A stretch of 64,000 nt of DNA, from the NCBI GenBank assembly GCA_965217775.1, contig CBDCJH010000002.1:4192001-4256000 (forward strand). The letters are read 5' to 3'. This DNA is from Acidobacteriota bacterium (GTDB lineage: Bacteria > Acidobacteriota > UBA6911 > RPQK01 > JAJDTT01). The notes under the pieces were generated by a model. That model made no database searches. It was not told where the DNA came from and saw only the letters and a program-made list of their open reading frames with translations. Made by a program: the position numbers and the translations under genes. The stretch's first letter is position 1, and each line of letters starts with the position of its first letter. Positions 1 through 64,000 of this stretch are shown piece after piece.

Positions 1-65
1 ACTGTCGAGATGCCGACGAAATGCAGTCTTCTCTGGATCGAGAAGGCTCTCCCAACTGGCTCTAA

Positions 66-223
66 CAGCCCGTGGCAAAAGTCATCACGGCATTCGACCG
101 TCCCTGCATCCCGGCGGACGGCGTTGCGATTCGGGCACATACTCCCGGTATGCACCCGAATCGCGCCTTGTCCGGCGGGCGCAGGAACGGTCTCGGTGCT
201 CGCGGGACTTTCACCACGGACTG
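66..223 (+). mobile_element. 158-bp MITE-like element, family A, copy 1
   Basis: Ends CAGCCCGTGG...CCACGGACTG (imperfect TIR), flanked by CTAA direct repeat (62-65, 224-227); identical to 19910-20067; internal hairpin 126-164. Confidence 0.9.
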
Positions 224-1225
224 CTAAAGCTTGAGCTCGTCTTCTATCCTTACCTTTCGTCCCTCCTCCCGCCGCGAGATGTCGGCGCCGATCATGATGC
301 GGCACACGGCCACCGTGTCCTTCATCAGCTCGACGGGACGTTTTCCCGTCCGGACCATGGACACGAAGTCGCCGAGCAGGCTCCGCATCATGAAGAAGGG
401 GTCGTCGGCCGGCAGTACCGAGTGTCCCTGCGTTCCGTGAAGCGACATCTCCAACGTCTTGGCCATGGGATAGAGGACCTGCAACAGGGCGAGGCGCCGG
501 TTCGAGTAGGTCACCTCCACCGACCAGTCCCCTCCCTGAACCTGATGCCGGTTTTCGGCGCCGTCCCGCCAAGGAACGGTCTTGAGAGGTCTCGGTTCTC
601 CCAGAAAGGTGACGCTGACCGGTTCCCGGCCCCAGAGTTGAACCAGAGTCTCTCCCATGTGCCAGCCGTAACCGAACCAGTCCATGGCCGACAGGCCGCG
701 GAAGAGGCGGGCCGTCCCGACCGGACTGGACTCCGACTTCAGTTCCCGGAGCGCCGGATTGTAGCGAAGGTTGGAGCAACTCATGAGAGGGTAGTCCTCT
801 CCAGCCTCGCTCCACAGTTGTCGCATCGCATCCCAGCGGCTGACCAGGGGCCGGTCGAAGAAGATCGGGATCCCGCGTTCCAGGAAGGGCCGCGCCAGGG
901 GTAGATGGACATCCCCCTCGTTCTCGGTAATCAGGACGCCGTCCACCCGGTCCAGAAGCTCCTCCGGCCGATCCGCCACGTGGGGAATCCGCCCGATCCA
1001 GGCGGCGTGTTCCGCCTTGCGGCGATCCTCAGCCCAGATCGACACCACCCGGGCTCCGGCAAGCCGCCGCTCTTCCGGCGGTTGGGCCTCCAGGTAGCGC
1101 ACGATGTTGGGGTAGGCTTCTTTCAACCCCTGCCGAGCGTAGCCGTTGCAGAAGGCGGACAGGGAATAGGGATGGCCATGGGAGACTCCCAGGATGCCCA
1201 GACGCAATTCTGAATTCGCCGACAT
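224..1225 (-). CDS. Gfo/Idh/MocA family NAD(P)-dependent oxidoreductase
   Basis: LRLGILG N-terminus, 'ELLDRVDGVLI...H...A..FLERGIPIFFDRP' (variant of the EKP motif), YGWH; start re-picked at MSANSEL. Confidence 0.75.
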   Translation of the reverse strand: MSANSELRLGILGVSHGHPYSLSAFCNGYARQGLKEAYPNIVRYLEAQPPEERRLAGARVVSIWAEDRRKAEHAAWIGRIPHVADRPEELLDRVDGVLITENEGDVHLPLARPFLERGIPIFFDRPLVSRWDAMRQLWSEAGEDYPLMSCSNLRYNPALRELKSESSPVGTARLFRGLSAMDWFGYGWHMGETLVQLWGREPVSVTFLGEPRPLKTVPWRDGAENRHQVQGGDWSVEVTYSNRRLALLQVLYPMAKTLEMSLHGTQGHSVLPADDPFFMMRSLLGDFVSMVRTGKRPVELMKDTVAVCRIMIGADISRREEGRKVRIEDELKL

Positions 1226-1236
1226 GCCGCCACCTG

Positions 1237-2895
1237 TTACTGGAATTGAAAGGCAAAGATCTTGGCTCGGCGCAAGTGGAAGCGAAGGCGCACCGGTTCT
1301 ACGGCCAGATCCTTCAGGCTCGGCCCATTCCTCCAGGTGACCTCGTGCGCGACCGCGTTTCCCTGGAAGGCGTCGCAATCTTCCCGGCCGAACCCGGCCA
1401 ACGGAACCCCGGTCGAGGCGTCCAGGACCTCGACCGCGACCCGTCCCTCGTCGCCCGTGGTGCGGGCGTTGATCTCCAGACGCTCACCCTCGAAAACCAG
1501 AGGCTTGGTGGTGAACTCCCCTTCTCCGGCCGTCAACGAGACGAATCCGTCCAGGCGCAACTTGGCCAGGCTGATGCTGCTCTCCTCGTTCTCACCCCGC
1601 GGCAGCGCCCAGTGACCCTTGCGGTAGCCGATGTAGTAGAGCCAGATCTCTCCCAGATCCTTCCGCACCACCGGCAACTGGGCCATGTAGACCATCCCGG
1701 CGTCGTAGGAGTCGGCGGGCCCGACCGGCAGGAAGGGACGGCCGTTTCCCAACCGATGCCACTGCCGGCCGTCCCGGCTGACGACCAACTGGATGTCCAC
1801 CGTGTCCAGCCAAGGCGTCCGGGCCGTTCCCCGCATGGGCGGGATCCCCGGCTCCATCCCGCTGCAGATATGGTAGCGGGTCAGGAAGGCCACGTACTGA
1901 TTCTCATAGGGAAGGCACTCCAGGGTGTAGAAGCCGCCGGTGCAGGGCGCATCCCTCTCGTCGGGCGGGATCAGGAGGTACGGGCGGTTGACTGCCACCG
2001 GGTCCTTCATCCCCTGGGGCGCGTCCCACTTCAGGAAATCGGCGCTGGTGGCGATTCCGGGAGCCCGCACCCGCCCTTCTCGCGTCTGGAATCGGGAATC
2101 GCTTTCGAAGAGGGGAGGCCAGAGTCGTATGTGGGCCACGTACCGGCTGCGGGCCTCGTCCCAGAACACCACCTGGTGAGTGTCGTTGTTCATATAGACG
2201 GGATTGACTTCGGGACTGGGATAGTTGGTCCACCGGATCCCGTCGGGCGAATAGGCGGCCCAGACGCCACCCTTGACGGTCTCGGCGTGAAATCCCGCTT
2301 GCCCCGGCTTGAGCGCGGGACGCCGGTAGAGCATCTTGTAGCGCTTCGCCGGGTCCTTTTCGTGGGGATCCTTGAAGACCCCCGGCGCCCGGACTCCGCC
2401 AGGCTTGCCGAAGACGAAGTTGTGCTCCCGGGAGGCTCGTCCGGCACAGAAGGGCGAACGGAAGTCGAATTGCCCCACGGACGGCGCCTCCCAGTCGATC
2501 CCGTTGGTGGAGGTGTAGTACCCGAGAAGGTTCTCCTTCCAGAGATAGTCCACCACCTGGTTCCACATCTTGTAGATCTTCTCTTCCCGGTCGTAGATCA
2601 GGTTGCTGTGTCCGAAGTCCATGTCGGCGCCCCAGCAACGGTCCATCTGCAGGACGGGGTTCCCAGCGTATTTCAGGGGTTGGTTGACCAGCGAATAGAC
2701 GCCTCGGCGGGATTCCACGATCCGGTCATCCAGGAAGAGTTGCTTCTGCCGGCCGACAACAATCGGTTCCGCCCCAGCCTCCATGGAGACCGTGGCGCCG
2801 GACAGGAGGACAAAGGCAAGCAAACTGAAAGCAAGGTACCGAGGCCGGAATTCTGGACTGTGAAGCGGCACTGCGTACGATTTGGAAACGATCAT
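1237..2895 (-). CDS. Exported GH-like five-bladed beta-propeller protein, paralog 1
   Basis: Signal peptide, QLFLDD, YKMW, S.DGI.W repeats, C-terminal LRLDGFVS...VRLRFHL..AKIFAFQFQ; GAGGA RBS before ATG 2895. Confidence 0.75.
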   Translation of the reverse strand: MIVSKSYAVPLHSPEFRPRYLAFSLLAFVLLSGATVSMEAGAEPIVVGRQKQLFLDDRIVESRRGVYSLVNQPLKYAGNPVLQMDRCWGADMDFGHSNLIYDREEKIYKMWNQVVDYLWKENLLGYYTSTNGIDWEAPSVGQFDFRSPFCAGRASREHNFVFGKPGGVRAPGVFKDPHEKDPAKRYKMLYRRPALKPGQAGFHAETVKGGVWAAYSPDGIRWTNYPSPEVNPVYMNNDTHQVVFWDEARSRYVAHIRLWPPLFESDSRFQTREGRVRAPGIATSADFLKWDAPQGMKDPVAVNRPYLLIPPDERDAPCTGGFYTLECLPYENQYVAFLTRYHICSGMEPGIPPMRGTARTPWLDTVDIQLVVSRDGRQWHRLGNGRPFLPVGPADSYDAGMVYMAQLPVVRKDLGEIWLYYIGYRKGHWALPRGENEESSISLAKLRLDGFVSLTAGEGEFTTKPLVFEGERLEINARTTGDEGRVAVEVLDASTGVPLAGFGREDCDAFQGNAVAHEVTWRNGPSLKDLAVEPVRLRFHLRRAKIFAFQFQ

Positions 2896-2986
2896 GGTGA
2901 TCCTCGTTAGGAAATTCGTCCGAGGCAACGACCCGGAACTGAGCGCATAGCGCCCCGATTTTCTCCCGGCCATCGCCCCTCCACGG

Positions 2987-3769
2987 TTACATGGCCGTGT
3001 ATCCTCCATCGACGACCAAGTTGGCTCCGGTCACGTAGCTGGATGCATCCGAGGCCAGGAACAGGATGGCGGCGGCCACCTCCCGCGCCTCCGCCATCCG
3101 GTTGAGCATGGTGCGCGTGCTGTAGCGCCGGACGAACTCGGCAGTGGCCGGCAGGACCCGGATCCCGCCGGGGCTGACACAGTTGCAACGAACCTCGGCC
3201 GGTCCATAGTAGCTGGCCACGAACCGCGTGAAATTGATCATCCCCCCTTTGTGAAAGAAATAGTCGGGAACGAAGGGTTGGCGGTCCAGACCCTGGTACA
3301 GACTCCTGTCGGGCCCGACCTGACCTTGAATCGAGGCCACGTTGACGATGGAGCCGCCGCCGGATTCCGCCATGAGGTCGCCGAAGGTCCGCGTCACCAG
3401 AAAGAGGCCGGTGGCGTTGACCCGCATGCTCCGGGAAAAGAGAGCAGGATCATCGGTCCAATCCTTCATGCTGCGGCCGACCGCGGCATTGACCAGGACC
3501 TGAAGGGCGCCTTCCCTCTCCAGTATGGTGGCCCTGAGATCCCGGATCGACTGCTCGTCTCCCTGGTCCAACGGGACCGGAACCACCGGGAGACCCTGCC
3601 GCACCAGCTTTTCGGCCACGGTCCGCATCCGGTCCAGCCGGAGGTCGCCTCCGTAGACCGTCGCCCCGGCTTCGGCCAGGGCCTGGATGAATGCCGGAGC
3701 GTGCCGTCCCGCCCCCCCGGTGACCAGCGCCACCTTGCCCTTCAGGGAGAAGCTGTCGAGTATTCCCAT
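2987..3769 (-). CDS. SDR family oxidoreductase
   Basis: KVALVTGGAG, LVNAA, SIVNVASI, YFFHK (YxxxK), VRCNCVSPGG, SYVTGANLVVDGG. Confidence 0.9.
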   Translation of the reverse strand: MGILDSFSLKGKVALVTGGAGRHAPAFIQALAEAGATVYGGDLRLDRMRTVAEKLVRQGLPVVPVPLDQGDEQSIRDLRATILEREGALQVLVNAAVGRSMKDWTDDPALFSRSMRVNATGLFLVTRTFGDLMAESGGGSIVNVASIQGQVGPDRSLYQGLDRQPFVPDYFFHKGGMINFTRFVASYYGPAEVRCNCVSPGGIRVLPATAEFVRRYSTRTMLNRMAEAREVAAAILFLASDASSYVTGANLVVDGGYTAM

Positions 3770-3772
3770 ACC

Positions 3773-5293
3773 TCAGCGGAAACGAAGGGCGAACAGATCC
3801 GCGTCCTGGAGCGCAAAGCGCAGCCGCACCGGACGACCCGCCAGGGAGGACACGTCGGGCCCTCCCTTCCACCGGACCTCCCGCTCCAGCTCGTCTCCGA
3901 AGATCACGGAACAGTCAGCGAGGCCGAATCCCTCCAGGGGAGTTCCCGCCGCATCCTGCAACTCCACCCGGATGCTTCCGGCCGCCGAAGTCGAGAAGTT
4001 GAGGGTGAGCCGGCCGCCCTTGAAGACGAGGGGACGGGTGACGATCTCGCCTCCCGCCATGGGGGCCGTCGCGGCCACGAAGCCGTCGATCCGGAGCGTA
4101 TAGCGGCGGATGTTGGTGCTGTTCCCCCTCCAGTAGCCCTCGTTCACGTAGACGGAGAGTTCATTGGGAGCCCCCTCCAGATGGCTTCGGGTCTCCACGA
4201 TGCCCCAGTTCTGATAGTTGTCCCCGTACACCCAGTTGCCCGTCGGCCTCAGCCCCGGACGGACGAAGGCCTCCTGCCAGCGGTGAAAGCTGATCCGGTC
4301 CCGGCCGGCCATGAAGATTCCCTCGGTCAACGCCGTGCCATACCGAACATGGACGCCGGCCCTCAGGCGCCGGTGCTCCTGCTCGGAAAGGGCCTTCATG
4401 GAGTCGGTCCATCCCCACTCGACGTAGCGCGTGGGAAAGCCCAGGAGAATGTGGGGGGCCCGATGGTAGGGCAGGATCTGATTGGTGTAGAGCTCCTCGT
4501 CAGGCGCACCTGGGTAGCTGAGCGTGACGGGATCGGTCCAGTTCAGAAAGTCCTGGGAAACTCCGGTCAGAATGTCGCGGATACCGCGCCTTCCGGCGGG
4601 GTCTTCGGAAAGCTTCCGGAAATACCGGTGATACTCGCGGTACTCGCGGCGCACAGGATCCCAGAAGGCCAGGTTCTGAGAGTCGAAGGCACCCTTGGTG
4701 ATGACCGGCCGGTCGGCCATGAGATCCCAATGGATGCCGTCGGGAGACTTCCAGGCGTAGAGCCCCCTTTCCGAGCTTCCGCTTGACACAGCCTTGTACC
4801 GGGCGTCCGCGCCGGCCGCCGGGTTCGCGTCCTTGAAGGGCACGAAGTTGTGAATCGTGCCTCCCACCGGGAGCCGGTCCAGGATAATGTTGTTGTCGTT
4901 GGATCCTTCAAACTCCACCAGACCCAGATTGGGGCGGTACCAGCGAATCCCATCCAGGCTCTCGACGTAGCACACCACTTCCCGATGCGCCAATTTCAGG
5001 GTCTCGCCGGTGACGAATTGGGAGCCCCGGTAGTACATGCGATAGCGGCCGTCGTCCTGGAAGACGGTGAAGTAGCCGCACGCATTCCCCTCCCAGCTCC
5101 GATCGGTCACCAGGGCGACCTCCCGGGGAGCGGGCCGGCGTAGTTCGAGCCGGGCCTCACCGAGGGTCTCGTCGATCAGGGCGCCGTCCACGAAAAGCTC
5201 GAGGCGAGAACCGATCTCCAGTCCCGAATCCTGAGCCCATAGGGAACCGCCGCTCCAGAGCAGGAGGACGAACAAGATCACTCGTGGGGGCAT
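3773..5293 (-). CDS. Exported GH-like beta-propeller protein, paralog 2
   Basis: Signal peptide, ELFVD, FDSQNLAFWD, LYTNQ, LRIDGFV..., ends LFALRFR; AAGGGAG RBS. Confidence 0.8.
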   Translation of the reverse strand: MPPRVILFVLLLWSGGSLWAQDSGLEIGSRLELFVDGALIDETLGEARLELRRPAPREVALVTDRSWEGNACGYFTVFQDDGRYRMYYRGSQFVTGETLKLAHREVVCYVESLDGIRWYRPNLGLVEFEGSNDNNIILDRLPVGGTIHNFVPFKDANPAAGADARYKAVSSGSSERGLYAWKSPDGIHWDLMADRPVITKGAFDSQNLAFWDPVRREYREYHRYFRKLSEDPAGRRGIRDILTGVSQDFLNWTDPVTLSYPGAPDEELYTNQILPYHRAPHILLGFPTRYVEWGWTDSMKALSEQEHRRLRAGVHVRYGTALTEGIFMAGRDRISFHRWQEAFVRPGLRPTGNWVYGDNYQNWGIVETRSHLEGAPNELSVYVNEGYWRGNSTNIRRYTLRIDGFVAATAPMAGGEIVTRPLVFKGGRLTLNFSTSAAGSIRVELQDAAGTPLEGFGLADCSVIFGDELEREVRWKGGPDVSSLAGRPVRLRFALQDADLFALRFR

Positions 5294-5328
5294 GAGGACT
5301 CCCTTGTTTCCAATCATTCAGGTCAACG

Positions 5329-6849
5329 TCACCGGAAACGAAGGGCGAACAGATCTGCGTCCTTGAGCACGAAACGCAGGCGGATCGGACGACCCGCCAG
5401 GGCCGACACGTCAGGCCCTCCCTTCCACCGGACCTCCCGTTCCAGCTCGTCGCCGAAGATCACGGAGCAGTCGTCGAGGCCGAAACCGTCCAGCGGATTG
5501 CCCGCCGCATCCTGCACCTCCACCCGGATGCTCCCGGCGGCGGAAGTCGAGAAGTTGAGGGTGAGCCGGCCGCCCTCGAAGACGAGCGGCCGGGTCACGA
5601 TCTCGCCTCCGGCCATGGGAGCCGTCACGGCTACGAAGCCGTCGACGCGGAGCGTATAACGGCGGAGTTTGGTGCCCTTCCCCCTCCAGTAACTCTCGTT
5701 GGCGTAAACGGAGAGTTCATTGGGGGCTCCCTCGATGTGGCTTCGGGTCTCCACGATGCCCCAGTTCTGAAAGTTGTCCGCGTAGACCCAGTTGTCCACC
5801 GGCCTCAGGCCCGGACGGATGTAGGCCTCCTGCCAGCGCCGAAAGCTGATCCGGTCCCGGCCGGCCATGAAGAGGCCCTCCGTCAAAGCTGTGCCGTAGC
5901 GAATATGGACTCCGGCTCTCAGACGCCGGTGCTCCAATTCGGGAAGGGCTCTCATGGAATCGGACCATCCCAGCTCGATGTAGCGGCTGGGAAAACCCAA
6001 CAGGAGGTGCGGGGCCCGATAGTAGGGCAGGATCTGGTTGGTGTACAACTGCTCGTCGGGCGCGCCGGGGTAGCTGATCCAGACCGGCTCGGTCCAGTTC
6101 AGGAAGTCCTGGGAAGTGCCGGTCAGAACGTCACGGATACCGCGCTCGCCTTCGGGGGTCTGGGCAACTCTCCTGAAATCCCGGTGATACTCACGGTACT
6201 CGCGGCGCGCGGTATCCCAGAAGGCCAGGTTTTGGGAATCGAAAGCACCCTTGGTGATGACCGGCCGGTCGGCCATGAACTCCCAGTGGATGCCGTCGGG
6301 GGATTTCCAGGCGTAGAGCCCCCGTTCCGGACTGCCCCGTGACACGGCCTTGTAACGGGCGTCCGGAGCCGCCGCCGGGTTCGCGTCCTTGAAGGGAACG
6401 AAATTGTGAACCGTTCCGCCTACGGGCAGCCGGTCCAGAATGATGTTGTTGGCTTTGGACCCTTCGAACTCCACCAGGCCCAGGTTGGGGCGGTACCAAT
6501 GGATCCCATCCAGGCTCTCGGCATAACAGATCACCTCCCGATGGGGGCGAGTCAGGGTTTTACCGGTGATGAAGTGGGAGCCCCGGTAATACATGCGATA
6601 GCGGCCGTCGTCCTGGAAAACGGTGAAGTGGCCGCACGCGTTCCCTTCCCAACTCCGATCGGTCTCCAGGACGACCTCCCTGGGAGTGGGCCGGCGAAGT
6701 TCGAGCCGGGCCTGTCCCCGGACCTCCTCGATCAGGGCGCCGTCCACAAAGAGTTCCAGGCGAGAACCGATCTCCAGTCCCGAATCCTGGGCTCGAACGT
6801 AAGCGTTGCTGCAGAACAGGAGAACGAACAAAGTCACTCGTATCCGCAT
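5329..6849 (-). CDS. Exported GH-like beta-propeller protein, paralog 3 (tandem duplicate of paralog 2)
   Basis: Colinear and highly similar to 3773-5293, including the RBS context AAGGGAGTCxTCATG. Confidence 0.8.
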   Translation of the reverse strand: MRIRVTLFVLLFCSNAYVRAQDSGLEIGSRLELFVDGALIEEVRGQARLELRRPTPREVVLETDRSWEGNACGHFTVFQDDGRYRMYYRGSHFITGKTLTRPHREVICYAESLDGIHWYRPNLGLVEFEGSKANNIILDRLPVGGTVHNFVPFKDANPAAAPDARYKAVSRGSPERGLYAWKSPDGIHWEFMADRPVITKGAFDSQNLAFWDTARREYREYHRDFRRVAQTPEGERGIRDVLTGTSQDFLNWTEPVWISYPGAPDEQLYTNQILPYYRAPHLLLGFPSRYIELGWSDSMRALPELEHRRLRAGVHIRYGTALTEGLFMAGRDRISFRRWQEAYIRPGLRPVDNWVYADNFQNWGIVETRSHIEGAPNELSVYANESYWRGKGTKLRRYTLRVDGFVAVTAPMAGGEIVTRPLVFEGGRLTLNFSTSAAGSIRVEVQDAAGNPLDGFGLDDCSVIFGDELEREVRWKGGPDVSALAGRPIRLRFVLKDADLFALRFR

Positions 6850-6991
6850 GATGACTCCCTTGGTTCCGGTGGAGGGTCGGAGTTGTTGAGAGAAAGCTAA
6901 CACACCAAGGTTTCAGCGAACAACGGAGAGGAGGAACGATTGGGGAGATCACACGGGAGTCTGTGGGTCCCTCGTGACTTTCCCCTCTATC

Positions 6992-9388
6992 ATGAAGGGT
7001 CGGATGTTTATTCCTCTGCTTCCTATTCCTCGCCTATTGGTTGTCGCCGGAATGGCTGCCTTCGGATTGCTTGCGCTCGCGTTCGCTCAGGTCATGGAGG
7101 GTCGTCTGACGGTCCGAATCTCGGACCCCGGCGGAGGGGCGGTCGCGGCAAGTGTTCGGCTCGTCGGACGGAGCCCGGAATTCGTCGCTGCAGCGACGGC
7201 CGATGAAACGGGCCACGCGGTCATCAAGCGCTTGCCGCCGGGCCTGTATCAGTTGATCGTACGGCATGCCGGCTTCGAAGAATTCTCCATTCAAGTGGAG
7301 ATCCGCTCCGCCGTCCCCCAGTCCGTGCAAGTCGTCCTGCAAGTCGGGACGCTCCATGAGGAAGTGACGGTCGAGAACTCGGCGCCTCTCCTCGACCCCT
7401 CGCAACCCTCGAACCCCATGCAGGTGGGCCGGCTGAAACTGAATCGCACACCGGGGACGACTTTGGGCCGGAGCACCATCGACGTCGTGACCACCCTGCC
7501 CGGCTGGCTGGTGGAGGCCAACGCCGTTCTTCACCCGCGCGGTTCGGAATATGACACCCAATACGTCATCGACGGAATGCCGCTCTATGACAACCGGTCC
7601 ATTGCATTCGTTCCGGCCTTCGAAAATGACGAATTCGAGGCCGTTAACGTTCTCACGGCCGGGATCCCCGCCGAATACGGGCGTCGTTTGGGTGGAGTCA
7701 TCGCGCTCGATACTCGCCGGGCCGAGGGGCGCGGACACCACACGGCTCTGGATCTGCAGGGAGGCGGGTACGGAACCTATATCGGTTCCATGTCTCACCA
7801 GTACGCGGCGGATCGCACCACCGTTTCGGCCGGTCTGCAAGTCGGCCGAACGGACCGTTACCTGGACCCGCCGTCCCTCGAGAACTTCACCAACAAAGCC
7901 AGTTCGGCCGGTTTCAATGCCCGTCTGGCACACGACATCTCCCCTCGCGACCAGTTGACGGTCTATCTCCGATACAACCGGTCCGGGTTTCTCGTGCCCA
8001 ACGACCTGGAGCAACAGGCGGCGGGACAACGGCAGGATCGGCAAATGGGTGAACTCGCGGGACAGGTCCACTACCAGAAGACCATTTCCGGGCGATCCGT
8101 GGGCTCTGTCCGGGGAATGGTCCGCGAGCTTTCCGGCAGGCTCTGGAGCAACCCGCTGGCGACTCCGGTCCATGTCCAACAAGACCGCGGTTTCCGCGAA
8201 GCCGCGCTCGTCGGCGACCTCACCGTCGACCATGGCTGGTACACGGTGAAGTTCGGCGGCGATGTCCGGGTCAACGACATTCGTGAGATGTTTCAACTGG
8301 CCGACCCAGGGGAGCTGACCCGTCCCATCCTGAGCTTCCACGACCAGCGGCGCAGCACGGAGCTCGGGCTGTTCGTTCAGAATCAGGTCCGCCTCGGAAA
8401 CTTCGTCACCAACCTCGGAGTCCGCCTCGACGGTTACAGACTGCTGGTGGTGGATACGGCCGTCAGCCCCAGGGCCGCGCTCAGCTACTACGTCCCCAAG
8501 GCCGAAATCCAGATGTTCGCCTCCTACGACCGCATCTTCCAACCGCCTCCCATGGAGAATCTGCTGCTGTCGAGCGGTGGGCCGGCGCTGGGAATCGACG
8601 CCGTCGAGGGGACCCTCGCGGTGCCCCCGAGCCGAGCCAACTTCTTCGAGATCGGTCTGCGCAAGACGTTCGGCGACGTTCTGCGCCTCGACCTGAAACA
8701 CTTCTGGCGGACTTTCCGAAACTTCATCGACGACGACGTTTTTCTGAACACGGGCATTTCGTTCCCCATCAGCTTCGACACCGCCCGCATCGAAGGGACG
8801 GAAGTCCGGCTCGAACTGCCTCGCTGGAGACGGATCTCCTCGTTCGTCAGCTACTCCAACCTGCTGGGCCGCGCGACTTCGCCCGTGACGGGAGGATTGT
8901 TCATCGAGGGCGGAGAAGCGGAAGAGTTGCGAGACGTCGTCGAGCGGTTTCCCATCAGTCAGGATCAGCGCAACACGGCCGCCGCCCAGTTCTTCTTCGA
9001 TCTCCATCGGCGGGTCTGGATCGGGTTCGGTGCGCGGTACGGAAGCGGGTTGCCGGTCGAGTTGGCCGACCATGATGATGACGAAGAGGTTGAGGCCGAC
9101 GACAAGGAGACCGCCGGACCGGAATACGGAACCGATGAAGACAACCCCATCCCGCTGGAGATTCTGCAACGGGTGAATTTTCGACGCGCCCGAATCCGGC
9201 CCAATTTCAGCCTGGACTTCTCGGTCGGCGCCCGGCTCTGGGAGCAGGACTCGCAATCGGTCTCGGTGCAGTTCGACCTGCGCAACGCCACCGACCGGCT
9301 CAACGTAATCAATTTCAACGGGCTCTTCTCGGGCACCGCTCTGGCTCCCGGCCGGCAAGCCACCCTGCGACTGAAGATGCGATTCTGA
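6992..9388 (+). CDS. TonB-dependent receptor with N-terminal carboxypeptidase-regulatory-like domain
   Basis: Signal peptide, LPPGLYQL.V...GF, plug motifs (YVIDG.P, AEYG.RLGGVI), C-terminal LRNATD...LKMRF; start uncertain (6974/6992/7004). Confidence 0.85.
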   Translation: MKGRMFIPLLPIPRLLVVAGMAAFGLLALAFAQVMEGRLTVRISDPGGGAVAASVRLVGRSPEFVAAATADETGHAVIKRLPPGLYQLIVRHAGFEEFSIQVEIRSAVPQSVQVVLQVGTLHEEVTVENSAPLLDPSQPSNPMQVGRLKLNRTPGTTLGRSTIDVVTTLPGWLVEANAVLHPRGSEYDTQYVIDGMPLYDNRSIAFVPAFENDEFEAVNVLTAGIPAEYGRRLGGVIALDTRRAEGRGHHTALDLQGGGYGTYIGSMSHQYAADRTTVSAGLQVGRTDRYLDPPSLENFTNKASSAGFNARLAHDISPRDQLTVYLRYNRSGFLVPNDLEQQAAGQRQDRQMGELAGQVHYQKTISGRSVGSVRGMVRELSGRLWSNPLATPVHVQQDRGFREAALVGDLTVDHGWYTVKFGGDVRVNDIREMFQLADPGELTRPILSFHDQRRSTELGLFVQNQVRLGNFVTNLGVRLDGYRLLVVDTAVSPRAALSYYVPKAEIQMFASYDRIFQPPPMENLLLSSGGPALGIDAVEGTLAVPPSRANFFEIGLRKTFGDVLRLDLKHFWRTFRNFIDDDVFLNTGISFPISFDTARIEGTEVRLELPRWRRISSFVSYSNLLGRATSPVTGGLFIEGGEAEELRDVVERFPISQDQRNTAAAQFFFDLHRRVWIGFGARYGSGLPVELADHDDDEEVEADDKETAGPEYGTDEDNPIPLEILQRVNFRRARIRPNFSLDFSVGARLWEQDSQSVSVQFDLRNATDRLNVINFNGLFSGTALAPGRQATLRLKMRF

Positions 9389-9429
9389 ATAGGGGCCGCC
9401 CTCGTGGGCACGCTCTTTTGCCTTTTTTT

Positions 9430-9525
9430 GTTCCTTACTCCCAAAATCTTGTGCAAATGGACAAAGAATTTTCCGTAGGGGCGCCCCTTGTGGGCGCCCT
9501 CTTCGGTCCAAAGCGGAGTAAGACG
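9430..9525 (+). repeat. ~95-bp intergenic repeat containing a GTAG-type REP-like palindrome
   Basis: Similar to 46685-46780; contains GTAGGGGCGCCCCTTGTGGGCGCCCT at 9475-9500. Confidence 0.7.
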
Positions 9526-9654
9526 GGGCCAGACGAAGAGTCGGCGGCTGGAAAGCCTCCACTCCGGCGAAGAAATTTTGGTTCCGGCTATGCCAGGTTA
9601 GGAGCTCTCCCACCGGCCGCGAGCCCCCGTAATCCTGGTAGAAAAAGGGGGGGC

Positions 9655-9725
9655 GTGGGAGCGGAGGCCTACAACCCCCGATTCCGCGTCGGCCATGAAG
9701 AGGGGGACAGGAATGTCCCCTCCCA
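9655..9725. repeat. Palindromic REP-like hairpin
   Basis: GGGGACA-GGAA-TGTCCCC stem-loop (9703-9720) inside a TGGGAG...CTCCCA inverted pair. Confidence 0.35.
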
Positions 9726-10176
9726 GGGCCTGATCACCCCCATCTATGCCCGGGTCGGCGCAAGCTGGTGGAGAGTCTCCGTAACGAGACCGTCGTCGAC
9801 AACGCCGTGGGCTTGGAAATCTTCAGTATCCGGCCTCGCGGTCCGGCCCCGGCGATCCGCCGCGCACTGGTGAAAGAAGATCGCGAGTTCGCGGAGACGC
9901 GTTGGCCCGACGCCGTCTCCTCCCTGGGTTCCACGTCCTCGCGATTCGGTGTCCGCTATCGGACCCGTATCGTCGATTCGCGGGTTCGTTCCGGTCCCGG
10001 CCCCGCAGGCGTTCGTGCCGATCCGGCGAATCGGGGGTGAATCGGGATAGAATCCCGGCGAAAGGGGGCAACGTATGTTGAATTGGTGGCGTGGGCGCCT
10101 GCCGGCAAGTTCCAATCCCCGAGGATCGCGAGAACCGCTACGTCCACCTCGAACCGTCCGTTTCTTCCGAAAACCA

Positions 10177-11964
10177 GTGAGGATCAGGGGTTGGCTCCTT
10201 CCCGGGGCCTGTTTCTGGCTGATGGCCTGTGCGGACGGGTCCGAACGGCCGGACCCAAGCGGCGTGCCCACGTTGACGACGGGATTGGGCAGCGCCCTGG
10301 GCACCCGGGCGTTGACCGTCAACGGATCCATCCATCCTCACGGAGAACCCACCACCTACTACTTCGAATACGGTACGACAAAGGACTACGGGTTCAGGAC
10401 TGCCGAACGGCCCCTTCCGCCCCGCCTGGCCGCCTATTACCACGAGAGCTGGGACGATGGGATGGGGGGATGGGACTCCTGGCTGAACCAGTCCCTCTTG
10501 ACCTCCGGCGGGCTCTCGGGAGGATACGTGAGGCTGGCCGAGCCCAGCCGGAACGACCACAACCACGATGACGGAATCGGCACCCTGCACCTGACCAAGT
10601 ACCTGTGGTGCGGCCGTTGCCTCGTCGCGGACCGGGATCCAGGTCCTTGTCTCGCCGCCGGGGACCCGGACCTGAGGGACGCCAAGGTCACGGTCTGGGT
10701 ACGGGGAAACGACTGGAAACCCAACGGTTCGGAAGTACTCTGGTGGAGTCAGGCCTACGTCAACGTCCAGATGGTGGACGACCCCGGCTGGAGGGCGTCC
10801 AACTGGGCCTACACCGGGTTTCTGCTGACCGATTTCCTCATGGACGGCGAATGGCACAAGGTGGATTACAGACTCTGGAACGACACCTCGTACTGGAGCT
10901 TCGGGGGGAACAATCCCACCCGGCAAGGAGGAGTCGCCCGCCGCTATGACTACGGCTCCATCGACCGGGTCCAGGGTCATCTCAACGACGACTTCTTTCA
11001 CCTGACGGCCTTCATCGACATCGAAAACCCGCCCAGCGGATCCATCGACTTCGACGAGTTCCAACTGGTCTACCGCAACGAGTCGCTGCTGTTCCCCGAC
11101 AACGGAGGCCGTCTGGTGACTTGGCCTCAGGACTCGGCGGACGATCCGGCGACGCTGACCGACGGCTGGCGGCACGGGTCCGGCCGCATGTGGAAGAGCG
11201 CTCCCGATCCGGGAGCGCCCCAGGAGTTCGTCTACGCCTTCGAGCGGCCCGTGGCCATCGACGCGATCCAACTTCACCAGAACCCGGAATGGCCGGGCAA
11301 GGAGGTGGAAGTCCTGGTCTCGGAGGATGAAGAGACCTACACTTCGATCCTCAAGCGGACCCTGCCCCGGGAGGGAGATCCCAACGCCAACTTCGCCTTC
11401 ACCTTGGACCGGGGCCTCGCGGCCCGGGCCGGCCGTCTGAAGGTCCGCCTCCTCTCGGGATACGACAGCCGTCACTGGGGGCTGGGCGAGATCGAGGTCT
11501 TCGGCGACGGCGCGGTCATGCGGACCGACGACGATCTGTACAACGTCAACCTGGACATCGAGCAGCTCACGCCGGGGACCACCTATCACTACCGGCTGGT
11601 GGCCACCAACGAAGCGGGCACGGCCTATGGCGACGACCAGACCTACACCTTGCCCGCGGACCATCGCCCCCTGGTGAAGACCGGGGCGGCAAGCCGCATC
11701 CATGCGGGATCCGCCAAGGTGGAAGGAAGGCTGAACCCCATGGGAGTGCGGACCCGGTTCCATTTCCAGTATGGGACCGATACCGGCTACGGGAGCGAGT
11801 CATCCGCCGGCTATGCCGGGTTGCAGGTGACGCCCCGGCTGGTCTTTTCCAACCTGACGGATCTGGCCCCCGGGACCACCTACCACTATCGCCTGGTGGG
11901 AGAAAACGAGCGGGGCGTCAGCTACGGGGAGGACGCCACCTTCACCACTGTGCCGGCCAGATGA
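10177..11964 (+). CDS. Lipoprotein with FN3-like domains, a lectin-like jelly-roll domain and an F5/8 (discoidin)-like domain
   Basis: Lipobox LMA-C; two 'L.PGTTYHYRLV..N..G..YG.D..F/YT' FN3-like motifs; F5/8-like segment (LTDG..., AFERPVAIDAIQL, LGEIEVFG); start GTG 10177 inferred. Confidence 0.65.
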   Translation: MRIRGWLLPGACFWLMACADGSERPDPSGVPTLTTGLGSALGTRALTVNGSIHPHGEPTTYYFEYGTTKDYGFRTAERPLPPRLAAYYHESWDDGMGGWDSWLNQSLLTSGGLSGGYVRLAEPSRNDHNHDDGIGTLHLTKYLWCGRCLVADRDPGPCLAAGDPDLRDAKVTVWVRGNDWKPNGSEVLWWSQAYVNVQMVDDPGWRASNWAYTGFLLTDFLMDGEWHKVDYRLWNDTSYWSFGGNNPTRQGGVARRYDYGSIDRVQGHLNDDFFHLTAFIDIENPPSGSIDFDEFQLVYRNESLLFPDNGGRLVTWPQDSADDPATLTDGWRHGSGRMWKSAPDPGAPQEFVYAFERPVAIDAIQLHQNPEWPGKEVEVLVSEDEETYTSILKRTLPREGDPNANFAFTLDRGLAARAGRLKVRLLSGYDSRHWGLGEIEVFGDGAVMRTDDDLYNVNLDIEQLTPGTTYHYRLVATNEAGTAYGDDQTYTLPADHRPLVKTGAASRIHAGSAKVEGRLNPMGVRTRFHFQYGTDTGYGSESSAGYAGLQVTPRLVFSNLTDLAPGTTYHYRLVGENERGVSYGEDATFTTVPAR

Positions 11965-11996
11965 CGTGCCGTGAGAGTTGAGCGAGGAGGACCGCC

Positions 11997-13127
11997 ATGA
12001 ACGGATCCCACGATTCCACTCGGAGAGGTTTCCTGGGCCAAGTCGGGCTGGCGGCCACGCTGTCAGCCTGCTCACAGTCGAGCCCGGAAAACGAAGAAAC
12101 AACCTCGAACCGGCCTCGAATCCGCATCGGAACCCGCGTCAACGCCAACTGGATGCAGAGCGAGGACGACGCCGACCTCCGGTTCCTGAAACAGATCGGC
12201 GTGGACCACGTGGACATCGTCCTGAGCATGGTCGAGGGCTACAGCGAGACCGGCAGCTTTACAAGAGATGCGTTCCGGAGTCTCAACGATCGGCTCCAAC
12301 GGGTCGGCCTGCGCATCGAACGGGCCAACTCTCTGGGGCCCCATTATCTGGACGCTCACCTGGGGCGGGGGGCCGGCCAGCAACAGATCGACAACCTGAA
12401 GCGGATCGGAGAGATCCTGGCAGAGCACGAGATCCCGGTGTACGGCATCCAGGCCTGCCAGGCGGCCCTGCACTTGGAGTACTCGCGGACCGCCTGGACT
12501 CGTCCGCGCGGCCGGGGAGGCTACGAGTACTATTCCTTCGACCTGGAGAAATCCAAGGCGGCGCCCCCTCCCAAGTACCGCGTCAGCTCGCAACAACTCT
12601 GGGACGGCCTGTTGAACATCTATCGCCAGGTCATCCCGGTCGTCGACGGGAGCCGCACCCGGGTCGCCATGCACGGAAACGATCCCCCGCTATACGAATA
12701 TCTGGGAAATCCGCAGATTCTGTGCCGGTACAAGGACTTCGACCGGCTCTTTTCAGAAGTCCCCAGTCCCAACAACGGGATCACCTTCTGCGTCGGCACC
12801 CGTTACGAATCCGGAGAGGACGTGTTCGAGGGCATCCGGCATTTCGGACGCCAGGGTAAGCTGTTTCACGTCCACTTCCGGAACGTTCGCGGGACCCTCC
12901 CGGCGAACGGGGGATATTCGGAGGTCGCCGTGGACGAGGGCGACCTGGAGATGGAGAAGGTCCTGCGCACCCTGGCGGAGGTGAATTACGACGGCGTCAT
13001 CGACTACGACCACGCCATGGGAATCACCGGAGACAAGCCTCTGCCGAAGCAGTACATCGCCTTTGCCGTCGGCTACATGAGGGGCCTGCTCCACAGCATT
13101 CCGGGACAACGGCGGGTTCGCGACTGA
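11997..13127 (+). CDS. Mannonate dehydratase (UxuA) family TIM-barrel protein with Tat/lipoprotein signal
   Basis: TRRGFL Tat motif plus LSA-C lipobox; MHGNDPP, SPNNGITFCVG, HVHFRNVRG, DEGD, YDH, AFAVGYMRG. Confidence 0.75.
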   Translation: MNGSHDSTRRGFLGQVGLAATLSACSQSSPENEETTSNRPRIRIGTRVNANWMQSEDDADLRFLKQIGVDHVDIVLSMVEGYSETGSFTRDAFRSLNDRLQRVGLRIERANSLGPHYLDAHLGRGAGQQQIDNLKRIGEILAEHEIPVYGIQACQAALHLEYSRTAWTRPRGRGGYEYYSFDLEKSKAAPPPKYRVSSQQLWDGLLNIYRQVIPVVDGSRTRVAMHGNDPPLYEYLGNPQILCRYKDFDRLFSEVPSPNNGITFCVGTRYESGEDVFEGIRHFGRQGKLFHVHFRNVRGTLPANGGYSEVAVDEGDLEMEKVLRTLAEVNYDGVIDYDHAMGITGDKPLPKQYIAFAVGYMRGLLHSIPGQRRVRD

Positions 13128-13142
13128 CCCGGAGGCGGTCCC

Positions 13143-14600
13143 ATGATCCAAGGCGGCGGCTCCACCGCACTGCTGGTTCTTCTCTCGAGCGTCCCCACCC
13201 TGGCGGAACCGGGTCCAACCGCTTCTCCCCTCACCGTGGGCCGGCAGAGACAGCTCTTCCTCGACGACCGGGTGATCGAATCCACGAAGAATCTGACCCG
13301 TCGGCTGCATCAGCCACGGCGCCATCCCGCCAATCCCCTCCTGGAAGGAGCGCGTTCCTGGGAGAAGTGGCTGTTGGAGGTCAATGGGCGGGCGGTCCTT
13401 TACGATCCGGCTGCCCGCCGGTTCAGGATGTGGTACGGCGCCCACCTGGTGGACGAATCCGCTCCCACCGGCATCCGGTACAAGGTCTGCTATGCCTTCT
13501 CAGAGGACGGAATCCGCTGGCGCCGGCCCCGGCTGGGCCAAGTGGAGTGGGAAGGGTCCCGCGAGAACAACATCCTGCGGTGGGGTGAGAACTGGATGCG
13601 CCGGCCCAACGTGATCCTGGACCCGGGGGACCCCGATCCGGATCGGCGCTTCAAGATGACCTACGTCGACGTAATGGACGGCCGCACCGCCATCGCCAAG
13701 GGATACTCCGGCGACGGGATCGAGTGGCGGCTCAACGCCGACGGCAAACCCTGGTTCTACCGCTACCACAGCGCCAATCTGCTGGGTTGGGATCCGCGCA
13801 TAGGGCACTATGTGCTCTATCCCCGCATGCCCGGCGCCCAGAATTCCATCGGCCGCTCCACCAGCCCGGACTTCACGGCCTGGTCCGAGCCCCGAACCGT
13901 GCTGGCTCCCGGTCCCGAGGAACCGAACCGTCATTTCAAGGGATTGGCGGCGTTCCTCTACGAAGGCCTCTACCTGGGTTGGCTCTGGGTCTTCGAGCGG
14001 GGAGAAACGGGCTGGGCGAGGGCGGACGCGGAGCTCGCCTACAGCCGGGACGGCATCCGCTGGAAGCGAATCTCGCCGGGAGCGTACTTTCTCCCCCGGG
14101 GGGAGCCTTCGTCCTGGGACAGCGAGATGGTCCTGCCGGTGGCACCGGTGATCCATGACGACAAGGTCTGGATCTACTACAGTGGTTGGAACCTTCCCTA
14201 TTCCATGGATGCCATGCTTCGGGCCCAGGACGGGTGGATCGAGGGTGGACGGAGAATGCAGCGGGCCATTGGCTTGGCCACTCTCCGGCGGGACGGATTC
14301 GTCTCCCTGGAAGCCGCAGCCGGGGGCGGATCCCTGACGACACGGCCCCTTGCCGTCCCAGCGGGAACGCTTCGGGTCAACGCCCAGGTCGAGGGCCAGT
14401 TACGGGTCGAGGTCCTGGAAGCGGACGGACGGACGATTCCCGCTTTTTCGAGGGCGGACTGTAACCCCATTCAAGGCGACGGGACCGACCGGCTGGTCCG
14501 GTGGCAGGGAAAACCGAGTCTGGAGACGCTGAGGGGCCGGTCGGTGCGGCTCCGCTTCCACCTGGCGGAGGGCAGGCTCTACAGCTTCCGATTCGAGTAG
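13143..14600 (+). CDS. Exported GH-like beta-propeller protein, paralog 4
   Basis: QLFLDD, HPANP, ELAYSRDGIRW, SWD, LATLRRDGFVS, ends LYSFRFE. Confidence 0.8.
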   Translation: MIQGGGSTALLVLLSSVPTLAEPGPTASPLTVGRQRQLFLDDRVIESTKNLTRRLHQPRRHPANPLLEGARSWEKWLLEVNGRAVLYDPAARRFRMWYGAHLVDESAPTGIRYKVCYAFSEDGIRWRRPRLGQVEWEGSRENNILRWGENWMRRPNVILDPGDPDPDRRFKMTYVDVMDGRTAIAKGYSGDGIEWRLNADGKPWFYRYHSANLLGWDPRIGHYVLYPRMPGAQNSIGRSTSPDFTAWSEPRTVLAPGPEEPNRHFKGLAAFLYEGLYLGWLWVFERGETGWARADAELAYSRDGIRWKRISPGAYFLPRGEPSSWDSEMVLPVAPVIHDDKVWIYYSGWNLPYSMDAMLRAQDGWIEGGRRMQRAIGLATLRRDGFVSLEAAAGGGSLTTRPLAVPAGTLRVNAQVEGQLRVEVLEADGRTIPAFSRADCNPIQGDGTDRLVRWQGKPSLETLRGRSVRLRFHLAEGRLYSFRFE

Positions 14601-14703
14601 CCGCCAAACGGGACCGCAATGGCCGGTTCCGGGAGCACGGCTTCGTAACGTCTCGGGACTGGAGCGCCACGGCGGCGGCCTTCGGCGCCGCGATCGGAGC
14701 CGT

Positions 14704-16050
14704 ATGGTGTCACCCCGGCTGATCTTCAGGGCACACCGGAGCTTGGGCCGGTCCCTCACAGCCTTGCTGGTGGTTGCGGGGATCGTCCTGAAGCTCCTGG
14801 ACCTGGCCTTCGTGGAACTGAACCGACGCTCGGTCATCTTGCCCCATTTCGACGTGACGCTGATTCCGTACCACGATCCCAGGGTCACCAGGCGCCACCA
14901 CCTCCTGCTCGACTACGAGCGGGACCCCCGGATCATCTTCACCGGGGACTCCCGGACCAAGAACGGAGTGGTTCCACAGGTCATGGCCCGGATCCTGGGA
15001 GTGGATCCGGAATCCTTCTTCAACTTCGGAACCGGTTCCCAGGTCGTGCGCTTCGCCCGAGAGGCTTTCCTGCCCCACCTGCTGGAGATGGGGGTACGGC
15101 CCCGGCACCTGGCCTTCTGCGTGAGCCCCGACTGGCCGCTGGCCAAGGAGATCGGCGGGCGGCTGCTGGACAGATATCGGAAGTCTCTGGCCTACCGCAT
15201 GTCCCATCCCGATCCTGACGAAAAGGATCGGTTGGAGCGGACACTGGACCATTTTCTGGCTTGCAACCTGGCGTTTTTCCGCTATCGATCCGACTTGGTG
15301 CACCGCGAGATCCTGCCCGACCTTCGTTGCTGGTTCCTGAACGACTGTCATCTTTCGGCGGCCCAGGCCACCCGGCCGCTACGGTTCAAGGAGGTGGAGT
15401 TTCGCGATGGCTACGTCACTCCCTACGGTTGGAATCCGCAGGCCTGGGAGGGCACGACCACCGGTCTGTACGGGGGACGGGTTCGTTTCGATTCCCGGAC
15501 TCCGTTCGATGCGGACAACCTGACCCGCCTCATCGATGAGGTCCGAGCCGCCGGCATCAACCCGATTCTGCTGCTGCTGCCGGTCCATGCCTCGTTCCGG
15601 GAGGTGCACGGCGAGGCGATGAATCGGAACCTGTCCAGGCTGCGGGAGATCGCAAACCGGCTCGAGGTGGACCTTCTGGCGCCGGCGGGGGAATACTCCG
15701 ACCCCGGTCTCTTCACCGACGGCCATCATCTCTCGTTGCGGGGAGCCGTCTATTTCAGCGCGGGGCTCGCCCCGGATCTGCGGCGCTACCTGGGGAACTC
15801 GAGTGGGACGCCTTCCCAGGCTCACCCGCAGGCGGATGCCGGGGAGCTCACCACCGACGAGTTGGTCGATTGGATCTTCCGCCGGGACCCGGTGATTCGG
15901 GACCATTGGCGGGAAAACCAGCCAGAGCGAGGCCCAGGACGCCTTTCGCATCCGTCCGGTGAGGAATCACGGACCGGGTGGAGCCTCAGGCCTCCTCCAG
16001 GATGGTGGCTGCCAGATAGACGTGCCTTCCCTCTTCCTGCTTCCGGTTGA
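14704..16050 (+). CDS. Membrane-anchored SGNH/GDSL-like hydrolase-fold protein (DUF1574/DltD-like)
   Basis: N-terminal TM helix, IIFTGDSR, FNFG, FTDGHHLS (DxxH). Confidence 0.55.
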   Translation: MVSPRLIFRAHRSLGRSLTALLVVAGIVLKLLDLAFVELNRRSVILPHFDVTLIPYHDPRVTRRHHLLLDYERDPRIIFTGDSRTKNGVVPQVMARILGVDPESFFNFGTGSQVVRFAREAFLPHLLEMGVRPRHLAFCVSPDWPLAKEIGGRLLDRYRKSLAYRMSHPDPDEKDRLERTLDHFLACNLAFFRYRSDLVHREILPDLRCWFLNDCHLSAAQATRPLRFKEVEFRDGYVTPYGWNPQAWEGTTTGLYGGRVRFDSRTPFDADNLTRLIDEVRAAGINPILLLLPVHASFREVHGEAMNRNLSRLREIANRLEVDLLAPAGEYSDPGLFTDGHHLSLRGAVYFSAGLAPDLRRYLGNSSGTPSQAHPQADAGELTTDELVDWIFRRDPVIRDHWRENQPERGPGRLSHPSGEESRTGWSLRPPPGWWLPDRRAFPLPASG

Positions 16051-17365
16051 AGTAGTAGGTCAGGAGGACCCGTCCGTCCGGCATCAGAGCGCCCTGGGGG
16101 TAACCCAGATCGCGCATGAAGCCATCGTCTCTCACCACCAGTTCCTCGGCCTCGTCGATCTGTTCGCACTCCGGGTCCAGCAGGCGCGCCCGGACCCCGA
16201 AGGGTTCCTGCCGGTAGCCGTAGGCGAGGAGGATCCGCCCACTGGGCATTGCCACGGCCCAATAGGGGTAACCCCACAGTCGATGGCGGGCCGGTGGACT
16301 CCAGGTCTTTCCGCCGTCTGTCGAGGTCGCCGTCACCAGGCGTCCAGCCGGGTTGACGGGGCCGCCCCAATTCTCCCGCTGGCGTTCGGTGGCGCCGGCG
16401 TGAATTCGGATGAAGGCCACCAGTTTGCCCGAGAGCGTCTCCTGGACGAAGGTTTCGTTGTAGGCGATGGCGCCGTCGACCAGGGCGCCGGACGGCAGCT
16501 CCAACGGATCCGAGGGTCCCGCGATTTCTCCCACGAACGACCAGCTCTTGCCCAGGTCCGGCGATTCCATCAAGGCCGAGCGCCAGGGATTGGGATAGGA
16601 GTACAGGGGAAGGACGAGCCGTCCGCTCCGGAGCTGGATGACGGGGCTCCGGAGGTTCGCGGGCGAAGGAGCCCCGGGCAACAGGGAGGGGACGCCGTCG
16701 ATGGGAGAGACCCAGTAGCGCGGACTCCAGGTTCGGCCCCGATCCAGGGATCGCCTCACGCTGACGCCGGAGATCACGGCATAGGTTCCCAGTTTCTCGG
16801 CGCTGTAGGACAGGCGATAGCGTCCGGCGCCGCCCGGGACCCTTTCCTGGGGCAAGGCCCGAACCCGCTCATAGGCGGCCCTGGTGACGGGCTCCATGAC
16901 CGAAGTGCAGTAGAGGACGGAGCCGTCCGCGAGCAGGGTCAGATTGACGTTGTGAACTCCGCCGTAGTCGACCGGGACCGGAGTTCCCCAGGTCTTTCCT
17001 CCATCACGGGAACTGACGACGAAGTTCTCCGTTTCGATGTGTGTGTGCTTGCGGGCGGCGGCGGGATGCCTCCGGAAGGCCAGCAGGATCTCACCGTCCG
17101 GGAAGATGACCGGAGAGGGTCCGGGACCATAGTAATAGTGCGGGTTTTTCCGAATGTCGAATTCCCGCACCTTCTTCAGTCGCCCGGGGCCGGCTGGCGC
17201 ACTTCCCAGCGCCGTCACGGGAAGTGCGGAGGCGGGCGCCCAAGCGAGGACAGCGGCGCCGAGTCGCGACGCGTCTCTCAAGAAAGTTCGTCTGTCGGGC
17301 AGTGACGATCCAGACGCCGACTGGCGTGCCGATGTGCTCCCAAGGGTGGGACTGCCCGAAGACAC
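15986..17365 (-). CDS. BNR/Asp-box (sialidase-like) beta-propeller protein with Tat-like signal
   Basis: RRTFLR motif; Asp boxes SRDGGKTW, SLDRGRTW, SPDLGKSW, STDGGKTW; GYP; start GTG 17365 inferred. Confidence 0.7.
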   Translation of the reverse strand: MSSGSPTLGSTSARQSASGSSLPDRRTFLRDASRLGAAVLAWAPASALPVTALGSAPAGPGRLKKVREFDIRKNPHYYYGPGPSPVIFPDGEILLAFRRHPAAARKHTHIETENFVVSSRDGGKTWGTPVPVDYGGVHNVNLTLLADGSVLYCTSVMEPVTRAAYERVRALPQERVPGGAGRYRLSYSAEKLGTYAVISGVSVRRSLDRGRTWSPRYWVSPIDGVPSLLPGAPSPANLRSPVIQLRSGRLVLPLYSYPNPWRSALMESPDLGKSWSFVGEIAGPSDPLELPSGALVDGAIAYNETFVQETLSGKLVAFIRIHAGATERQRENWGGPVNPAGRLVTATSTDGGKTWSPPARHRLWGYPYWAVAMPSGRILLAYGYRQEPFGVRARLLDPECEQIDEAEELVVRDDGFMRDLGYPQGALMPDGRVLLTYYFNRKQEEGRHVYLAATILEEA

Positions 17366-17393
17366 GATCGATGGACCCGACCGGCCGGAGGCT

Positions 17394-18053
17394 TCAATCG
17401 ATGGCGAAGCAGTAGTACAGCCCATCGCCTCCGGTACCCTGCAGGTTCTCCTGGCTGCAGCCCCGAGAGCCATGCGCCGAATTCCACGAGGTGGGATTCT
17501 TGCCCCCACCGGTGCGGTCGTGGTGCCCGACCTGGGCGCTGCCTTCCCCGTGACTCGTCCAGTTTCCGCAGGTGGTGTCGTCGCTGCCCGGAAGGGCCGT
17601 GCCATCCAATTGCGAACCGGTCAGGACATCGTGCCGGTTGGGACTGTCTCCCCGGCCGTTGACCATCCTTCCGTACTCGTTCAGCTGCGTCTCCTTGGTC
17701 AAGTTGTTCTTGTCCGAATGGAGATCGTCGACGTCGCTGGCGATCTGCACACCCTTGGCGTTGAACCAGGGTCCGCTGCCGATCCGGTCCCTGGCGTTGA
17801 CGGACGGCTGCCCGCCCGAGGCGGTCGCGCTCAGATACGCACGCCAGGTGCGGCTGCCGGCCCCCACGGCTCGAGCCAGCATCTGGCAGCGGCCGTCGGC
17901 TCCGGCCAACCCTCCCAGATCGGCTCCGTTCCCGGGACCCGAACTGACGATGAAGAAGCTCATCTTGGGATCCGCATTCTGAGCCGACACCGGGAGCGCG
18001 GCGAGTGCACCCACCAAGACTGCGGCGAGGATAAGGGGGAGTGTCTTGTTCAT
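17394..18053 (-). CDS. Secreted endostatin/collagen-NC10-like ('lectin') domain protein
   Basis: Signal peptide; GADLGGLAGADGRCQMLA...WRAYLS, CGNWTS, LYYCF. Confidence 0.7.
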   Translation of the reverse strand: MNKTLPLILAAVLVGALAALPVSAQNADPKMSFFIVSSGPGNGADLGGLAGADGRCQMLARAVGAGSRTWRAYLSATASGGQPSVNARDRIGSGPWFNAKGVQIASDVDDLHSDKNNLTKETQLNEYGRMVNGRGDSPNRHDVLTGSQLDGTALPGSDDTTCGNWTSHGEGSAQVGHHDRTGGGKNPTSWNSAHGSRGCSQENLQGTGGDGLYYCFAID

Positions 18054-18262
18054 CTCGATTCTCCTGCGATTTGAGACTTGGAAGCTTCGTGGAATGGTAC
18101 CACTTTGCCCTTTCGAACGGAGCGACCGGGGGAACGCCGTGCGGAGCTTCAGGAGTTCCCCCAAGAAATTAGGTTAAATCTCCGCAAGTGGTTGAAAGCA
18201 CGAGAGTCAGAAGATTCGACAAGTGGAATCGGTCGAATTGACCAAAAATGGGAGAAGCCCTC

Positions 18263-18329
18263 GTAGGGGCGACCCTTGTGGTGCCCTCCCCGGGCCGAGC
18301 AGTGGGGGGCGACAGCGGGCACCCACTAC
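18263..18329. repeat. Inverted doublet of GTAG-type REP-like sequences (REPIN-like)
   Basis: GTAGGGGCGACCCTTGTGGTGCCCT at 18263 and inverted degenerate partner ending ...GGGCACCCACTAC at 18329. Confidence 0.55.
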
Positions 18330-18475
18330 GTTGCGATCCTCGTTCAACCCAGCTTCCCCTGTTCTCCCGAACTCCCAGAAAAATGGGGAAGGCCCTGGCG
18401 GAGCTTCGGTTGAAGTGATCCGGGAAGAGAGGTTAGTCTCCGTCACACCGTTTCCGAAGCAGAGGAGGAAAGACG

Positions 18476-19636
18476 ATGACGAATCAGCGAATGGATCTGG
18501 TCGCAGTTCTGGTATTGGCCCTTGGGTGGATGTTCGCGCCATTGCCCCGACATCTGGCGGCGCAGCAGGAGTCCGGACAGTACGAACACATCGACGGCGC
18601 CGTGATCTACGATCACGATCCGTCCACCAAACTGGGTGATGACGTCTTCGGCAACGTCATTGCGGATTTCGAGAACGATGTGCCCGGGCGTTGTTCCCAC
18701 GGAGGGCCGGTCTGCCTGGAATACCCCAACGGCAACGTCGTCGCGTTCTATGCCAACACCAGCGACCACAACCTGGACGGTTGGAGCGAATATGCCGTCA
18801 GCGGGGACCGGGGCAAGACCTGGAACCGCTACAACCGGGTCCCCTACTCCTTCGACGCCTACATCAGAAATCAGAAATTCCCGGTCTGGGTCGAGGAGGG
18901 TCTGGTCACGGAACGGGGGACCATCGTCCTGTTCCTCACCCACTTTGAGATCGGGAGCGAGGCATCCCGGATCCGGCTGGGCACCATCCGGAGCTACGAC
19001 AACGGCGGCACCTGGACCGATTACGAAACCCTGGATGGGAATTTCGTCGGTTATCCCTGCTCCACGGCCGTGTCGGGCGAAACCAACTACGTCATGGTCG
19101 ACAGCAGTGCGGGTCCCCATGTCCTTTACGTCAGCACGGATGACGGACGGACCTTCAGCAAGAGAAGCACCATGTCGCTGGACGACGACAAATGGTACGG
19201 AACCATGACCATCATGGCGGACGGCCGACTGCTTGCCGGCGCCTATACCCATCACGACGAGGATCACTTCTACTACTGCATCAGCAAAGACCAGGGACGC
19301 AGTTGGGGACCTCAGCAGAAAGCCTTCGTGGACAAGATGATTCGCGACCCCGAGCTCGCCTATCTCGGCGGCAAGTACTACCTGCATGGAAGGTCGGGGC
19401 ACAACGGAGAGGGGAGCCGCCGGTTCGTGCTCTACCAGTCGGACGACGGCGTCAACTGGGGGAACGGCATCATCGTCAGCGGAGATAAGGAACACCCCGA
19501 CGGCTACAGCCAGAACTGCGTCATCAACACCTACGACGATTCGGTCGCGGACGAGCTGATGGTGGTCTACAGCATCGTCTACAAGGGCCGCGACACCAAC
19601 GAATACGTGTTCTTCATCCGCCCGGACGGAAAATGA
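18476..19636 (+). CDS. Secreted BNR/Asp-box (sialidase-like) protein
   Basis: GAGGAGG RBS, signal peptide, five Asp boxes (SGDRGKTW, SYDNGGTW, STDDGRTF, SKDQGRSW, SDDGVNW). Confidence 0.8.
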   Translation: MTNQRMDLVAVLVLALGWMFAPLPRHLAAQQESGQYEHIDGAVIYDHDPSTKLGDDVFGNVIADFENDVPGRCSHGGPVCLEYPNGNVVAFYANTSDHNLDGWSEYAVSGDRGKTWNRYNRVPYSFDAYIRNQKFPVWVEEGLVTERGTIVLFLTHFEIGSEASRIRLGTIRSYDNGGTWTDYETLDGNFVGYPCSTAVSGETNYVMVDSSAGPHVLYVSTDDGRTFSKRSTMSLDDDKWYGTMTIMADGRLLAGAYTHHDEDHFYYCISKDQGRSWGPQQKAFVDKMIRDPELAYLGGKYYLHGRSGHNGEGSRRFVLYQSDDGVNWGNGIIVSGDKEHPDGYSQNCVINTYDDSVADELMVVYSIVYKGRDTNEYVFFIRPDGK

Positions 19637-19763
19637 AGCCGGCGCGGGTCCCTTCCGGAGGAGATTCGCCGCGACCTCGCGCTTCCGGGTGCTCCGAGTT
19701 GGGAAGCGCCCCCTTTTGGAGGTTGTTGTTCGCCCTGAAACGGAAGTCATCGGAGAATAGTTT

Positions 19764-21431
19764 CTGAGGCTCACGAAATGGGTCCCCGCGGCAGCACTGT
19801 TCCTGACCTGTGTCGCTGGTCACGCGGGAGAGCTCACCCTTGACAGCCCGTGGCAAGAGTCGTCACGGCATTCGACAGTCCGTGTTCCCAGAACGTCTCC
19901 GGCCCCTACCAGCCCGTGGCAAAAGTCATCACGGCATTCGACCGTCCCTGCATCCCGGCGGACGGCGTTGCGATTCGGGCACATACTCCCGGTATGCACC
20001 CGAATCGCGCCTTGTCCGGCGGGCGCAGGAACGGTCTCGGTGCTCGCGGGACTTTCACCACGGACTGCTACCGGCACGGTAGCGGTGACTACTGGCAACG
20101 TCGAGAAACGCAGCCGGCCGGTCGAAATGGTGGTGGCGCCCGCGGGCACAGCGGACAACATCCTGATCATCACAGTCGACAACCTCGGCTATGGCGACCT
20201 GAGAAGCTACAACCCGGACTCCCCCATGATCACCCCCAGCCTCGACAGGCTGGCCTCCCAGGGTGTCCGGTTGACCGGTTTCTACACGGCTTCCCCCACC
20301 TGCACCGTTTCCCGCGCCTCGCTCCTGACCGGACGGGTCCCCCAGCGCCATGGCCTGACCGAGCAGTTGTCCGGCGTCGCCGGAAATTACGGCGTCGGAT
20401 TGAGCCAGAACGAAATCATGCTCCCGCAACTCCTGAAGCGGGCGCCGGATCCCTACGCCACCGGTTGCTTCGGCAAGTGGAACATCGGCTTCGCCCCCGG
20501 CTCGCGGCCCACCGAACGCGGATTCGACGAATTCATCGGCCATGCCTCCGGGAACATCGATTACTACCGCCACAACTACCGCCAGATGCACGACCTCTAC
20601 GAGGGCGCCCGCAAGCTCGACGGCAAGGGGCGCTACGCCACCGGCCTGTTCGGAGACGCGGCGATCGACTTCATGCGGAGGAAGTCCAAGGCCTCGCAGC
20701 CCTGGTTCTGCTACCTGGCGTTCAACGCGCCCCATTTCCCGGTGGCGGGAAACAAGCGTCCGGGACAGGCCAATACCTGGCAGGCGCCGGACTGGGCCTT
20801 CGAGGCTTGCGGATCGAGTCCTGACGATCCCGACCCGGCCACCCGGTATCGAGCCGTGGTGTTCGCCCTCGACCACGCCATCGGGCGCGTCCTGGAGGCG
20901 CTGGAGGAGACGGGAGCGGCGAATCGCACCTTCGTGTTCTTCATGTCGGACAACGGCGCCTTCCGGCTCGGGCGCCAGGGACTGGACGTGGGCGTCAACA
21001 CGCCTCTGCGCCAGGGCGGCGTGACCTGCTGGGAAGGCGGCCTGCGGGTGGCGGCGATGGCTCGCTGGCCGGGCCGGATCGAGGCGGGCGCCGTCGTCTC
21101 GGAGCCGCTCTGGTCGCCCGACCTGCTGACGGCCTGCGCCAGGATCGCAGGTGCCGCTCTGCCGGGAGGGGTCCGATTGGACGGCAGGGACCCCCTTCCG
21201 GTCCTCACCGGGGGAGCAAGATCGCCGCACGAGTCATTCTATTTCGAGTACCGGAGCCACGCCGCCCTGCGCCAAGGGGATTGGAAGATCGTGCGCGAGC
21301 GGCCGGAACAGCCCTGGCAGTTGTTCGATCTGGCCGGAGACCTGCCCGAATCCAACGACCTGGCGGAGCGGTACCCCGGCCGAGTCGCCGAGCTCGAAGC
21401 CGAAATCCGGCGCTGGAATAATTCCTTCTGA
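19764..21431 (+). CDS. Formylglycine-dependent sulfatase carrying an in-frame MITE insertion near the N-terminus
   Basis: ILIITVDNLGYGD, TPSLDRLA..G, CTVSRASLLTG, GKWNIG, NAPH, SDNG, EGGLRV; frame open back to 19761 where CTG-RLTKWVPAAALFLTCVAGHA resembles a signal peptide after GGAG; start uncertain. Confidence 0.75.
   Translation: MRLTKWVPAAALFLTCVAGHAGELTLDSPWQESSRHSTVRVPRTSPAPTSPWQKSSRHSTVPASRRTALRFGHILPVCTRIAPCPAGAGTVSVLAGLSPRTATGTVAVTTGNVEKRSRPVEMVVAPAGTADNILIITVDNLGYGDLRSYNPDSPMITPSLDRLASQGVRLTGFYTASPTCTVSRASLLTGRVPQRHGLTEQLSGVAGNYGVGLSQNEIMLPQLLKRAPDPYATGCFGKWNIGFAPGSRPTERGFDEFIGHASGNIDYYRHNYRQMHDLYEGARKLDGKGRYATGLFGDAAIDFMRRKSKASQPWFCYLAFNAPHFPVAGNKRPGQANTWQAPDWAFEACGSSPDDPDPATRYRAVVFALDHAIGRVLEALEETGAANRTFVFFMSDNGAFRLGRQGLDVGVNTPLRQGGVTCWEGGLRVAAMARWPGRIEAGAVVSEPLWSPDLLTACARIAGAALPGGVRLDGRDPLPVLTGGARSPHESFYFEYRSHAALRQGDWKIVRERPEQPWQLFDLAGDLPESNDLAERYPGRVAELEAEIRRWNNSF
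19844..19884 (+). mobile_element. Degenerate remnant of MITE family A ends
   Basis: CAGCCCGTGGCAAGAGTCGTCACGGCATTCGAC matches the element's left end, followed by CAGTCCGTG (right end, reverse complement). Confidence 0.65.
19910..20067 (+). mobile_element. 158-bp MITE-like element, family A, copy 2
   Basis: Identical to 66-223; CTAC direct repeat at 19906-19909 and 20068-20071. Confidence 0.9.
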
Positions 21432-21698
21432 CCCCGGTTCAAGGGTCACCCGGGACCTCGTTCGGAAACCTCATGGACGAAGCGGGCGAACCCGGCGCTT
21501 CCGCTTGCGGGTTCCCGTCTGCGGCGGGATCGTCTGCTCGCCTTGTCCGGTCCCAGGAGCGGCCATACAATCAAAAGCAATGCATGAGGCCGCCCGCCGC
21601 CGGCATGCATTCGCTCCCACGGCCGGGATGCTGAAGGCATTTCAAGTCGGAGACCGGATCCTGTCCGAACGTCTTCCACACCATTGGAGGTACGAACC

Positions 21699-23297
21699 AT
21701 GAGTCCCAGACGGAGCCGTCCCGCGTGGGTTGCGATCCTCTCGACCCTGGTCCTGGCCCCACTGCTGCCGGGTCAGGCCGGACCCGTTCCTCAGGAGCCG
21801 GTCGAGATCGGAACCACTCCCCAGTTCTTCATCGACGACTACATCGTCGACAATCGATGGGCCCTGAATTACCGGCGCGAGTCGCCCGAGATGGTCCTGC
21901 GGGTCTTCCACCCCATGCAGAAGTATCCGGAAAATCCCCTGATCGACATGGGCAAGGACGGTCCCAGTTGGCCCTCGGTCCTGCGAGATCCGGACACCGG
22001 CCGGTTCCGCCTCTGGTATCAGGCCAACCTCCTGGTCGACAACCCCAAGCCCGGCGCCGGCGGGGTCTACCGGGTGGGGATCGCGTACGGCGAATCGGAC
22101 GACGGCATCCACTGGCGCCTGCCGAACCTGAGCCTACTGCACGGCCCCCATCCGGGGTCGGTGAAGAGGGACGTCTGGAAGGGAAGCAAGGAGAACAACT
22201 TCGTCTGGCGGGGCGTCTCCCGGCGCCGGGGCACCGGGGCCTACGTCCCGGACACCACCCAGATTCCGCCGGAGGCCCGCCGGGGTTACAAGTACGTCAT
22301 GTTCAATCTGGATCTCGACGGGGGGCACCTGGTCGGCTCCCACGACGGCATCCACTGGGACCCCTCCAGCGACGTCCGGCTGTTCACCATGCACAGCGAC
22401 TTCCCCAACTCCGTCATCTACGATCCCGACCGGAAGGAATTCGTCCTCTACTGCCGCGCCAAGCACATCTACCGCGCCGGACAGAAAGGGGGCGTTCTCA
22501 ACACCGGAGCCTCTCGCCGCATCGCCCGCATGGCCAGCAAGGAACTCTGGACCGAGTGGAGGTCCGAGCCCCAGACCATCCTGATCCCCGACGAGCTGGA
22601 CAATCGCGAAGGCTTCAACTTCTTCTACAACATGACCGCCTACCGTCACGCCGATATCTACTGGGCCTTTCTGGGTCCCTTCAAGTGGAACACCGAAATC
22701 CGCTCGGAGCTGGCCTTCAGCCGGGACAGCATCCACTTTCAGCGCCTGCCCAGCCGTCCCCAGGTCCTTCCGTTGGGAACGGAGGGGAGCTGGGACAGCG
22801 ACATGATCTTCCCCGCCTACCAGTGGGTGGAGGTGGGCGAGGAATGGTGGATGTACTACTCCGGTTGGAACGGACCCCACGGCGTGCGGGAGAACTTGGA
22901 GAAGGGGATCTGGCGCACCGGCGGCATCGGCCTGGCCACCATTCGCAAGGAGGGCTTCATCTCCATGCGGGGACCGGAAAACGGCGGTGTCATCGCGACG
23001 CGGAAGATCCGTTGGCCCGGCGGCCGGCTCTTCATCAACGCCGACGCTCGAGGAGGCGAGCTGAGGGTCCGCGTGAGCGACTCCAGGCGCAAGCCGTACC
23101 CCGGTATGGATTACCGGGACTGTGCTCCCTTCAGCGGGGACGAAGTCTCCCACGAGGTGAGCTGGAAGCACCGTTCCATCGAGTCGCTCGCCAACCAGAT
23201 CGTCCGGCTCGAGTTCCTCCTCACCAGGGCAGACCTCTACACTTTCCGGGCCGGCGGCGGGTCCACGGGGAAGAATCCCATCTCCAGCCAGGATTGA
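21699..23297 (+). CDS. Exported GH-like beta-propeller protein, paralog 5
   Basis: GGAGG RBS, signal peptide, QFFIDD, YPENP, ELAFSRD, GSWD, IRKEGFIS, LYTFRA. Confidence 0.8.
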   Translation: MSPRRSRPAWVAILSTLVLAPLLPGQAGPVPQEPVEIGTTPQFFIDDYIVDNRWALNYRRESPEMVLRVFHPMQKYPENPLIDMGKDGPSWPSVLRDPDTGRFRLWYQANLLVDNPKPGAGGVYRVGIAYGESDDGIHWRLPNLSLLHGPHPGSVKRDVWKGSKENNFVWRGVSRRRGTGAYVPDTTQIPPEARRGYKYVMFNLDLDGGHLVGSHDGIHWDPSSDVRLFTMHSDFPNSVIYDPDRKEFVLYCRAKHIYRAGQKGGVLNTGASRRIARMASKELWTEWRSEPQTILIPDELDNREGFNFFYNMTAYRHADIYWAFLGPFKWNTEIRSELAFSRDSIHFQRLPSRPQVLPLGTEGSWDSDMIFPAYQWVEVGEEWWMYYSGWNGPHGVRENLEKGIWRTGGIGLATIRKEGFISMRGPENGGVIATRKIRWPGGRLFINADARGGELRVRVSDSRRKPYPGMDYRDCAPFSGDEVSHEVSWKHRSIESLANQIVRLEFLLTRADLYTFRAGGGSTGKNPISSQD

Positions 23298-23401
23298 GGG
23301 GACAAGGCACCCTCTTAACGCTGTCCTGGGATCCCGAGTACGGGCGCCACGACGATCTCGCCATTGTGGACAACCCGCAAGGAAAACAAACTCTCCCAAT
23401 T

Positions 23402-23430
23402 TTGACAACGACTAGCTTCTATGCTAGCAA
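23402..23430 (+). promoter_or_regulatory. Putative sigma70 promoter with an operator-like palindrome upstream of the TonB-dependent receptor
   Basis: TTGACA (23402-07), 17-bp spacer, TGcTAGCAA; palindrome CTAGC-N6-GCTAG at 23412-23427; AT-rich context. Confidence 0.45.
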
Positions 23431-23547
23431 GGTTGTAATCAATTAGCCTTTCGGAATGTTCTTCTGAGGCTTGTCGAATTGTTTTTCTCTCCTATTGTTC
23501 AGACGAGCGCGTCACCGCTCGGTCCGGTTCCGCTCCCGGAGGTGTCT

Positions 23548-26500
23548 ATGAGCATCGATCGTTTCACGACTGCACGACCTGATTTCCGGCCCGGCGCTCT
23601 GGGAATTCTGGTTCCGATCCTGCTGGCGTTGGCTTTGGCGGCCCCGCCGGCCTACGGACAGAGCACCACATTCTCCCAATTGGGGGGGTCGGTGCGAGAT
23701 CAGACCGGAAGCGTGATTCCGGGCGTCGAGATCACGGCGTCCATCACTGAGATCGGTCTGGAACGGACCACCATCACCAACGATCACGGCTACTACGTGA
23801 TCGACAAGCTACCCGCCGACGTGTACGAGGTGAAGGCGTCTCTTCCGGGATTCAAGACCCAGTTGGCCCCCAACGTGGAGCTTCGCGGCGGACAAAAAGG
23901 CCGCGTGGACTTTCTCATGGAGCCGGGAGAGATCGTGGAGAGCATCACGGTCGTCGATGCCATCGCGACCATCGAGACCGAGACTCCGGACATGAGTTCC
24001 ACGCTACGCCAGAGGGAGATGCTGGATCTTCCCTTCTCCGGCAACACGGGCCGCGACCTGATCCACTTGGCGGAGTTGGCCACGGGGGCGGTGACGGTGC
24101 GCTTCGCCCAGGATTCCCGCTTCGTCCGCGACGGTGGCGGACTCCCTGCCGTCAACGGCCTGCGACCGGACGCCAGCAGCGAGATTCAGTACGACGGGGC
24201 CCGAAATCAGACCCTCTACGACCAGAAGGCGGCCGTCAAACCGACGCCGGAAACGGTGAAGGAGTTCAAGGTCGTCACCAACACGGTTTCGGCCGAGTAC
24301 GGCAAGGTGGGCGGCACCGTGGTGAGCATGGTCAGCAACAGCGGCACCAACGAGTTCCACGGCCACATCTGGGAGTACTTCCAGAACGAGGGCATGAACG
24401 CCAACGGCTTCTTCGCCAACCGTTCGGGGCTGGGCAAGCTGCCTTTCACCTCCCACAACACGGGAGCGGCGGTCGGGGGACCCATCATCAAGGACAAGAC
24501 GTTCTTTTATTCCGCCTACGAATTGTTCTACAACGATTTCGCGGTTCCGGGAGAAATGGAGGTCCCCTCGCTGGCCGAGCGGCAGGGGGACTTCAGTCTG
24601 GGAGACGGCCCCTGGGGAATGCAGACCATCTACGACCCCTTCAACGTGGTGGACGGGCAACGGCAGCCCTTCCCGGGCAATCGGATTCCCCAGGACCGCA
24701 TTCATCCCATCTCCAGACGGGTGATGGATCTGGTCCCCTTTCCCGAGCCCAACAGCTCGGAAATACCGAACTACAACTACCAGCACGCCACGAAGCGGAA
24801 GATCAACAAGTTCTCGACCCGCGTCGACCACAACTTCGAGAGCGATTCCAGCATCTTCGGCCGCTTCTCCTTTCAGACGGATCCCGCCGTATCCCACGGT
24901 GGAGCACAGAACTTCTATGGGGGCGGAAATTTCTCCAGCTATACCGGCCGGGGACGAGTGGGAGTCCCGGGAATGCTCAACGGCGTTTACGAGTCCAGTT
25001 CCACCAACGACAACGGGTGGCAGACCATGGGCGGCTGGGTGAAGCCCTTCGGCGCCCGAGTGGTCAACGAGCTGAGCGTCAGTGGCTGGTGGTTTCGAGG
25101 TCACCGCTTTACCGAGGACGAGACCAACTGGGTGCAGGAATTCGGTTATGACATCGCCGATCAGGTCAAGCTGGTCGCCGAGGACGGTGGAAGAGGTCCT
25201 GGTGGTCTGCCTGATATTCGGATTGAAGGTTACGGACGGATCAATGGTGAAACCGACGGGCGGCGCCAGGATCGGGGCCTCAACCTGAAGGACACCCTGG
25301 CTTGGCAGGAGGGAAACCACTATCTCAAGTTCGGATTCGAGCATATCCGCTACTACGACAACCAGTTGCGATGGGTCCCGTCCGGAAGCGCCAGTAACCG
25401 CTTCAACGGTTACATCACGGGTCAGATCCTCCAGGACGGGGCCGGCAACGTCACGGGTTCGACCCGCGGGCAGCCCTTCGCCGACTTCCTGCTGGGGGCC
25501 TCCTCCAGTGTCAGCGCCAACATCCTGGGAGGCGGAGGCTATGGAACCGGCAGCATCCGCGGCATCGACACCATGTCGTTCTATGCCTTCTTTCTCCAGG
25601 ATGACTGGAAGGTCAGTCCCGACCTGACCGTCAACTTGGGGGTGCGCTGGGAAATTCCCCTTCCAGCCACCTGGTTCAGGGACAAGACCACCTGCTTTTT
25701 CGACCTCTCGGGAGGCCGGTACGGCGCCGTCCAGATGGTGCCGAAGGGATTTCCCGTCGATGCCGACATCGTCACCGGTGGCGACCGTTCCCTGCTGGTG
25801 ATCCCCCACGTGGAGCGCGGCAGCAGAGCCTGCGTGGATCCCCACTACAAGGACTTCGCTCCCAGAATCGGCATCGCCTGGCGCATGTTCGGAACCAACC
25901 GGACGGTGCTGAGGTTGGGCGTCGGAACCTCCTTCGATCAGGTGATCGGCGCCTGGTACGGAGGCACGGGTTGGCTGGGGCATTACGCCGGCAGGGTCAG
26001 TGGCGTCCACCAGCGGGGCACCAACCCCGACCTTTTCCTGGGCACCTACAGGACGGTTCCCAGCGTAGCCGCATCCAAGATCCACCCACCCGGCTATCAG
26101 CATGACCCGTCCTCCTCCCAGACCGGCCAGATCTACAGCTACAATCTCTCGATCCAGCATGAGTTGATGCCGGGCACCAAGCTGGAGATCGCCTATGTGG
26201 GCAATCAGGGCCGGCACATGAGGTCCAGCCGAGGTTGGAACGTGGCCCAGCCCGAGGGGAAGGCGATGTTCCTGCAGACGGGCGAGCGCCTGGTGGCCAC
26301 GGGCTCACGGCAGGAACGCCGGCCCTATCCCCAGTTGGACGGAAACCTGACCACGTTCTTTGACGGCAGCAGCAACTACAACTCCCTGCAGATGAAGGTG
26401 GAGCGGAACCTGCGGAACGGTCTTTCCTTTTCCACCGGGTGGACCTGGGGCGCCGCCTTCATCACCAACACCCATGGGGCCTACTTCTCCGGCGTCCAGA

Positions 26501-27084
26501 ATGAGTTCGCCAGGCACGAGCTCAATGGCCGGCCGCGCTACAACCGGACCCACAGCCTCTACGCCACCCTGGTCTATGAGCTGCCCTTCTTCAGACAGGC
26601 CCAGGGTCTGACCAGAACTCTCCTGGGGGGTTGGGAGACCACGGGCATCGTCACTCTGGCCAGCGGCGCACCCTACGGCGTGCAGGTCAGCAGCGACCTG
26701 AACGATGTGGGGCGGCGCCGGTTGTTGCTTCCCAACCGGACCTGCAACGGGAACCTGAGTGAGAGTCAACGGACGGTGACCCGCTTCTACGACACCAGTT
26801 GCTTCCAGCCGGCGCCGCTCGGTGAATGGGGCAATTCAGCCATGTTCCCGCTGGTAGCGGACGACGTCCAGATGTTCGATATCGGTATCCACAAGAAGTT
26901 CGTGGTGGGAGAGGGGAAATCTTTCGACGTACGGGCCGAAATGTTCAACGCTTTCAACCACACGATCTTCGACACGCCGGGTGGAAAGGGTGGTCAGGAC
27001 TCGGTGGACCGCTCCGGCATCGGTCGAGTCTCAGGGGCCACCTCGGCGCGGCAGATCCAGATCAGCCTGCGGTTCTCCTTCTAG
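23548..27084 (+). CDS. Oar-like TonB-dependent receptor (carboxypeptidase-regulatory-like N-terminal domain)
   Basis: GGAGG RBS; G.V.DQTG.VIPG, EFKV.TN..SAEYG, SGTNEFHG, QDDWKV..LT.NLG.RWE, FAPRIG.AW, RAEMFNAFNH, RQIQISLRFSF. Confidence 0.92.
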   Translation: MSIDRFTTARPDFRPGALGILVPILLALALAAPPAYGQSTTFSQLGGSVRDQTGSVIPGVEITASITEIGLERTTITNDHGYYVIDKLPADVYEVKASLPGFKTQLAPNVELRGGQKGRVDFLMEPGEIVESITVVDAIATIETETPDMSSTLRQREMLDLPFSGNTGRDLIHLAELATGAVTVRFAQDSRFVRDGGGLPAVNGLRPDASSEIQYDGARNQTLYDQKAAVKPTPETVKEFKVVTNTVSAEYGKVGGTVVSMVSNSGTNEFHGHIWEYFQNEGMNANGFFANRSGLGKLPFTSHNTGAAVGGPIIKDKTFFYSAYELFYNDFAVPGEMEVPSLAERQGDFSLGDGPWGMQTIYDPFNVVDGQRQPFPGNRIPQDRIHPISRRVMDLVPFPEPNSSEIPNYNYQHATKRKINKFSTRVDHNFESDSSIFGRFSFQTDPAVSHGGAQNFYGGGNFSSYTGRGRVGVPGMLNGVYESSSTNDNGWQTMGGWVKPFGARVVNELSVSGWWFRGHRFTEDETNWVQEFGYDIADQVKLVAEDGGRGPGGLPDIRIEGYGRINGETDGRRQDRGLNLKDTLAWQEGNHYLKFGFEHIRYYDNQLRWVPSGSASNRFNGYITGQILQDGAGNVTGSTRGQPFADFLLGASSSVSANILGGGGYGTGSIRGIDTMSFYAFFLQDDWKVSPDLTVNLGVRWEIPLPATWFRDKTTCFFDLSGGRYGAVQMVPKGFPVDADIVTGGDRSLLVIPHVERGSRACVDPHYKDFAPRIGIAWRMFGTNRTVLRLGVGTSFDQVIGAWYGGTGWLGHYAGRVSGVHQRGTNPDLFLGTYRTVPSVAASKIHPPGYQHDPSSSQTGQIYSYNLSIQHELMPGTKLEIAYVGNQGRHMRSSRGWNVAQPEGKAMFLQTGERLVATGSRQERRPYPQLDGNLTTFFDGSSNYNSLQMKVERNLRNGLSFSTGWTWGAAFITNTHGAYFSGVQNEFARHELNGRPRYNRTHSLYATLVYELPFFRQAQGLTRTLLGGWETTGIVTLASGAPYGVQVSSDLNDVGRRRLLLPNRTCNGNLSESQRTVTRFYDTSCFQPAPLGEWGNSAMFPLVADDVQMFDIGIHKKFVVGEGKSFDVRAEMFNAFNHTIFDTPGGKGGQDSVDRSGIGRVSGATSARQIQISLRFSF

Positions 27085-27114
27085 CCCGACCGGGCCTCTG
27101 GCTGGTAATCCTCA

Positions 27115-27147
27115 AGGGGCCGCCATCCGGCGGCCCCTGTTTTTTTT
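27115..27147 (+). terminator. Rho-independent terminator
   Basis: Perfect 10-bp stem AGGGGCCGCC/GGCGGCCCCT, 4-nt loop, T8 tract, 30 bp after the TBDR stop. Confidence 0.85.
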
Positions 27148-27151
27148 GGCT

Positions 27152-27173
27152 CTAGGAGGCTGCGCGGTAGAAT
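27152..27173 (+). mobile_element. Solo terminal remnant of MITE family B
   Basis: CTAGGAGGCTGCGCGGTAGAA matches CTAGGAGTCTGCGCGGTAGAA (30152-30172) at 20/21 positions. Confidence 0.55.
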
Positions 27174-27179
27174 GTTCCG

Positions 27180-28823
27180 GTGAACTGGGCAGAGTTCCCT
27201 TTGTCGGCGCTGTTTGTCGCCTCGGCTTCCGCCTTGGCCTTCGGGGCCGACAGCGGCCGCCCTCCGTTCTTCGTCGACGTCAGCGAGAAGGCGCAACTGT
27301 CCTTCCTGCACGCGCCCAGGGCCGAGAGTGAGAGCTGGATGGCCAAGTTCATGGTCATCACCATGGGGTCCGGCGGGGGATTCTTCGACTACGACAACGA
27401 CGGCCGTCTCGATGTCTATCTGGTCAACGGGGTCGAACCCAATCGGCTCTTCCGGAACCGGGCCGACGGCAGTTTTGCCGATGTCACCGGCGAAGCGGGG
27501 GTGGGCGATACCTCGTATGGGATGGGGTGTGCGTTTGCGGACTATGACAACGACGGCTTTCAGGACATCTATGTCAGCAATCTGGGTCCCAATGTCCTCT
27601 ACCGCAACAACGGGGACGGCACTTTCAGCGACGTCAGCACCAGGGCCGGGGTGGGAGACCCGCTCTGGAGCACCAGCGTGGCCTTTGGCGACTACGACCG
27701 GGATGGGCACGTCGACCTCTATGTGTGCAACTATCTGAAGTTCTCCTTCGCCAGCCATCGCAACTGCTACTTCGGCGATATTCCCATCTACTGCTATCCC
27801 CACAGTTACGACGGCGTCCCCAACACGCTCTATCGCAATCGTGGTGACGGCACCTTCCGGGACGTCACGGCTCGAGCCGGCCTTCGGGAAGCCGCCGAGT
27901 TCAGCAAGGGGCTGGGCGTGATCTGGCTCGACTTCGACCGGGACGGCGACCTGGATCTGTTCGTGGCCAACGACACCACCGCCAATTACCTGTTCGAGAA
28001 CCAGGGAGACGGCACCTTCGAGGACGTTTCTCTGGTCTCCGGGACCTCTCTCAGCGCCATGGGAGTTGCTCAGTCGGGAATGGGCGTGGACGCCGCCGAT
28101 CTGGACGGCAAGGGGCGCTTTCACGTCATCGTGACCAACTATTCTCTCCAGAACAACGCCCTCTACTGGAACGAGGGCTTCGGACTCTTCAGCGATCGTA
28201 TCGTCCGGACCCGCCTCGCCGGACCCAGCTTCGTCCCGCTGGGTTTCGGCGTCAACTTCTTGGATTACGACAACGACGGCTTTCCGGATCTGTTCGTGGC
28301 CAACGGGCACGTCCTGGAGCAGGCGGGGACCGTCAATGCCAGCACCGGCTACCGGCAGCCGAACCAACTGTTTCGCAATGCCGGCGAAGGTCTCTTCGAA
28401 GAGGTCTCGTCTCGGGCCGGCGATTATTTCAAGGTCGAGAACGTCTCTCGCGGATCGGCCGTCGGAGATTTCAACAACGACGGGAGGCTGGATCTGCTGG
28501 TCTCCAACAACGGGGGCAAGGCGGATCTCCTGGAGAACAGGACCGGGTCCGAAAACAACTGGATCAAACTCAAGCTGGAGGGAACGCACTGCAACCGAAA
28601 CGCCATCGGGGCGAAGGTCTTCGTCGACGCGGGAGGGGTTCGACAGTTGCAGGAGGTCCGCGCGGGAAGCAGCTACCTGAGCCAGAGCGATCTCAGGATC
28701 CATTTCGGCCTGGGGAAGGCGACCCGGGTGGATTCGATTCGAGTCGACTGGCCCTGCGGCAAAAGGACCCGGATCCCCGCCCCGGGAATGCTGAACCGGA
28801 TTCTGGAGATTCGGGAAGAATGA
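27180..28823 (+). CDS. CRTAC1-family FG-GAP repeat protein with ASPIC/UnbV domain
   Basis: Multiple DYDNDG.LD motifs, LYRN.GDGTF.DV, C-terminal NRNAIGA.V...GSSYLSQ...HFGLG. Confidence 0.9.
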   Translation: MNWAEFPLSALFVASASALAFGADSGRPPFFVDVSEKAQLSFLHAPRAESESWMAKFMVITMGSGGGFFDYDNDGRLDVYLVNGVEPNRLFRNRADGSFADVTGEAGVGDTSYGMGCAFADYDNDGFQDIYVSNLGPNVLYRNNGDGTFSDVSTRAGVGDPLWSTSVAFGDYDRDGHVDLYVCNYLKFSFASHRNCYFGDIPIYCYPHSYDGVPNTLYRNRGDGTFRDVTARAGLREAAEFSKGLGVIWLDFDRDGDLDLFVANDTTANYLFENQGDGTFEDVSLVSGTSLSAMGVAQSGMGVDAADLDGKGRFHVIVTNYSLQNNALYWNEGFGLFSDRIVRTRLAGPSFVPLGFGVNFLDYDNDGFPDLFVANGHVLEQAGTVNASTGYRQPNQLFRNAGEGLFEEVSSRAGDYFKVENVSRGSAVGDFNNDGRLDLLVSNNGGKADLLENRTGSENNWIKLKLEGTHCNRNAIGAKVFVDAGGVRQLQEVRAGSSYLSQSDLRIHFGLGKATRVDSIRVDWPCGKRTRIPAPGMLNRILEIREE

Positions 28824-30070
28824 TTCGCTGGTGGAATGCCGGCTGCTGCGTGCTGGTCTGCCTCACGACCGCTGCCCTGTGCCGGGACGCCGACTTTGAG
28901 CGGGCTTTGAGAATGATGGGGGAGTTGGACTATCCGGGAGCGCTGGCGGCGTTTCGTCAGTTGGCAGAGCGCCCCGATCCCGATCCCGCGATCTACTTTC
29001 AAATGGGGGCCTGTCAGACCGTCCTGGGGCAATACTCCGCGGCTTTGGAGAGCTTCCGGCAGGCCACGGAGGCTGGCTTGGCGGAGAGCTGGCAGATCTG
29101 GTCCGCCCGAGGCATCGCTCACTTCAACCTGGAACGATTCCCCGAATCCCGGCGAGCATTCGAGCGAGTCCTGGGTCAGGAACCGGACGAGTTCACTTCC
29201 TTGTTCTTCTTGGGCCGGTTGGATCTGGAGGGAGGCGAGTTGGACGCCGCGGAGGCCAGGTTCCGCCGCGTGATCCAGCTTGAATCCAGCTACGAGCCCG
29301 CATTCTACTATCTCGGACGCACCTTGATCCGCAACGGAAAGACCGCGGAGGGGAAACGGATTCTTCGATACCACCAGCGGCGGGAACACCTCCAAAACCG
29401 GCTCCGGACCCTCACCGATCTGGCCAGATCCGAGAATACGCCGGCAGAGATCTACGCTGAGATGGCCGGAGTCTATCTCGATCTGGGAAGTCGGCAGCAG
29501 GCCCGGAAGGCTCTACACAAAGCGGAGGAGATCGCTCCGGCTACCGAGTTGACCCGGCTGGTTCGCGGCCGGTTGAGCTACCTGGACGGTAACTTCGACC
29601 TGGCCGAAGAGCATCTGGCGGCTTACCTGAAGATCGAAAGCCGGAAGTGCGATGCGCACCACTTCCTGGGTCTGGCCCTGAAGGCTCAACGGAAATTTTC
29701 GGCCGCGGCGCGCGTCCTGCGCCGCGCCTCGGATCTCTGTCCTCCCGAAGTCTCCCTGCTGGCCTCCCTGGCCGAGGTGGAGATCCAGAACCGGAATCTG
29801 CTGGTGGCGGTGGCGCTGGCGGACAAGATCACCAAGCTGGACCCGGCCGCGGCGGAGGGTCCGTTCCTGAAGGCCGTTTCCTCCCTGTACCGTCATGATC
29901 TCCAGGGAGCGGAGAAGTGGGCGCTGCGCGCCCTCCACCTGGAGCAGGAGAATCCCGAGTATCACCGCCTTCTGGAAGCCATTTATCGCAACCAGGGCGA
30001 CACCGAAAAAGCGGACCTCCATCGGAAACAGATGGAAATTCTGTTGTCCGACCGGAAATCATCGGAATGA
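28820..30070 (+). CDS. Exported tetratricopeptide-repeat protein
   Basis: ATGA overlap with upstream gene; signal peptide; repeated TPR patterns (A.F.LG....G..AA...F). Confidence 0.8.
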   Translation: MIRWWNAGCCVLVCLTTAALCRDADFERALRMMGELDYPGALAAFRQLAERPDPDPAIYFQMGACQTVLGQYSAALESFRQATEAGLAESWQIWSARGIAHFNLERFPESRRAFERVLGQEPDEFTSLFFLGRLDLEGGELDAAEARFRRVIQLESSYEPAFYYLGRTLIRNGKTAEGKRILRYHQRREHLQNRLRTLTDLARSENTPAEIYAEMAGVYLDLGSRQQARKALHKAEEIAPATELTRLVRGRLSYLDGNFDLAEEHLAAYLKIESRKCDAHHFLGLALKAQRKFSAAARVLRRASDLCPPEVSLLASLAEVEIQNRNLLVAVALADKITKLDPAAAEGPFLKAVSSLYRHDLQGAEKWALRALHLEQENPEYHRLLEAIYRNQGDTEKADLHRKQMEILLSDRKSSE

Positions 30071-30155
30071 TCCGGCCGTCCGGGCGTCACGCCTGAGTCC
30101 GGAAGACCCGCCGTGGAACCGCTTGCTCCCGCGCCGCATCGATGATCTCTGCTAG

Positions 30156-30314
30156 GAGTCTGCGCGGTAGAAATGATCGTAGCGAGAAAGTGGGGAATCG
30201 AGGCCAGATTTTCTCGATTTGGAGGTGCATAGTTGTTCTATTCGCCGAGAAATCGGGGAAATCTGGACCGATTCTACCGCTTTCGCAGTAGATCAATTTC
30301 TGCGGCGCAGGCTC
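30156..30314 (+). mobile_element. 159-bp MITE-like element, family B, copy 1
   Basis: Flanked by CTAG on both sides (30152-55, 30315-18); long imperfect TIRs GAGTCTGCGC.../...GCGCAGGCTC; near-identical inverted copy at 36653-36811. Confidence 0.85.
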
Positions 30315-31238
30315 CTAGCCCGTGCCCAGACCGTACAGGTTCAACAACTCGATGAATTCCTGACGGTCACGAAATCGGTCGAACGCCTGCTCTGCGGCCA
30401 GCCGCTCCTGGTCCAGGAACCCGACCGCCAACGCCTTCGCCAGATAATTCAAGCATTGCGCCAAGTTCTCCATCTCGGCAAAGAGGCGCGCCAAGTTGTA
30501 GTGCGTTTCCGGATCCAATCCCATTGGATCCGAATAGGTGACACGGGTTCCGCTTCTCTGGTCGAAGGCCTGAGGATCCAGGTCCATGGCTTTGCGGTAG
30601 GCTCGACGGGCCAGGTCGTAGTGACCCCACAACATCCGACCATATCAGTCCGTGGCGAAAGTCGCGCGAGCACCGAGACCGTTCCTGCGCCCGCCGGACA
30701 AGGCGCGATTCGGGTGCATACCGGGAGTATGTGCCCGAATCGCAACGCAGTCCGCCGGGATGCAGGGACGGTCGAATGCCGTGACGACTTTTGCCACGGG
30801 CTGATATCCCAGATTGACGTAGAAGAACGACTGGGGATCGATGGCAATCGCTTGTTCGAAGGAGCGAACCGCCTTCTCGTATTGTCGGTTCGACAGCAGG
30901 GCGATTCCCAGCGTGTTGTGGGCCGGAGCGTACCGCGGATCGAGTCTGATGGCGTGTTCCGCCGCCTTTCGTCCCTGCCAAAAGCGTCCGGTCCGACAAT
31001 ACGCGATCGCCAGTTTGTTGAAGATGGCCTCGTGATACGGATTCAAGTTCGTCGCCTCAAGATACTTGAGGATGGCGAGATGATCCTTTCCTTCCTCCAA
31101 CATCCGGTCGGCCTCTCCCATAAGGCGGTAGGAGACGAGGACGCTCTCGCGAGGCACCGGGAGCTTCGTGATCCGGGAAGGACCGCAGCCGAGGAGGAAC
31201 CCCGTGAGAAGAACGATCGCGGTTCTCGAGGCCGTCAT
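30315..31238 (-). pseudogene. TPR lipoprotein gene interrupted by MITE family A
   Basis: Lipobox LLG-C, TPR motifs on both sides; removing 162 bp restores FYVNLGYGRMLWGHYDLARRAY; junction creates in-frame TGA at 30647-30645. Confidence 0.8.
30646..30803 (-). mobile_element. 158-bp MITE-like element, family A, copy 3
   Basis: Reverse-complement copy with 4 substitutions; ATAT direct repeat at 30642-45 and 30804-07. Confidence 0.9.
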
Positions 31239-31284
31239 GGGATCCACGGCTAGAAAGGCGGAGTTCATGAGAAGAGGCATACCC

Positions 31285-32766
31285 TCAATCAATGAATTGG
31301 AAGGCGTACAGGTTGCCGTCCCGGAGCTGGAACCGGAGCCGGAGAGCCCGATTCCTCAGACCCCCCAGGCCGGTGTTTCCGTTCCAGCTCACCCGGTGGC
31401 CCAGCGAGTCCCCGCTCACCGGGTCGCACGCCTCGCTGGTGAATCCCGACAGGGGACGGCCAGCGGTGTCCAGGATCTCGACTCGCAGATCACCCCCCAC
31501 GTCGGCGTTCAGGATCAACCGGTTTCCGGACATCCTGAGGTTCCGGGTGGTCAGCCGGCCGGTATGCTCCCCGGCCTCGAAGGAGACGAAACCGTCGCGG
31601 CGAAGGGTCGCCAGACCGGTGGCCCTCTGTTTGCGCTCTCCTTGTTCCACCCATCCAGCCTGGACCTTCCGTAGATCCGACCCGTAGGGGAAGTTTTCTC
31701 CCCAGTAGTAGACCCGGATCCGGTCCTGATGGACCACCGGAGCCACGGGAATGCTCAAATGACTGTCCCAGGCGCCGGCCTCTCCGCGCCCCAGGATGAA
31801 CTCTCCCGGGAAGATCCGTTGCCAGCGGACGCCGTCGCGGCTGTAGGCCAGTTCCGCATCGGCCCGGACCCAGCCCTCGTCGCCCCGCTCGAAGACCCAG
31901 AGCCATCCCAGGTACCGGCCTTCGTACAGGAATGCGGACAAGCCCTTGAAGTGCAGGTTGGACTCGTCCGGACCCGGCACCAGGACCGGCTCGGGATCGG
32001 ACCAGGTGACGAAGTCGGGACTCGTCGATCGCCCCACCGAATTGGGCGACCCCGGCATCCGGACGTAGCAGACGAAGCTCTCGATCCGGGGGTCCCAGCC
32101 CAGCAGGTTGGCACTGTGCGCTCGCCGGAACCAGGGCTTGCCGTCGGCGTTGAGCTTCCAGTGGACGCCGTCGGCCGAGTGACCCTTGGTGATGGCGGAC
32201 TTGCCGTCGAAGACGTCCACATAGGTCATCTTGAAGCGCCGACCGGGGTCCGGATCGCGCGGGTCCCGGATGACGTTGGCCCGGCGCATCCAGCGAGTGC
32301 CCCAGGGAATGATGTTGTTGCTGCGCGAGCCCTGCCATTCCACCAGACCCAACTCGGGCTTGGTCCAGTGGACCCCGTCCTTGGAGACGGCATACCCGAC
32401 CTTGTACCGGATCCCGCGATGGGCCGCAGCGTCCACCAGGGACGACATGTACCAGATCTTGAATTCGCCGCTCTCCGGATCGAACAGAACCGGACGGCCA
32501 TTGGGATAGGTCGTCCAGCGTTCCCAGGGAGTGTCTCCAACGATGACGGGGTTCGCCGGATGCCGTTGGAGTCGATGCAGTCTCCGCTTCAGATTCCGGG
32601 TGGAAGCGACGACGCCATCGTCCAGGAGCAACTGGCGGGCGGTGCCGATCTCCAGGATCGGCGCCGTCTGCTTCCGAGCCTCACAGGCCCCTGCCGCCAA
32701 CAAGGCTCCCAGAACCGCAAGTCGCAGACTTCGAAGGCGCCACCGGACAATTATCTGATAGGCCAT
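31285..32766 (-). CDS. GH-like beta-propeller lipoprotein, paralog 6
   Basis: Lipobox AGA-C; close paralog of 13143-14600 (HSANLLGWDPRI, ADAELAYSRDG); ends LYAFQFID. Confidence 0.8.
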   Translation of the reverse strand: MAYQIIVRWRLRSLRLAVLGALLAAGACEARKQTAPILEIGTARQLLLDDGVVASTRNLKRRLHRLQRHPANPVIVGDTPWERWTTYPNGRPVLFDPESGEFKIWYMSSLVDAAAHRGIRYKVGYAVSKDGVHWTKPELGLVEWQGSRSNNIIPWGTRWMRRANVIRDPRDPDPGRRFKMTYVDVFDGKSAITKGHSADGVHWKLNADGKPWFRRAHSANLLGWDPRIESFVCYVRMPGSPNSVGRSTSPDFVTWSDPEPVLVPGPDESNLHFKGLSAFLYEGRYLGWLWVFERGDEGWVRADAELAYSRDGVRWQRIFPGEFILGRGEAGAWDSHLSIPVAPVVHQDRIRVYYWGENFPYGSDLRKVQAGWVEQGERKQRATGLATLRRDGFVSFEAGEHTGRLTTRNLRMSGNRLILNADVGGDLRVEILDTAGRPLSGFTSEACDPVSGDSLGHRVSWNGNTGLGGLRNRALRLRFQLRDGNLYAFQFID

Positions 32767-32833
32767 GGATCCACTGGGCTCGACGGACCGAATTCCTGAT
32801 TGCGCTTCGGCCGATGTCGGGTTCCAGGCCGAA

Positions 32834-34348
32834 TCACTGGAATCGAAATGAGTAGAGATCCGCATCCCGCAACACGAATCGGAGGCGAACCGGCTTCCCG
32901 GCGAGGGTGCTGAGATCGGTTCCCGACTTCCAACTGACTCGACGCTCCAGCTCGTCGCCGAAGATCTCGCTGGACTGATCGATCGCATATCCCGGCAGGA
33001 CGGCGCCCGAGGCATCCTGAATCTCCACCCTTACCGAGCCCACGGCCGAGGTGGAGTAGTTGAGGTAGAGGGAGCTCCCGGCGAACGTCAGCGGCGGCGT
33101 CGCGAACTCACCGCCTCTGCCGGACGCGTGTACCGAGACGAAGCCGTCGGGCCGGATGGTGCAGCGCCGGAGCCGGCAGCTCTGCTGGTGGTAGTTTTCC
33201 GTGTAGTACATCGAAAGTTCGTCGGGAGCCGTCCGGAGGATGCCCTGTCCCATGATGGTGGCCCGATCCACCCAGTTTCCGGGATCGAGGCCGGGGCGGA
33301 TGAAGGCCTCCAAAAAGATTCGATCCCAGCGGACGCCGTCACGGCTGGAGAGGAAGACGATGTCCGCAACGCCTTTGCTGTAGGTCCAATCGGGGTGGAA
33401 AGTGCGCCCGGGAACAAAGCGCATGGGAAACATCAGATAGACACCCTTGGCTCGACGATAGGGGACGGCTGCGTTGGTATACAGATGGTCGAGAGGCTCC
33501 GCGGGAAGGTCCACCAGCTTCAGCGGACTCCAGACCAGAAAATCGTCGGACGTCGCATAGCGGAACCGGCGCACGATCGCGTCCCGCTCATGCTTTTCCC
33601 GGTCGAACTCGACCTTCAGGTCCTTGTGCACGAAGCCCCGGCCGTAGAATCGATAGCGTAGGGTCCATGGATCCTGGAAGACGATATTGTGGGAGTCGAA
33701 GGGCCCTCCCGTGAGAATGGGCTCTTCTTGAACCAGGCGCCAGCGCAGTCCGTCGGCAGAGACCAGTCCCCATGCGCTCCTGCCCCGGGTGACCGCCTTG
33801 TAGCGCTGGTCGCCGGGCACGCCGGGGCGTTCGTCCTTGAAGACCGACATGTTGCCGCCAGGCCCGTCCCACACCAGATTGTTTTGCCTGGAACCCTGGA
33901 AGTCGATCAGTCCCAGGGCGGGGCGTTCCCACAGGACTCCGTCGCGGCTCTCTGCGTAGCCGGTATGGCCCCATCCCGGCTTCACCCCGACGCCGGATTG
34001 GGCCTGGTACCACATCCGGTAGCGGTCGCCGTCCTGCAGGACGCTCGACGCCCATGAGTTACCGCCCTCCCAGGGCCGGTCGAAGTCGAGCACCTCTTCT
34101 CGGAGCCGGGGTGGGTGGAGCTTCAACTCGAGCTGACTCATCTCCGAGATCAAGGTCTTGTCGATGAACAGTTGCCGTTCCGAGCCCACTGCGGTCTGGG
34201 CCCTGGACATCCCCGACAGCACCAGAGAGGCGATCGTGAGGGCGTATACGAAGCGATGACCGAGCCGGCGAGGGGAACTTGCGTTGCCGCGGCGACTCGA
34301 GGGTTCATGCGGCCGGTTCCGCCGCCTGTTCCCATGGCGAATGCTCAT
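32834..34348 (-). CDS. Exported GH-like beta-propeller protein, paralog 7
   Basis: QLFID, DRPWEG, FDSHN, LYTN, RPDGFVS, ends LYSFRFQ. Confidence 0.8.
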   Translation of the reverse strand: MSIRHGNRRRNRPHEPSSRRGNASSPRRLGHRFVYALTIASLVLSGMSRAQTAVGSERQLFIDKTLISEMSQLELKLHPPRLREEVLDFDRPWEGGNSWASSVLQDGDRYRMWYQAQSGVGVKPGWGHTGYAESRDGVLWERPALGLIDFQGSRQNNLVWDGPGGNMSVFKDERPGVPGDQRYKAVTRGRSAWGLVSADGLRWRLVQEEPILTGGPFDSHNIVFQDPWTLRYRFYGRGFVHKDLKVEFDREKHERDAIVRRFRYATSDDFLVWSPLKLVDLPAEPLDHLYTNAAVPYRRAKGVYLMFPMRFVPGRTFHPDWTYSKGVADIVFLSSRDGVRWDRIFLEAFIRPGLDPGNWVDRATIMGQGILRTAPDELSMYYTENYHQQSCRLRRCTIRPDGFVSVHASGRGGEFATPPLTFAGSSLYLNYSTSAVGSVRVEIQDASGAVLPGYAIDQSSEIFGDELERRVSWKSGTDLSTLAGKPVRLRFVLRDADLYSFRFQ

Positions 34349-34391
34349 GTCCGGATTCCTCCAAGGTTTAGCGAACGGTCCGGCGCCGAGT

Positions 34392-36062
34392 TCAGCCGGA
34401 GACGATCTTGAAATCCGCCGGTTCGATCAACGACTGACCCGAGATCTCATCCACCACCCGAAGCACGATCCGGTAGGAGCCGGGAGGGAGTTCCTTGAGC
34501 TCCACGTCCTGAAGCAGCACGACGCGGTCCGCCAACTCGATCATCCTGGGCTCATCCGCCCGAATCCGCTCCTTGCCTCGGAAGAGGAGAAGCTGTGCCC
34601 GGACCAGGGGCGCCATGAGTGATTGATCGACCTTCAGTTCATAGATCTCGGTGTACAGATGCAGGGTGGCCCCGGCGCGGAACCGCCGGTTGATGTTGGG
34701 GTAGACCTTGAGGCCACTCGGTGTATTGAAGGGAGACGAGAGTGCGTCGTCTCGGCCGGAGGAGGCCAGACCATCGGCCAGGATGAGGCTGCTGGAGGCC
34801 AGATTCCCCATCTCCGGCTCGACCACGTGGATCGAGGTGGCCGCCTTCGAGACCCGCTCGCTCCGCTGGTCCTTGGCCACCAAGGTGAACTTGTAGCGGC
34901 CCGGCCGGATTGGGATTTGTTTCTGGTAGAGGAAATGGGTGTCCGTGGTGAGGATCTCCTCCACGCCCTTTTCTCCCGCCAGCACGTCCTCGAATTCGTA
35001 CACCGCCTCTCCCACCAGATTCTCGACCCTTCCGTAGATCTCCACCATTGCCCGCTGGCCCGACTCGCCGAAATCCTCGTAGGAGAGTTCAGTGGCCGGG
35101 ATCTGGACGGTCAGGGGCACCAGGAAGGCGTTTTGGCCGACCCGGTAGGCGGCGGAGGTCAGCTTCAGCGGCATGGGGTTGTAGTGAACCAGGGTCTCGA
35201 CCTCGGTCTCCACCCTCTCGAACCTGAACTCGGGGGGCTTGCGAAGATCGAAGTATTGACGCACGCGGTCGAAGGGCTGAGCACCTCTCATGTAGAGCGG
35301 CTCGCCCTGTAATCCCAGATGGCGCATGGCGAGATCGGAGAGCATGGTCCCGCCCCGGGTGGCCAGACCCATCTGCTCCCAGTTGGTCGGCCCTCCGGTG
35401 CTGACCCAGAGGGCGTCCTTCTCCGAAGGTCTCAGAGCGAGCTTGTATTCTCCAGTCTTGCTGGCGTCAACGAATTCGATCTCGATCCCCGAGCCGATGC
35501 CCGGAATGTAGTTGTAGAACCAGCGCTGAAAGGCGTAGGTGCTGGTCCAGCCGCCACCCTCCTCGGGCCGGCGCCGGTACACGCCGCCATTGTGATCGTC
35601 GATGGTGTTGGGAGGACCGAAAGCGATGTAGATGCGCCCGCGGTCGGTATACCAGCCCTCGACACCGGAGGCGAAGCGCTCGTTCACGTAGGCGATCCGC
35701 CGGTAGTGTTCTTCCTTGAATTCGTTGTAGGCCGTCCTGGGATCCGGGTCGCGCCGGCGCCAGAACTGCTCGATGAAGGCATCGCGCTCGTCGTCCGTGG
35801 TGAGCTTCTCGAAGACCTCCCGTTCTTCACGGGCGATGATGTAGACGACGTCCTCGGCCAACCATTTCTTGTAGTAGTCCTGTTGTTCCTCGAGCCTCAT
35901 CCGTCGCTGTCGGTCGTCATCGTCCTGTGAGGCGACCACCGAGCAGAAGAGGCTACCCAGCAGCAGGGACCGGATCAGCCCTGTGGACCACTGGATCAGG
36001 ATGGGAAACACTACCGTCGAGTATAGCACAGGGGCTTTCGGGCGCGGCTGTTCCGCTCCCAT
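34392..36062 (-). CDS. GWxTD domain-containing protein
   Basis: YKKWL.EDV.YII, FIEQFW.RRDP, NEFKEEHYRRIAY.NERF, EGWYTDRGRIYI.FGPP; start uncertain. Confidence 0.85.
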   Translation of the reverse strand: MGAEQPRPKAPVLYSTVVFPILIQWSTGLIRSLLLGSLFCSVVASQDDDDRQRRMRLEEQQDYYKKWLAEDVVYIIAREEREVFEKLTTDDERDAFIEQFWRRRDPDPRTAYNEFKEEHYRRIAYVNERFASGVEGWYTDRGRIYIAFGPPNTIDDHNGGVYRRRPEEGGGWTSTYAFQRWFYNYIPGIGSGIEIEFVDASKTGEYKLALRPSEKDALWVSTGGPTNWEQMGLATRGGTMLSDLAMRHLGLQGEPLYMRGAQPFDRVRQYFDLRKPPEFRFERVETEVETLVHYNPMPLKLTSAAYRVGQNAFLVPLTVQIPATELSYEDFGESGQRAMVEIYGRVENLVGEAVYEFEDVLAGEKGVEEILTTDTHFLYQKQIPIRPGRYKFTLVAKDQRSERVSKAATSIHVVEPEMGNLASSSLILADGLASSGRDDALSSPFNTPSGLKVYPNINRRFRAGATLHLYTEIYELKVDQSLMAPLVRAQLLLFRGKERIRADEPRMIELADRVVLLQDVELKELPPGSYRIVLRVVDEISGQSLIEPADFKIVSG

Positions 36063-36098
36063 CGCACTCGCTTACTCCGAAGGCAAGGGGACTCTTCG

Positions 36099-36338
36099 TC
36101 AGTGTACCTGGCGACCGACGAAGGGATTGACGATCTGGACGCCCGCCTGGAACCATGGTTCGAGCCTCCGGCGTCTCCTCCCTTGCGGAAGCAGGAGAAT
36201 GCCGAATCCGACCTCACCAAGGACTATGGGATCGATCACGATGTCCCGTTCGTTTCGCTTGAGCCATTCGACGACACGAGCGTGGGGGCTTCTCTTTGTC
36301 GAATCAACCAGGGCATTGGCGTTGACGAGATACTTCAC
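36099..36338 (-). pseudogene. vapC: Internally deleted PIN-domain (VapC-like) toxin
   Basis: GTG overlaps the antitoxin TGA; KYLVNAN, LGEV.FG, RRRRL..W, then directly IVNPF; only 79 aa, C-terminal catalytic half absent. Confidence 0.7.
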
Positions 36339-36565
36339 AGAGCGTCCGTCAATTCGGATTCGAAGGGAGTGAAGAACCCGTTCTCGGGGCAACTGAGCAA
36401 CCAATCGACCAGACCCTCGTTCGGCGGTTTCGTCCGCCGAACGAACCGATAGTCACCTCGGTCGAGACGTTGGACGTCGAACTCCTGACCAGGCTCGATC
36501 TGGTCCTGTTTCCGGAACTCGGCCGGTAATACGAATTGCCCCTTGGAAGAAATAGTGGTCTTCAT
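36335..36565 (-). CDS. AbrB/MazE/SpoVT-family antitoxin
   Basis: MKTTISSKGQFVLPAEFRKQDQIEPGQEF motif; coupled to a PIN gene. Confidence 0.85.
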   Translation of the reverse strand: MKTTISSKGQFVLPAEFRKQDQIEPGQEFDVQRLDRGDYRFVRRTKPPNEGLVDWLLSCPENGFFTPFESELTDAL

Positions 36566-36572
36566 TGCAGCT

Positions 36573-36602
36573 CAGATATCAACTTACCCTGCAAGACGTC
36601 AA
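36573..36602 (-). promoter_or_regulatory. Putative promoter of the TA operon (leaderless)
   Basis: Minus strand TTGACG-N18-TATCTG with an extended TG, 7 nt before ATG. Confidence 0.4.
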
Positions 36603-36652
36603 GCCCGGGAGTCCTGCGCTCCTTGATCAGGATCGGAACCACCCGGACCTAG

Positions 36653-36811
36653 GAGCCTGCGCCGCAGAAATTGATCTACTGCGAAAGCGGTAGAATCGGT
36701 CCATATTTCCTCGATTTCTCGGCGAATAGAACAACTATGCACCTCCAAATCGAGAAAATCTGGCCTCGATTCCCCACTTCCTCGCTACGATCGTTTCTAC
36801 CGCGCAGACTC
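36653..36811 (-). mobile_element. 159-bp MITE-like element, family B, copy 2
   Basis: CTAG at 36649-52 and 36812-15; inverted near-identical copy of 30156-30314. Confidence 0.85.
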
Positions 36812-36822
36812 CTAGCCAACGG

Positions 36823-37293
36823 TTACTGGTGCCAGTACTGCAGTTCGACGATATTGCCCTCCGGATCGGTCATGTAGATCAGGGTGAGGCGGCCCTCCCC
36901 TGAGATGTCCAGGGTGGTGATGCTCCCCAGATCCTCGCCTCCCCATTCCTGGACCTGAAGGCGCTTCTCTTCCAGGTCGTCCACCTGGAACGCGATGTGG
37001 GCGAAGCCGGGCCGGTTGAGAGCGGGGACCGGCCGTCGGGCGTTCTCGTCGAATTGAAACACTTCGAGGGTGGGGCCGCCCTCAGCATATCCTGGCAGCT
37101 TCAGATGGACGCCCTCCATGTGGACTCCCTTCAGTCCCGTGAGGGCATCGATGTGGGCGCCCCTCCGGTCTCGTTCCGTTCCCACCGGACGGCAGTCGAA
37201 GACCTCCACGTAGAATTTTACTATCCCTCGCCAATCGTCGGCGACCAGGTTGGTGTGAGCGTACCGGATACCCCGGCGTCGTCTACCAGGCAT
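36823..37293 (-). CDS. VOC (glyoxalase/bleomycin resistance) family protein
   Basis: HTNLVADDW....FY, LEVFQF, GFAHIAFQVDD, YMTDPEGNIVEL. Confidence 0.9.
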   Translation of the reverse strand: MPGRRRRGIRYAHTNLVADDWRGIVKFYVEVFDCRPVGTERDRRGAHIDALTGLKGVHMEGVHLKLPGYAEGGPTLEVFQFDENARRPVPALNRPGFAHIAFQVDDLEEKRLQVQEWGGEDLGSITTLDISGEGRLTLIYMTDPEGNIVELQYWHQ

Positions 37294-37484
37294 GTTCTCG
37301 CATCTCCTCCGCACAGAATGAAATCAGACTCGACCTCCCACCCAAGCCAGGGTCTGGTTATTATCTCAGAGACCGTAACCAGCAGATCATCCCTCCAGGA
37401 TAGACTCCAAGACGCTGTCAAACCGATGCGAATGCTACCGATACGATCGTCTTCCAGGCCGACGCCGGACGGGGGAACCGTCCC

Positions 37485-39104
37485 GTGAGACTCCATCTTG
37501 TCGATCACCTGATCCTGGTCGCCTACCTCATCGGCATGATGCTGCTGGGCTGGCGGCTGTCCAAGCGGCAGCATACCGACGAAGAGTATTTCCTGGGCGG
37601 GCGCCGAATGCCGTGGTTTGCCGTCGGGGTGAGCCTGATCGCCACTCTCCTCTCCAGCGTCGCCTATCTAGGGACCCCGGGGGTGGTCTGGCGCTTCGGC
37701 TTCGCCATCTTCCTGAACACGCTGGTGGGCATTGCCATCACCGTCGTGCTGATTCTGTTCGTCACCATCCCCTTCTTCGTCCGCTTCCGCTTCACCACCG
37801 CCTATGAGTACCTGGAACATCGGTTCAGCCTCTCGGTGAGACTTCTCGGAGCCACCATGTTCCTCCTCTTCATGACCATTTACATGGGCGTGATCGTGCT
37901 CCTCTCCGCCCGGGCGCTGGCCGTCGCCACCGAGCTGCCGCTGGTGCTCATAATCGTCAGCGTCGGGACCGTGGCCACCCTCTACACCATGATGGGCGGG
38001 ATCCGGGCCGTGATCTGGACCGACGTGATCCAGGTGGCCCTGCTGGTGGGGGGCGGCCTGTTCGCCATTGGGTACGTGGCCGTATCCACGGGGTCGGGGC
38101 CACTGGACTGGATCCAAGCGGTGAACCTCCGGGACAACGAAAGCATGCCTCTGGCGTCATTGGACCCCACCATTCCGGCCACCGTAGTCACCCTTATCCT
38201 GGGAGGCTGCCTCTGGACTCTGATGGCTCACACCGCCAACCAGACCATCATGCAGCGCTACTTTTCGACGGTGGACATGAGGGCGGCCAAGCGAAGCTAC
38301 GTCACCAGCGCCGCCGTCGACGTCCTGCTGCTGGTGCTGCTCACGGTCATCGGCGCCAGCCTGATCTACTACTTCACGCAGGGTGCCGGAACGCTCCCTC
38401 CGGACCTGGACCCGGCCAGCGGCAAGGACCGCGACGGCATCTTTCCCTACTTCGTCGCCACCCGCATTCCCGCCGGACTCGCAGGCGCCATCTTCGCCGC
38501 CCTTCTGGCCGCCTCCATGTCCACCATCGACTCGGGCGTCAACTCCTTCGCCACCGTGGCCACCGTCGACTTCGGCCGCCTGCGCCGGAGGCAGACGAAA
38601 AACCACGTGGCCCAGGCCCGTGTCATCACGCTGGTCGTAGGAATGGCCGTCACCCTGTTCGCCGTCTTCTTCGACCGGCTGACCGGCACCGCCGACATCC
38701 CTACGATCCTTCCCAAGACCTTCAATTCGCTGGCGGGCGGGATGGGAGGATTGTTCCTGGCCGGCATGCTGATCCCCCGGGCCGGCAGCCGGGCGGTCTG
38801 GCCGGCGGCCCTGGTGGGTGTCGTTTCGGCACTCGCCGTCGCCTACTCGGGAGAACTGCTTCGCTACCTTGGGCCTTCCGCCGTCGACATGCTGGGTGGT
38901 TGGCTGGGGACGGAGTTCGCTCAGCGGCTGGCCTCCCAGGGGATGGGCTTCACCTGGATCATCCCGTCCTCCACCGCGGCCAGCCTGGGGACGGCGTGGT
39001 TGCTGAGCTTCGTCTTTCCCAACCGGGACCCGGAGAGAGTCCGTGGACTCACCTGGTCCACGCGCCGGGAACCGTCCCCCTACACCGGCCAGGGCCGAGC
39101 CTGA
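37485..39104 (+). CDS. Sodium:solute symporter (SSS) family transporter
   Basis: EEYFLGGR.MPW, TAYEYLE.RF, GGIRAVIWTD, Q..MQRY, AASMSTIDSGVNS; many TM helices. Confidence 0.92.
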   Translation: MRLHLVDHLILVAYLIGMMLLGWRLSKRQHTDEEYFLGGRRMPWFAVGVSLIATLLSSVAYLGTPGVVWRFGFAIFLNTLVGIAITVVLILFVTIPFFVRFRFTTAYEYLEHRFSLSVRLLGATMFLLFMTIYMGVIVLLSARALAVATELPLVLIIVSVGTVATLYTMMGGIRAVIWTDVIQVALLVGGGLFAIGYVAVSTGSGPLDWIQAVNLRDNESMPLASLDPTIPATVVTLILGGCLWTLMAHTANQTIMQRYFSTVDMRAAKRSYVTSAAVDVLLLVLLTVIGASLIYYFTQGAGTLPPDLDPASGKDRDGIFPYFVATRIPAGLAGAIFAALLAASMSTIDSGVNSFATVATVDFGRLRRRQTKNHVAQARVITLVVGMAVTLFAVFFDRLTGTADIPTILPKTFNSLAGGMGGLFLAGMLIPRAGSRAVWPAALVGVVSALAVAYSGELLRYLGPSAVDMLGGWLGTEFAQRLASQGMGFTWIIPSSTAASLGTAWLLSFVFPNRDPERVRGLTWSTRREPSPYTGQGRA

Positions 39105-39111
39105 CGCGAAT

Positions 39112-40242
39112 CTACGCCCTCAAGACGCCGGCCACCCGTTGCGCCACGATCTCCGCTTCACCCGGTTCCAGGGTGGCCGGGTTGAGGAGGATGCCGGACG
39201 GCGTCTCCGCCACGATGATGCTGGGGTCTCCTTCCCACAGTTCCGCCATCACTTGTCCCACGCTCTTGGCGACTCGTTGGGAGTCCCACTCGACGAGAGT
39301 GAAGGGCAGGCCGTCGGGATGCACGGCCAATCCCGTGGATGCGGGAGGGGAGTCTCCCTTTGACGCCCGGACACCCGGAACCTGGGAAAGAATTTCGATC
39401 ATGGAATCGGTACGCCGCCGCCAGCGGTCGAACATCTTCCGCTCGAACTCGGGATTGGACCAGAGCTCCACGGCAGTCAGGAGGCCGGCGATTTCCTCCT
39501 TGCCCACCTTCATGGGACGGCCGACGCCGTGGTTGGGACTGCTGTTCACGGCGCAAGCTTCCACCAGATCCTTTCGCCCCAGGATCAGACCGGAGGATTG
39601 GGGTCCCCGCAGTCCCTTGCCACCGCTGAATATGGTGAGGTCGGCTCCCAGCTTCCAGTAGTGGCTCAGGATCGAAAAGGGAGGAAACTCGGAGGCGGCG
39701 TCCACGATCACTGGGACCCCGCGGGCATGCGCCAGCTCGATAACCTGATCGATGGGGAGATCGGTGGGGGGTGAATAGGCGGGAAAGTGGACGACCGCGG
39801 CCGTCTGAGGGGTGAAGGCCGCCTCCAGGTGCCAGGGATAGGTTCGATTGGCCAGACCGACGGGGACGATCCGGGATCCCGTCAGCCGGATCATGAGTTC
39901 GTAGAAGTTGATCTGCATCCGTTGGACGATGACCTCGTCCTTCATCCCGGCCGTGTCGGGCAACTGGTGGACCCGGGCGTTGCTCGATCCCGTCATGCAC
40001 GCGGCTACCGAGACCGCGACTCCCGCGGCCGCTCCGTTGGTGATGTAACAGGCTTCGACTCCTGTCAGTTCGGCGATCCGGTTCCCTGCCTTTTCCAGGA
40101 GTTCCGGGATGCTGACGTGGGACCGGCCGGCCTCCTGCATCGCCACCGTCACCTCCGGGAGCATGATGGACCCGCCGATGGAGGTCCCGTTGGCGGCGGC
40201 GTTGATCCGCTTCTTCACGGCTAATTGTTCGTAGATGCTCAT
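39112..40242 (-). CDS. SelA-like PLP-dependent enzyme (DgaE / D-glucosaminate-6-phosphate ammonia-lyase-like)
   Basis: INAA.N.T.IGGS, ITNGAAAG, VDAA, GADLTIFSGGK, GPQSSG, GRPMKVGKEEI; lacks the SelA N-terminal domain. Confidence 0.8.
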   Translation of the reverse strand: MSIYEQLAVKKRINAAANGTSIGGSIMLPEVTVAMQEAGRSHVSIPELLEKAGNRIAELTGVEACYITNGAAAGVAVSVAACMTGSSNARVHQLPDTAGMKDEVIVQRMQINFYELMIRLTGSRIVPVGLANRTYPWHLEAAFTPQTAAVVHFPAYSPPTDLPIDQVIELAHARGVPVIVDAASEFPPFSILSHYWKLGADLTIFSGGKGLRGPQSSGLILGRKDLVEACAVNSSPNHGVGRPMKVGKEEIAGLLTAVELWSNPEFERKMFDRWRRRTDSMIEILSQVPGVRASKGDSPPASTGLAVHPDGLPFTLVEWDSQRVAKSVGQVMAELWEGDPSIIVAETPSGILLNPATLEPGEAEIVAQRVAGVLRA

Positions 40243-40345
40243 AGTTGGACTGCCTTTCTTGTTCGTCGGGTGAGTATAGGGTTCCGTGATTGTTTATTGG
40301 AGACATGCCGCCGCTCCACTCCCGTGTTAACATCGGCAAACCAAG

Positions 40346-41545
40346 ATGAATCGTCGTTACTGGCTTCGCCTTGGAGCCGCCGCGGGCACCATGTTCGGAC
40401 TCGACGCCCTCTTTACCGCCCGGCGCACCAGCGCCGCGGCCGTCGGTCCGAACGACAAGATCAAGGTCACCAAGATCGAGACCTTCGTGCTGACCAACAC
40501 CTGGGTCTTCGTCAAGGTGTCCACCGACGCCGGAATCGTGGGCTGGGGCGAGATGCTCAAGGACGACGCCAAGGCCTGCGCCGCCGGGGCTATGGAGGTG
40601 GGCGACTATCTGGTGGGCCAGGATCCATGCCGGGTCGTGCATCATTGGCAGGCCATCCACCGCGGCGCCTTCTACCGCGGGGGTCCCATCAAGACGGCGA
40701 TCCTGAGCGGGATCGATCAGGCGCTTTGGGACATCAAGGGAAAGGTCTACGGCGTCCCGGTGTACAAACTGCTGGGGGGACCCACTCGGGACCGCGTCCG
40801 CGTTTACGGCGAGGTCAGTGAGGAGACCGGCGTCAACGCTATCAAAGTCGGTCCCAACGCCATGGGACGCCAGGCGACCAAATACATCGAAGGTCAGAGA
40901 TTCGTGGACGCCGTGGTGGAGAACTTCCGGGCGTTGCGCGAAAAGTACGGGGACGGCGTCGACATCGGTGTCGACTTCCACGGCGCCGTTCAGCCGCCGA
41001 CGGCCATGCTCCTGGTCAAGGCGCTGGAACCCTACAATCCCTGGTTCTACGAGGAGGTCGTGCAAGCGCTCAACGTGGACGTGATGGCCGAGATCGCCGC
41101 CAAAACCCACATCCCGCTGGCGACGGGCGAGCGCGTCTTCACCAAGTGGGGATTCCGCGAGATCCTGGAAAAGCGCGCCGCCTACATCCTGCAGCCGGAC
41201 GTCTGCTACGCGGGCGGCATCACCGAGCTCAGGCTCATCGCCGGAATGGCCGAGGCGTACTACTCTCCCCTGGCTCCCCACAATCCCAGCGGCCCCGTGT
41301 CGCTGGCCGCCAGCCTCCAGATTGCGGGTTGCATCCCCAACTTCATGATCCAGGAGCGCGGCGACATGGAGCACGACCTGCTGGCCAAACCGCTGGCGCC
41401 CGTCAAAAACGGGCATCGCCCGCTGCCGACGGATCCCGGTCTTGGCATCACCATCGACGAGGACAAGTTGATGGCGAGGGTCGGCGAACCCCGCGAGTCC
41501 CGGACGATTTACGATAAGGACGACGGATCGATCGTCGACTGGTAG
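40346..41545 (+). CDS. dgoD: Galactonate dehydratase-like enolase-superfamily enzyme with Tat-like signal
   Basis: WVFVKV.TD.G.VGWGE, FYRGGP, SGIDQALWDIKGK, DFHG, EE, ATGER, QPD, APHNP.GP; N-terminal MNRRYWL. Confidence 0.75.
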   Translation: MNRRYWLRLGAAAGTMFGLDALFTARRTSAAAVGPNDKIKVTKIETFVLTNTWVFVKVSTDAGIVGWGEMLKDDAKACAAGAMEVGDYLVGQDPCRVVHHWQAIHRGAFYRGGPIKTAILSGIDQALWDIKGKVYGVPVYKLLGGPTRDRVRVYGEVSEETGVNAIKVGPNAMGRQATKYIEGQRFVDAVVENFRALREKYGDGVDIGVDFHGAVQPPTAMLLVKALEPYNPWFYEEVVQALNVDVMAEIAAKTHIPLATGERVFTKWGFREILEKRAAYILQPDVCYAGGITELRLIAGMAEAYYSPLAPHNPSGPVSLAASLQIAGCIPNFMIQERGDMEHDLLAKPLAPVKNGHRPLPTDPGLGITIDEDKLMARVGEPRESRTIYDKDDGSIVDW

Positions 41546-41609
41546 TCGTCACCTCAGGAGTCGGAAGGGTTCGCGGCGTACCGGGAATCATCAAGACTGG
41601 AATCAAGAC

Positions 41610-42851
41610 ATGATCGACAGGACGTTATTGATCGCCGTTTCCTTCCTCTTTCTCTCCATGCCTGTCCAGGCCAAGGAGAAGCTCATGATCCTGAGCTGGG
41701 GCGACGTCATCTGGCAACACAAAGGGGAGGGGACGGCTCAGCTCGACACGCCGGAAAAGGTGGCCGAAGCGGCGCGGATCTGGAAGGAGCGGGGAGTGGA
41801 CCGGGTCCTGTTCCGGGCCGATGACTTTCGGGTTCTCCTCTTTCACCGTATCCGGCCCGGCTACAACAACCTCTACATCCAGGAGTGGTTGAAGACGACC
41901 AAGCGGGCCTGGGAGCAGGGATTGCTGGAGGTCGCCGTCAAGGCGATCCACGAGCAGGGCATGAAGGTCGACATGTGGATCACGATTTTCGATGAGGGAT
42001 GCCCGGAGCACGTTCTCTACAGCGATTCCGATTTTTTCTCCTGGCAATCGCATTTCACCCGGGAGAACCCGCACGTCCTCTCCGCCGACCGGTCTCTGAC
42101 CGCCAATCAACGAAAATATCACTGGGGCGTGATGGAATATGCCTACCCCGAGGTGAGAGGCTACATGCTGAGCGTGATCCGCGCCTTCTCCGACCCTCTG
42201 GATTTCGATGGTGTCTTCCTCAGCGTGCGCTCCCATTCGCCGCCCGCCGAACACGCCGACCAGTTCGGGTTCAACGAGCCTGTCGTCAAGGAGTTTCAGC
42301 GCAGATACGGCAGGAACATTCTCCAGACCAGCTTCGATCTGGAGCAGTGGCGGGAACTCCGGGGCGAGTACCTGACCCAGTTTCTCGGCAAGGTGAAGGA
42401 GCATCTCCGGAAGAAGAGGCAGACCCTTTCCATCGGCGTGGCGCAGGGAGACTATATCGGTCCTCCTTTCGGCAACATGAAACTGCAATGGCGCCGGTGG
42501 ATCTCCGAGGGCATCATCGACTCCCTGGTGGTGGGCCATATCACCAACGAGAGAGCCCGTTATCCCAACCGCACCCAGAGAGCCATGGGGTACATCCAGA
42601 ATCAGGAAGAGGACATGGGCCTGCCGTCCATCGAAGACGCCGTGCGGTTGAGCTACGGTCCGCTCTGCCAGCGTTTCGGAGTCGGCCTCTACCTGGCTCC
42701 CGGAAGTTTCCGCATGAGCTTCCGCCATCCGGCCTACGGAAGAGGCTCGCAGACGCCCGAGGTCCGCAAGAGCTTGTTTGAGGCGTTCGAGAAGGAGCCC
42801 TCCGTGACGGGAATCGTCTACGGTTATGGGTCGGTCATGGAAGAACGTTAG
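41610..42851 (+). CDS. Secreted glycoside-hydrolase-like TIM-barrel protein (GHL10/DUF187-like)
   Basis: Signal peptide; A.HEQGMKV.MW, YAYPEVR, DFDGVFL, GFNEPVV.EF..RYG, W..LRGE.LT, W.RW..EG.ID. Confidence 0.6.
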   Translation: MIDRTLLIAVSFLFLSMPVQAKEKLMILSWGDVIWQHKGEGTAQLDTPEKVAEAARIWKERGVDRVLFRADDFRVLLFHRIRPGYNNLYIQEWLKTTKRAWEQGLLEVAVKAIHEQGMKVDMWITIFDEGCPEHVLYSDSDFFSWQSHFTRENPHVLSADRSLTANQRKYHWGVMEYAYPEVRGYMLSVIRAFSDPLDFDGVFLSVRSHSPPAEHADQFGFNEPVVKEFQRRYGRNILQTSFDLEQWRELRGEYLTQFLGKVKEHLRKKRQTLSIGVAQGDYIGPPFGNMKLQWRRWISEGIIDSLVVGHITNERARYPNRTQRAMGYIQNQEEDMGLPSIEDAVRLSYGPLCQRFGVGLYLAPGSFRMSFRHPAYGRGSQTPEVRKSLFEAFEKEPSVTGIVYGYGSVMEER

Positions 42852-42890
42852 CGGATGCCGCCCGTCGGGCGCGGCGCCGGGCGAGTCCGG

Positions 42891-43616
42891 TCACCGCATG
42901 TCGGCGACCCGGGCTTCGATCCGGAGAACGTCCATGGAGAACCGTCCCGTCACCTCTTCTCCTTCGGGAAATCCGATGAAGGAGAACCCGTAGCTCACAC
43001 ACTCCCGCAGCACCCGATCCAGGCTGGCCGGACCGGTCCAAGCCCAGGTGCGGGTCCATCGGGACTCGTCGTTCTCCAGGACGAAGGTGTGGCGCCTGCC
43101 CCAGGATCCCTGGGAAATAGGTATGGGATGGTCCGTGAAGTGCCAGCGATTGTTTCCGATGTGAGCCCAGAAGTAGCACTGGGCGCCCTTGAGGTCGAGT
43201 TCGTCTCCCCGCAGGTTCACGGAAATCCGCGCCCCGCGCAGATCCAGCTTGGGGCCGCCCACCCACCTGCGGTAGAAGATCAGGGCCAGAATGGAGTTGG
43301 GCTGCTCCGGAGTGTCGATTCTCCAGCGGGAGTCGTCGGTCCAGATGAATCCCGAACCGAAGGCGCCTCCCTTGGGTTCCCAACTCACCGGATGGAAGAT
43401 GTCGGAACCGCTCTCGATGCCGCCGTCGTAGTCGTAGCTGTGCCAGCCCTCGCTCTTGCCCAGGCTGTCGAAACCGCTGTAGAGGATGAGTCTGGCTCCC
43501 GGCCGCCCTGAATCGGAAATTCTCCGCTCCACACGGGAGGGCGGCCGGCATCCTGCCGCCAGACAGAGCAACAGCACGCAAGTCACGCTTCGGAGTCCAG
43601 CCGGCGCTCGGATCAT
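42891..43616 (-). CDS. Lipoprotein with a lectin-like jelly-roll domain (unknown family)
   Basis: Lipobox AAG-C after ATG 43616, 2 nt after the sulfatase stop; resembles the inserted domain of 10177-11964. Confidence 0.65.
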   Translation of the reverse strand: MIRAPAGLRSVTCVLLLCLAAGCRPPSRVERRISDSGRPGARLILYSGFDSLGKSEGWHSYDYDGGIESGSDIFHPVSWEPKGGAFGSGFIWTDDSRWRIDTPEQPNSILALIFYRRWVGGPKLDLRGARISVNLRGDELDLKGAQCYFWAHIGNNRWHFTDHPIPISQGSWGRRHTFVLENDESRWTRTWAWTGPASLDRVLRECVSYGFSFIGFPEGEEVTGRFSMDVLRIEARVADMR

Positions 43617-43618
43617 TT

Positions 43619-45088
43619 TCAAACCCTGCCTTCCTCGAAGGGCAGAACGGCCCATTTCTCTCCATGCCGCCGCAGCCAGGTGACCAGCTCTCCTTGCAAC
43701 CGATCGGTCGCCCCCGCCAGAGCCGGGTCGCCGATCCGGTTGCGATGCTCGGTGGGGTCGGTTGCCAGATCCCACAGCTCGTTGGGACCGAATCCCTGGT
43801 TGCGCATCACGTATTTGTATCGAGGTTCCCGGACACAAAAGGTGTTTCCCAGGTAGGCATAGACCCGGTCCACCCAGCCGTCCGGCCTTCGTCCCTGCAG
43901 TAGCGGCCGGCAACTCCGGCCGCAGTAGTTGCCCTTCCCCGGCAGTTGAATGCCCAGCAGGTCGCAGAGGGTGGGCAGGACGTCGTAGAAGCTCACCAGT
44001 TCCCGGCGCACCGCGCCGGCCTCGATCCTTCCCGGCCAGCGCCACAGCGTGGGGACCTTCAGGACCTCCTCGTACATGACCGGAGGCCAGGCCGCCTCTC
44101 CCTTGCTCCAGAGGCCGTGGCGGCCGTGCAGGTAGCCGTTGTCGCCCACGAACAGCACCAGCGTGTTTTCGGCAAGGCCATTTTCATCCAGGTAGTCCAG
44201 CATCCAGCCGATCCGGTCGTCGAGGGCGGTGGTGGAGGCGGCGGCGCCCCGCATGTTGGTGACCGGATCATCCATCAATTCCGCCTCCCGCAGGGCGTCT
44301 CGCCGCCTGGGCTCGAAACCCACCGATTCGAAGTCCTCCTGGGCATACATGTCGTAGTACCGGCGGGGATGACCTGCGTACGGGGTGTGTGGATTGAAGT
44401 GCGACAGGGTGAGAAACCAGGGCTCCCGCCGGTCCCGCACCTGCTCCAGAAAACGGATCCCTTCCTGGTGGATGAGGTCGGCGATGTAGCCTTTTTCGGT
44501 CACCGGCTCCGTCCCCCGGAACATGTTGGGGTCCTGGTACAGGTTGGGGCGGTCCTGCGTATACCAGAACCCGTATCCATGCTGGGGGCGTCCATTGTCT
44601 CCCAGGTGCCACTTGCCGCTGTGGCCACACTCGTACCCCGAGTCCTTCAGGAGGTCGGAGATGAAGATCTCGTCTTGCCAGCTCCGGGGAAGCCGAGCCT
44701 GTCCCTGAGGCGGATTGGCGATGGGCCTCGGCGTGAGCCAGTCGTGGACCCCGGTCTGGGGTGGAATCCGCCCCGTCATCAGCGTGGCCCGGCTGGGAGA
44801 GCAGATGGGCGTACAGACGAAACCGTTCTCGAACCGGGTGCCGCCGGCCGCCAGACGATCGATCCGGGGAGTTCGGATCACCCGGTTGCCGTAACACCCG
44901 GTCATCCAGGCGGCCAGATCATCGGCGATGATGAGCAGGACGTTGGGACGCCGGTCCTGACCCGGGAGCAGAGCGGGCACCCCCAAGGCGGCACCGGTCA
45001 GGGCTGTGGCCGTCTTCAAGATCTCCCGGCGAGACCGGTTCCTGGCGGAGGAGGGGCCGTTTGGGCTGGATCGAGGCTCTGAACTCAT
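43619..45088 (-). CDS. Tat-exported formylglycine-dependent sulfatase
   Basis: SRREIL Tat motif; RPNVLLIIADD, CSPSRATLMTG, GKWHLG, PHTP, GDNG, ELWDL..DP.E. Confidence 0.9.
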   Translation of the reverse strand: MSSEPRSSPNGPSSARNRSRREILKTATALTGAALGVPALLPGQDRRPNVLLIIADDLAAWMTGCYGNRVIRTPRIDRLAAGGTRFENGFVCTPICSPSRATLMTGRIPPQTGVHDWLTPRPIANPPQGQARLPRSWQDEIFISDLLKDSGYECGHSGKWHLGDNGRPQHGYGFWYTQDRPNLYQDPNMFRGTEPVTEKGYIADLIHQEGIRFLEQVRDRREPWFLTLSHFNPHTPYAGHPRRYYDMYAQEDFESVGFEPRRRDALREAELMDDPVTNMRGAAASTTALDDRIGWMLDYLDENGLAENTLVLFVGDNGYLHGRHGLWSKGEAAWPPVMYEEVLKVPTLWRWPGRIEAGAVRRELVSFYDVLPTLCDLLGIQLPGKGNYCGRSCRPLLQGRRPDGWVDRVYAYLGNTFCVREPRYKYVMRNQGFGPNELWDLATDPTEHRNRIGDPALAGATDRLQGELVTWLRRHGEKWAVLPFEEGRV

Positions 45089-45167
45089 GGGCAAGTTCCA
45101 GTCCGAACGGTACACTGGACGATGTCTCCCGCCAAGGGCCTCGAGGGAGTCTGGTACAAGTGAAGTC

Positions 45168-46685
45168 ATGAGTCGGACGATCTTCAGCCTGGTTCCGTTG
45201 CTGCTCCTGTGTTTCCCGTCCGGTTACGGCAACCCTTCCCCTGCCGGAACCGTCATCGACGTGGGATCGAAGAAACAGCTCTTCATCGACGACCTGTTCG
45301 TCGCATCCCGGCACGGCGTCCGGCTGACCGTGAACCCGCCTCACAAGACCCGGGAGCGGAATCTCGTACCCGATCCCGATCGTCCGTGGGAGGCGGTCCG
45401 GGTAGCGTATCCCTGTACCGTCATGGAGGACCAGGGAAAATTTCGGATGTGGTATGACGCCATGTACGACCGTCAACCGGAGGATCGGCTCCCCTACCGA
45501 ACGGTCTGCTACGCCGAATCGGACGACGGGATTCACTGGCGCAAACCCATCGTGGGCGCCTTTGAGTTTCGGGGATCCAGGAAGAACAACATCTCGATCC
45601 CGACGGCTCCGGGAAGCGTGTTCGTCGACCCCAACGCCCCGCCGGAGGAGCGTTACAAGTATTTCGGAAGAAACCGGGTGGCGATGCTGGAGGACCGGGT
45701 CGCCGGAGCCGGATCCTGGATCTACGCGTCCGCCGACGGACTCAGCTTCAAGCCACTGTACGGAAGGCCGGCCACGCGCCAGATCAGCGACACCCACGAC
45801 GTGGCTTTCTGGGACCCGGTCATCGGCAAGTACGTCGCCTACACCAAGTACGTCGGCCACTTCGATTCCCGGGGCGTGCTGGTTCGGCCGGAGCTCCCCA
45901 CCGGAGTCCGAAAGGGCCGGAAGATCTGGCGCATGACGACCGATCGCCTGGACCGGTGGCCTCCCGCCAGGATCGTCCTGGCCATGGACGCGGGGGACCG
46001 CCGGGACGCCGACTTCTACAATTCCGCCGCCATCCGCTACCCCTACGCCGATCGGGCCTATTTCGTCTTTCCCAGCGCCTACTACCATTTCGTGGGCGAG
46101 TCGGCGCGGCGCAACGACGGCCCTATGGACATTCAATTGGCGGTGAGCCGCGACGGTGTCCACTTTTCGCGCCCCTCCCGGAGTCCCTTGGTGCGAAGAG
46201 GACGGGACGGTTCCCATGACAGCGGTCACATGTACATGGGCCGGGGCCTGCTGCGTCGAGGCGACGAGTTGTGGATGTACTACGTGGGATTCGACTACAC
46301 CCATGGCGACAGGGACACACTGGACCGGGGAGGCAACGGCGTGATCAGCCGGCTGGTCCTGAGGCTGGACGGCTTCGTGTCCGCCGACGCGGACTATCGC
46401 GGGGGAGAGATCGTCAGCCGGCCGATCCGGTTCCAGGGCAACCGCCTCGAGTTGAATATGGATGCGGGCGCCGGGGGATCGGCCAGGGTCGCACTGTTGG
46501 ACCCGGAAGGGGAACCGATTCCCGGGTACACCCTGGAGGAGTCGCAGGTGCTGGGCGGGAATTCGGTCAGGCGTCTCGTGACCTGGCAGGAGGGATCGGA
46601 TCTGTCGGCCCTCTCGGGACGGCCGGTGCGCCTCCACTGGAAGCTCCGGGACGTGAAGCTGTACGCCTTCCAATTCCAGAATTAG
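45168..46685 (+). CDS. Exported GH-like beta-propeller protein, paralog 8
   Basis: Signal peptide, QLFIDD, DRPWE, SDTH, DFYN, QLAVSRDG, LRLDGFVS, ends LYAFQFQN. Confidence 0.8.
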   Translation: MSRTIFSLVPLLLLCFPSGYGNPSPAGTVIDVGSKKQLFIDDLFVASRHGVRLTVNPPHKTRERNLVPDPDRPWEAVRVAYPCTVMEDQGKFRMWYDAMYDRQPEDRLPYRTVCYAESDDGIHWRKPIVGAFEFRGSRKNNISIPTAPGSVFVDPNAPPEERYKYFGRNRVAMLEDRVAGAGSWIYASADGLSFKPLYGRPATRQISDTHDVAFWDPVIGKYVAYTKYVGHFDSRGVLVRPELPTGVRKGRKIWRMTTDRLDRWPPARIVLAMDAGDRRDADFYNSAAIRYPYADRAYFVFPSAYYHFVGESARRNDGPMDIQLAVSRDGVHFSRPSRSPLVRRGRDGSHDSGHMYMGRGLLRRGDELWMYYVGFDYTHGDRDTLDRGGNGVISRLVLRLDGFVSADADYRGGEIVSRPIRFQGNRLELNMDAGAGGSARVALLDPEGEPIPGYTLEESQVLGGNSVRRLVTWQEGSDLSALSGRPVRLHWKLRDVKLYAFQFQN

Positions 46686-46780
46686 TTCCTTGTTCTCAAA
46701 ATCTTGCGCAATCGGGCGAAGAATTTTTCGTAGGGGCGCCCCTTGTGGGCGCCCTCTTCGGTCCGGACCGGAGCCAGACG
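46685..46780 (+). repeat. ~95-bp intergenic repeat with a GTAG-type REP-like palindrome
   Basis: Similar to 9430-9525; REP-like palindrome at 46730-46755. Confidence 0.7.
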
Positions 46781-46812
46781 CAGCCAATTGTAGAGTTGGA
46801 TCCGGAACCGGG

Positions 46813-48483
46813 CTGAGGCGAACCCTCGGCTCGATCCGGCTGGGTTTCGGGACCCTGTTGATGGTGACGTCGTTGCTGGCGGCTCAACGGCAGGCGCCGG
46901 TCGACATCATCGAGGGCCGGGTCCCCCCGCCGCCCTCGGTCGGGACGCGCCAGCTCGAGGTGGGAGTGGAGATGGCGGCGCCACTGAACGCCCCTTCCTT
47001 CTTCAAAGTCGGCGACGGCCGCTTGATGATGCTCTCGTCGGGTCGGGTGTGTTACTCCGAGGACAACGGGCTGACCTGGTCCGAACCGCAAGAGTCGTCC
47101 GCTCCCGTCGCCTTCGCCACCCGCCTCAGTTCGGGGCAACTCGCCGGACCCGGACCCGATGGCCTCTTCCATGTTTCCGGAGATGACGGACGGACCTGGG
47201 AAGCACGCGGCAAGATGCTGATCGGGGACCGTTTCGCACCGGCTCGAATCGGCGGAGGGGTGGCACGGCAAGCCTACGTCCCCGCCTTTCCCTACAGCCG
47301 CGGAGGCAGTGCGCTGTTGGTCCAGTTGCGTTCGGGACGAATCCTGATGCCGGCCCGGTTCATCAGCGGTTCCGGCTCCGGCGGTCACAGTCCGGGCTCC
47401 TGGGGCATCCTGGGCGGGGAGCTGGTGGCCATAGAGGGTCATTCCCATTCTCCGGAGCCGGATATCGGCTACGTGTTCTATTCCGATGACGAAGGCCGGA
47501 CCTGGAAGCGCACCGGCGGCCTGATGGTCTGGCACGAGGAGGGATACGGCGGACTCTGGCCCGTGGATGAACCGACCATCGTCGAAGCGGCCAACGGCGA
47601 CGTGGTGCTCTACTTTCGCACCAGCATCGGCCGAGTGTACACCTCGCGCAGCCGGCCGGCGGCCTACATCGACCGCCGCGGGCAGCGGGTGCAACGCCAA
47701 GCCGGAGATCTGTTCGACCCGCCCCAGCCTACGCCGCTGTCCGGTTCCTATTCCCCATGCACCATACAGCGCATCCCCAAGACAGGCGACCTGCTCATCG
47801 TCTGGAACCAGGTCTCCGGCGAGGAGATGCGGGCCGGCTATCGCCGCGGGCGGCTGTCGTCGGCCATCAGCAGGGACGATGGGAAGACGTGGAGGTACTT
47901 TCGCAACATCGACCAGGTCGTTCTCCCGCCGGCGGGGCGTGTGGCTCCGGACCCCGATCCCCGCATGGCGCGGGGTCTGGACTACGTGGGGGTCCTGCCC
48001 GATGACTTCGGCCATGTCGGCTATCCGACCCTCGGAATCGTCGACGATTCGGTCTTCGTCACCTGGTCCCGGTCGGTGGTGAACCCCCGGGAAGGGGATG
48101 TCACCGGCAGGCGGATGCGGGTGTTGCCCCTCTCCTGGTTCTACCAGGAAGAGCCGCCGCTGCCGCCGGGTCCGAAGCTGGTGCTGAAGGTTCCCGCCGG
48201 CGGCGCCGGCGGGGGTTGGAATAGGTTCGAGATCCCGTCCGAATATTACGAGGGCCGTTTCCATGTCCGGTCGGAGGATCTGGAGCCCTACCTCAAGAGC
48301 CCCGTCGGCCGGCTGGGCTACGGCATTCGTGCGCCGCTGCATCAGGTGATCACCTGTCTGGGGTGGGAGCCGGTCTATGACCGGAGCCGTCTCGAGGATG
48401 CCCACGATCCCCGGATGATCGTCTACTGCACCCATCCGCGCGCCGCCCATCCGGCTCTGCCTTCACCGGACCAGCCGGAATGA
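46813..48483 (+). CDS. Exported BNR/Asp-box (sialidase-like) protein
   Basis: Asp boxes SEDNGLTW, SGDDGRTW, SDDEGRTW, SRDDGKTW; DEP..VE, GYP; start uncertain (CTG 46813 or ATG 46861). Confidence 0.7.
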   Translation: MRRTLGSIRLGFGTLLMVTSLLAAQRQAPVDIIEGRVPPPPSVGTRQLEVGVEMAAPLNAPSFFKVGDGRLMMLSSGRVCYSEDNGLTWSEPQESSAPVAFATRLSSGQLAGPGPDGLFHVSGDDGRTWEARGKMLIGDRFAPARIGGGVARQAYVPAFPYSRGGSALLVQLRSGRILMPARFISGSGSGGHSPGSWGILGGELVAIEGHSHSPEPDIGYVFYSDDEGRTWKRTGGLMVWHEEGYGGLWPVDEPTIVEAANGDVVLYFRTSIGRVYTSRSRPAAYIDRRGQRVQRQAGDLFDPPQPTPLSGSYSPCTIQRIPKTGDLLIVWNQVSGEEMRAGYRRGRLSSAISRDDGKTWRYFRNIDQVVLPPAGRVAPDPDPRMARGLDYVGVLPDDFGHVGYPTLGIVDDSVFVTWSRSVVNPREGDVTGRRMRVLPLSWFYQEEPPLPPGPKLVLKVPAGGAGGGWNRFEIPSEYYEGRFHVRSEDLEPYLKSPVGRLGYGIRAPLHQVITCLGWEPVYDRSRLEDAHDPRMIVYCTHPRAAHPALPSPDQPE

Positions 48484-48530
48484 CCGGCGATGTCCCGTGA
48501 CGATTCGGCACGGGAGCGGCCCGGTCGAGA

Positions 48531-50021
48531 TCAGGGAAGAAACTGGATGGAGTAGAGGTCGGCGTCTTTCAGGAGAAATCGAAGACGCACGGTTCTGCCG
48601 GACAGAGAGCCGAGATTGTTGGTCCGCTTCCAACTCACCGCCTGTTCCACCGAGTCGCCGAACAGCTCCCGGGAATCCCGTAGCGAGTAGCCCGGAATCG
48701 GGCGGCCCGTCTCGTCCTGGATCTCGACCCGGATGCTCCCCGCGGCCGAGGTCGAGTAGTTCAGGACCAGGCGGGAGCCGCTGAAGCGAATGAGCCGTGT
48801 GGTCATTTCGCCGCCGGCCAGAGGCGCCCGCACCGACACGAAGCCGTCCAGCCGGTAGGTGTACCGGCGCAGGCGGCTGGCCGGTCCCGAATAGTACGAC
48901 TCGGTAACGTAGATGGAGAGTTCGTCCGGCTCGCCTGCCACGGACGATGGAAGCGAGAGAATTCCCCAGCCGATCATGTTGTTGCGCGTGACCCATCGCT
49001 CCGGCTGGAGCCCGGGACGGACGACCGCTTCTCCCCAGCGGTGGAAGTGAATGCCGTCCCGGCTGCTCATGAAGACCCCGTCCGAAACTCCTGAGAATTC
49101 TCTGTCCTGGTTTCTTTCGGGAACGAACCGTTTGGGGAAACCCAGGTAGATGTGTGGCGCCCGGGCATAAGGGCGAATCTGGTTCGTGTAGAGATGCTCC
49201 ACCGGCGCTCCCGGATACTGCAGGAACACGGGCTCGGACCAGGTCAGGAAGTCACGGGAGTCGGCGGTCTTGACGTCGCAGACGCGCTGCCCCGTGGGAT
49301 GGGTGCGCCCACTCCGAAGATAACAGACGTAACGTCCCCTCAGACTGTCCCAGAAAGCGAGATTCTGCGAGTCGAGGGACATTTCCCCCTTGGGAATCAC
49401 GTGCTCCCGGGCGAGGAGTGTCCAGTGGATGCCGTCGGATGACTTCAGGGCATAAACGCCATCGTCTCCCCGGGCGATCGACTTGTATCGGGCGTCGGGA
49501 GAGGCGGCGAGATTGGTGTCCTTGAAAACTCCCAAAGGATTTCGCTGTTCCGAATCGGCCCAGGGATCGTCCATCCAGACGATGTTGTTCTCCCGGGAAC
49601 CCTGGTACTCGAACTGCCCCAGGTTGGGCCTCGTCCAGGAAAGTCCATCCCGGCTCTCGGCGTAGCAGACCACCGGATGCCGGACACTCTGCCCCGATTG
49701 GTAGTGACGGCCCCCGTAGTACATGCGGTAGAGGTCCCCATCCCGGAACAGGGTGTGGTGAGCGGTGAGGTTGCCCTCCCAGGGGGCGTCGTGCACCAGG
49801 ACCACCTCCCGGCGTTGGGGCTTGTGGAGCTGGAGTCGCGCATCGCCGGTCAGCGAATGGATCAGGAACCGGTCCACCAGAGGTTCCAGGCGGGAACCCA
49901 GGTCGATGGGCTCGGAGGGCGGCCCAGACGCCAACGCCACGGCGAAAACAGCCATGCAGATTCCGCCAGCAACCGACCGATGGCGGAATGAATTGAGGGG
50001 ACCACCCCGGAATCGGACCAT
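48531..50021 (-). CDS. Exported GH-like beta-propeller protein, paralog 9
   Basis: PWEG, YRMYY, LDSQNLAFWD, LYTNQ, YRLDGFVS, ends LYSIQFLP. Confidence 0.8.
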   Translation of the reverse strand: MVRFRGGPLNSFRHRSVAGGICMAVFAVALASGPPSEPIDLGSRLEPLVDRFLIHSLTGDARLQLHKPQRREVVLVHDAPWEGNLTAHHTLFRDGDLYRMYYGGRHYQSGQSVRHPVVCYAESRDGLSWTRPNLGQFEYQGSRENNIVWMDDPWADSEQRNPLGVFKDTNLAASPDARYKSIARGDDGVYALKSSDGIHWTLLAREHVIPKGEMSLDSQNLAFWDSLRGRYVCYLRSGRTHPTGQRVCDVKTADSRDFLTWSEPVFLQYPGAPVEHLYTNQIRPYARAPHIYLGFPKRFVPERNQDREFSGVSDGVFMSSRDGIHFHRWGEAVVRPGLQPERWVTRNNMIGWGILSLPSSVAGEPDELSIYVTESYYSGPASRLRRYTYRLDGFVSVRAPLAGGEMTTRLIRFSGSRLVLNYSTSAAGSIRVEIQDETGRPIPGYSLRDSRELFGDSVEQAVSWKRTNNLGSLSGRTVRLRFLLKDADLYSIQFLP

Positions 50022-50082
50022 CTCGTTCCTAGCGGCACAGAATACGGGAAGGAAGGCGGCGTTGCATGTACAATTCCGAACC

Positions 50083-51606
50083 ATGAAGGATCTCTCGACT
50101 CGATCGCTGCTCTGGGCATTTCTGGCGGTTGCCGTTGCGTCTTACACGACCGGCGCCCCGGCGCCCCAACCGGAAGGGAGCTCCCCGGAGGTTCTGGAGA
50201 TTGGAAGCCGCGTGGAGCTCTTCGTGGACCGGCATCTCATCGACGTCATGGACGATGTCGAACTGGAGCTGGGGCAACCTCAGCCCCGGGAGAAGGTATT
50301 CCGGTTCGACCAGCCCTGGGAGGGCAACACGCCGGCTCATATCGCCATCTTCCGGGACGGCGACGTCTACCGCATGTACTACCGGGGCAGCGCGAACAAC
50401 GACTACATCATCCGGGAGGAACTGCTTCCGGGAGAAAAGATCGTTCCCCAGCACCCGAAAGTGAGTTGCTACGCCGAGAGCCGGGACGGCATCCGCTGGA
50501 CCCGCCCCAACCTGGGCCAAGTGGAGTTTCAGGGGTCCCGGGACAACAACATTCTGGACCTGGGGGGCGCCACCAAGTTCAATCCCTTTCGCGACGAGAA
50601 TCCCGAAGCTCCCGATTCGGCCCGTTACAAGGGGGTCGCCTTCTACCGGACCGTCCCCGGCGCCCCGCCCCACTCAAAGCAGAGAGGCTTGGTCCCCCTC
50701 CAGTCCTCCGACGGCGTGCACTGGACCTGGATGGCGCCGGAGCCGGTCGTCACCGACGGGTATTTCGATTCCCACAACGTGGCCTTCTGGGACGGCGTCC
50801 GGGGCCATTACGTGGCGCTGTACCGGGACTTCGCCCACGGGGTGCGCACACTCAAATACGCCACCTCGAAGGACTTCGTCGAATGGACCCCGGGCCGGTG
50901 GGTCGACTACGGAGACGCGCCTCAGGAACATCTCTACACCAACGCGACGGTCCCCTATTTTCGCGCGCCCCACATCTACGTGGCCTTTCCCAAGCGGTTC
51001 GTGCCGTGGCGAGCCCCGCAGCATTACGACTACGCGAGCGCCACCGAGCGGCCGGGGCTCTCCGAGGGGGTCTTCATGAGCAGCCGCGACGGTCTGCACT
51101 GGCATCGATTCCTGGAGGCCTTCATCCGGCCCGGACGGAACCGGCGGAACTGGATCCACCGGACCAACTTCGTGGGCCGTGGAATCATCCGGAGCGCGGA
51201 TGACGAGATCTCGTTGTACGTGACCCGGCACTACACCTATCCCAGTGTCCACCTCCGGAGAATGAGCCTGAGGCTCGACGGATTCGTCTCGGTCAGCGCC
51301 GGTCATCCCGGCGGCGAGTTCACGACCCGGCCCTTGGTCTTCGAAGGGAAGAACCTGGTGTTGAACTACGCCACGGCGGCGGCGGGAAGCATTCAGGTGG
51401 AGATCCAGGATGCGGCCGGGAAGCCGCTGGCCGGCTTTGCTCTCCAGGACTCGATCCCGATCTGGGGAGACGAGATCGAGGGTGTGGCCCGCTGGCGCCG
51501 GGCCGGCAACCGGGACCGGGATCAGCTCCGGCGCGTGGCCGGGATGCCCGTGCGCCTGAGGTTCGTCATGACCGACGCCGACCTCTTTTCGTTGCGATTC
51601 CGTTGA
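50083..51606 (+). CDS. Exported GH-like beta-propeller protein, paralog 10
   Basis: Signal peptide, ELFVD, FDSHNVAFWD, LYTN, LRLDGFVS, ends LFSLRFR. Confidence 0.8.
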   Translation: MKDLSTRSLLWAFLAVAVASYTTGAPAPQPEGSSPEVLEIGSRVELFVDRHLIDVMDDVELELGQPQPREKVFRFDQPWEGNTPAHIAIFRDGDVYRMYYRGSANNDYIIREELLPGEKIVPQHPKVSCYAESRDGIRWTRPNLGQVEFQGSRDNNILDLGGATKFNPFRDENPEAPDSARYKGVAFYRTVPGAPPHSKQRGLVPLQSSDGVHWTWMAPEPVVTDGYFDSHNVAFWDGVRGHYVALYRDFAHGVRTLKYATSKDFVEWTPGRWVDYGDAPQEHLYTNATVPYFRAPHIYVAFPKRFVPWRAPQHYDYASATERPGLSEGVFMSSRDGLHWHRFLEAFIRPGRNRRNWIHRTNFVGRGIIRSADDEISLYVTRHYTYPSVHLRRMSLRLDGFVSVSAGHPGGEFTTRPLVFEGKNLVLNYATAAAGSIQVEIQDAAGKPLAGFALQDSIPIWGDEIEGVARWRRAGNRDRDQLRRVAGMPVRLRFVMTDADLFSLRFR

Positions 51607-51625
51607 ACCGGAATCTCGATCGAGA

Positions 51626-53101
51626 TCACAACGTCCAACCGGACCGGAATTCCCGCCGTAGCAGCGCGTCAGCCTCCGGAGAGTTGGTGACCCGCAGGTT
51701 ATCGGCGTCCCAGTCGAGTTTGGCACCGCTACGGTAGGCAACGGCACCCAGGTTGACCGCCTCCGAGAGGGGGCCGGAATAGCCGAAGTGGCTGCTCGTC
51801 GGGCTCCCTGTCTTGCAGGCGGCGATCCACTCGGAACGATGGCCGACTTCAGCCGTTCGACGCCATTCCGGGTGATGCTTGTAGGCGGCCATCCACTCGG
51901 CGCGACGGCCGATTTCCGCACCGATGGACGGGGGAATGCTCGGCTTGGGCGGCTCGAAGTTCGCGAATTTTTTTTCAGGCCAGAGCATCCGCTGGGGGTA
52001 GTTCACCCACAGCATTCCCTCGGTGCCCACGAAGACGCCCCAGGCCCAGTCGGGAAAGGCGTTCTCCGCAAAAACCGGCGGCGGTTGACTGCCCTGCGTC
52101 CAGGCCAGGGTGACCGGCGGCATCTCTCCGCGGGCCGGAAACCGGTAGCGGACATGGAGCCGCTCGGGAACCGTCTCCGAGTGCGGCGGCGGCCCCTCGG
52201 CCACCACCGAGATCGGATAGCGGAGATTCAGGGCCCAGAAGGGCAAGTTGAAGTAGTGGGTGGCGGCGTTGCCGAGACTGCCGGTGCCGAAATCCCACCA
52301 GCGCTGCCAGTTGCCGCCGCAACCGCGGGAATAGGTGGGATGGTAGGGGCGGTAAGGCGCCGACCCCAGAAAAAGATCCCAGTGAAGCCCTTCGGGGACG
52401 GGTGGCGTCGCCGTCGGGCGATCGATCGTGCTGCGTCCCGAGCGGACCCAGATATGGCATTCCTCCACCTCGCCGATGGCTCCGCCGCGGATCAGCTCGA
52501 CGATGCGGCGAAAATTGTCCGAGGCGTGGATCTGGGTTCCCAATTGGGTCGCCACCTTCTGCTCAGCGGCGACCTTGGCCAGCATGCGGGCCTCGTAGAC
52601 CGAGATGGCTCCCGGCTTCTCGCAGTAAACGTGCTTGCCGCGCCGCATCGCCGCAACACTGGCGGGAGCGTGGGTGTGGTCCGGAGTGGTCACCACCACG
52701 GCATCGATCTCGCGGTCCAACTCGTCGAGCATCTGCCGGTAATCGTGGAACTTCTTCGCTTGTTTATAGCGGGCCAAGGCGGCCCCCGGAGGATTCCGGC
52801 GCTTGGGAGCCGAAGCCGAAGCCGACCGCTCGTCAGTGTCGCAGAGAGCCACGATGTTCTCTCCGCTCATCTCCGGCTGTGAAGACGGCTTGATTCTCAT
52901 GCCCGTCACGTATTCCACGTTCTCCCCGGCCATGTGGGCGAGGTTCCACGCCCCCATGCCGCCGACTCCGACCACGGCGATGTTGAGCTTTTCGTTGGCC
53001 GGGTAGCCCCAGACCGAACGGCTGTTGCGGAGAATCACCAACCCCGCCGCAGCCTGGCCCGCAGTGCTGAGAAATCGTCGGCGCTTCCACTGGTTCGTCA
53101 T
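51626..53101 (-). CDS. Tat-exported Gfo/Idh/MocA family oxidoreductase
   Basis: KRRRFL Tat motif; LNIAVVGVGGMG, IDAVVVTTPDHTHA, HVYCEKP, WDFGTG.LG. Confidence 0.9.
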   Translation of the reverse strand: MTNQWKRRRFLSTAGQAAAGLVILRNSRSVWGYPANEKLNIAVVGVGGMGAWNLAHMAGENVEYVTGMRIKPSSQPEMSGENIVALCDTDERSASASAPKRRNPPGAALARYKQAKKFHDYRQMLDELDREIDAVVVTTPDHTHAPASVAAMRRGKHVYCEKPGAISVYEARMLAKVAAEQKVATQLGTQIHASDNFRRIVELIRGGAIGEVEECHIWVRSGRSTIDRPTATPPVPEGLHWDLFLGSAPYRPYHPTYSRGCGGNWQRWWDFGTGSLGNAATHYFNLPFWALNLRYPISVVAEGPPPHSETVPERLHVRYRFPARGEMPPVTLAWTQGSQPPPVFAENAFPDWAWGVFVGTEGMLWVNYPQRMLWPEKKFANFEPPKPSIPPSIGAEIGRRAEWMAAYKHHPEWRRTAEVGHRSEWIAACKTGSPTSSHFGYSGPLSEAVNLGAVAYRSGAKLDWDADNLRVTNSPEADALLRREFRSGWTL

Positions 53102-53588
53102 TGTTCTTTCTCCATCAGGATCCGGCCATTCCGTGAGAAATGACCTGGCCATCGGGTGAGTGTTGGAAATCCATTATGAAGGTAGCATGGAACTTGGACA
53201 ACTCAGCAATATTGCTTCAACGCCCGGATCTGGGTCAATGGGCGTGCGGTTCTGGACTTTCCCCATTTGGGGGAACTCCTGACTTCCGGTTCCATAGGAC
53301 TCTCCCGGCCGAGGCATACCGGGGGTCCGGAGGGCGCGTACTGCAAGATCGTAGCGGTTCCAGCCGGGATTGACGCGCGGCCCCGTTTGGCCATGCCAGG
53401 CTAGGCGTTATAAAATGTCTTTCTGATGGTGATGCGTCTGCTGGACCGGGCCAGAGGCGGCCGACTCAGGAAACGATGCCCTCCCCTGGAGCAGCGCGGA
53501 TTCCGCTCTGGTCAGTGACTCCGGTAGGACCTCCGATGCTGCGTGGTTGATGGGAGAGAGGTTGGATTGGGCTGACGTGGAGGCCAAC

Positions 53589-53846
53589 ATGGGGACGACC
53601 CGCAAGACTATCACCGTTACGGAGCAACAAGACAAATGGATCAAGGCGCAGATCGATGGCGGTGATTTCACCACTGACAGCGAATATATCCGCGATTTGA
53701 TCCGCCGCGACCAAGCCCGCCGGTCCGAGATGGATGCGATTCGGGGAGCGTTGATCAGGGGCGAAGAAAGCGGACAACCACAAGCATTCAACGGCGACCT
53801 GTTCAAAGAGCAAATGGCCGCCAAACATGCCCGGAAAGTTCGCTGA
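53589..53846 (+). CDS. parD: ParD-family antitoxin (RHH, CC2985-like)
   Basis: RKTIT.T..QD.WIKAQI..G.F..DSEYIRDLIR, GEESG; GGAGG RBS. Confidence 0.88.
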   Translation: MGTTRKTITVTEQQDKWIKAQIDGGDFTTDSEYIRDLIRRDQARRSEMDAIRGALIRGEESGQPQAFNGDLFKEQMAAKHARKVR

Positions 53847-54129
53847 ATATCGATTGGCGCCGGAAGCCAAGCGCGACCTTGAAGCCATCTGGCTCTATAC
53901 GCTCGAAGAGTGGGGGCTGGAACAGGCTAATCGTTACACGGATGAATTGACGGACGTTTTTGCTCAGCTTGCCGTTAGGCCGCAACTAGGAACAGCTTGC
54001 GATCACATCCGCACAGGTTACAGCCGCAGCAGGGTAGGGCGACACGTGGTCTATTACCGCATGACCGAATACGGAATTGCCGTGATTCGCATATTGCATG
54101 ATCGGATGCTACCAACGCGGCACTTGTAG
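53827..54129 (+). CDS. parE: ParE/RelE-family toxin
   Basis: YRL.PEA..DLE.IW.YT...WG.EQA..Y, HVVYYR, IRILH.RM. Confidence 0.88.
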   Translation: MPGKFAEYRLAPEAKRDLEAIWLYTLEEWGLEQANRYTDELTDVFAQLAVRPQLGTACDHIRTGYSRSRVGRHVVYYRMTEYGIAVIRILHDRMLPTRHL

Positions 54130-54304
54130 GTGCCCAAGTTCCAGGTTTTTCTGCATGAAGCCGGTTGGGCGGACACAAGTGGATGCGTGAGGTGGCACAG
54201 GATGTGGCTTTCACGTGCGAGTCGCCATTCTGGTATTCCCTCGCTCACCGAGATCTTGAACGCTCAGACCAGTCCCTTGCCCGCGTGCTCGCGCCAGACT
54301 AAGC

Positions 54305-54333
54305 GTGATACAATAGTTTATGGATTGTGATAC
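54305..54333 (+). promoter_or_regulatory. Putative autoregulatory operator/promoter of the TA pair
   Basis: GTGATAC direct repeats (54305, 54327), TACAAT -10-like hexamer, ACAAT/ATTGT inverted pair. Confidence 0.4.
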
Positions 54334-54345
54334 GAAAGGAAGAAG

Positions 54346-54594
54346 ATGAAGAGCGTGCGATTAAGTGAACGGATGGAAGCCGAACTTGAAGAGGCGGCAC
54401 GAATCAGCGGTGATTCAGCTTCCAGCATCATCCGCCGGGCTGTGCAGGAACGTTGCCGTATCATCCTGGGAGATCGACTCGATGCAAGGGTGATCGATGT
54501 CGCTGGAACTATTCAGAGCAATGGTGGACGCGCCCGGAGATCGGGCCGCTCGTTCGCCGAATCCCTGTTGCGGCGAAAAGGAAGGGGCTCTTGA
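54346..54594 (+). CDS. Ribbon-helix-helix (CopG-like) antitoxin
   Basis: MKSVRL...MEAELEEAAR..G.S.S.IIRRAV; AAGGA RBS; stop overlaps the PIN gene start. Confidence 0.75.
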   Translation: MKSVRLSERMEAELEEAARISGDSASSIIRRAVQERCRIILGDRLDARVIDVAGTIQSNGGRARRSGRSFAESLLRRKGRGS

Positions 54595-54998
54595 TTCTGG
54601 TCGATGCGGGCCCTCTGATTGCAATTATCGACCGCGGCGAACCTGATCACAGGATCTGCATGGAAGCTCTTTCCTCCCTGATTGGCCCGATGCTCACGAC
54701 TTGGCCGGCCCTTACCGAGGCGATGTATCTGCTGGGCAGGGCCGGAGGCTGGCCGGCTCAAGAGGCATTGTGGAAGCTTCTCGATCGGGATGATCTTCAG
54801 TTGATCGATTTGGATGAGTCCTTGCTTCGCCGCACCCGAGCGTTGATGAAGAAATACCTGGACGTTCCCATGGATCTCGCGGATGCGACCCTGGTAGCCG
54901 CAGCTGAGAAGCTTAAGCTGAAACGAATTCTGACTCTGGATGGTGACTTTCGTATTTATCGTCTGCGGGGACATCGCTCCTTTGAGGTGATGCCGTAG
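54591..54998 (+). CDS. vapC: PIN-domain (VapC-like) toxin
   Basis: TTG start; ILVDAGPLIA..D, LTE, MDLADATLV, ILTLD.DF.IYR. Confidence 0.88.
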   Translation: MILVDAGPLIAIIDRGEPDHRICMEALSSLIGPMLTTWPALTEAMYLLGRAGGWPAQEALWKLLDRDDLQLIDLDESLLRRTRALMKKYLDVPMDLADATLVAAAEKLKLKRILTLDGDFRIYRLRGHRSFEVMP

Positions 54999-55134
54999 CA
55001 GTCCGCGACGCCAGTCTGCCTACGAATCGCTTAGGCGGATGGGCACCCTTCCAGTGAGGTGACATCTTCAACTACGGGCGCCCGGCCGGCAGCACTCGAC
55101 ACTGAGATTTTCCTGGGGAACCGTATAATGAATC

Positions 55135-56835
55135 ATGCTCCGCATTCTTTTCCTGCTGAGCATCCGATTCCTGGATGTCGCCCCTGAGGCCGGTCTCGAT
55201 TTCCGGCACCACAGCGGGAGTCCCGAGAAGAAGTACATCCTGGAGACCATCGGCGGGGGGCTCGCCTGGATAGACTACGACCGGGACGGCTGGCCCGACC
55301 TCTATCTGGTGAACGGGGGCAAGTGGGACGAGCTGCTGGCCGGCACGAGGACCGTCTCCAACGCCCTCTACCGCAACAACGGCGACGGCACCTTCAGCGA
55401 CGTCACCGCCGAATCCGGCCTCACCAGCCCCCACTGGGGCATGGGAGCCGCGGTGGGCGACGTCGACAACGACGGCTGGCCCGACCTCTACCTGTGCAAC
55501 TTCGGTCCCAACAGCCTCTACCGCAACAACGGCGACGGCACTTTCAGTGACATTACCGCCGCCAGCGGGGTGGGGAACCCCCGGTGGAGCTCGTCGGCCG
55601 CCTTCAGCGACTACGACGGGGACGGCTGGATCGACCTCTACGTGGCCAACTACGTGGCTTTCGACCCCCATTCCCCGCGTCCCCCCGAGTGCGGCTACCG
55701 GGGAATCACGGTCCACTGCGGTCCCATGGAGATGGCGGCGGCCCCCGACACCCTCTATCGCAACCGCGGGGACGGAACCTTTGCCGAGGTGACTGGCGAG
55801 GCGGGGGTGGCGCCGCCGCCCGCCTATGGCCTCGGAGCCGTCTGGGGAGACTACGACAACGACGGGGACCCGGACCTCTACGTAGCCAATGACTCCATGG
55901 CCAACTTCCTGTTCCAGAACCGGGAGAGCGGGCGTTTTATCGAGGTGGCGGCGCTGGGAGGAGTCGCCTACAACCAGGACGGCCGGGAACAGGCGGGCAT
56001 GGGCGTGACCTTCGGCGATTACGACCGGGACGGCTTTCTGGATCTGTACGTCACCAACTTCTCCGACGATTACCACACCCTCTACCGCAACCGGAGAGGA
56101 AGACTGTTTCGGGACGTCACCTACGCCGCGGAGGTGGCCTTCCCCAGTTGGCAGTTCCTGGGCTGGGGCGCCCACTTCGCCGATCTGGACAACGACGGCT
56201 GGCTGGATCTGTTCGTTTCCAACGGGCACATCTATCCGCAGGTGGACGGCTACGAAACGGGCACCCGTTTCGCCCAGCGCAAGCTCGTGTTTCAAAATCA
56301 GGGGAACGGCAAGTTCCGGGAGACGGCCGGGGAATGGGGCGAGGATCTGTCGCGGACCTGGTCCAGCCGGGGAGCGGCCTTCGCCGACTTCGACAATGAC
56401 GGCGATCTGGACGTGGCCGTCAACAACCTGGACGCGCGCCCCTCGCTCTTTCGCAACGAGGGTGCCGCAAACGCCGGACACTGGCTGAATCTGGCTCTGG
56501 AGGGAGGATCCACCAACCGGAGCGCCATCGGCACCCGCGTCATCCTTCAGACCGGGTCCTGGAGCCAGTTGCAGGAGGTCCAGGGGGGATCCAGCTACCA
56601 GGCCACCAACGACTTCCGGCTTCATTTCGGCCTGGGAAAGTTGACGGAGGCAAAGCAGTTGATCGTCCGGTGGCGCAGCGGAGCGGTTCAGAATTTCGAG
56701 GGGGTCGCGGCCGATCTCCACTACCGTCTGAAGGAGGGCGGGAAGCTCGAACCGTTTCCCCTCAAGGGACGTGAAGTGCGCGGCAGGACGGACTCATCCC
56801 GAACTGACGGTGGCGCTACGGGACCCGGTCAATAA
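55135..56835 (+). CDS. CRTAC1-family FG-GAP repeat protein with ASPIC/UnbV domain
   Basis: EKKYILETIGGG, DYDRDGWPDLY, QAGMG, NRSAIG, HFGLG; TATAAT 5 nt before ATG. Confidence 0.9.
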   Translation: MLRILFLLSIRFLDVAPEAGLDFRHHSGSPEKKYILETIGGGLAWIDYDRDGWPDLYLVNGGKWDELLAGTRTVSNALYRNNGDGTFSDVTAESGLTSPHWGMGAAVGDVDNDGWPDLYLCNFGPNSLYRNNGDGTFSDITAASGVGNPRWSSSAAFSDYDGDGWIDLYVANYVAFDPHSPRPPECGYRGITVHCGPMEMAAAPDTLYRNRGDGTFAEVTGEAGVAPPPAYGLGAVWGDYDNDGDPDLYVANDSMANFLFQNRESGRFIEVAALGGVAYNQDGREQAGMGVTFGDYDRDGFLDLYVTNFSDDYHTLYRNRRGRLFRDVTYAAEVAFPSWQFLGWGAHFADLDNDGWLDLFVSNGHIYPQVDGYETGTRFAQRKLVFQNQGNGKFRETAGEWGEDLSRTWSSRGAAFADFDNDGDLDVAVNNLDARPSLFRNEGAANAGHWLNLALEGGSTNRSAIGTRVILQTGSWSQLQEVQGGSSYQATNDFRLHFGLGKLTEAKQLIVRWRSGAVQNFEGVAADLHYRLKEGGKLEPFPLKGREVRGRTDSSRTDGGATGPGQ

Positions 56836-56948
56836 GACAGGCAATCGACCAAGCTCCGCCGTCCTATCCTTCGTCAGAGTCTCTTTCGTGCCACGAACCC
56901 TCCAATGAACCCGAATTTCGACTGGAACTCGCTTCGCGCAACAGAGTC

Positions 56949-57203
56949 TCACGTATACGCAGGGTGCGGCTCGGCGGTGGCAATCCGAACGACATGGACG
57001 CTATCGACACGTTCTACATCTGTTATTGCAGATCGGATCGCCTCGGCCCGGGTGGCCGCTTCGCGGTCAAAATCGAGGTATTGGATTCCACCGGTCCGGC
57101 CAACCGTCGCGTCGTCGCATCCCGCTTCGAACAACGCGTCGATGAACGCATCATTCTGCAGGTCGGGGCCATCGACAATCAGGGTGAAATGATGGATTGG
57201 CAT
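56949..57203 (-). CDS. Small hypothetical protein resembling a HicB-like antitoxin N-terminal domain (no HTH)
   Basis: FTLI....., DALFEAGCDDATVG....LDFDREA....AI.SAI.DV; GAGGAG RBS. Confidence 0.6.
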   Translation of the reverse strand: MPIHHFTLIVDGPDLQNDAFIDALFEAGCDDATVGRTGGIQYLDFDREAATRAEAIRSAITDVERVDSVHVVRIATAEPHPAYT

Positions 57204-57323
57204 CTATGGCTCCTCTCGCGTTCATAAATTCCATCAACACTCGCATCGCTGGAAGGGATGTCCGCGGTCCAGCCCGTTGCAACGCCGCCCTTACTGTGAC
57301 AGATTGCCGGTAGAGGAGACCCC

Positions 57324-58586
57324 ATGAACGGCGTCACCGCCCTCGTCTTCACCGCCGTCTTCCTGACAGAACCGCTGCAGGCGCAGGCGCCTCGATTCTC
57401 GGAGCACCTGATCCAGGACGGTTACACCTACACCTATGGAGTCGGAGCCGGCGACCTGGATGGCGACGGCGACGTGGACCTGACCAGCGCCGACGCCTTC
57501 GGGCACGATTCCCTCTACTGGTTCCAGAACGATGGGACCGGGAACTTCACGAGGCTTCTCATTCAAAAGGACGATCCCGAGCGGCTGGAACGCCACGCCC
57601 TGGGAGACGTGGACACCGACGGAGACCTGGACGTGGTCATCGTCAAGAACCTGTACGGCGACCTGCTCTGGTTCCGGAACAACGGGACGCCCCAGGACGG
57701 GAAGCTCTGGCAGAGGGTCGTCATCACCCAGGGCATGCCCTACGCCTATGACGTGGTGCTGGGCGATTTGGACGGCGACGGGGACCTGGATGCGGCCGCT
57801 TCCGGCTGGAAGGGTAGCCACTTCTACTGGTTCGAGAATACGGGATGGCCGGGGCGCGGAGGCTGGCCCAGGCACGGGATCGAGAGCAACATTCGCGGGC
57901 GGGACAACGGACCCTCCAGGACCCGAACCATGCGGACCGGCGACTTCGACCGGGATGGGGACCTGGATCTTCTGGGGACGGCTCCCGACGCCGACCTCAT
58001 CATCTGGTATGAGAACCGGCGCTCCACGGAGACCGAGGCGTCCTGGCCGCGCTTGAGGACGGCGCCCGTGGTCTGGACCAGGCACGTCGTGGACGATCGC
58101 ACCCGCTATCCCATCCACGGGCAGCCGGTGGACATGGACGGCGACGACGACCTGGACATCCTGATGGCCATGGGAATGCACGGGAAGCCGGGGGACCGGA
58201 CCACGCATCAGATCGCGTGGTATGAGAACAACGGGACTCCGGCGGCAGGCGCCTGGCCCAAGCACCTGATCCGGGACGGCTTCCAGGACGCCTTCGAGGT
58301 GGTGGCCGGCGATCTGGACGGAGACGGGGACCTGGACGCGGCGGCCACTTCGTGGCGGTCCCCAGGGCGGGTGGCGTGGTTCCGGAATCACGGGCGGAGG
58401 GGTGAACCCTGGACCATGCATCTCCTGAAAGAGAACTGGCGGAGCGCCAATCAGATCCTGATCGCCGACCTGGACGGCAACGGCCGCCTCGATGTCGTGG
58501 CCTGCGCCGAGAAGGGCACCCAGGAACTGCGCTGGTGGCGAAACCAGGGTCCGCCGGGACGCCCTCAGGCAAGCGGGTCTCGATGA
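57324..58586 (+). CDS. Secreted FG-GAP/VCBS repeat beta-propeller protein
   Basis: GAGGAG RBS, signal peptide, seven D.DGDGD.D repeats with W(F/Y)EN. Confidence 0.85.
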   Translation: MNGVTALVFTAVFLTEPLQAQAPRFSEHLIQDGYTYTYGVGAGDLDGDGDVDLTSADAFGHDSLYWFQNDGTGNFTRLLIQKDDPERLERHALGDVDTDGDLDVVIVKNLYGDLLWFRNNGTPQDGKLWQRVVITQGMPYAYDVVLGDLDGDGDLDAAASGWKGSHFYWFENTGWPGRGGWPRHGIESNIRGRDNGPSRTRTMRTGDFDRDGDLDLLGTAPDADLIIWYENRRSTETEASWPRLRTAPVVWTRHVVDDRTRYPIHGQPVDMDGDDDLDILMAMGMHGKPGDRTTHQIAWYENNGTPAAGAWPKHLIRDGFQDAFEVVAGDLDGDGDLDAAATSWRSPGRVAWFRNHGRRGEPWTMHLLKENWRSANQILIADLDGNGRLDVVACAEKGTQELRWWRNQGPPGRPQASGSR

Positions 58587-61408
58587 GGAGTCCTGTCCTT
58601 CCGGCCGGTCCCGCCCCACTACCGATCCTCTTCATCCTGACCACGCTGGGTCTCGTCTCCTCCCTGCCGGGACAACCGGCCAGATTTTCCGAGCACCTGA
58701 TCCTCGACAATTACACCTACGCCTTCGGTGTCGCAGCGGCGGACCTGGATGGCGACGGCGACGTGGACCTGACCAGCTCCGACGCCTTCGGGCACGATTC
58801 CCTCTACTGGCTGGAGAACGACGGATCCGGAAGCTTTCGGCGGCACACCATCAGTCGAGACGACCCCGAACGCCTGGAGCGCCATGTGGTGGGCGACGTG
58901 GACGGCGATGGCCACCTCGACGTGGTGGCGGTCAAGAACCTCCATGGCAACCTGCTCTGGTTTCGCAACCGCGGGACCCCGGGGGACGGTCGACTGTGGC
59001 AACGCCTGGTCATCACCCGCGCCATGCCCTACGCCTACGACGTGGACCTCGCCGACCTGGACGGGGACGGAGATCCGGATGTGGCGGCGTCGGCCTGGAA
59101 GGGGAGCCACTTCTTCTGGTTCGAGAACCGGGGGTGGCCCGGAACCGGAGGCTGGCCGCGGCATTCCATCGAGGACGATCTGCGGGCACGGGACAACGGC
59201 CCCGCCCAGACCCTGACCCTTCGGGCCGCCGACTTCGACGGGGACGGGGACCAGGACCTGCTGGCCACCGTTCATGAGGCGGACCTGGTGGTCTGGTACG
59301 AGAATCAGGGGATTCCGGGCCGCGGGACGGTGACCTGGAAGCGTCACGCCGTGGACGCCGCGACGCCCTACCCGACCCACGGGCAGCCGGTCGACCTGGA
59401 CGGCGACGGTGACCTGGACATTCTCATGGCCCTGGGGATGCACGCGGAGCCCGGGGACACCAGAACCCATCAGATCGCCTGGTATGAGAACACGGGGGCA
59501 CCGGCGGCGGGCGTCTGGCCCAAGCACGTGCTGGCCCATGGTTTCCAGGACGCCTTCGAGGTGGTGGCCGGTGACCTGGACGGGGACGGAGACCCCGACG
59601 CCGCGGCCACGTCCTGGCGTTCCCCCGGCCGGGTCGCGTGGTTCGAAAACCCGGGTGTCCGAGGCCGGCTCTGGCGGACCCACGTCCTGAAGGAGGATTG
59701 GCCCAGCGCCAATCAGGTGCTGCTGGCCGACCTGAACGGCGACGGGCGGCTCGACATCGTGGCCTGCGCCGAGCGGGGGAGCCAGGAACTGCGCTGGTGG
59801 CGAAACGAGGGACCGGAGAATCCGGAATCGGAGGCGGCAGGCGGGGACCGGAAGAGAGAGGACCGGACCGGCGCACGGGACAGCATCCCCGAGCCGCCGG
59901 CTTCAGGGCCGTTCCGGGATCTGGACGACGCGATCCTGGGGGAAGCCGTCATCGTCGACGGCAAAGAGCTGTTCATCGACGATCACATCATCCAAGAGCT
60001 CAGGGGCGCCCGCAAAGTCCTGAAACGGGCCCTGAAACACCCGGACAATCCGCTGATGGTTCCCGACCGGCCCTGGGAGACCCAGAAGCTCAACCGCGGC
60101 GCGGTCCTCTACGACGAGGCGGAGGGGATCTTCAAGATGTGGTACCCCTACTTCGTCAAGGAGGAGAAGACGGCCGAGGGCTGGGAGATCGAAGGCCTTC
60201 TGGGCTACGCGACCTCCCGGGACGGGCTGGTCTGGGAAAAACCGATCATCAACACCCGTGACGGGAACAACCTCACCGACGCTCCCGTCCACGCCAATCC
60301 TCCGGCCGTCTTCAAGGACCCCGTCGATCCGGATCCCCAACGCCGCTACAAGATGATGTACGGCGACGTGGACCCCAAGGTCCCAACCGGCTGGGCCACC
60401 TTCGTCGCCTACTCGCCCGACGGCATCCGCTGGACGCCGGAGGCCCTGAACCCGGTCGTTCCCCACAGCGACACCATCTGCTCCGTCCATTGGGACCCGC
60501 GATCCGGCAACTACGTGAGCTACCTCCGCTTCGGGCCGCCCAACATCCGGCTCATCGCCAGGACCCAGAGCGAGGACTTCGTCCACTGGTCGCCGAAGCT
60601 CACCGTGATCCGCCGGACCAGGATGGACGAACCGTTCGCAACCCAGCACTACGGGATGAAGATCATGCCCTACGAAGGGGTCTACATCGGGTTGCTGGAA
60701 GCCTACCACGGCCAGACCAACGAACCGATCCCGGCGGACCAGCTCTGGATGGACAAGGCCGACACCCAGTTGACCTTCAGCCGCAATGGTCTCACCTGGA
60801 CCCGGGTCGGCCCCCAGGGCGCCATCCCCCATGACCAGTTGGAACTGGGAGGGCGCGACTGGCGCAGTATCGCCCGGGAATCCACCGTCCTCCCCTACGG
60901 CGAGCATGAGGAGGACTGGGACTGGGGCAGCGTCTACGCGTTTCAACCTCCCCTCGTGGTCGGCGACCAGATCCGAATCTACTACCTGGGAAACACCACC
61001 CGCCACGGGGGAGTCCGTTACCACGGCGACACGGAGTCGAGCGGGGTCGGACTGGCCACGCTGCGGCTGGACGGCTTCGTCTCGGTCCAGGCCGCGAAGA
61101 CCGGAACCCTCACCACCCGGTCCCTCGTCTTCCTCGGCGACGAGTTGGAGATCAACGCCGACGCCGAAGGCGGGACGATCCGGGTGGAAGTCCTGGGTCC
61201 CGGCGGAAAAGTCATCGAGGGATTCGGCCGGGAGGACTGCACGCCCCTCACCGGCGACAGCGTCCGGCACGTCCTGGAGTGGAACGGGAATCGGGACTGC
61301 CACCCGATTCAGGGCCGGCCCATCCGCCTGCGTTTCCACCTCGAGAGAGCGGAACTGTACTCGTTTACGCCTAAGACCCGGCAAATTCAGTACGTGCCGA
61401 CACGCTGA
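58583..61408 (+). CDS. Fusion of an FG-GAP repeat propeller and a GH-like beta-propeller (paralog 11)
   Basis: ATGA overlap; N-half duplicates 57324-58586; C-half has ELFIDD, HPDNP, SDT, LRLDGFVS, LYSF. Confidence 0.82.
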   Translation: MRSPVLPAGPAPLPILFILTTLGLVSSLPGQPARFSEHLILDNYTYAFGVAAADLDGDGDVDLTSSDAFGHDSLYWLENDGSGSFRRHTISRDDPERLERHVVGDVDGDGHLDVVAVKNLHGNLLWFRNRGTPGDGRLWQRLVITRAMPYAYDVDLADLDGDGDPDVAASAWKGSHFFWFENRGWPGTGGWPRHSIEDDLRARDNGPAQTLTLRAADFDGDGDQDLLATVHEADLVVWYENQGIPGRGTVTWKRHAVDAATPYPTHGQPVDLDGDGDLDILMALGMHAEPGDTRTHQIAWYENTGAPAAGVWPKHVLAHGFQDAFEVVAGDLDGDGDPDAAATSWRSPGRVAWFENPGVRGRLWRTHVLKEDWPSANQVLLADLNGDGRLDIVACAERGSQELRWWRNEGPENPESEAAGGDRKREDRTGARDSIPEPPASGPFRDLDDAILGEAVIVDGKELFIDDHIIQELRGARKVLKRALKHPDNPLMVPDRPWETQKLNRGAVLYDEAEGIFKMWYPYFVKEEKTAEGWEIEGLLGYATSRDGLVWEKPIINTRDGNNLTDAPVHANPPAVFKDPVDPDPQRRYKMMYGDVDPKVPTGWATFVAYSPDGIRWTPEALNPVVPHSDTICSVHWDPRSGNYVSYLRFGPPNIRLIARTQSEDFVHWSPKLTVIRRTRMDEPFATQHYGMKIMPYEGVYIGLLEAYHGQTNEPIPADQLWMDKADTQLTFSRNGLTWTRVGPQGAIPHDQLELGGRDWRSIARESTVLPYGEHEEDWDWGSVYAFQPPLVVGDQIRIYYLGNTTRHGGVRYHGDTESSGVGLATLRLDGFVSVQAAKTGTLTTRSLVFLGDELEINADAEGGTIRVEVLGPGGKVIEGFGREDCTPLTGDSVRHVLEWNGNRDCHPIQGRPIRLRFHLERAELYSFTPKTRQIQYVPTR

Positions 61409-61526
61409 ACCGATCCGGCGCCACGGGTCCATTCCTCGTCGACGGTGAGACATGCGGGGGTAATCGGCCGTCTCCTTGTGATCGGTATCGGCTTGTGATA
61501 CTTGAAATTGGAGGTCAGCACGCATC

Positions 61527-62324
61527 ATGAATCTGGAAAAAGCGCTGCACCACTTGAAGTTGGACGGGTGGTGCGTACTGGAGGGGATCATTCCTCCATC
61601 CCAGGTCGGAGACATCCGCCGGGGCGTCCAATCGGCGGTCGAGTCCAGTGGGGGCAGGGCCAGGATCCAGGGGGTGGGCGCCCGGACGGGGCTGCTGGCC
61701 TTCGATCAGTCCTTCAGCCCTTATCTCGCAGACCGCCGAATGTTGGATATCGCCGAAGCTCTTCTGGGGAAGCCGGTGCGGATCTCCTTCACCACGGCCA
61801 TCATCAACTATCCGGGGAACGAGCGGGGTCTCTGGCACGCCGACTGGCCCTTCAATCAGAACAGCGCCGGCCACATTCCCGCGCCCTACCCGGACATGGT
61901 CGCCCACCTGACCACCATCTGGATGCTGTCGTCCTTTTCGGCCGCGACGGGGGGCACTCTGGTCGTACCCGGGAGTCACCGGTCCTCCAACAACCCCACC
62001 GGTGACAACGGAGTCGATCCCTCGCGCACGTATCCCACCGAGATACACGCCGCCGGACGGGCCGGAAGCGTCCTCGTCTTCGACAGCCGGCTCTGGCACT
62101 CGACGGCCCCCAACCGGAGCGACCGTCCCCGGGTTGGAATGGCGGTCCGCTACGCCCCCTGGTGGCTCAACCTGGATATCCTGAGGCCCGGCTCGATCGA
62201 GCGCACGCAAATGGTGGACGAGACCGGGGGGCACGAAAACGAGCAGGTCCCGGTTCCAGCGCCGGTCTACGAGTCTCTGCCGGAGCAGGTCAAGCCGCTC
62301 TACTGGCACTGGGTGGCCGACTGA
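61527..62324 (+). CDS. Phytanoyl-CoA dioxygenase (PhyH) family Fe/2-oxoglutarate enzyme
   Basis: LDGWCVLEG, WHAD (HxD), GGT.VVPGSH, AGSVLVFD.RLWH, N.S...R; GGAGG RBS. Confidence 0.88.
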   Translation: MNLEKALHHLKLDGWCVLEGIIPPSQVGDIRRGVQSAVESSGGRARIQGVGARTGLLAFDQSFSPYLADRRMLDIAEALLGKPVRISFTTAIINYPGNERGLWHADWPFNQNSAGHIPAPYPDMVAHLTTIWMLSSFSAATGGTLVVPGSHRSSNNPTGDNGVDPSRTYPTEIHAAGRAGSVLVFDSRLWHSTAPNRSDRPRVGMAVRYAPWWLNLDILRPGSIERTQMVDETGGHENEQVPVPAPVYESLPEQVKPLYWHWVAD

Positions 62325-62468
62325 AGGATCGAAGCCGTTCGAGGGCCGGCCCGAGTTTCTCACCGTTATGCCGAACGTACGACGTCAAAGGTCTTGTCCT
62401 CGATCACTTATGCGTTTGAATTTGAAGTCTACCGGGAACGCCCCCGGTGAGGAATACGGGTCCGTCAT

Positions 62469-64000
62469 ATGATGGGTCGACACAACCTGCCGCTCTGGAT
62501 CGTGCTGGCGACAACCGTTTCCCTGGGTCAAGTTCTGGGTCACGCCCAGGCTGAGGCCAGCACGGCGGCTGACTTCGCGAGCAGCGGCCTCCACTGGATC
62601 GACGGCGTCATCATCGCCGTCTACGCCCTGGGGATGATCTCTCTGGGCTGGTACTACCGAAGGCGCCAGAAGAGCCTGAACGAGTACTTCGTGGGCAACC
62701 GGACCATGAACCCGGGGCTCATCGGAATCTCCATGTTCGTGACCCTGTTCAGCACCATCTCCTTCCTGGCCACCCCCGGCGAAGTCTATGGAAAGGGGCC
62801 CTTCATCCTGACTTCGTCCCTCTCGATCCCCTTCTACTACCTCATCGTCGGCTATCTGATCGTCCCGGCCTACATGCGTTTTCGGCTGATCAGCGCCTAT
62901 GAGTTGCTGGAGCAGAAGCGGGGCCTGAGTGTGCGCCTGCTGGGAGCCATCCTTTTCATCATGCTCCGGTTGACCTGGATGTCCCTGCTCATCCACCTGA
63001 GCGCGCAAGCCATGCTGCTGATGCTGGGTCTGGAGCAGGACCAGCTTCCCTATGTCGCGCTGGTGATCGGGGCCGTGGCCATCATCTATGCGTCCTTCGG
63101 CGGCCTGAGAGCCGTCGTCATCACCGATTTCGTGCAGTTCTGCCTCTTGTGCGGCGGGGCGCTTCTGGTCGTGATCACGGTGACGATTCGACTCGGTGGA
63201 TTCGGTTGGTTTCCGACCGAGTGGAACTCCAGTTGGGACACTCAGCCCCTCTTCAGTCTGGATCCGAACGTCCGCCTCACGGTATTCGGATCCATTCTGG
63301 GAGGAACCCTCTGGTGGGTCTGCACCGCCGGGGGCGATCAGACGGCGGTGCAACGCTTCATGTCGGTTCGGAACGTGAGGGCGGCCAGGCGTTCCTTCCT
63401 CCTGAATTCGGCGGCCGGCATCCTGGTGAACCTGGTGCTGGCCCTCGTGGCCTTCTCCCTGCTGGGATACTTCGAGGCTCGTCCCGATCTCCTTCCCCCG
63501 GGCCTCGGGGCCGACCGCGTCTTCCCCCACTACATCGTTCACCACCTCCCCATCGGCATTTCGGGGTTGGTCGTCTCGGGCTTGTTCGCCGCGGCCATGT
63601 CGAGCGTCGACTCCGGTGTCAACTCCCTCACCGCGGTGGTCGTGACCGACTTCGTCGGGCGGTTCCGACGCCGTGCCGTGAGCGAAATCGGCCGAGTCCG
63701 CCTCTCGCAGGCACTGGCTCTCGCCATCGGACTGGTTGTGGTATTGGGCTCCTCTTTTCTGGTCGGGAACGTGCCGGGCAACTTCTTGGAAATAGCGCAA
63801 CGAACCCTTCATCTGTACGTCGGCGCCATCTTTCTGCTCTTCTTCCTGTCGTTGTTCGTTCCCTTCTCCACCGCGCTGGGAGTCATTGCCGGGTCGCTGT
63901 CGGCCCTTTTGAGCGCCGCCTCGGTGGCCTACTGGGGGACGCTCAACCAAATGACCATTGACCTGGGTTGGATTCCGCTGTCGGAACGGACGGGAATCGT
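62469..64000 (+). CDS. Sodium:solute symporter (SSS) family transporter, 3'-truncated by the window edge
   Basis: Open frame to the window end; EYFVGNR.M, SAYELLE, GGLRAVVITD, DQTAVQRF, AAAMSSVDSGVNS. Confidence 0.88.
   Translation, partial: MMGRHNLPLWIVLATTVSLGQVLGHAQAEASTAADFASSGLHWIDGVIIAVYALGMISLGWYYRRRQKSLNEYFVGNRTMNPGLIGISMFVTLFSTISFLATPGEVYGKGPFILTSSLSIPFYYLIVGYLIVPAYMRFRLISAYELLEQKRGLSVRLLGAILFIMLRLTWMSLLIHLSAQAMLLMLGLEQDQLPYVALVIGAVAIIYASFGGLRAVVITDFVQFCLLCGGALLVVITVTIRLGGFGWFPTEWNSSWDTQPLFSLDPNVRLTVFGSILGGTLWWVCTAGGDQTAVQRFMSVRNVRAARRSFLLNSAAGILVNLVLALVAFSLLGYFEARPDLLPPGLGADRVFPHYIVHHLPIGISGLVVSGLFAAAMSSVDSGVNSLTAVVVTDFVGRFRRRAVSEIGRVRLSQALALAIGLVVVLGSSFLVGNVPGNFLEIAQRTLHLYVGAIFLLFFLSLFVPFSTALGVIAGSLSALLSAASVAYWGTLNQMTIDLGWIPLSERTGI

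Follow-up and report, generated by a model that had tools for sequence, protein, structure and literature searches.

MITEs derived from insertion sequences (IS) of the IS1182 family have been described before. MITEPye1 of Paracoccus yeei is reported as an IS1182-derived MITE with 18-bp TIRs, 4-bp repeats, and a stem-loop, situated in intergenic regions, so that elements of such design are, on this account, already published (PMC11578231). ISPse1, an insertion sequence of the IS1182 family, is listed as 1653 bp long, with IR 16/16 and a DR of 4 bp (PMC3281130). According to a review (PMC10969869), nearly half of the Rickettsia palindromic elements (RPEs; Ogata et al. 2000) lie in ORFs and form in-frame fusions, and for intragenic ERIC, BOX, and Anabaena MITEs with open frames (Delihas 2007) in-frame fusions are termed "not unusual."

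Here, we analyzed a 158-bp repeat in a 64-kb stretch of DNA (referred to below as the window) from a soil bacterium of an uncultured Acidobacteriota genus. Compared by description, it resembles MITEPye1 in its small size, absence of an ORF, 18-bp TIRs, 4-bp direct repeats, long stem-loop, and preference for intergenic sites. The hosts differ (Alphaproteobacteria vs Acidobacteriota), and whereas 1 to 3 chromosomal copies are given for MITEPye1, the Acidobacteriota element is present in 210 full-length copies that include 46 identical ones from a recent burst. With RPEs, as reviewed, it shares a palindromic structure of ∼150 bp and the ability to sit in frame and add a peptide; in contrast to RPEs, it is delimited by clear TIRs and duplications and goes with a partner insertion sequence. 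Its open frames, sometimes fused to host ORFs, also recall the ERIC, BOX, and Anabaena MITEs, by description only, since those belong to other element families and other hosts. Most probably (∼0.88), the repeat is an ordinary non-autonomous MITE of this genus, moved by an IS1182/IS5-type insertion sequence, and its open reading frames are incidental. What is new is an abundant, recently active MITE family of the IS1182/IS5 type in an uncultured Acidobacteriota genus, together with its partner; the general consequence is small.

Three copies of the element in the window

A preliminary description, made from the letters alone, had reported three copies of the element, two identical and the third inverted with 4 substitutions, each flanked by a different 4-bp duplication and hence independently inserted. 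We found all three at the same coordinates and with the same differences. The copies and the features associated with them were as follows.

66-223 (62-227 with duplications), plus strand: MITE copy 1, CTAA at 62-65 and 224-227, intergenic
224-1378, minus strand: ORF of 384 aa, TAG stop (224-226) within the right-hand duplication of copy 1
19844-19884, plus strand: 41-bp left-end remnant of an older MITE copy, also present in the sister-species genome G006
19910-20067 (19906-20071 with duplications), plus strand: MITE copy 2, CTAC at 19906-19909 and 20068-20071
19968-21431, plus strand: sulfatase ORF, the maximal ORF beginning within copy 2
30646-30803 (30642-30807 with duplications), minus strand: MITE copy 3, ATAT at 30642-30645 and 30804-30807, within a TPR gene
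30645-31292, minus strand: 5' portion of the TPR gene split by copy 3; 215 aa, of which the C-terminal 52 are encoded by the MITE, up to the junction TGA
30315-30635, minus strand: 3' portion of the same TPR gene, ORF of 106 aa; the orthologue in G006 is intact (271 aa)

Copy 1 was 100% identical to the MITE consensus and copy 2 was identical to copy 1, while copy 3 differed at 4/158 positions (97.47% identity). A 33-nt end probe matched four times in the window vs none in 100 shuffles, and the repeat itself is far beyond chance. The fourth of these matches is the remnant at 19844-19884, which the preliminary description had not listed. Independent insertion was borne out by the sister species: at the positions of copies 2 and 3, G006 carries precise empty sites with a single CTAC and a single ATAT, respectively.

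Copy 2 lies 5' of the sulfatase gene, and the Pfam Sulfatase match of the corresponding ORF starts at residue 64, i.e., downstream of the element. The ORF at 224-1378 represents a class of insertions on a stop codon, which is treated below. Copy 3, the sole intragenic copy of the window, splits the TPR gene: the element end CTG and the A of the duplication together form an in-frame TGA at the junction. This insert is not present in the G006 orthologue.

The element forms a large family with inverted ends and 4-bp duplications

Genome-wide (6.43 Mb), we counted 210 full-length copies, 109 on the plus and 101 on the minus strand. Perfect 4-bp duplications of 24 kinds flanked 154 of them, and 119 of these 154 had TA in the middle (mostly NTAN), in agreement with the consensus proposed from the window. 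The 18-nt termini, CAGCCCGTGGCAAAAGTC and CAGTCCGTGGTGAAAGTC, are inverted relative to each other with 3 mismatches. As had been stated before, element plus duplication amounts to 162 bp, and the element is open in all three forward and at least one reverse frame; two of the three reverse frames are in fact stop-free. Exactly 158 bp were found in 149/210 copies. The other 61 were 159-162 bp or less than 158 bp long and therefore do not preserve the frame. Forty-six copies were 100% identical, which implies recent activity of the family. Within the genus, all 8 other genomes carried the MITE; none of 32 genomes from other genera of the order did.

A hairpin had been noted at the center of the element. 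The hairpin is there, but it is not confined to the center: the entire element is self-complementary, and all 158 nt fold end to end as one hairpin with a predicted RNA MFE of −96.4 kcal/mol (z = −8.5; 0/200 shuffles equally good). A single strand or transcript would be expected to adopt this fold in the cell, given the long, imperfect palindrome of the interior. The element carries no transposase gene; its frames are only 52-residue strings and leave no room for a Pfam-bearing ORF. Small size without a transposase gene, TIRs, varied duplications with matching empty sites, and a partner insertion sequence are the features expected of a MITE, and all of them were found.

A partner insertion sequence has the same ends

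When BLAST-short was used to look for end pairs at a spacing of 0.2-4 kb, it returned no autonomous element, only copies interrupted by an IS110 element and chance pairs. A fuzzy search with the terminal 18-mers, in contrast, identified in the same genome an autonomous insertion sequence of 1475 bp that has the 18-bp termini of the MITE and 4-bp duplications (CTAG and TCAA). Three copies with MITE-type 18-bp ends, 1475 or 1476 bp in length, were located on contig C2.

C2:310455-311929: partner insertion sequence
C2:316892-318366: partner insertion sequence
C2:2325898-2327373: partner insertion sequence

Its transposase ORF of 452 aa is intact in one copy, at C2:2325966-2327321, and frameshifted in two, and at least four fragments exist besides. 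The transposase matched DUF772 (PF05598, 60.1 bits) and DDE_Tnp_1_6 (PF13751, 26.7 bits), both above cut-off, and scored 22.3 bits against PF01609, just under the cut-off of 23. The best NCBIfam model was IS1182 (NF033551; E = 3.5e-50) with 171.3 bits, where the curated cut-off is 270; IS5 models matched at lower scores. Since the IS1182 score is below cut-off and IS5 models match as well, we place the partner at the level of the IS1182/IS5 superfamily only. Within the IS5 family, insertion sequences of the IS5 group make 4-bp duplications. With one DUF772+DDE transposase ORF, short TIRs, and 4-bp duplications, the partner resembles ISPse1 and the IS1182 family as described, although it is shorter than ISPse1 (1475 bp vs 1653 bp). 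All 28 related loci checked in other MAGs had the same terminal motif beside NTAN-type flanks. In plasmids, tblastn found only distant relatives of the transposase (<60% identity), whose annotations were mixed or told little ("transposase"; "IS5 family" and "IS66 family" once each).

The preliminary description had called for a search for a transposase flanked by the same termini and had suspected an IS5/IS1182 origin from the peptides read through the ends. The suspected origin is supported by the matching insertion sequence; the peptide-like ends are not what shows it. MITE and partner have only the 18-bp ends in common, their interiors being unrelated, so parentage rests on ends and footprint. 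Most likely, the DDE transposase of the partner moves the MITE in trans. It would cut NTAN tetranucleotides with a 4-bp stagger, from which the 4-bp duplication would follow. A recent burst probably produced the 46 identical copies.

Copies accumulate between genes and on stop codons

We compared copy positions with gene calls from our own crude codon-usage caller, which uses maximal starts and is not a validated annotation, and with counts expected from target availability. On this basis, 124/210 copies were intergenic (70.2 expected), 28/210 lay on a stop codon (7.5 expected), and 28/210 were deep within genes (110.7 expected), a 4-fold depletion (p = 9e-33). Intragenic copies were younger than the others, with a median identity of 98.7% vs 94.9% (p = 0.0003), and the share of deep copies over the identity classes was 13/46, 2/26, 13/102, and, below 90% identity, 0/36. 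In two such calls, at C2:593237 (GAPDH) and C2:2480140 (TPR), the copy proved to be 5' of the conserved coding region, and we rejected them as deep insertions.

On our reading, insertions survive mostly outside genes or directly on a stop codon, which the duplication regenerates; within genes they do occur but are lost with time. A different reading of the same positions is that the host has co-opted the hairpin as a terminator, mRNA 3' stabilizer, or regulatory site, so that the enrichment at gene ends reflects function. The great stability of the hairpin and the excess on stop codons speak for it. However, the excess is explained by a target, NTAN, in which TAA or TAG can occur, together with survival where insertion is harmless; no T-run follows the hairpin in the sequence, Rfam returned no family at its threshold for the MITE region, and the 46 identical copies look like the product of a recent selfish burst rather than conserved functional sites. 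We regard such a host function as improbable.

Open reading frames are probably explained by composition

The preliminary description had proposed that the element is built to preserve frames: a 162-bp footprint without stops would let genes tolerate 54-aa inserts, as with RPEs, and a same-strand insertion would usually leave an intact protein. Several observations fit. Only one of the six frames, on the reverse strand, is closed, most copies have the frame-preserving length, and 17/28 deep copies are read through without a stop. Two of the older copies, 93.7% and 96.2% identical, are in frame in intact Pfam-domain genes: one, at C2:5280874-5284491, codes for a He_PIG/Laminin_G protein, the other, at C2:6054954-6056807, for an AlbA_2/HATPase_c_4 regulator. 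Moreover, of 103 diverged copies with a length of 158 bp, 93 are without a stop in any forward frame.

The open forward frames alone are, however, not beyond chance. All three were open in 14.5% of 20,000 dinucleotide-preserving shuffles (P = 0.145), and at least five of six frames in 2.4% of them. In a naive simulation of the diverged copies, 68.7 were expected to keep all forward frames open, and the 93 observed would, taken alone, suggest avoidance of stops; for the reverse frames, the same simulation deviated in the opposite direction (27 vs 76 expected). Its assumption of independent substitutions is invalid because most substitutions are shared subfamily variants, and we dropped it for a test on rare variants. 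There, forward stops had been created 4 times vs 6.5 expected (p = 0.42), i.e., without avoidance.

Nor did insertions favor orientations or frames that would spare the gene. Genome-wide tabulation gave 16 sense vs 12 antisense deep copies, so there is no excess on the sense strand, and the closed antisense frame was used by 4/28 deep copies vs 4.7 expected. The frame was broken in 11/28, and among the 13 older deep copies 9 were broken and 4 read through, 2 of the latter upstream of the conserved start. In contrast to what is reviewed for RPEs, then, the MITE is depleted deep within genes and often breaks their frames there. It is mechanically true that a 158-bp copy can be read through, as in the 17 above; the intragenic copy of the window creates a stop instead.

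Equally in contrast to RPEs as described, no in-frame insert that we checked was shared with another species. Three in-frame inserts in two intact genes were each missing from the nearest orthologue or paralogue: a paralogue on contig C1 (95% identical) lacks exactly the 54-aa MITE insert, and the G006 orthologue of the AlbA_2/HATPase_c_4 gene has neither of its two inserts.

The author of the frame-preservation proposal had added that copies of variable length, mostly intergenic, or intragenic only in pseudogenes with no orientation bias, would make the open frames a coincidence of GC content, and this is largely what the genome contains (61/210, 124/210, and no bias, respectively). The absence of deep copies in the most diverged class and the youth of the intragenic ones point the same way. 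Genome-wide tabulation thus largely refutes selected design and analogy with RPEs, which we consider slightly less probable even than a host function of the hairpin. If it were true, the family would lend itself as a model, its transposase being known, of selfish DNA as a seed of new protein segments. Equally doubtful is a narrower version, in which the geometry of the young 158-bp subfamily is selected and some 54-aa inserts, such as those in the He_PIG/Laminin_G and AlbA_2/HATPase_c_4 genes, are expressed and becoming new protein segments; one would then be looking at an early stage of an RPE-like process whose transposase is identified. For an ordinary MITE, the footprint and stop-free frames would permit read-through fusions as a side effect, and nothing indicates selection for them. 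Composition seems enough to account for the open frames, which do not look like a means of entering genes harmlessly, and the direct tabulation shows that adaptation need not be invoked when a GC-rich MITE lacks stops.

Interrupted copies and effects on gene prediction

In four MITE copies, a 1.5-kb element encoding an IS110-family DEDD transposase lies between the two halves. The halves differ at 3-4/152 positions and the IS110 copies at 1-3/1400; being less diverged than the MITE halves around them, the IS110 elements came later, into pre-existing copies. A search of Rfam with an IS110-bearing locus gave nothing up to E = 0.01. If the MITE were a palindrome of the REP/BIME type that a RAYT (Y1) transposase spreads, or had the IS110 element as its parent, this would suit the palindromic build and the interrupted copies, but it is highly improbable, given that REPs are 20-40 bp long without TIR or duplication whereas the MITE has 158 bp, 18-bp TIRs, and 4-bp duplications, that IS110, a younger DEDD element which we rejected as parent, interrupts the MITE center and does not have its ends, and that a DDE insertion sequence with matching ends is present.

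The MITE family also inflates or fuses predicted ORFs in MAGs, as seen for sulfatase, GAPDH, and TPR ORFs extended through or from a copy. Because it does so while also splitting real genes, annotators should mask the family.

MITE copies in the window

The three 158-bp copies of the preliminary description were confirmed, and a left-end remnant that it did not list was also found:

66-223: copy 1, behind a 384-aa ORF whose TAG stop lies within the duplication
19844-19884: left-end MITE remnant, 41 bp
19910-20067: copy 2, upstream of a sulfatase gene
30646-30803: copy 3, inverted, inside a TPR gene

As had been described, copies 1 and 2 are identical, copy 3 differs at 4 of 158 positions, and the flanking 4-bp duplications differ (CTAA, CTAC, and ATAT for copies 1, 2, and 3). 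All three forward and two of three reverse frames of the element lack stops, which bears out the reported open frames. The proposed hairpin exists, but is not restricted to the center: pairing extends over the entire element, from one end to the other (minimum free energy, −96.4 kcal/mol as RNA [z −8.5] and −53.7 as DNA [z −7.7]). None of the three copies yields an intact fusion protein. At the junction of copy 3, the element end CTG and the A of ATAT create an in-frame TGA, and the TPR gene is split into ORFs of 215 and 106 aa. In the sister-species genome G006, 98% identical to the source genome (G000) around copy 3, this site is uninterrupted, with a single ATAT and a TPR ORF intact at 271 aa. 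The copy 2 site is likewise empty in G006 (single CTAC), while the older 41-bp remnant is common to both genomes.

In the maximal sulfatase ORF (window 19968-21431) and the maximal GAPDH ORF of a locus outside the window (L018, G000:C2:593120-594447), the start lies within a MITE, or the frame passes through one, ahead of the true coding sequence. Annotation pipelines are likely to report N-terminally overextended proteins with MITE-derived peptides for these MAGs.

Census and relatives of the MITE

Full tabulation covered G000 (6.43 Mb, 62% G+C, two contigs; window at C2:4192001-4256000). BLASTN with end extension identified 210 full-length copies of ≥80% identity, 109 on the plus and 101 on the minus strand. 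Lengths were 158 bp in 149 copies, 159 bp in 33, 160 bp in 20, and other values in 8; 61 copies thus deviated from 158 bp. A perfect 4-bp duplication flanked 154 copies, most of the other 56 showing one mismatch. Central TA was present in 119 of the 154 (TTAA 27, CTAG 19, ATAT 13, CTAC 12, and further kinds), and the remaining 35 were mostly TCAA or TTGA. Since 46 copies were 100% identical, a recent burst is indicated. The MITE was present in all eight other genomes of the genus but was not found in 32 genomes belonging to other genera within its family and order.

G000 also contained end fragments and deletion derivatives of ∼29, 57, and 97 bp. Such mini-MITEs (among others at G000:C2:2039505-2039529, 4619218-4619242, 5390497-5390560, and 985933-986029) consist of ∼29 bp of end-to-end fused termini or are internally deleted forms of 57, 64, and 97 bp. 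They are still bordered by 4-bp duplications, e.g., TTGA or TTAA, and therefore movement may require nothing beyond the ends.

An initial search of G000 for paired MITE ends was unsuccessful; fuzzy matching to the 18-nt terminus located three copies of a partner insertion sequence (IS) of 1475/1476 bp:

C2:310455-311929
C2:316892-318366
C2:2325898-2327373

Their ends read CAGCCCGTGGCAAAAG(T/G)C, and their 4-bp duplications are CTAG, TTAG/CTAG, and TCAA. The 452-aa transposase ORF is intact in one copy and frameshifted in two, with at least four fragments elsewhere. Its product exceeds the Pfam cutoffs for DUF772 and DDE_Tnp_1_6; the top NCBIfam model is IS1182 (171.3 bits, under the cutoff of 270), followed by IS5 models. 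Because of these termini, duplications, and transposase matches, the earlier guess at IS5/IS1182 parentage proved right at the superfamily level. MITE and IS share their termini alone, their interiors being unrelated, and we infer that the MITE is mobilized by the 452-aa transposase. Relatives of this protein were found in 498 confirmed stretches from MAGs of Acidobacteriota, Vicinamibacterales, Bryobacterales, Binatia, and Planctomycetota, and in all 28 inspected loci the same terminal motif lay beside NTAN-type flanks.

On two contigs of one Acidobacteriota MAG (loci L023 and L024), two IS copies have mismatched flanking tetranucleotides: ATAG is the left flank of L023 and the right flank of L024, and the remaining flanks, CTAT and CTAA, are one base apart. 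Such flanks are partly consistent with inversion or exchange having rearranged the two copies.

The 158-bp repeat is thus a genuine MITE belonging to the IS1182/IS5 superfamily; it is abundant and has recently been active. MITEs of this kind are already known, and the present family is a further member: an entry in PMC3281130 gives a 4-bp direct repeat for an IS of the IS1182 family, and excerpts of PMC11578231 describe MITEPye1 of Paracoccus yeei as an intergenic, IS1182-derived MITE with 18-bp terminal inverted repeats, 4-bp repeats, and a stem-loop.

Insertion sites and age

Empty sites were made in silico by deleting each of the 210 copies together with one of its two duplications. Each site was then classified against ∼4250 genes (84% coding) called with a self-trained codon-usage caller. 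Expected counts were derived from all genomic occurrences of the observed target tetranucleotides, weighted.

Positions of the 210 MITE copies, observed (expected)
Intergenic: 124 (70.2)
On a stop codon: 28 (7.5)
≤100 nt from the maximally extended start: 21 (14.8)
≤60 nt from the gene end: 9 (6.9)
Deep inside a gene: 28 (110.7; P = 9e-33)

As the caller overextends starts, the deep and near-start classes are inflated, and the depletion is therefore conservative. The share of deep copies drops with age, from 13/46 among identical copies to 2/26 (98 to 99.9% identity), 13/102 (90 to 98%), and 0/36 (<90%). Median identity was 98.7% for deep copies versus 94.9% for intergenic and stop-codon copies (Mann-Whitney P = 0.0003), so the former are younger.

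Reading frames of the element

According to passages of a 2024 review (PMC10969869), in-frame fusions are not unusual among intragenic MITEs, Rickettsia palindromic elements being the extreme case. A frame-preserving design, as proposed in the preliminary description, was not upheld here: deep copies were few and young, and the frames bore no sign of selection. Nor was there an excess of sense-strand copies (16 sense versus 12 antisense; frame use 7/4/5 and 3/4/5, respectively). The sole closed frame was used by 4 deep copies, versus 4.7 expected. Stop-free read-through occurred in 17 of 28 deep copies; the other 11 were broken by internal stops, a junction TGA (duplication starting with A), or a 163-bp footprint. 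Among the 13 older deep copies, 9 were broken and 4 read through.

Two of these four were rejected as truly intragenic, since both lie upstream of the conserved coding region: in GAPDH the Pfam domain begins at residue 112, and for a TPR gene at C2:2480140 orthologues align only from residue 109-119 onwards. The remaining older in-frame inserts, in a He_PIG/Laminin_G protein and an AlbA_2/HATPase_c_4 regulator, are lineage specific; the contig C1 paralogue (95% identical) and the G006 orthologue, respectively, lack exactly the insert.

All forward frames were open in 93 of 103 diverged 158-bp copies, versus 68.7 simulated with independent substitutions, which by itself would favor avoidance of stops. 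However, the same simulation missed the reverse frames in the opposite direction (27 versus 76), since subfamily variants common to several copies make up most of the differences. We therefore took each of the 103 variants that occurred in no more than two copies as an independent event: these showed no avoidance of changes creating forward stops (4 versus 6.5 expected; P = 0.42) or reverse stops (5 versus 6.0; P = 0.84). In 20,000 dinucleotide-preserving shuffles, the three forward frames were open in 14.5%, and at least five of six frames in 2.4%. These results give no sign of selection on the frames. The 54-codon footprint, like the open frames, is best regarded as incidental.

On contig C1 (144 kb), G000:C1:19077-22532 is a 94 to 95% identical copy of C2:5280874-5284491 without the MITE insert, the pair representing the 1165-aa He_PIG/Laminin_G gene. 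With assembly contamination estimated at 7.5%, C1 might represent a plasmid or a variant strain rather than part of the same chromosome set.

An IS110-family element within MITE copies

A 1.5-kb IS110-family (RNA-guided, DEDD) element was observed inside four different MITE copies, all outside the window, which accounts for all four of its copies in G000:

G000:C2:1656568-1658241
G000:C2:3134809-3136482 (locus L013)
G000:C2:5760147-5761892
G000:C2:6039542-6041287

The insertion point was identical in all four, in the central loop between element positions 88 and 89. Host MITE halves diverged at 3 to 4 of 152 positions and the IS110 copies at 1 to 3 of 1400. Together with the shared insertion point, this suggests that the hairpin tip is the specific target of this element. 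REP sequences are targets of other IS110 members, a similar preference. Two of the four IS110 copies carried a 72-bp internal duplication.
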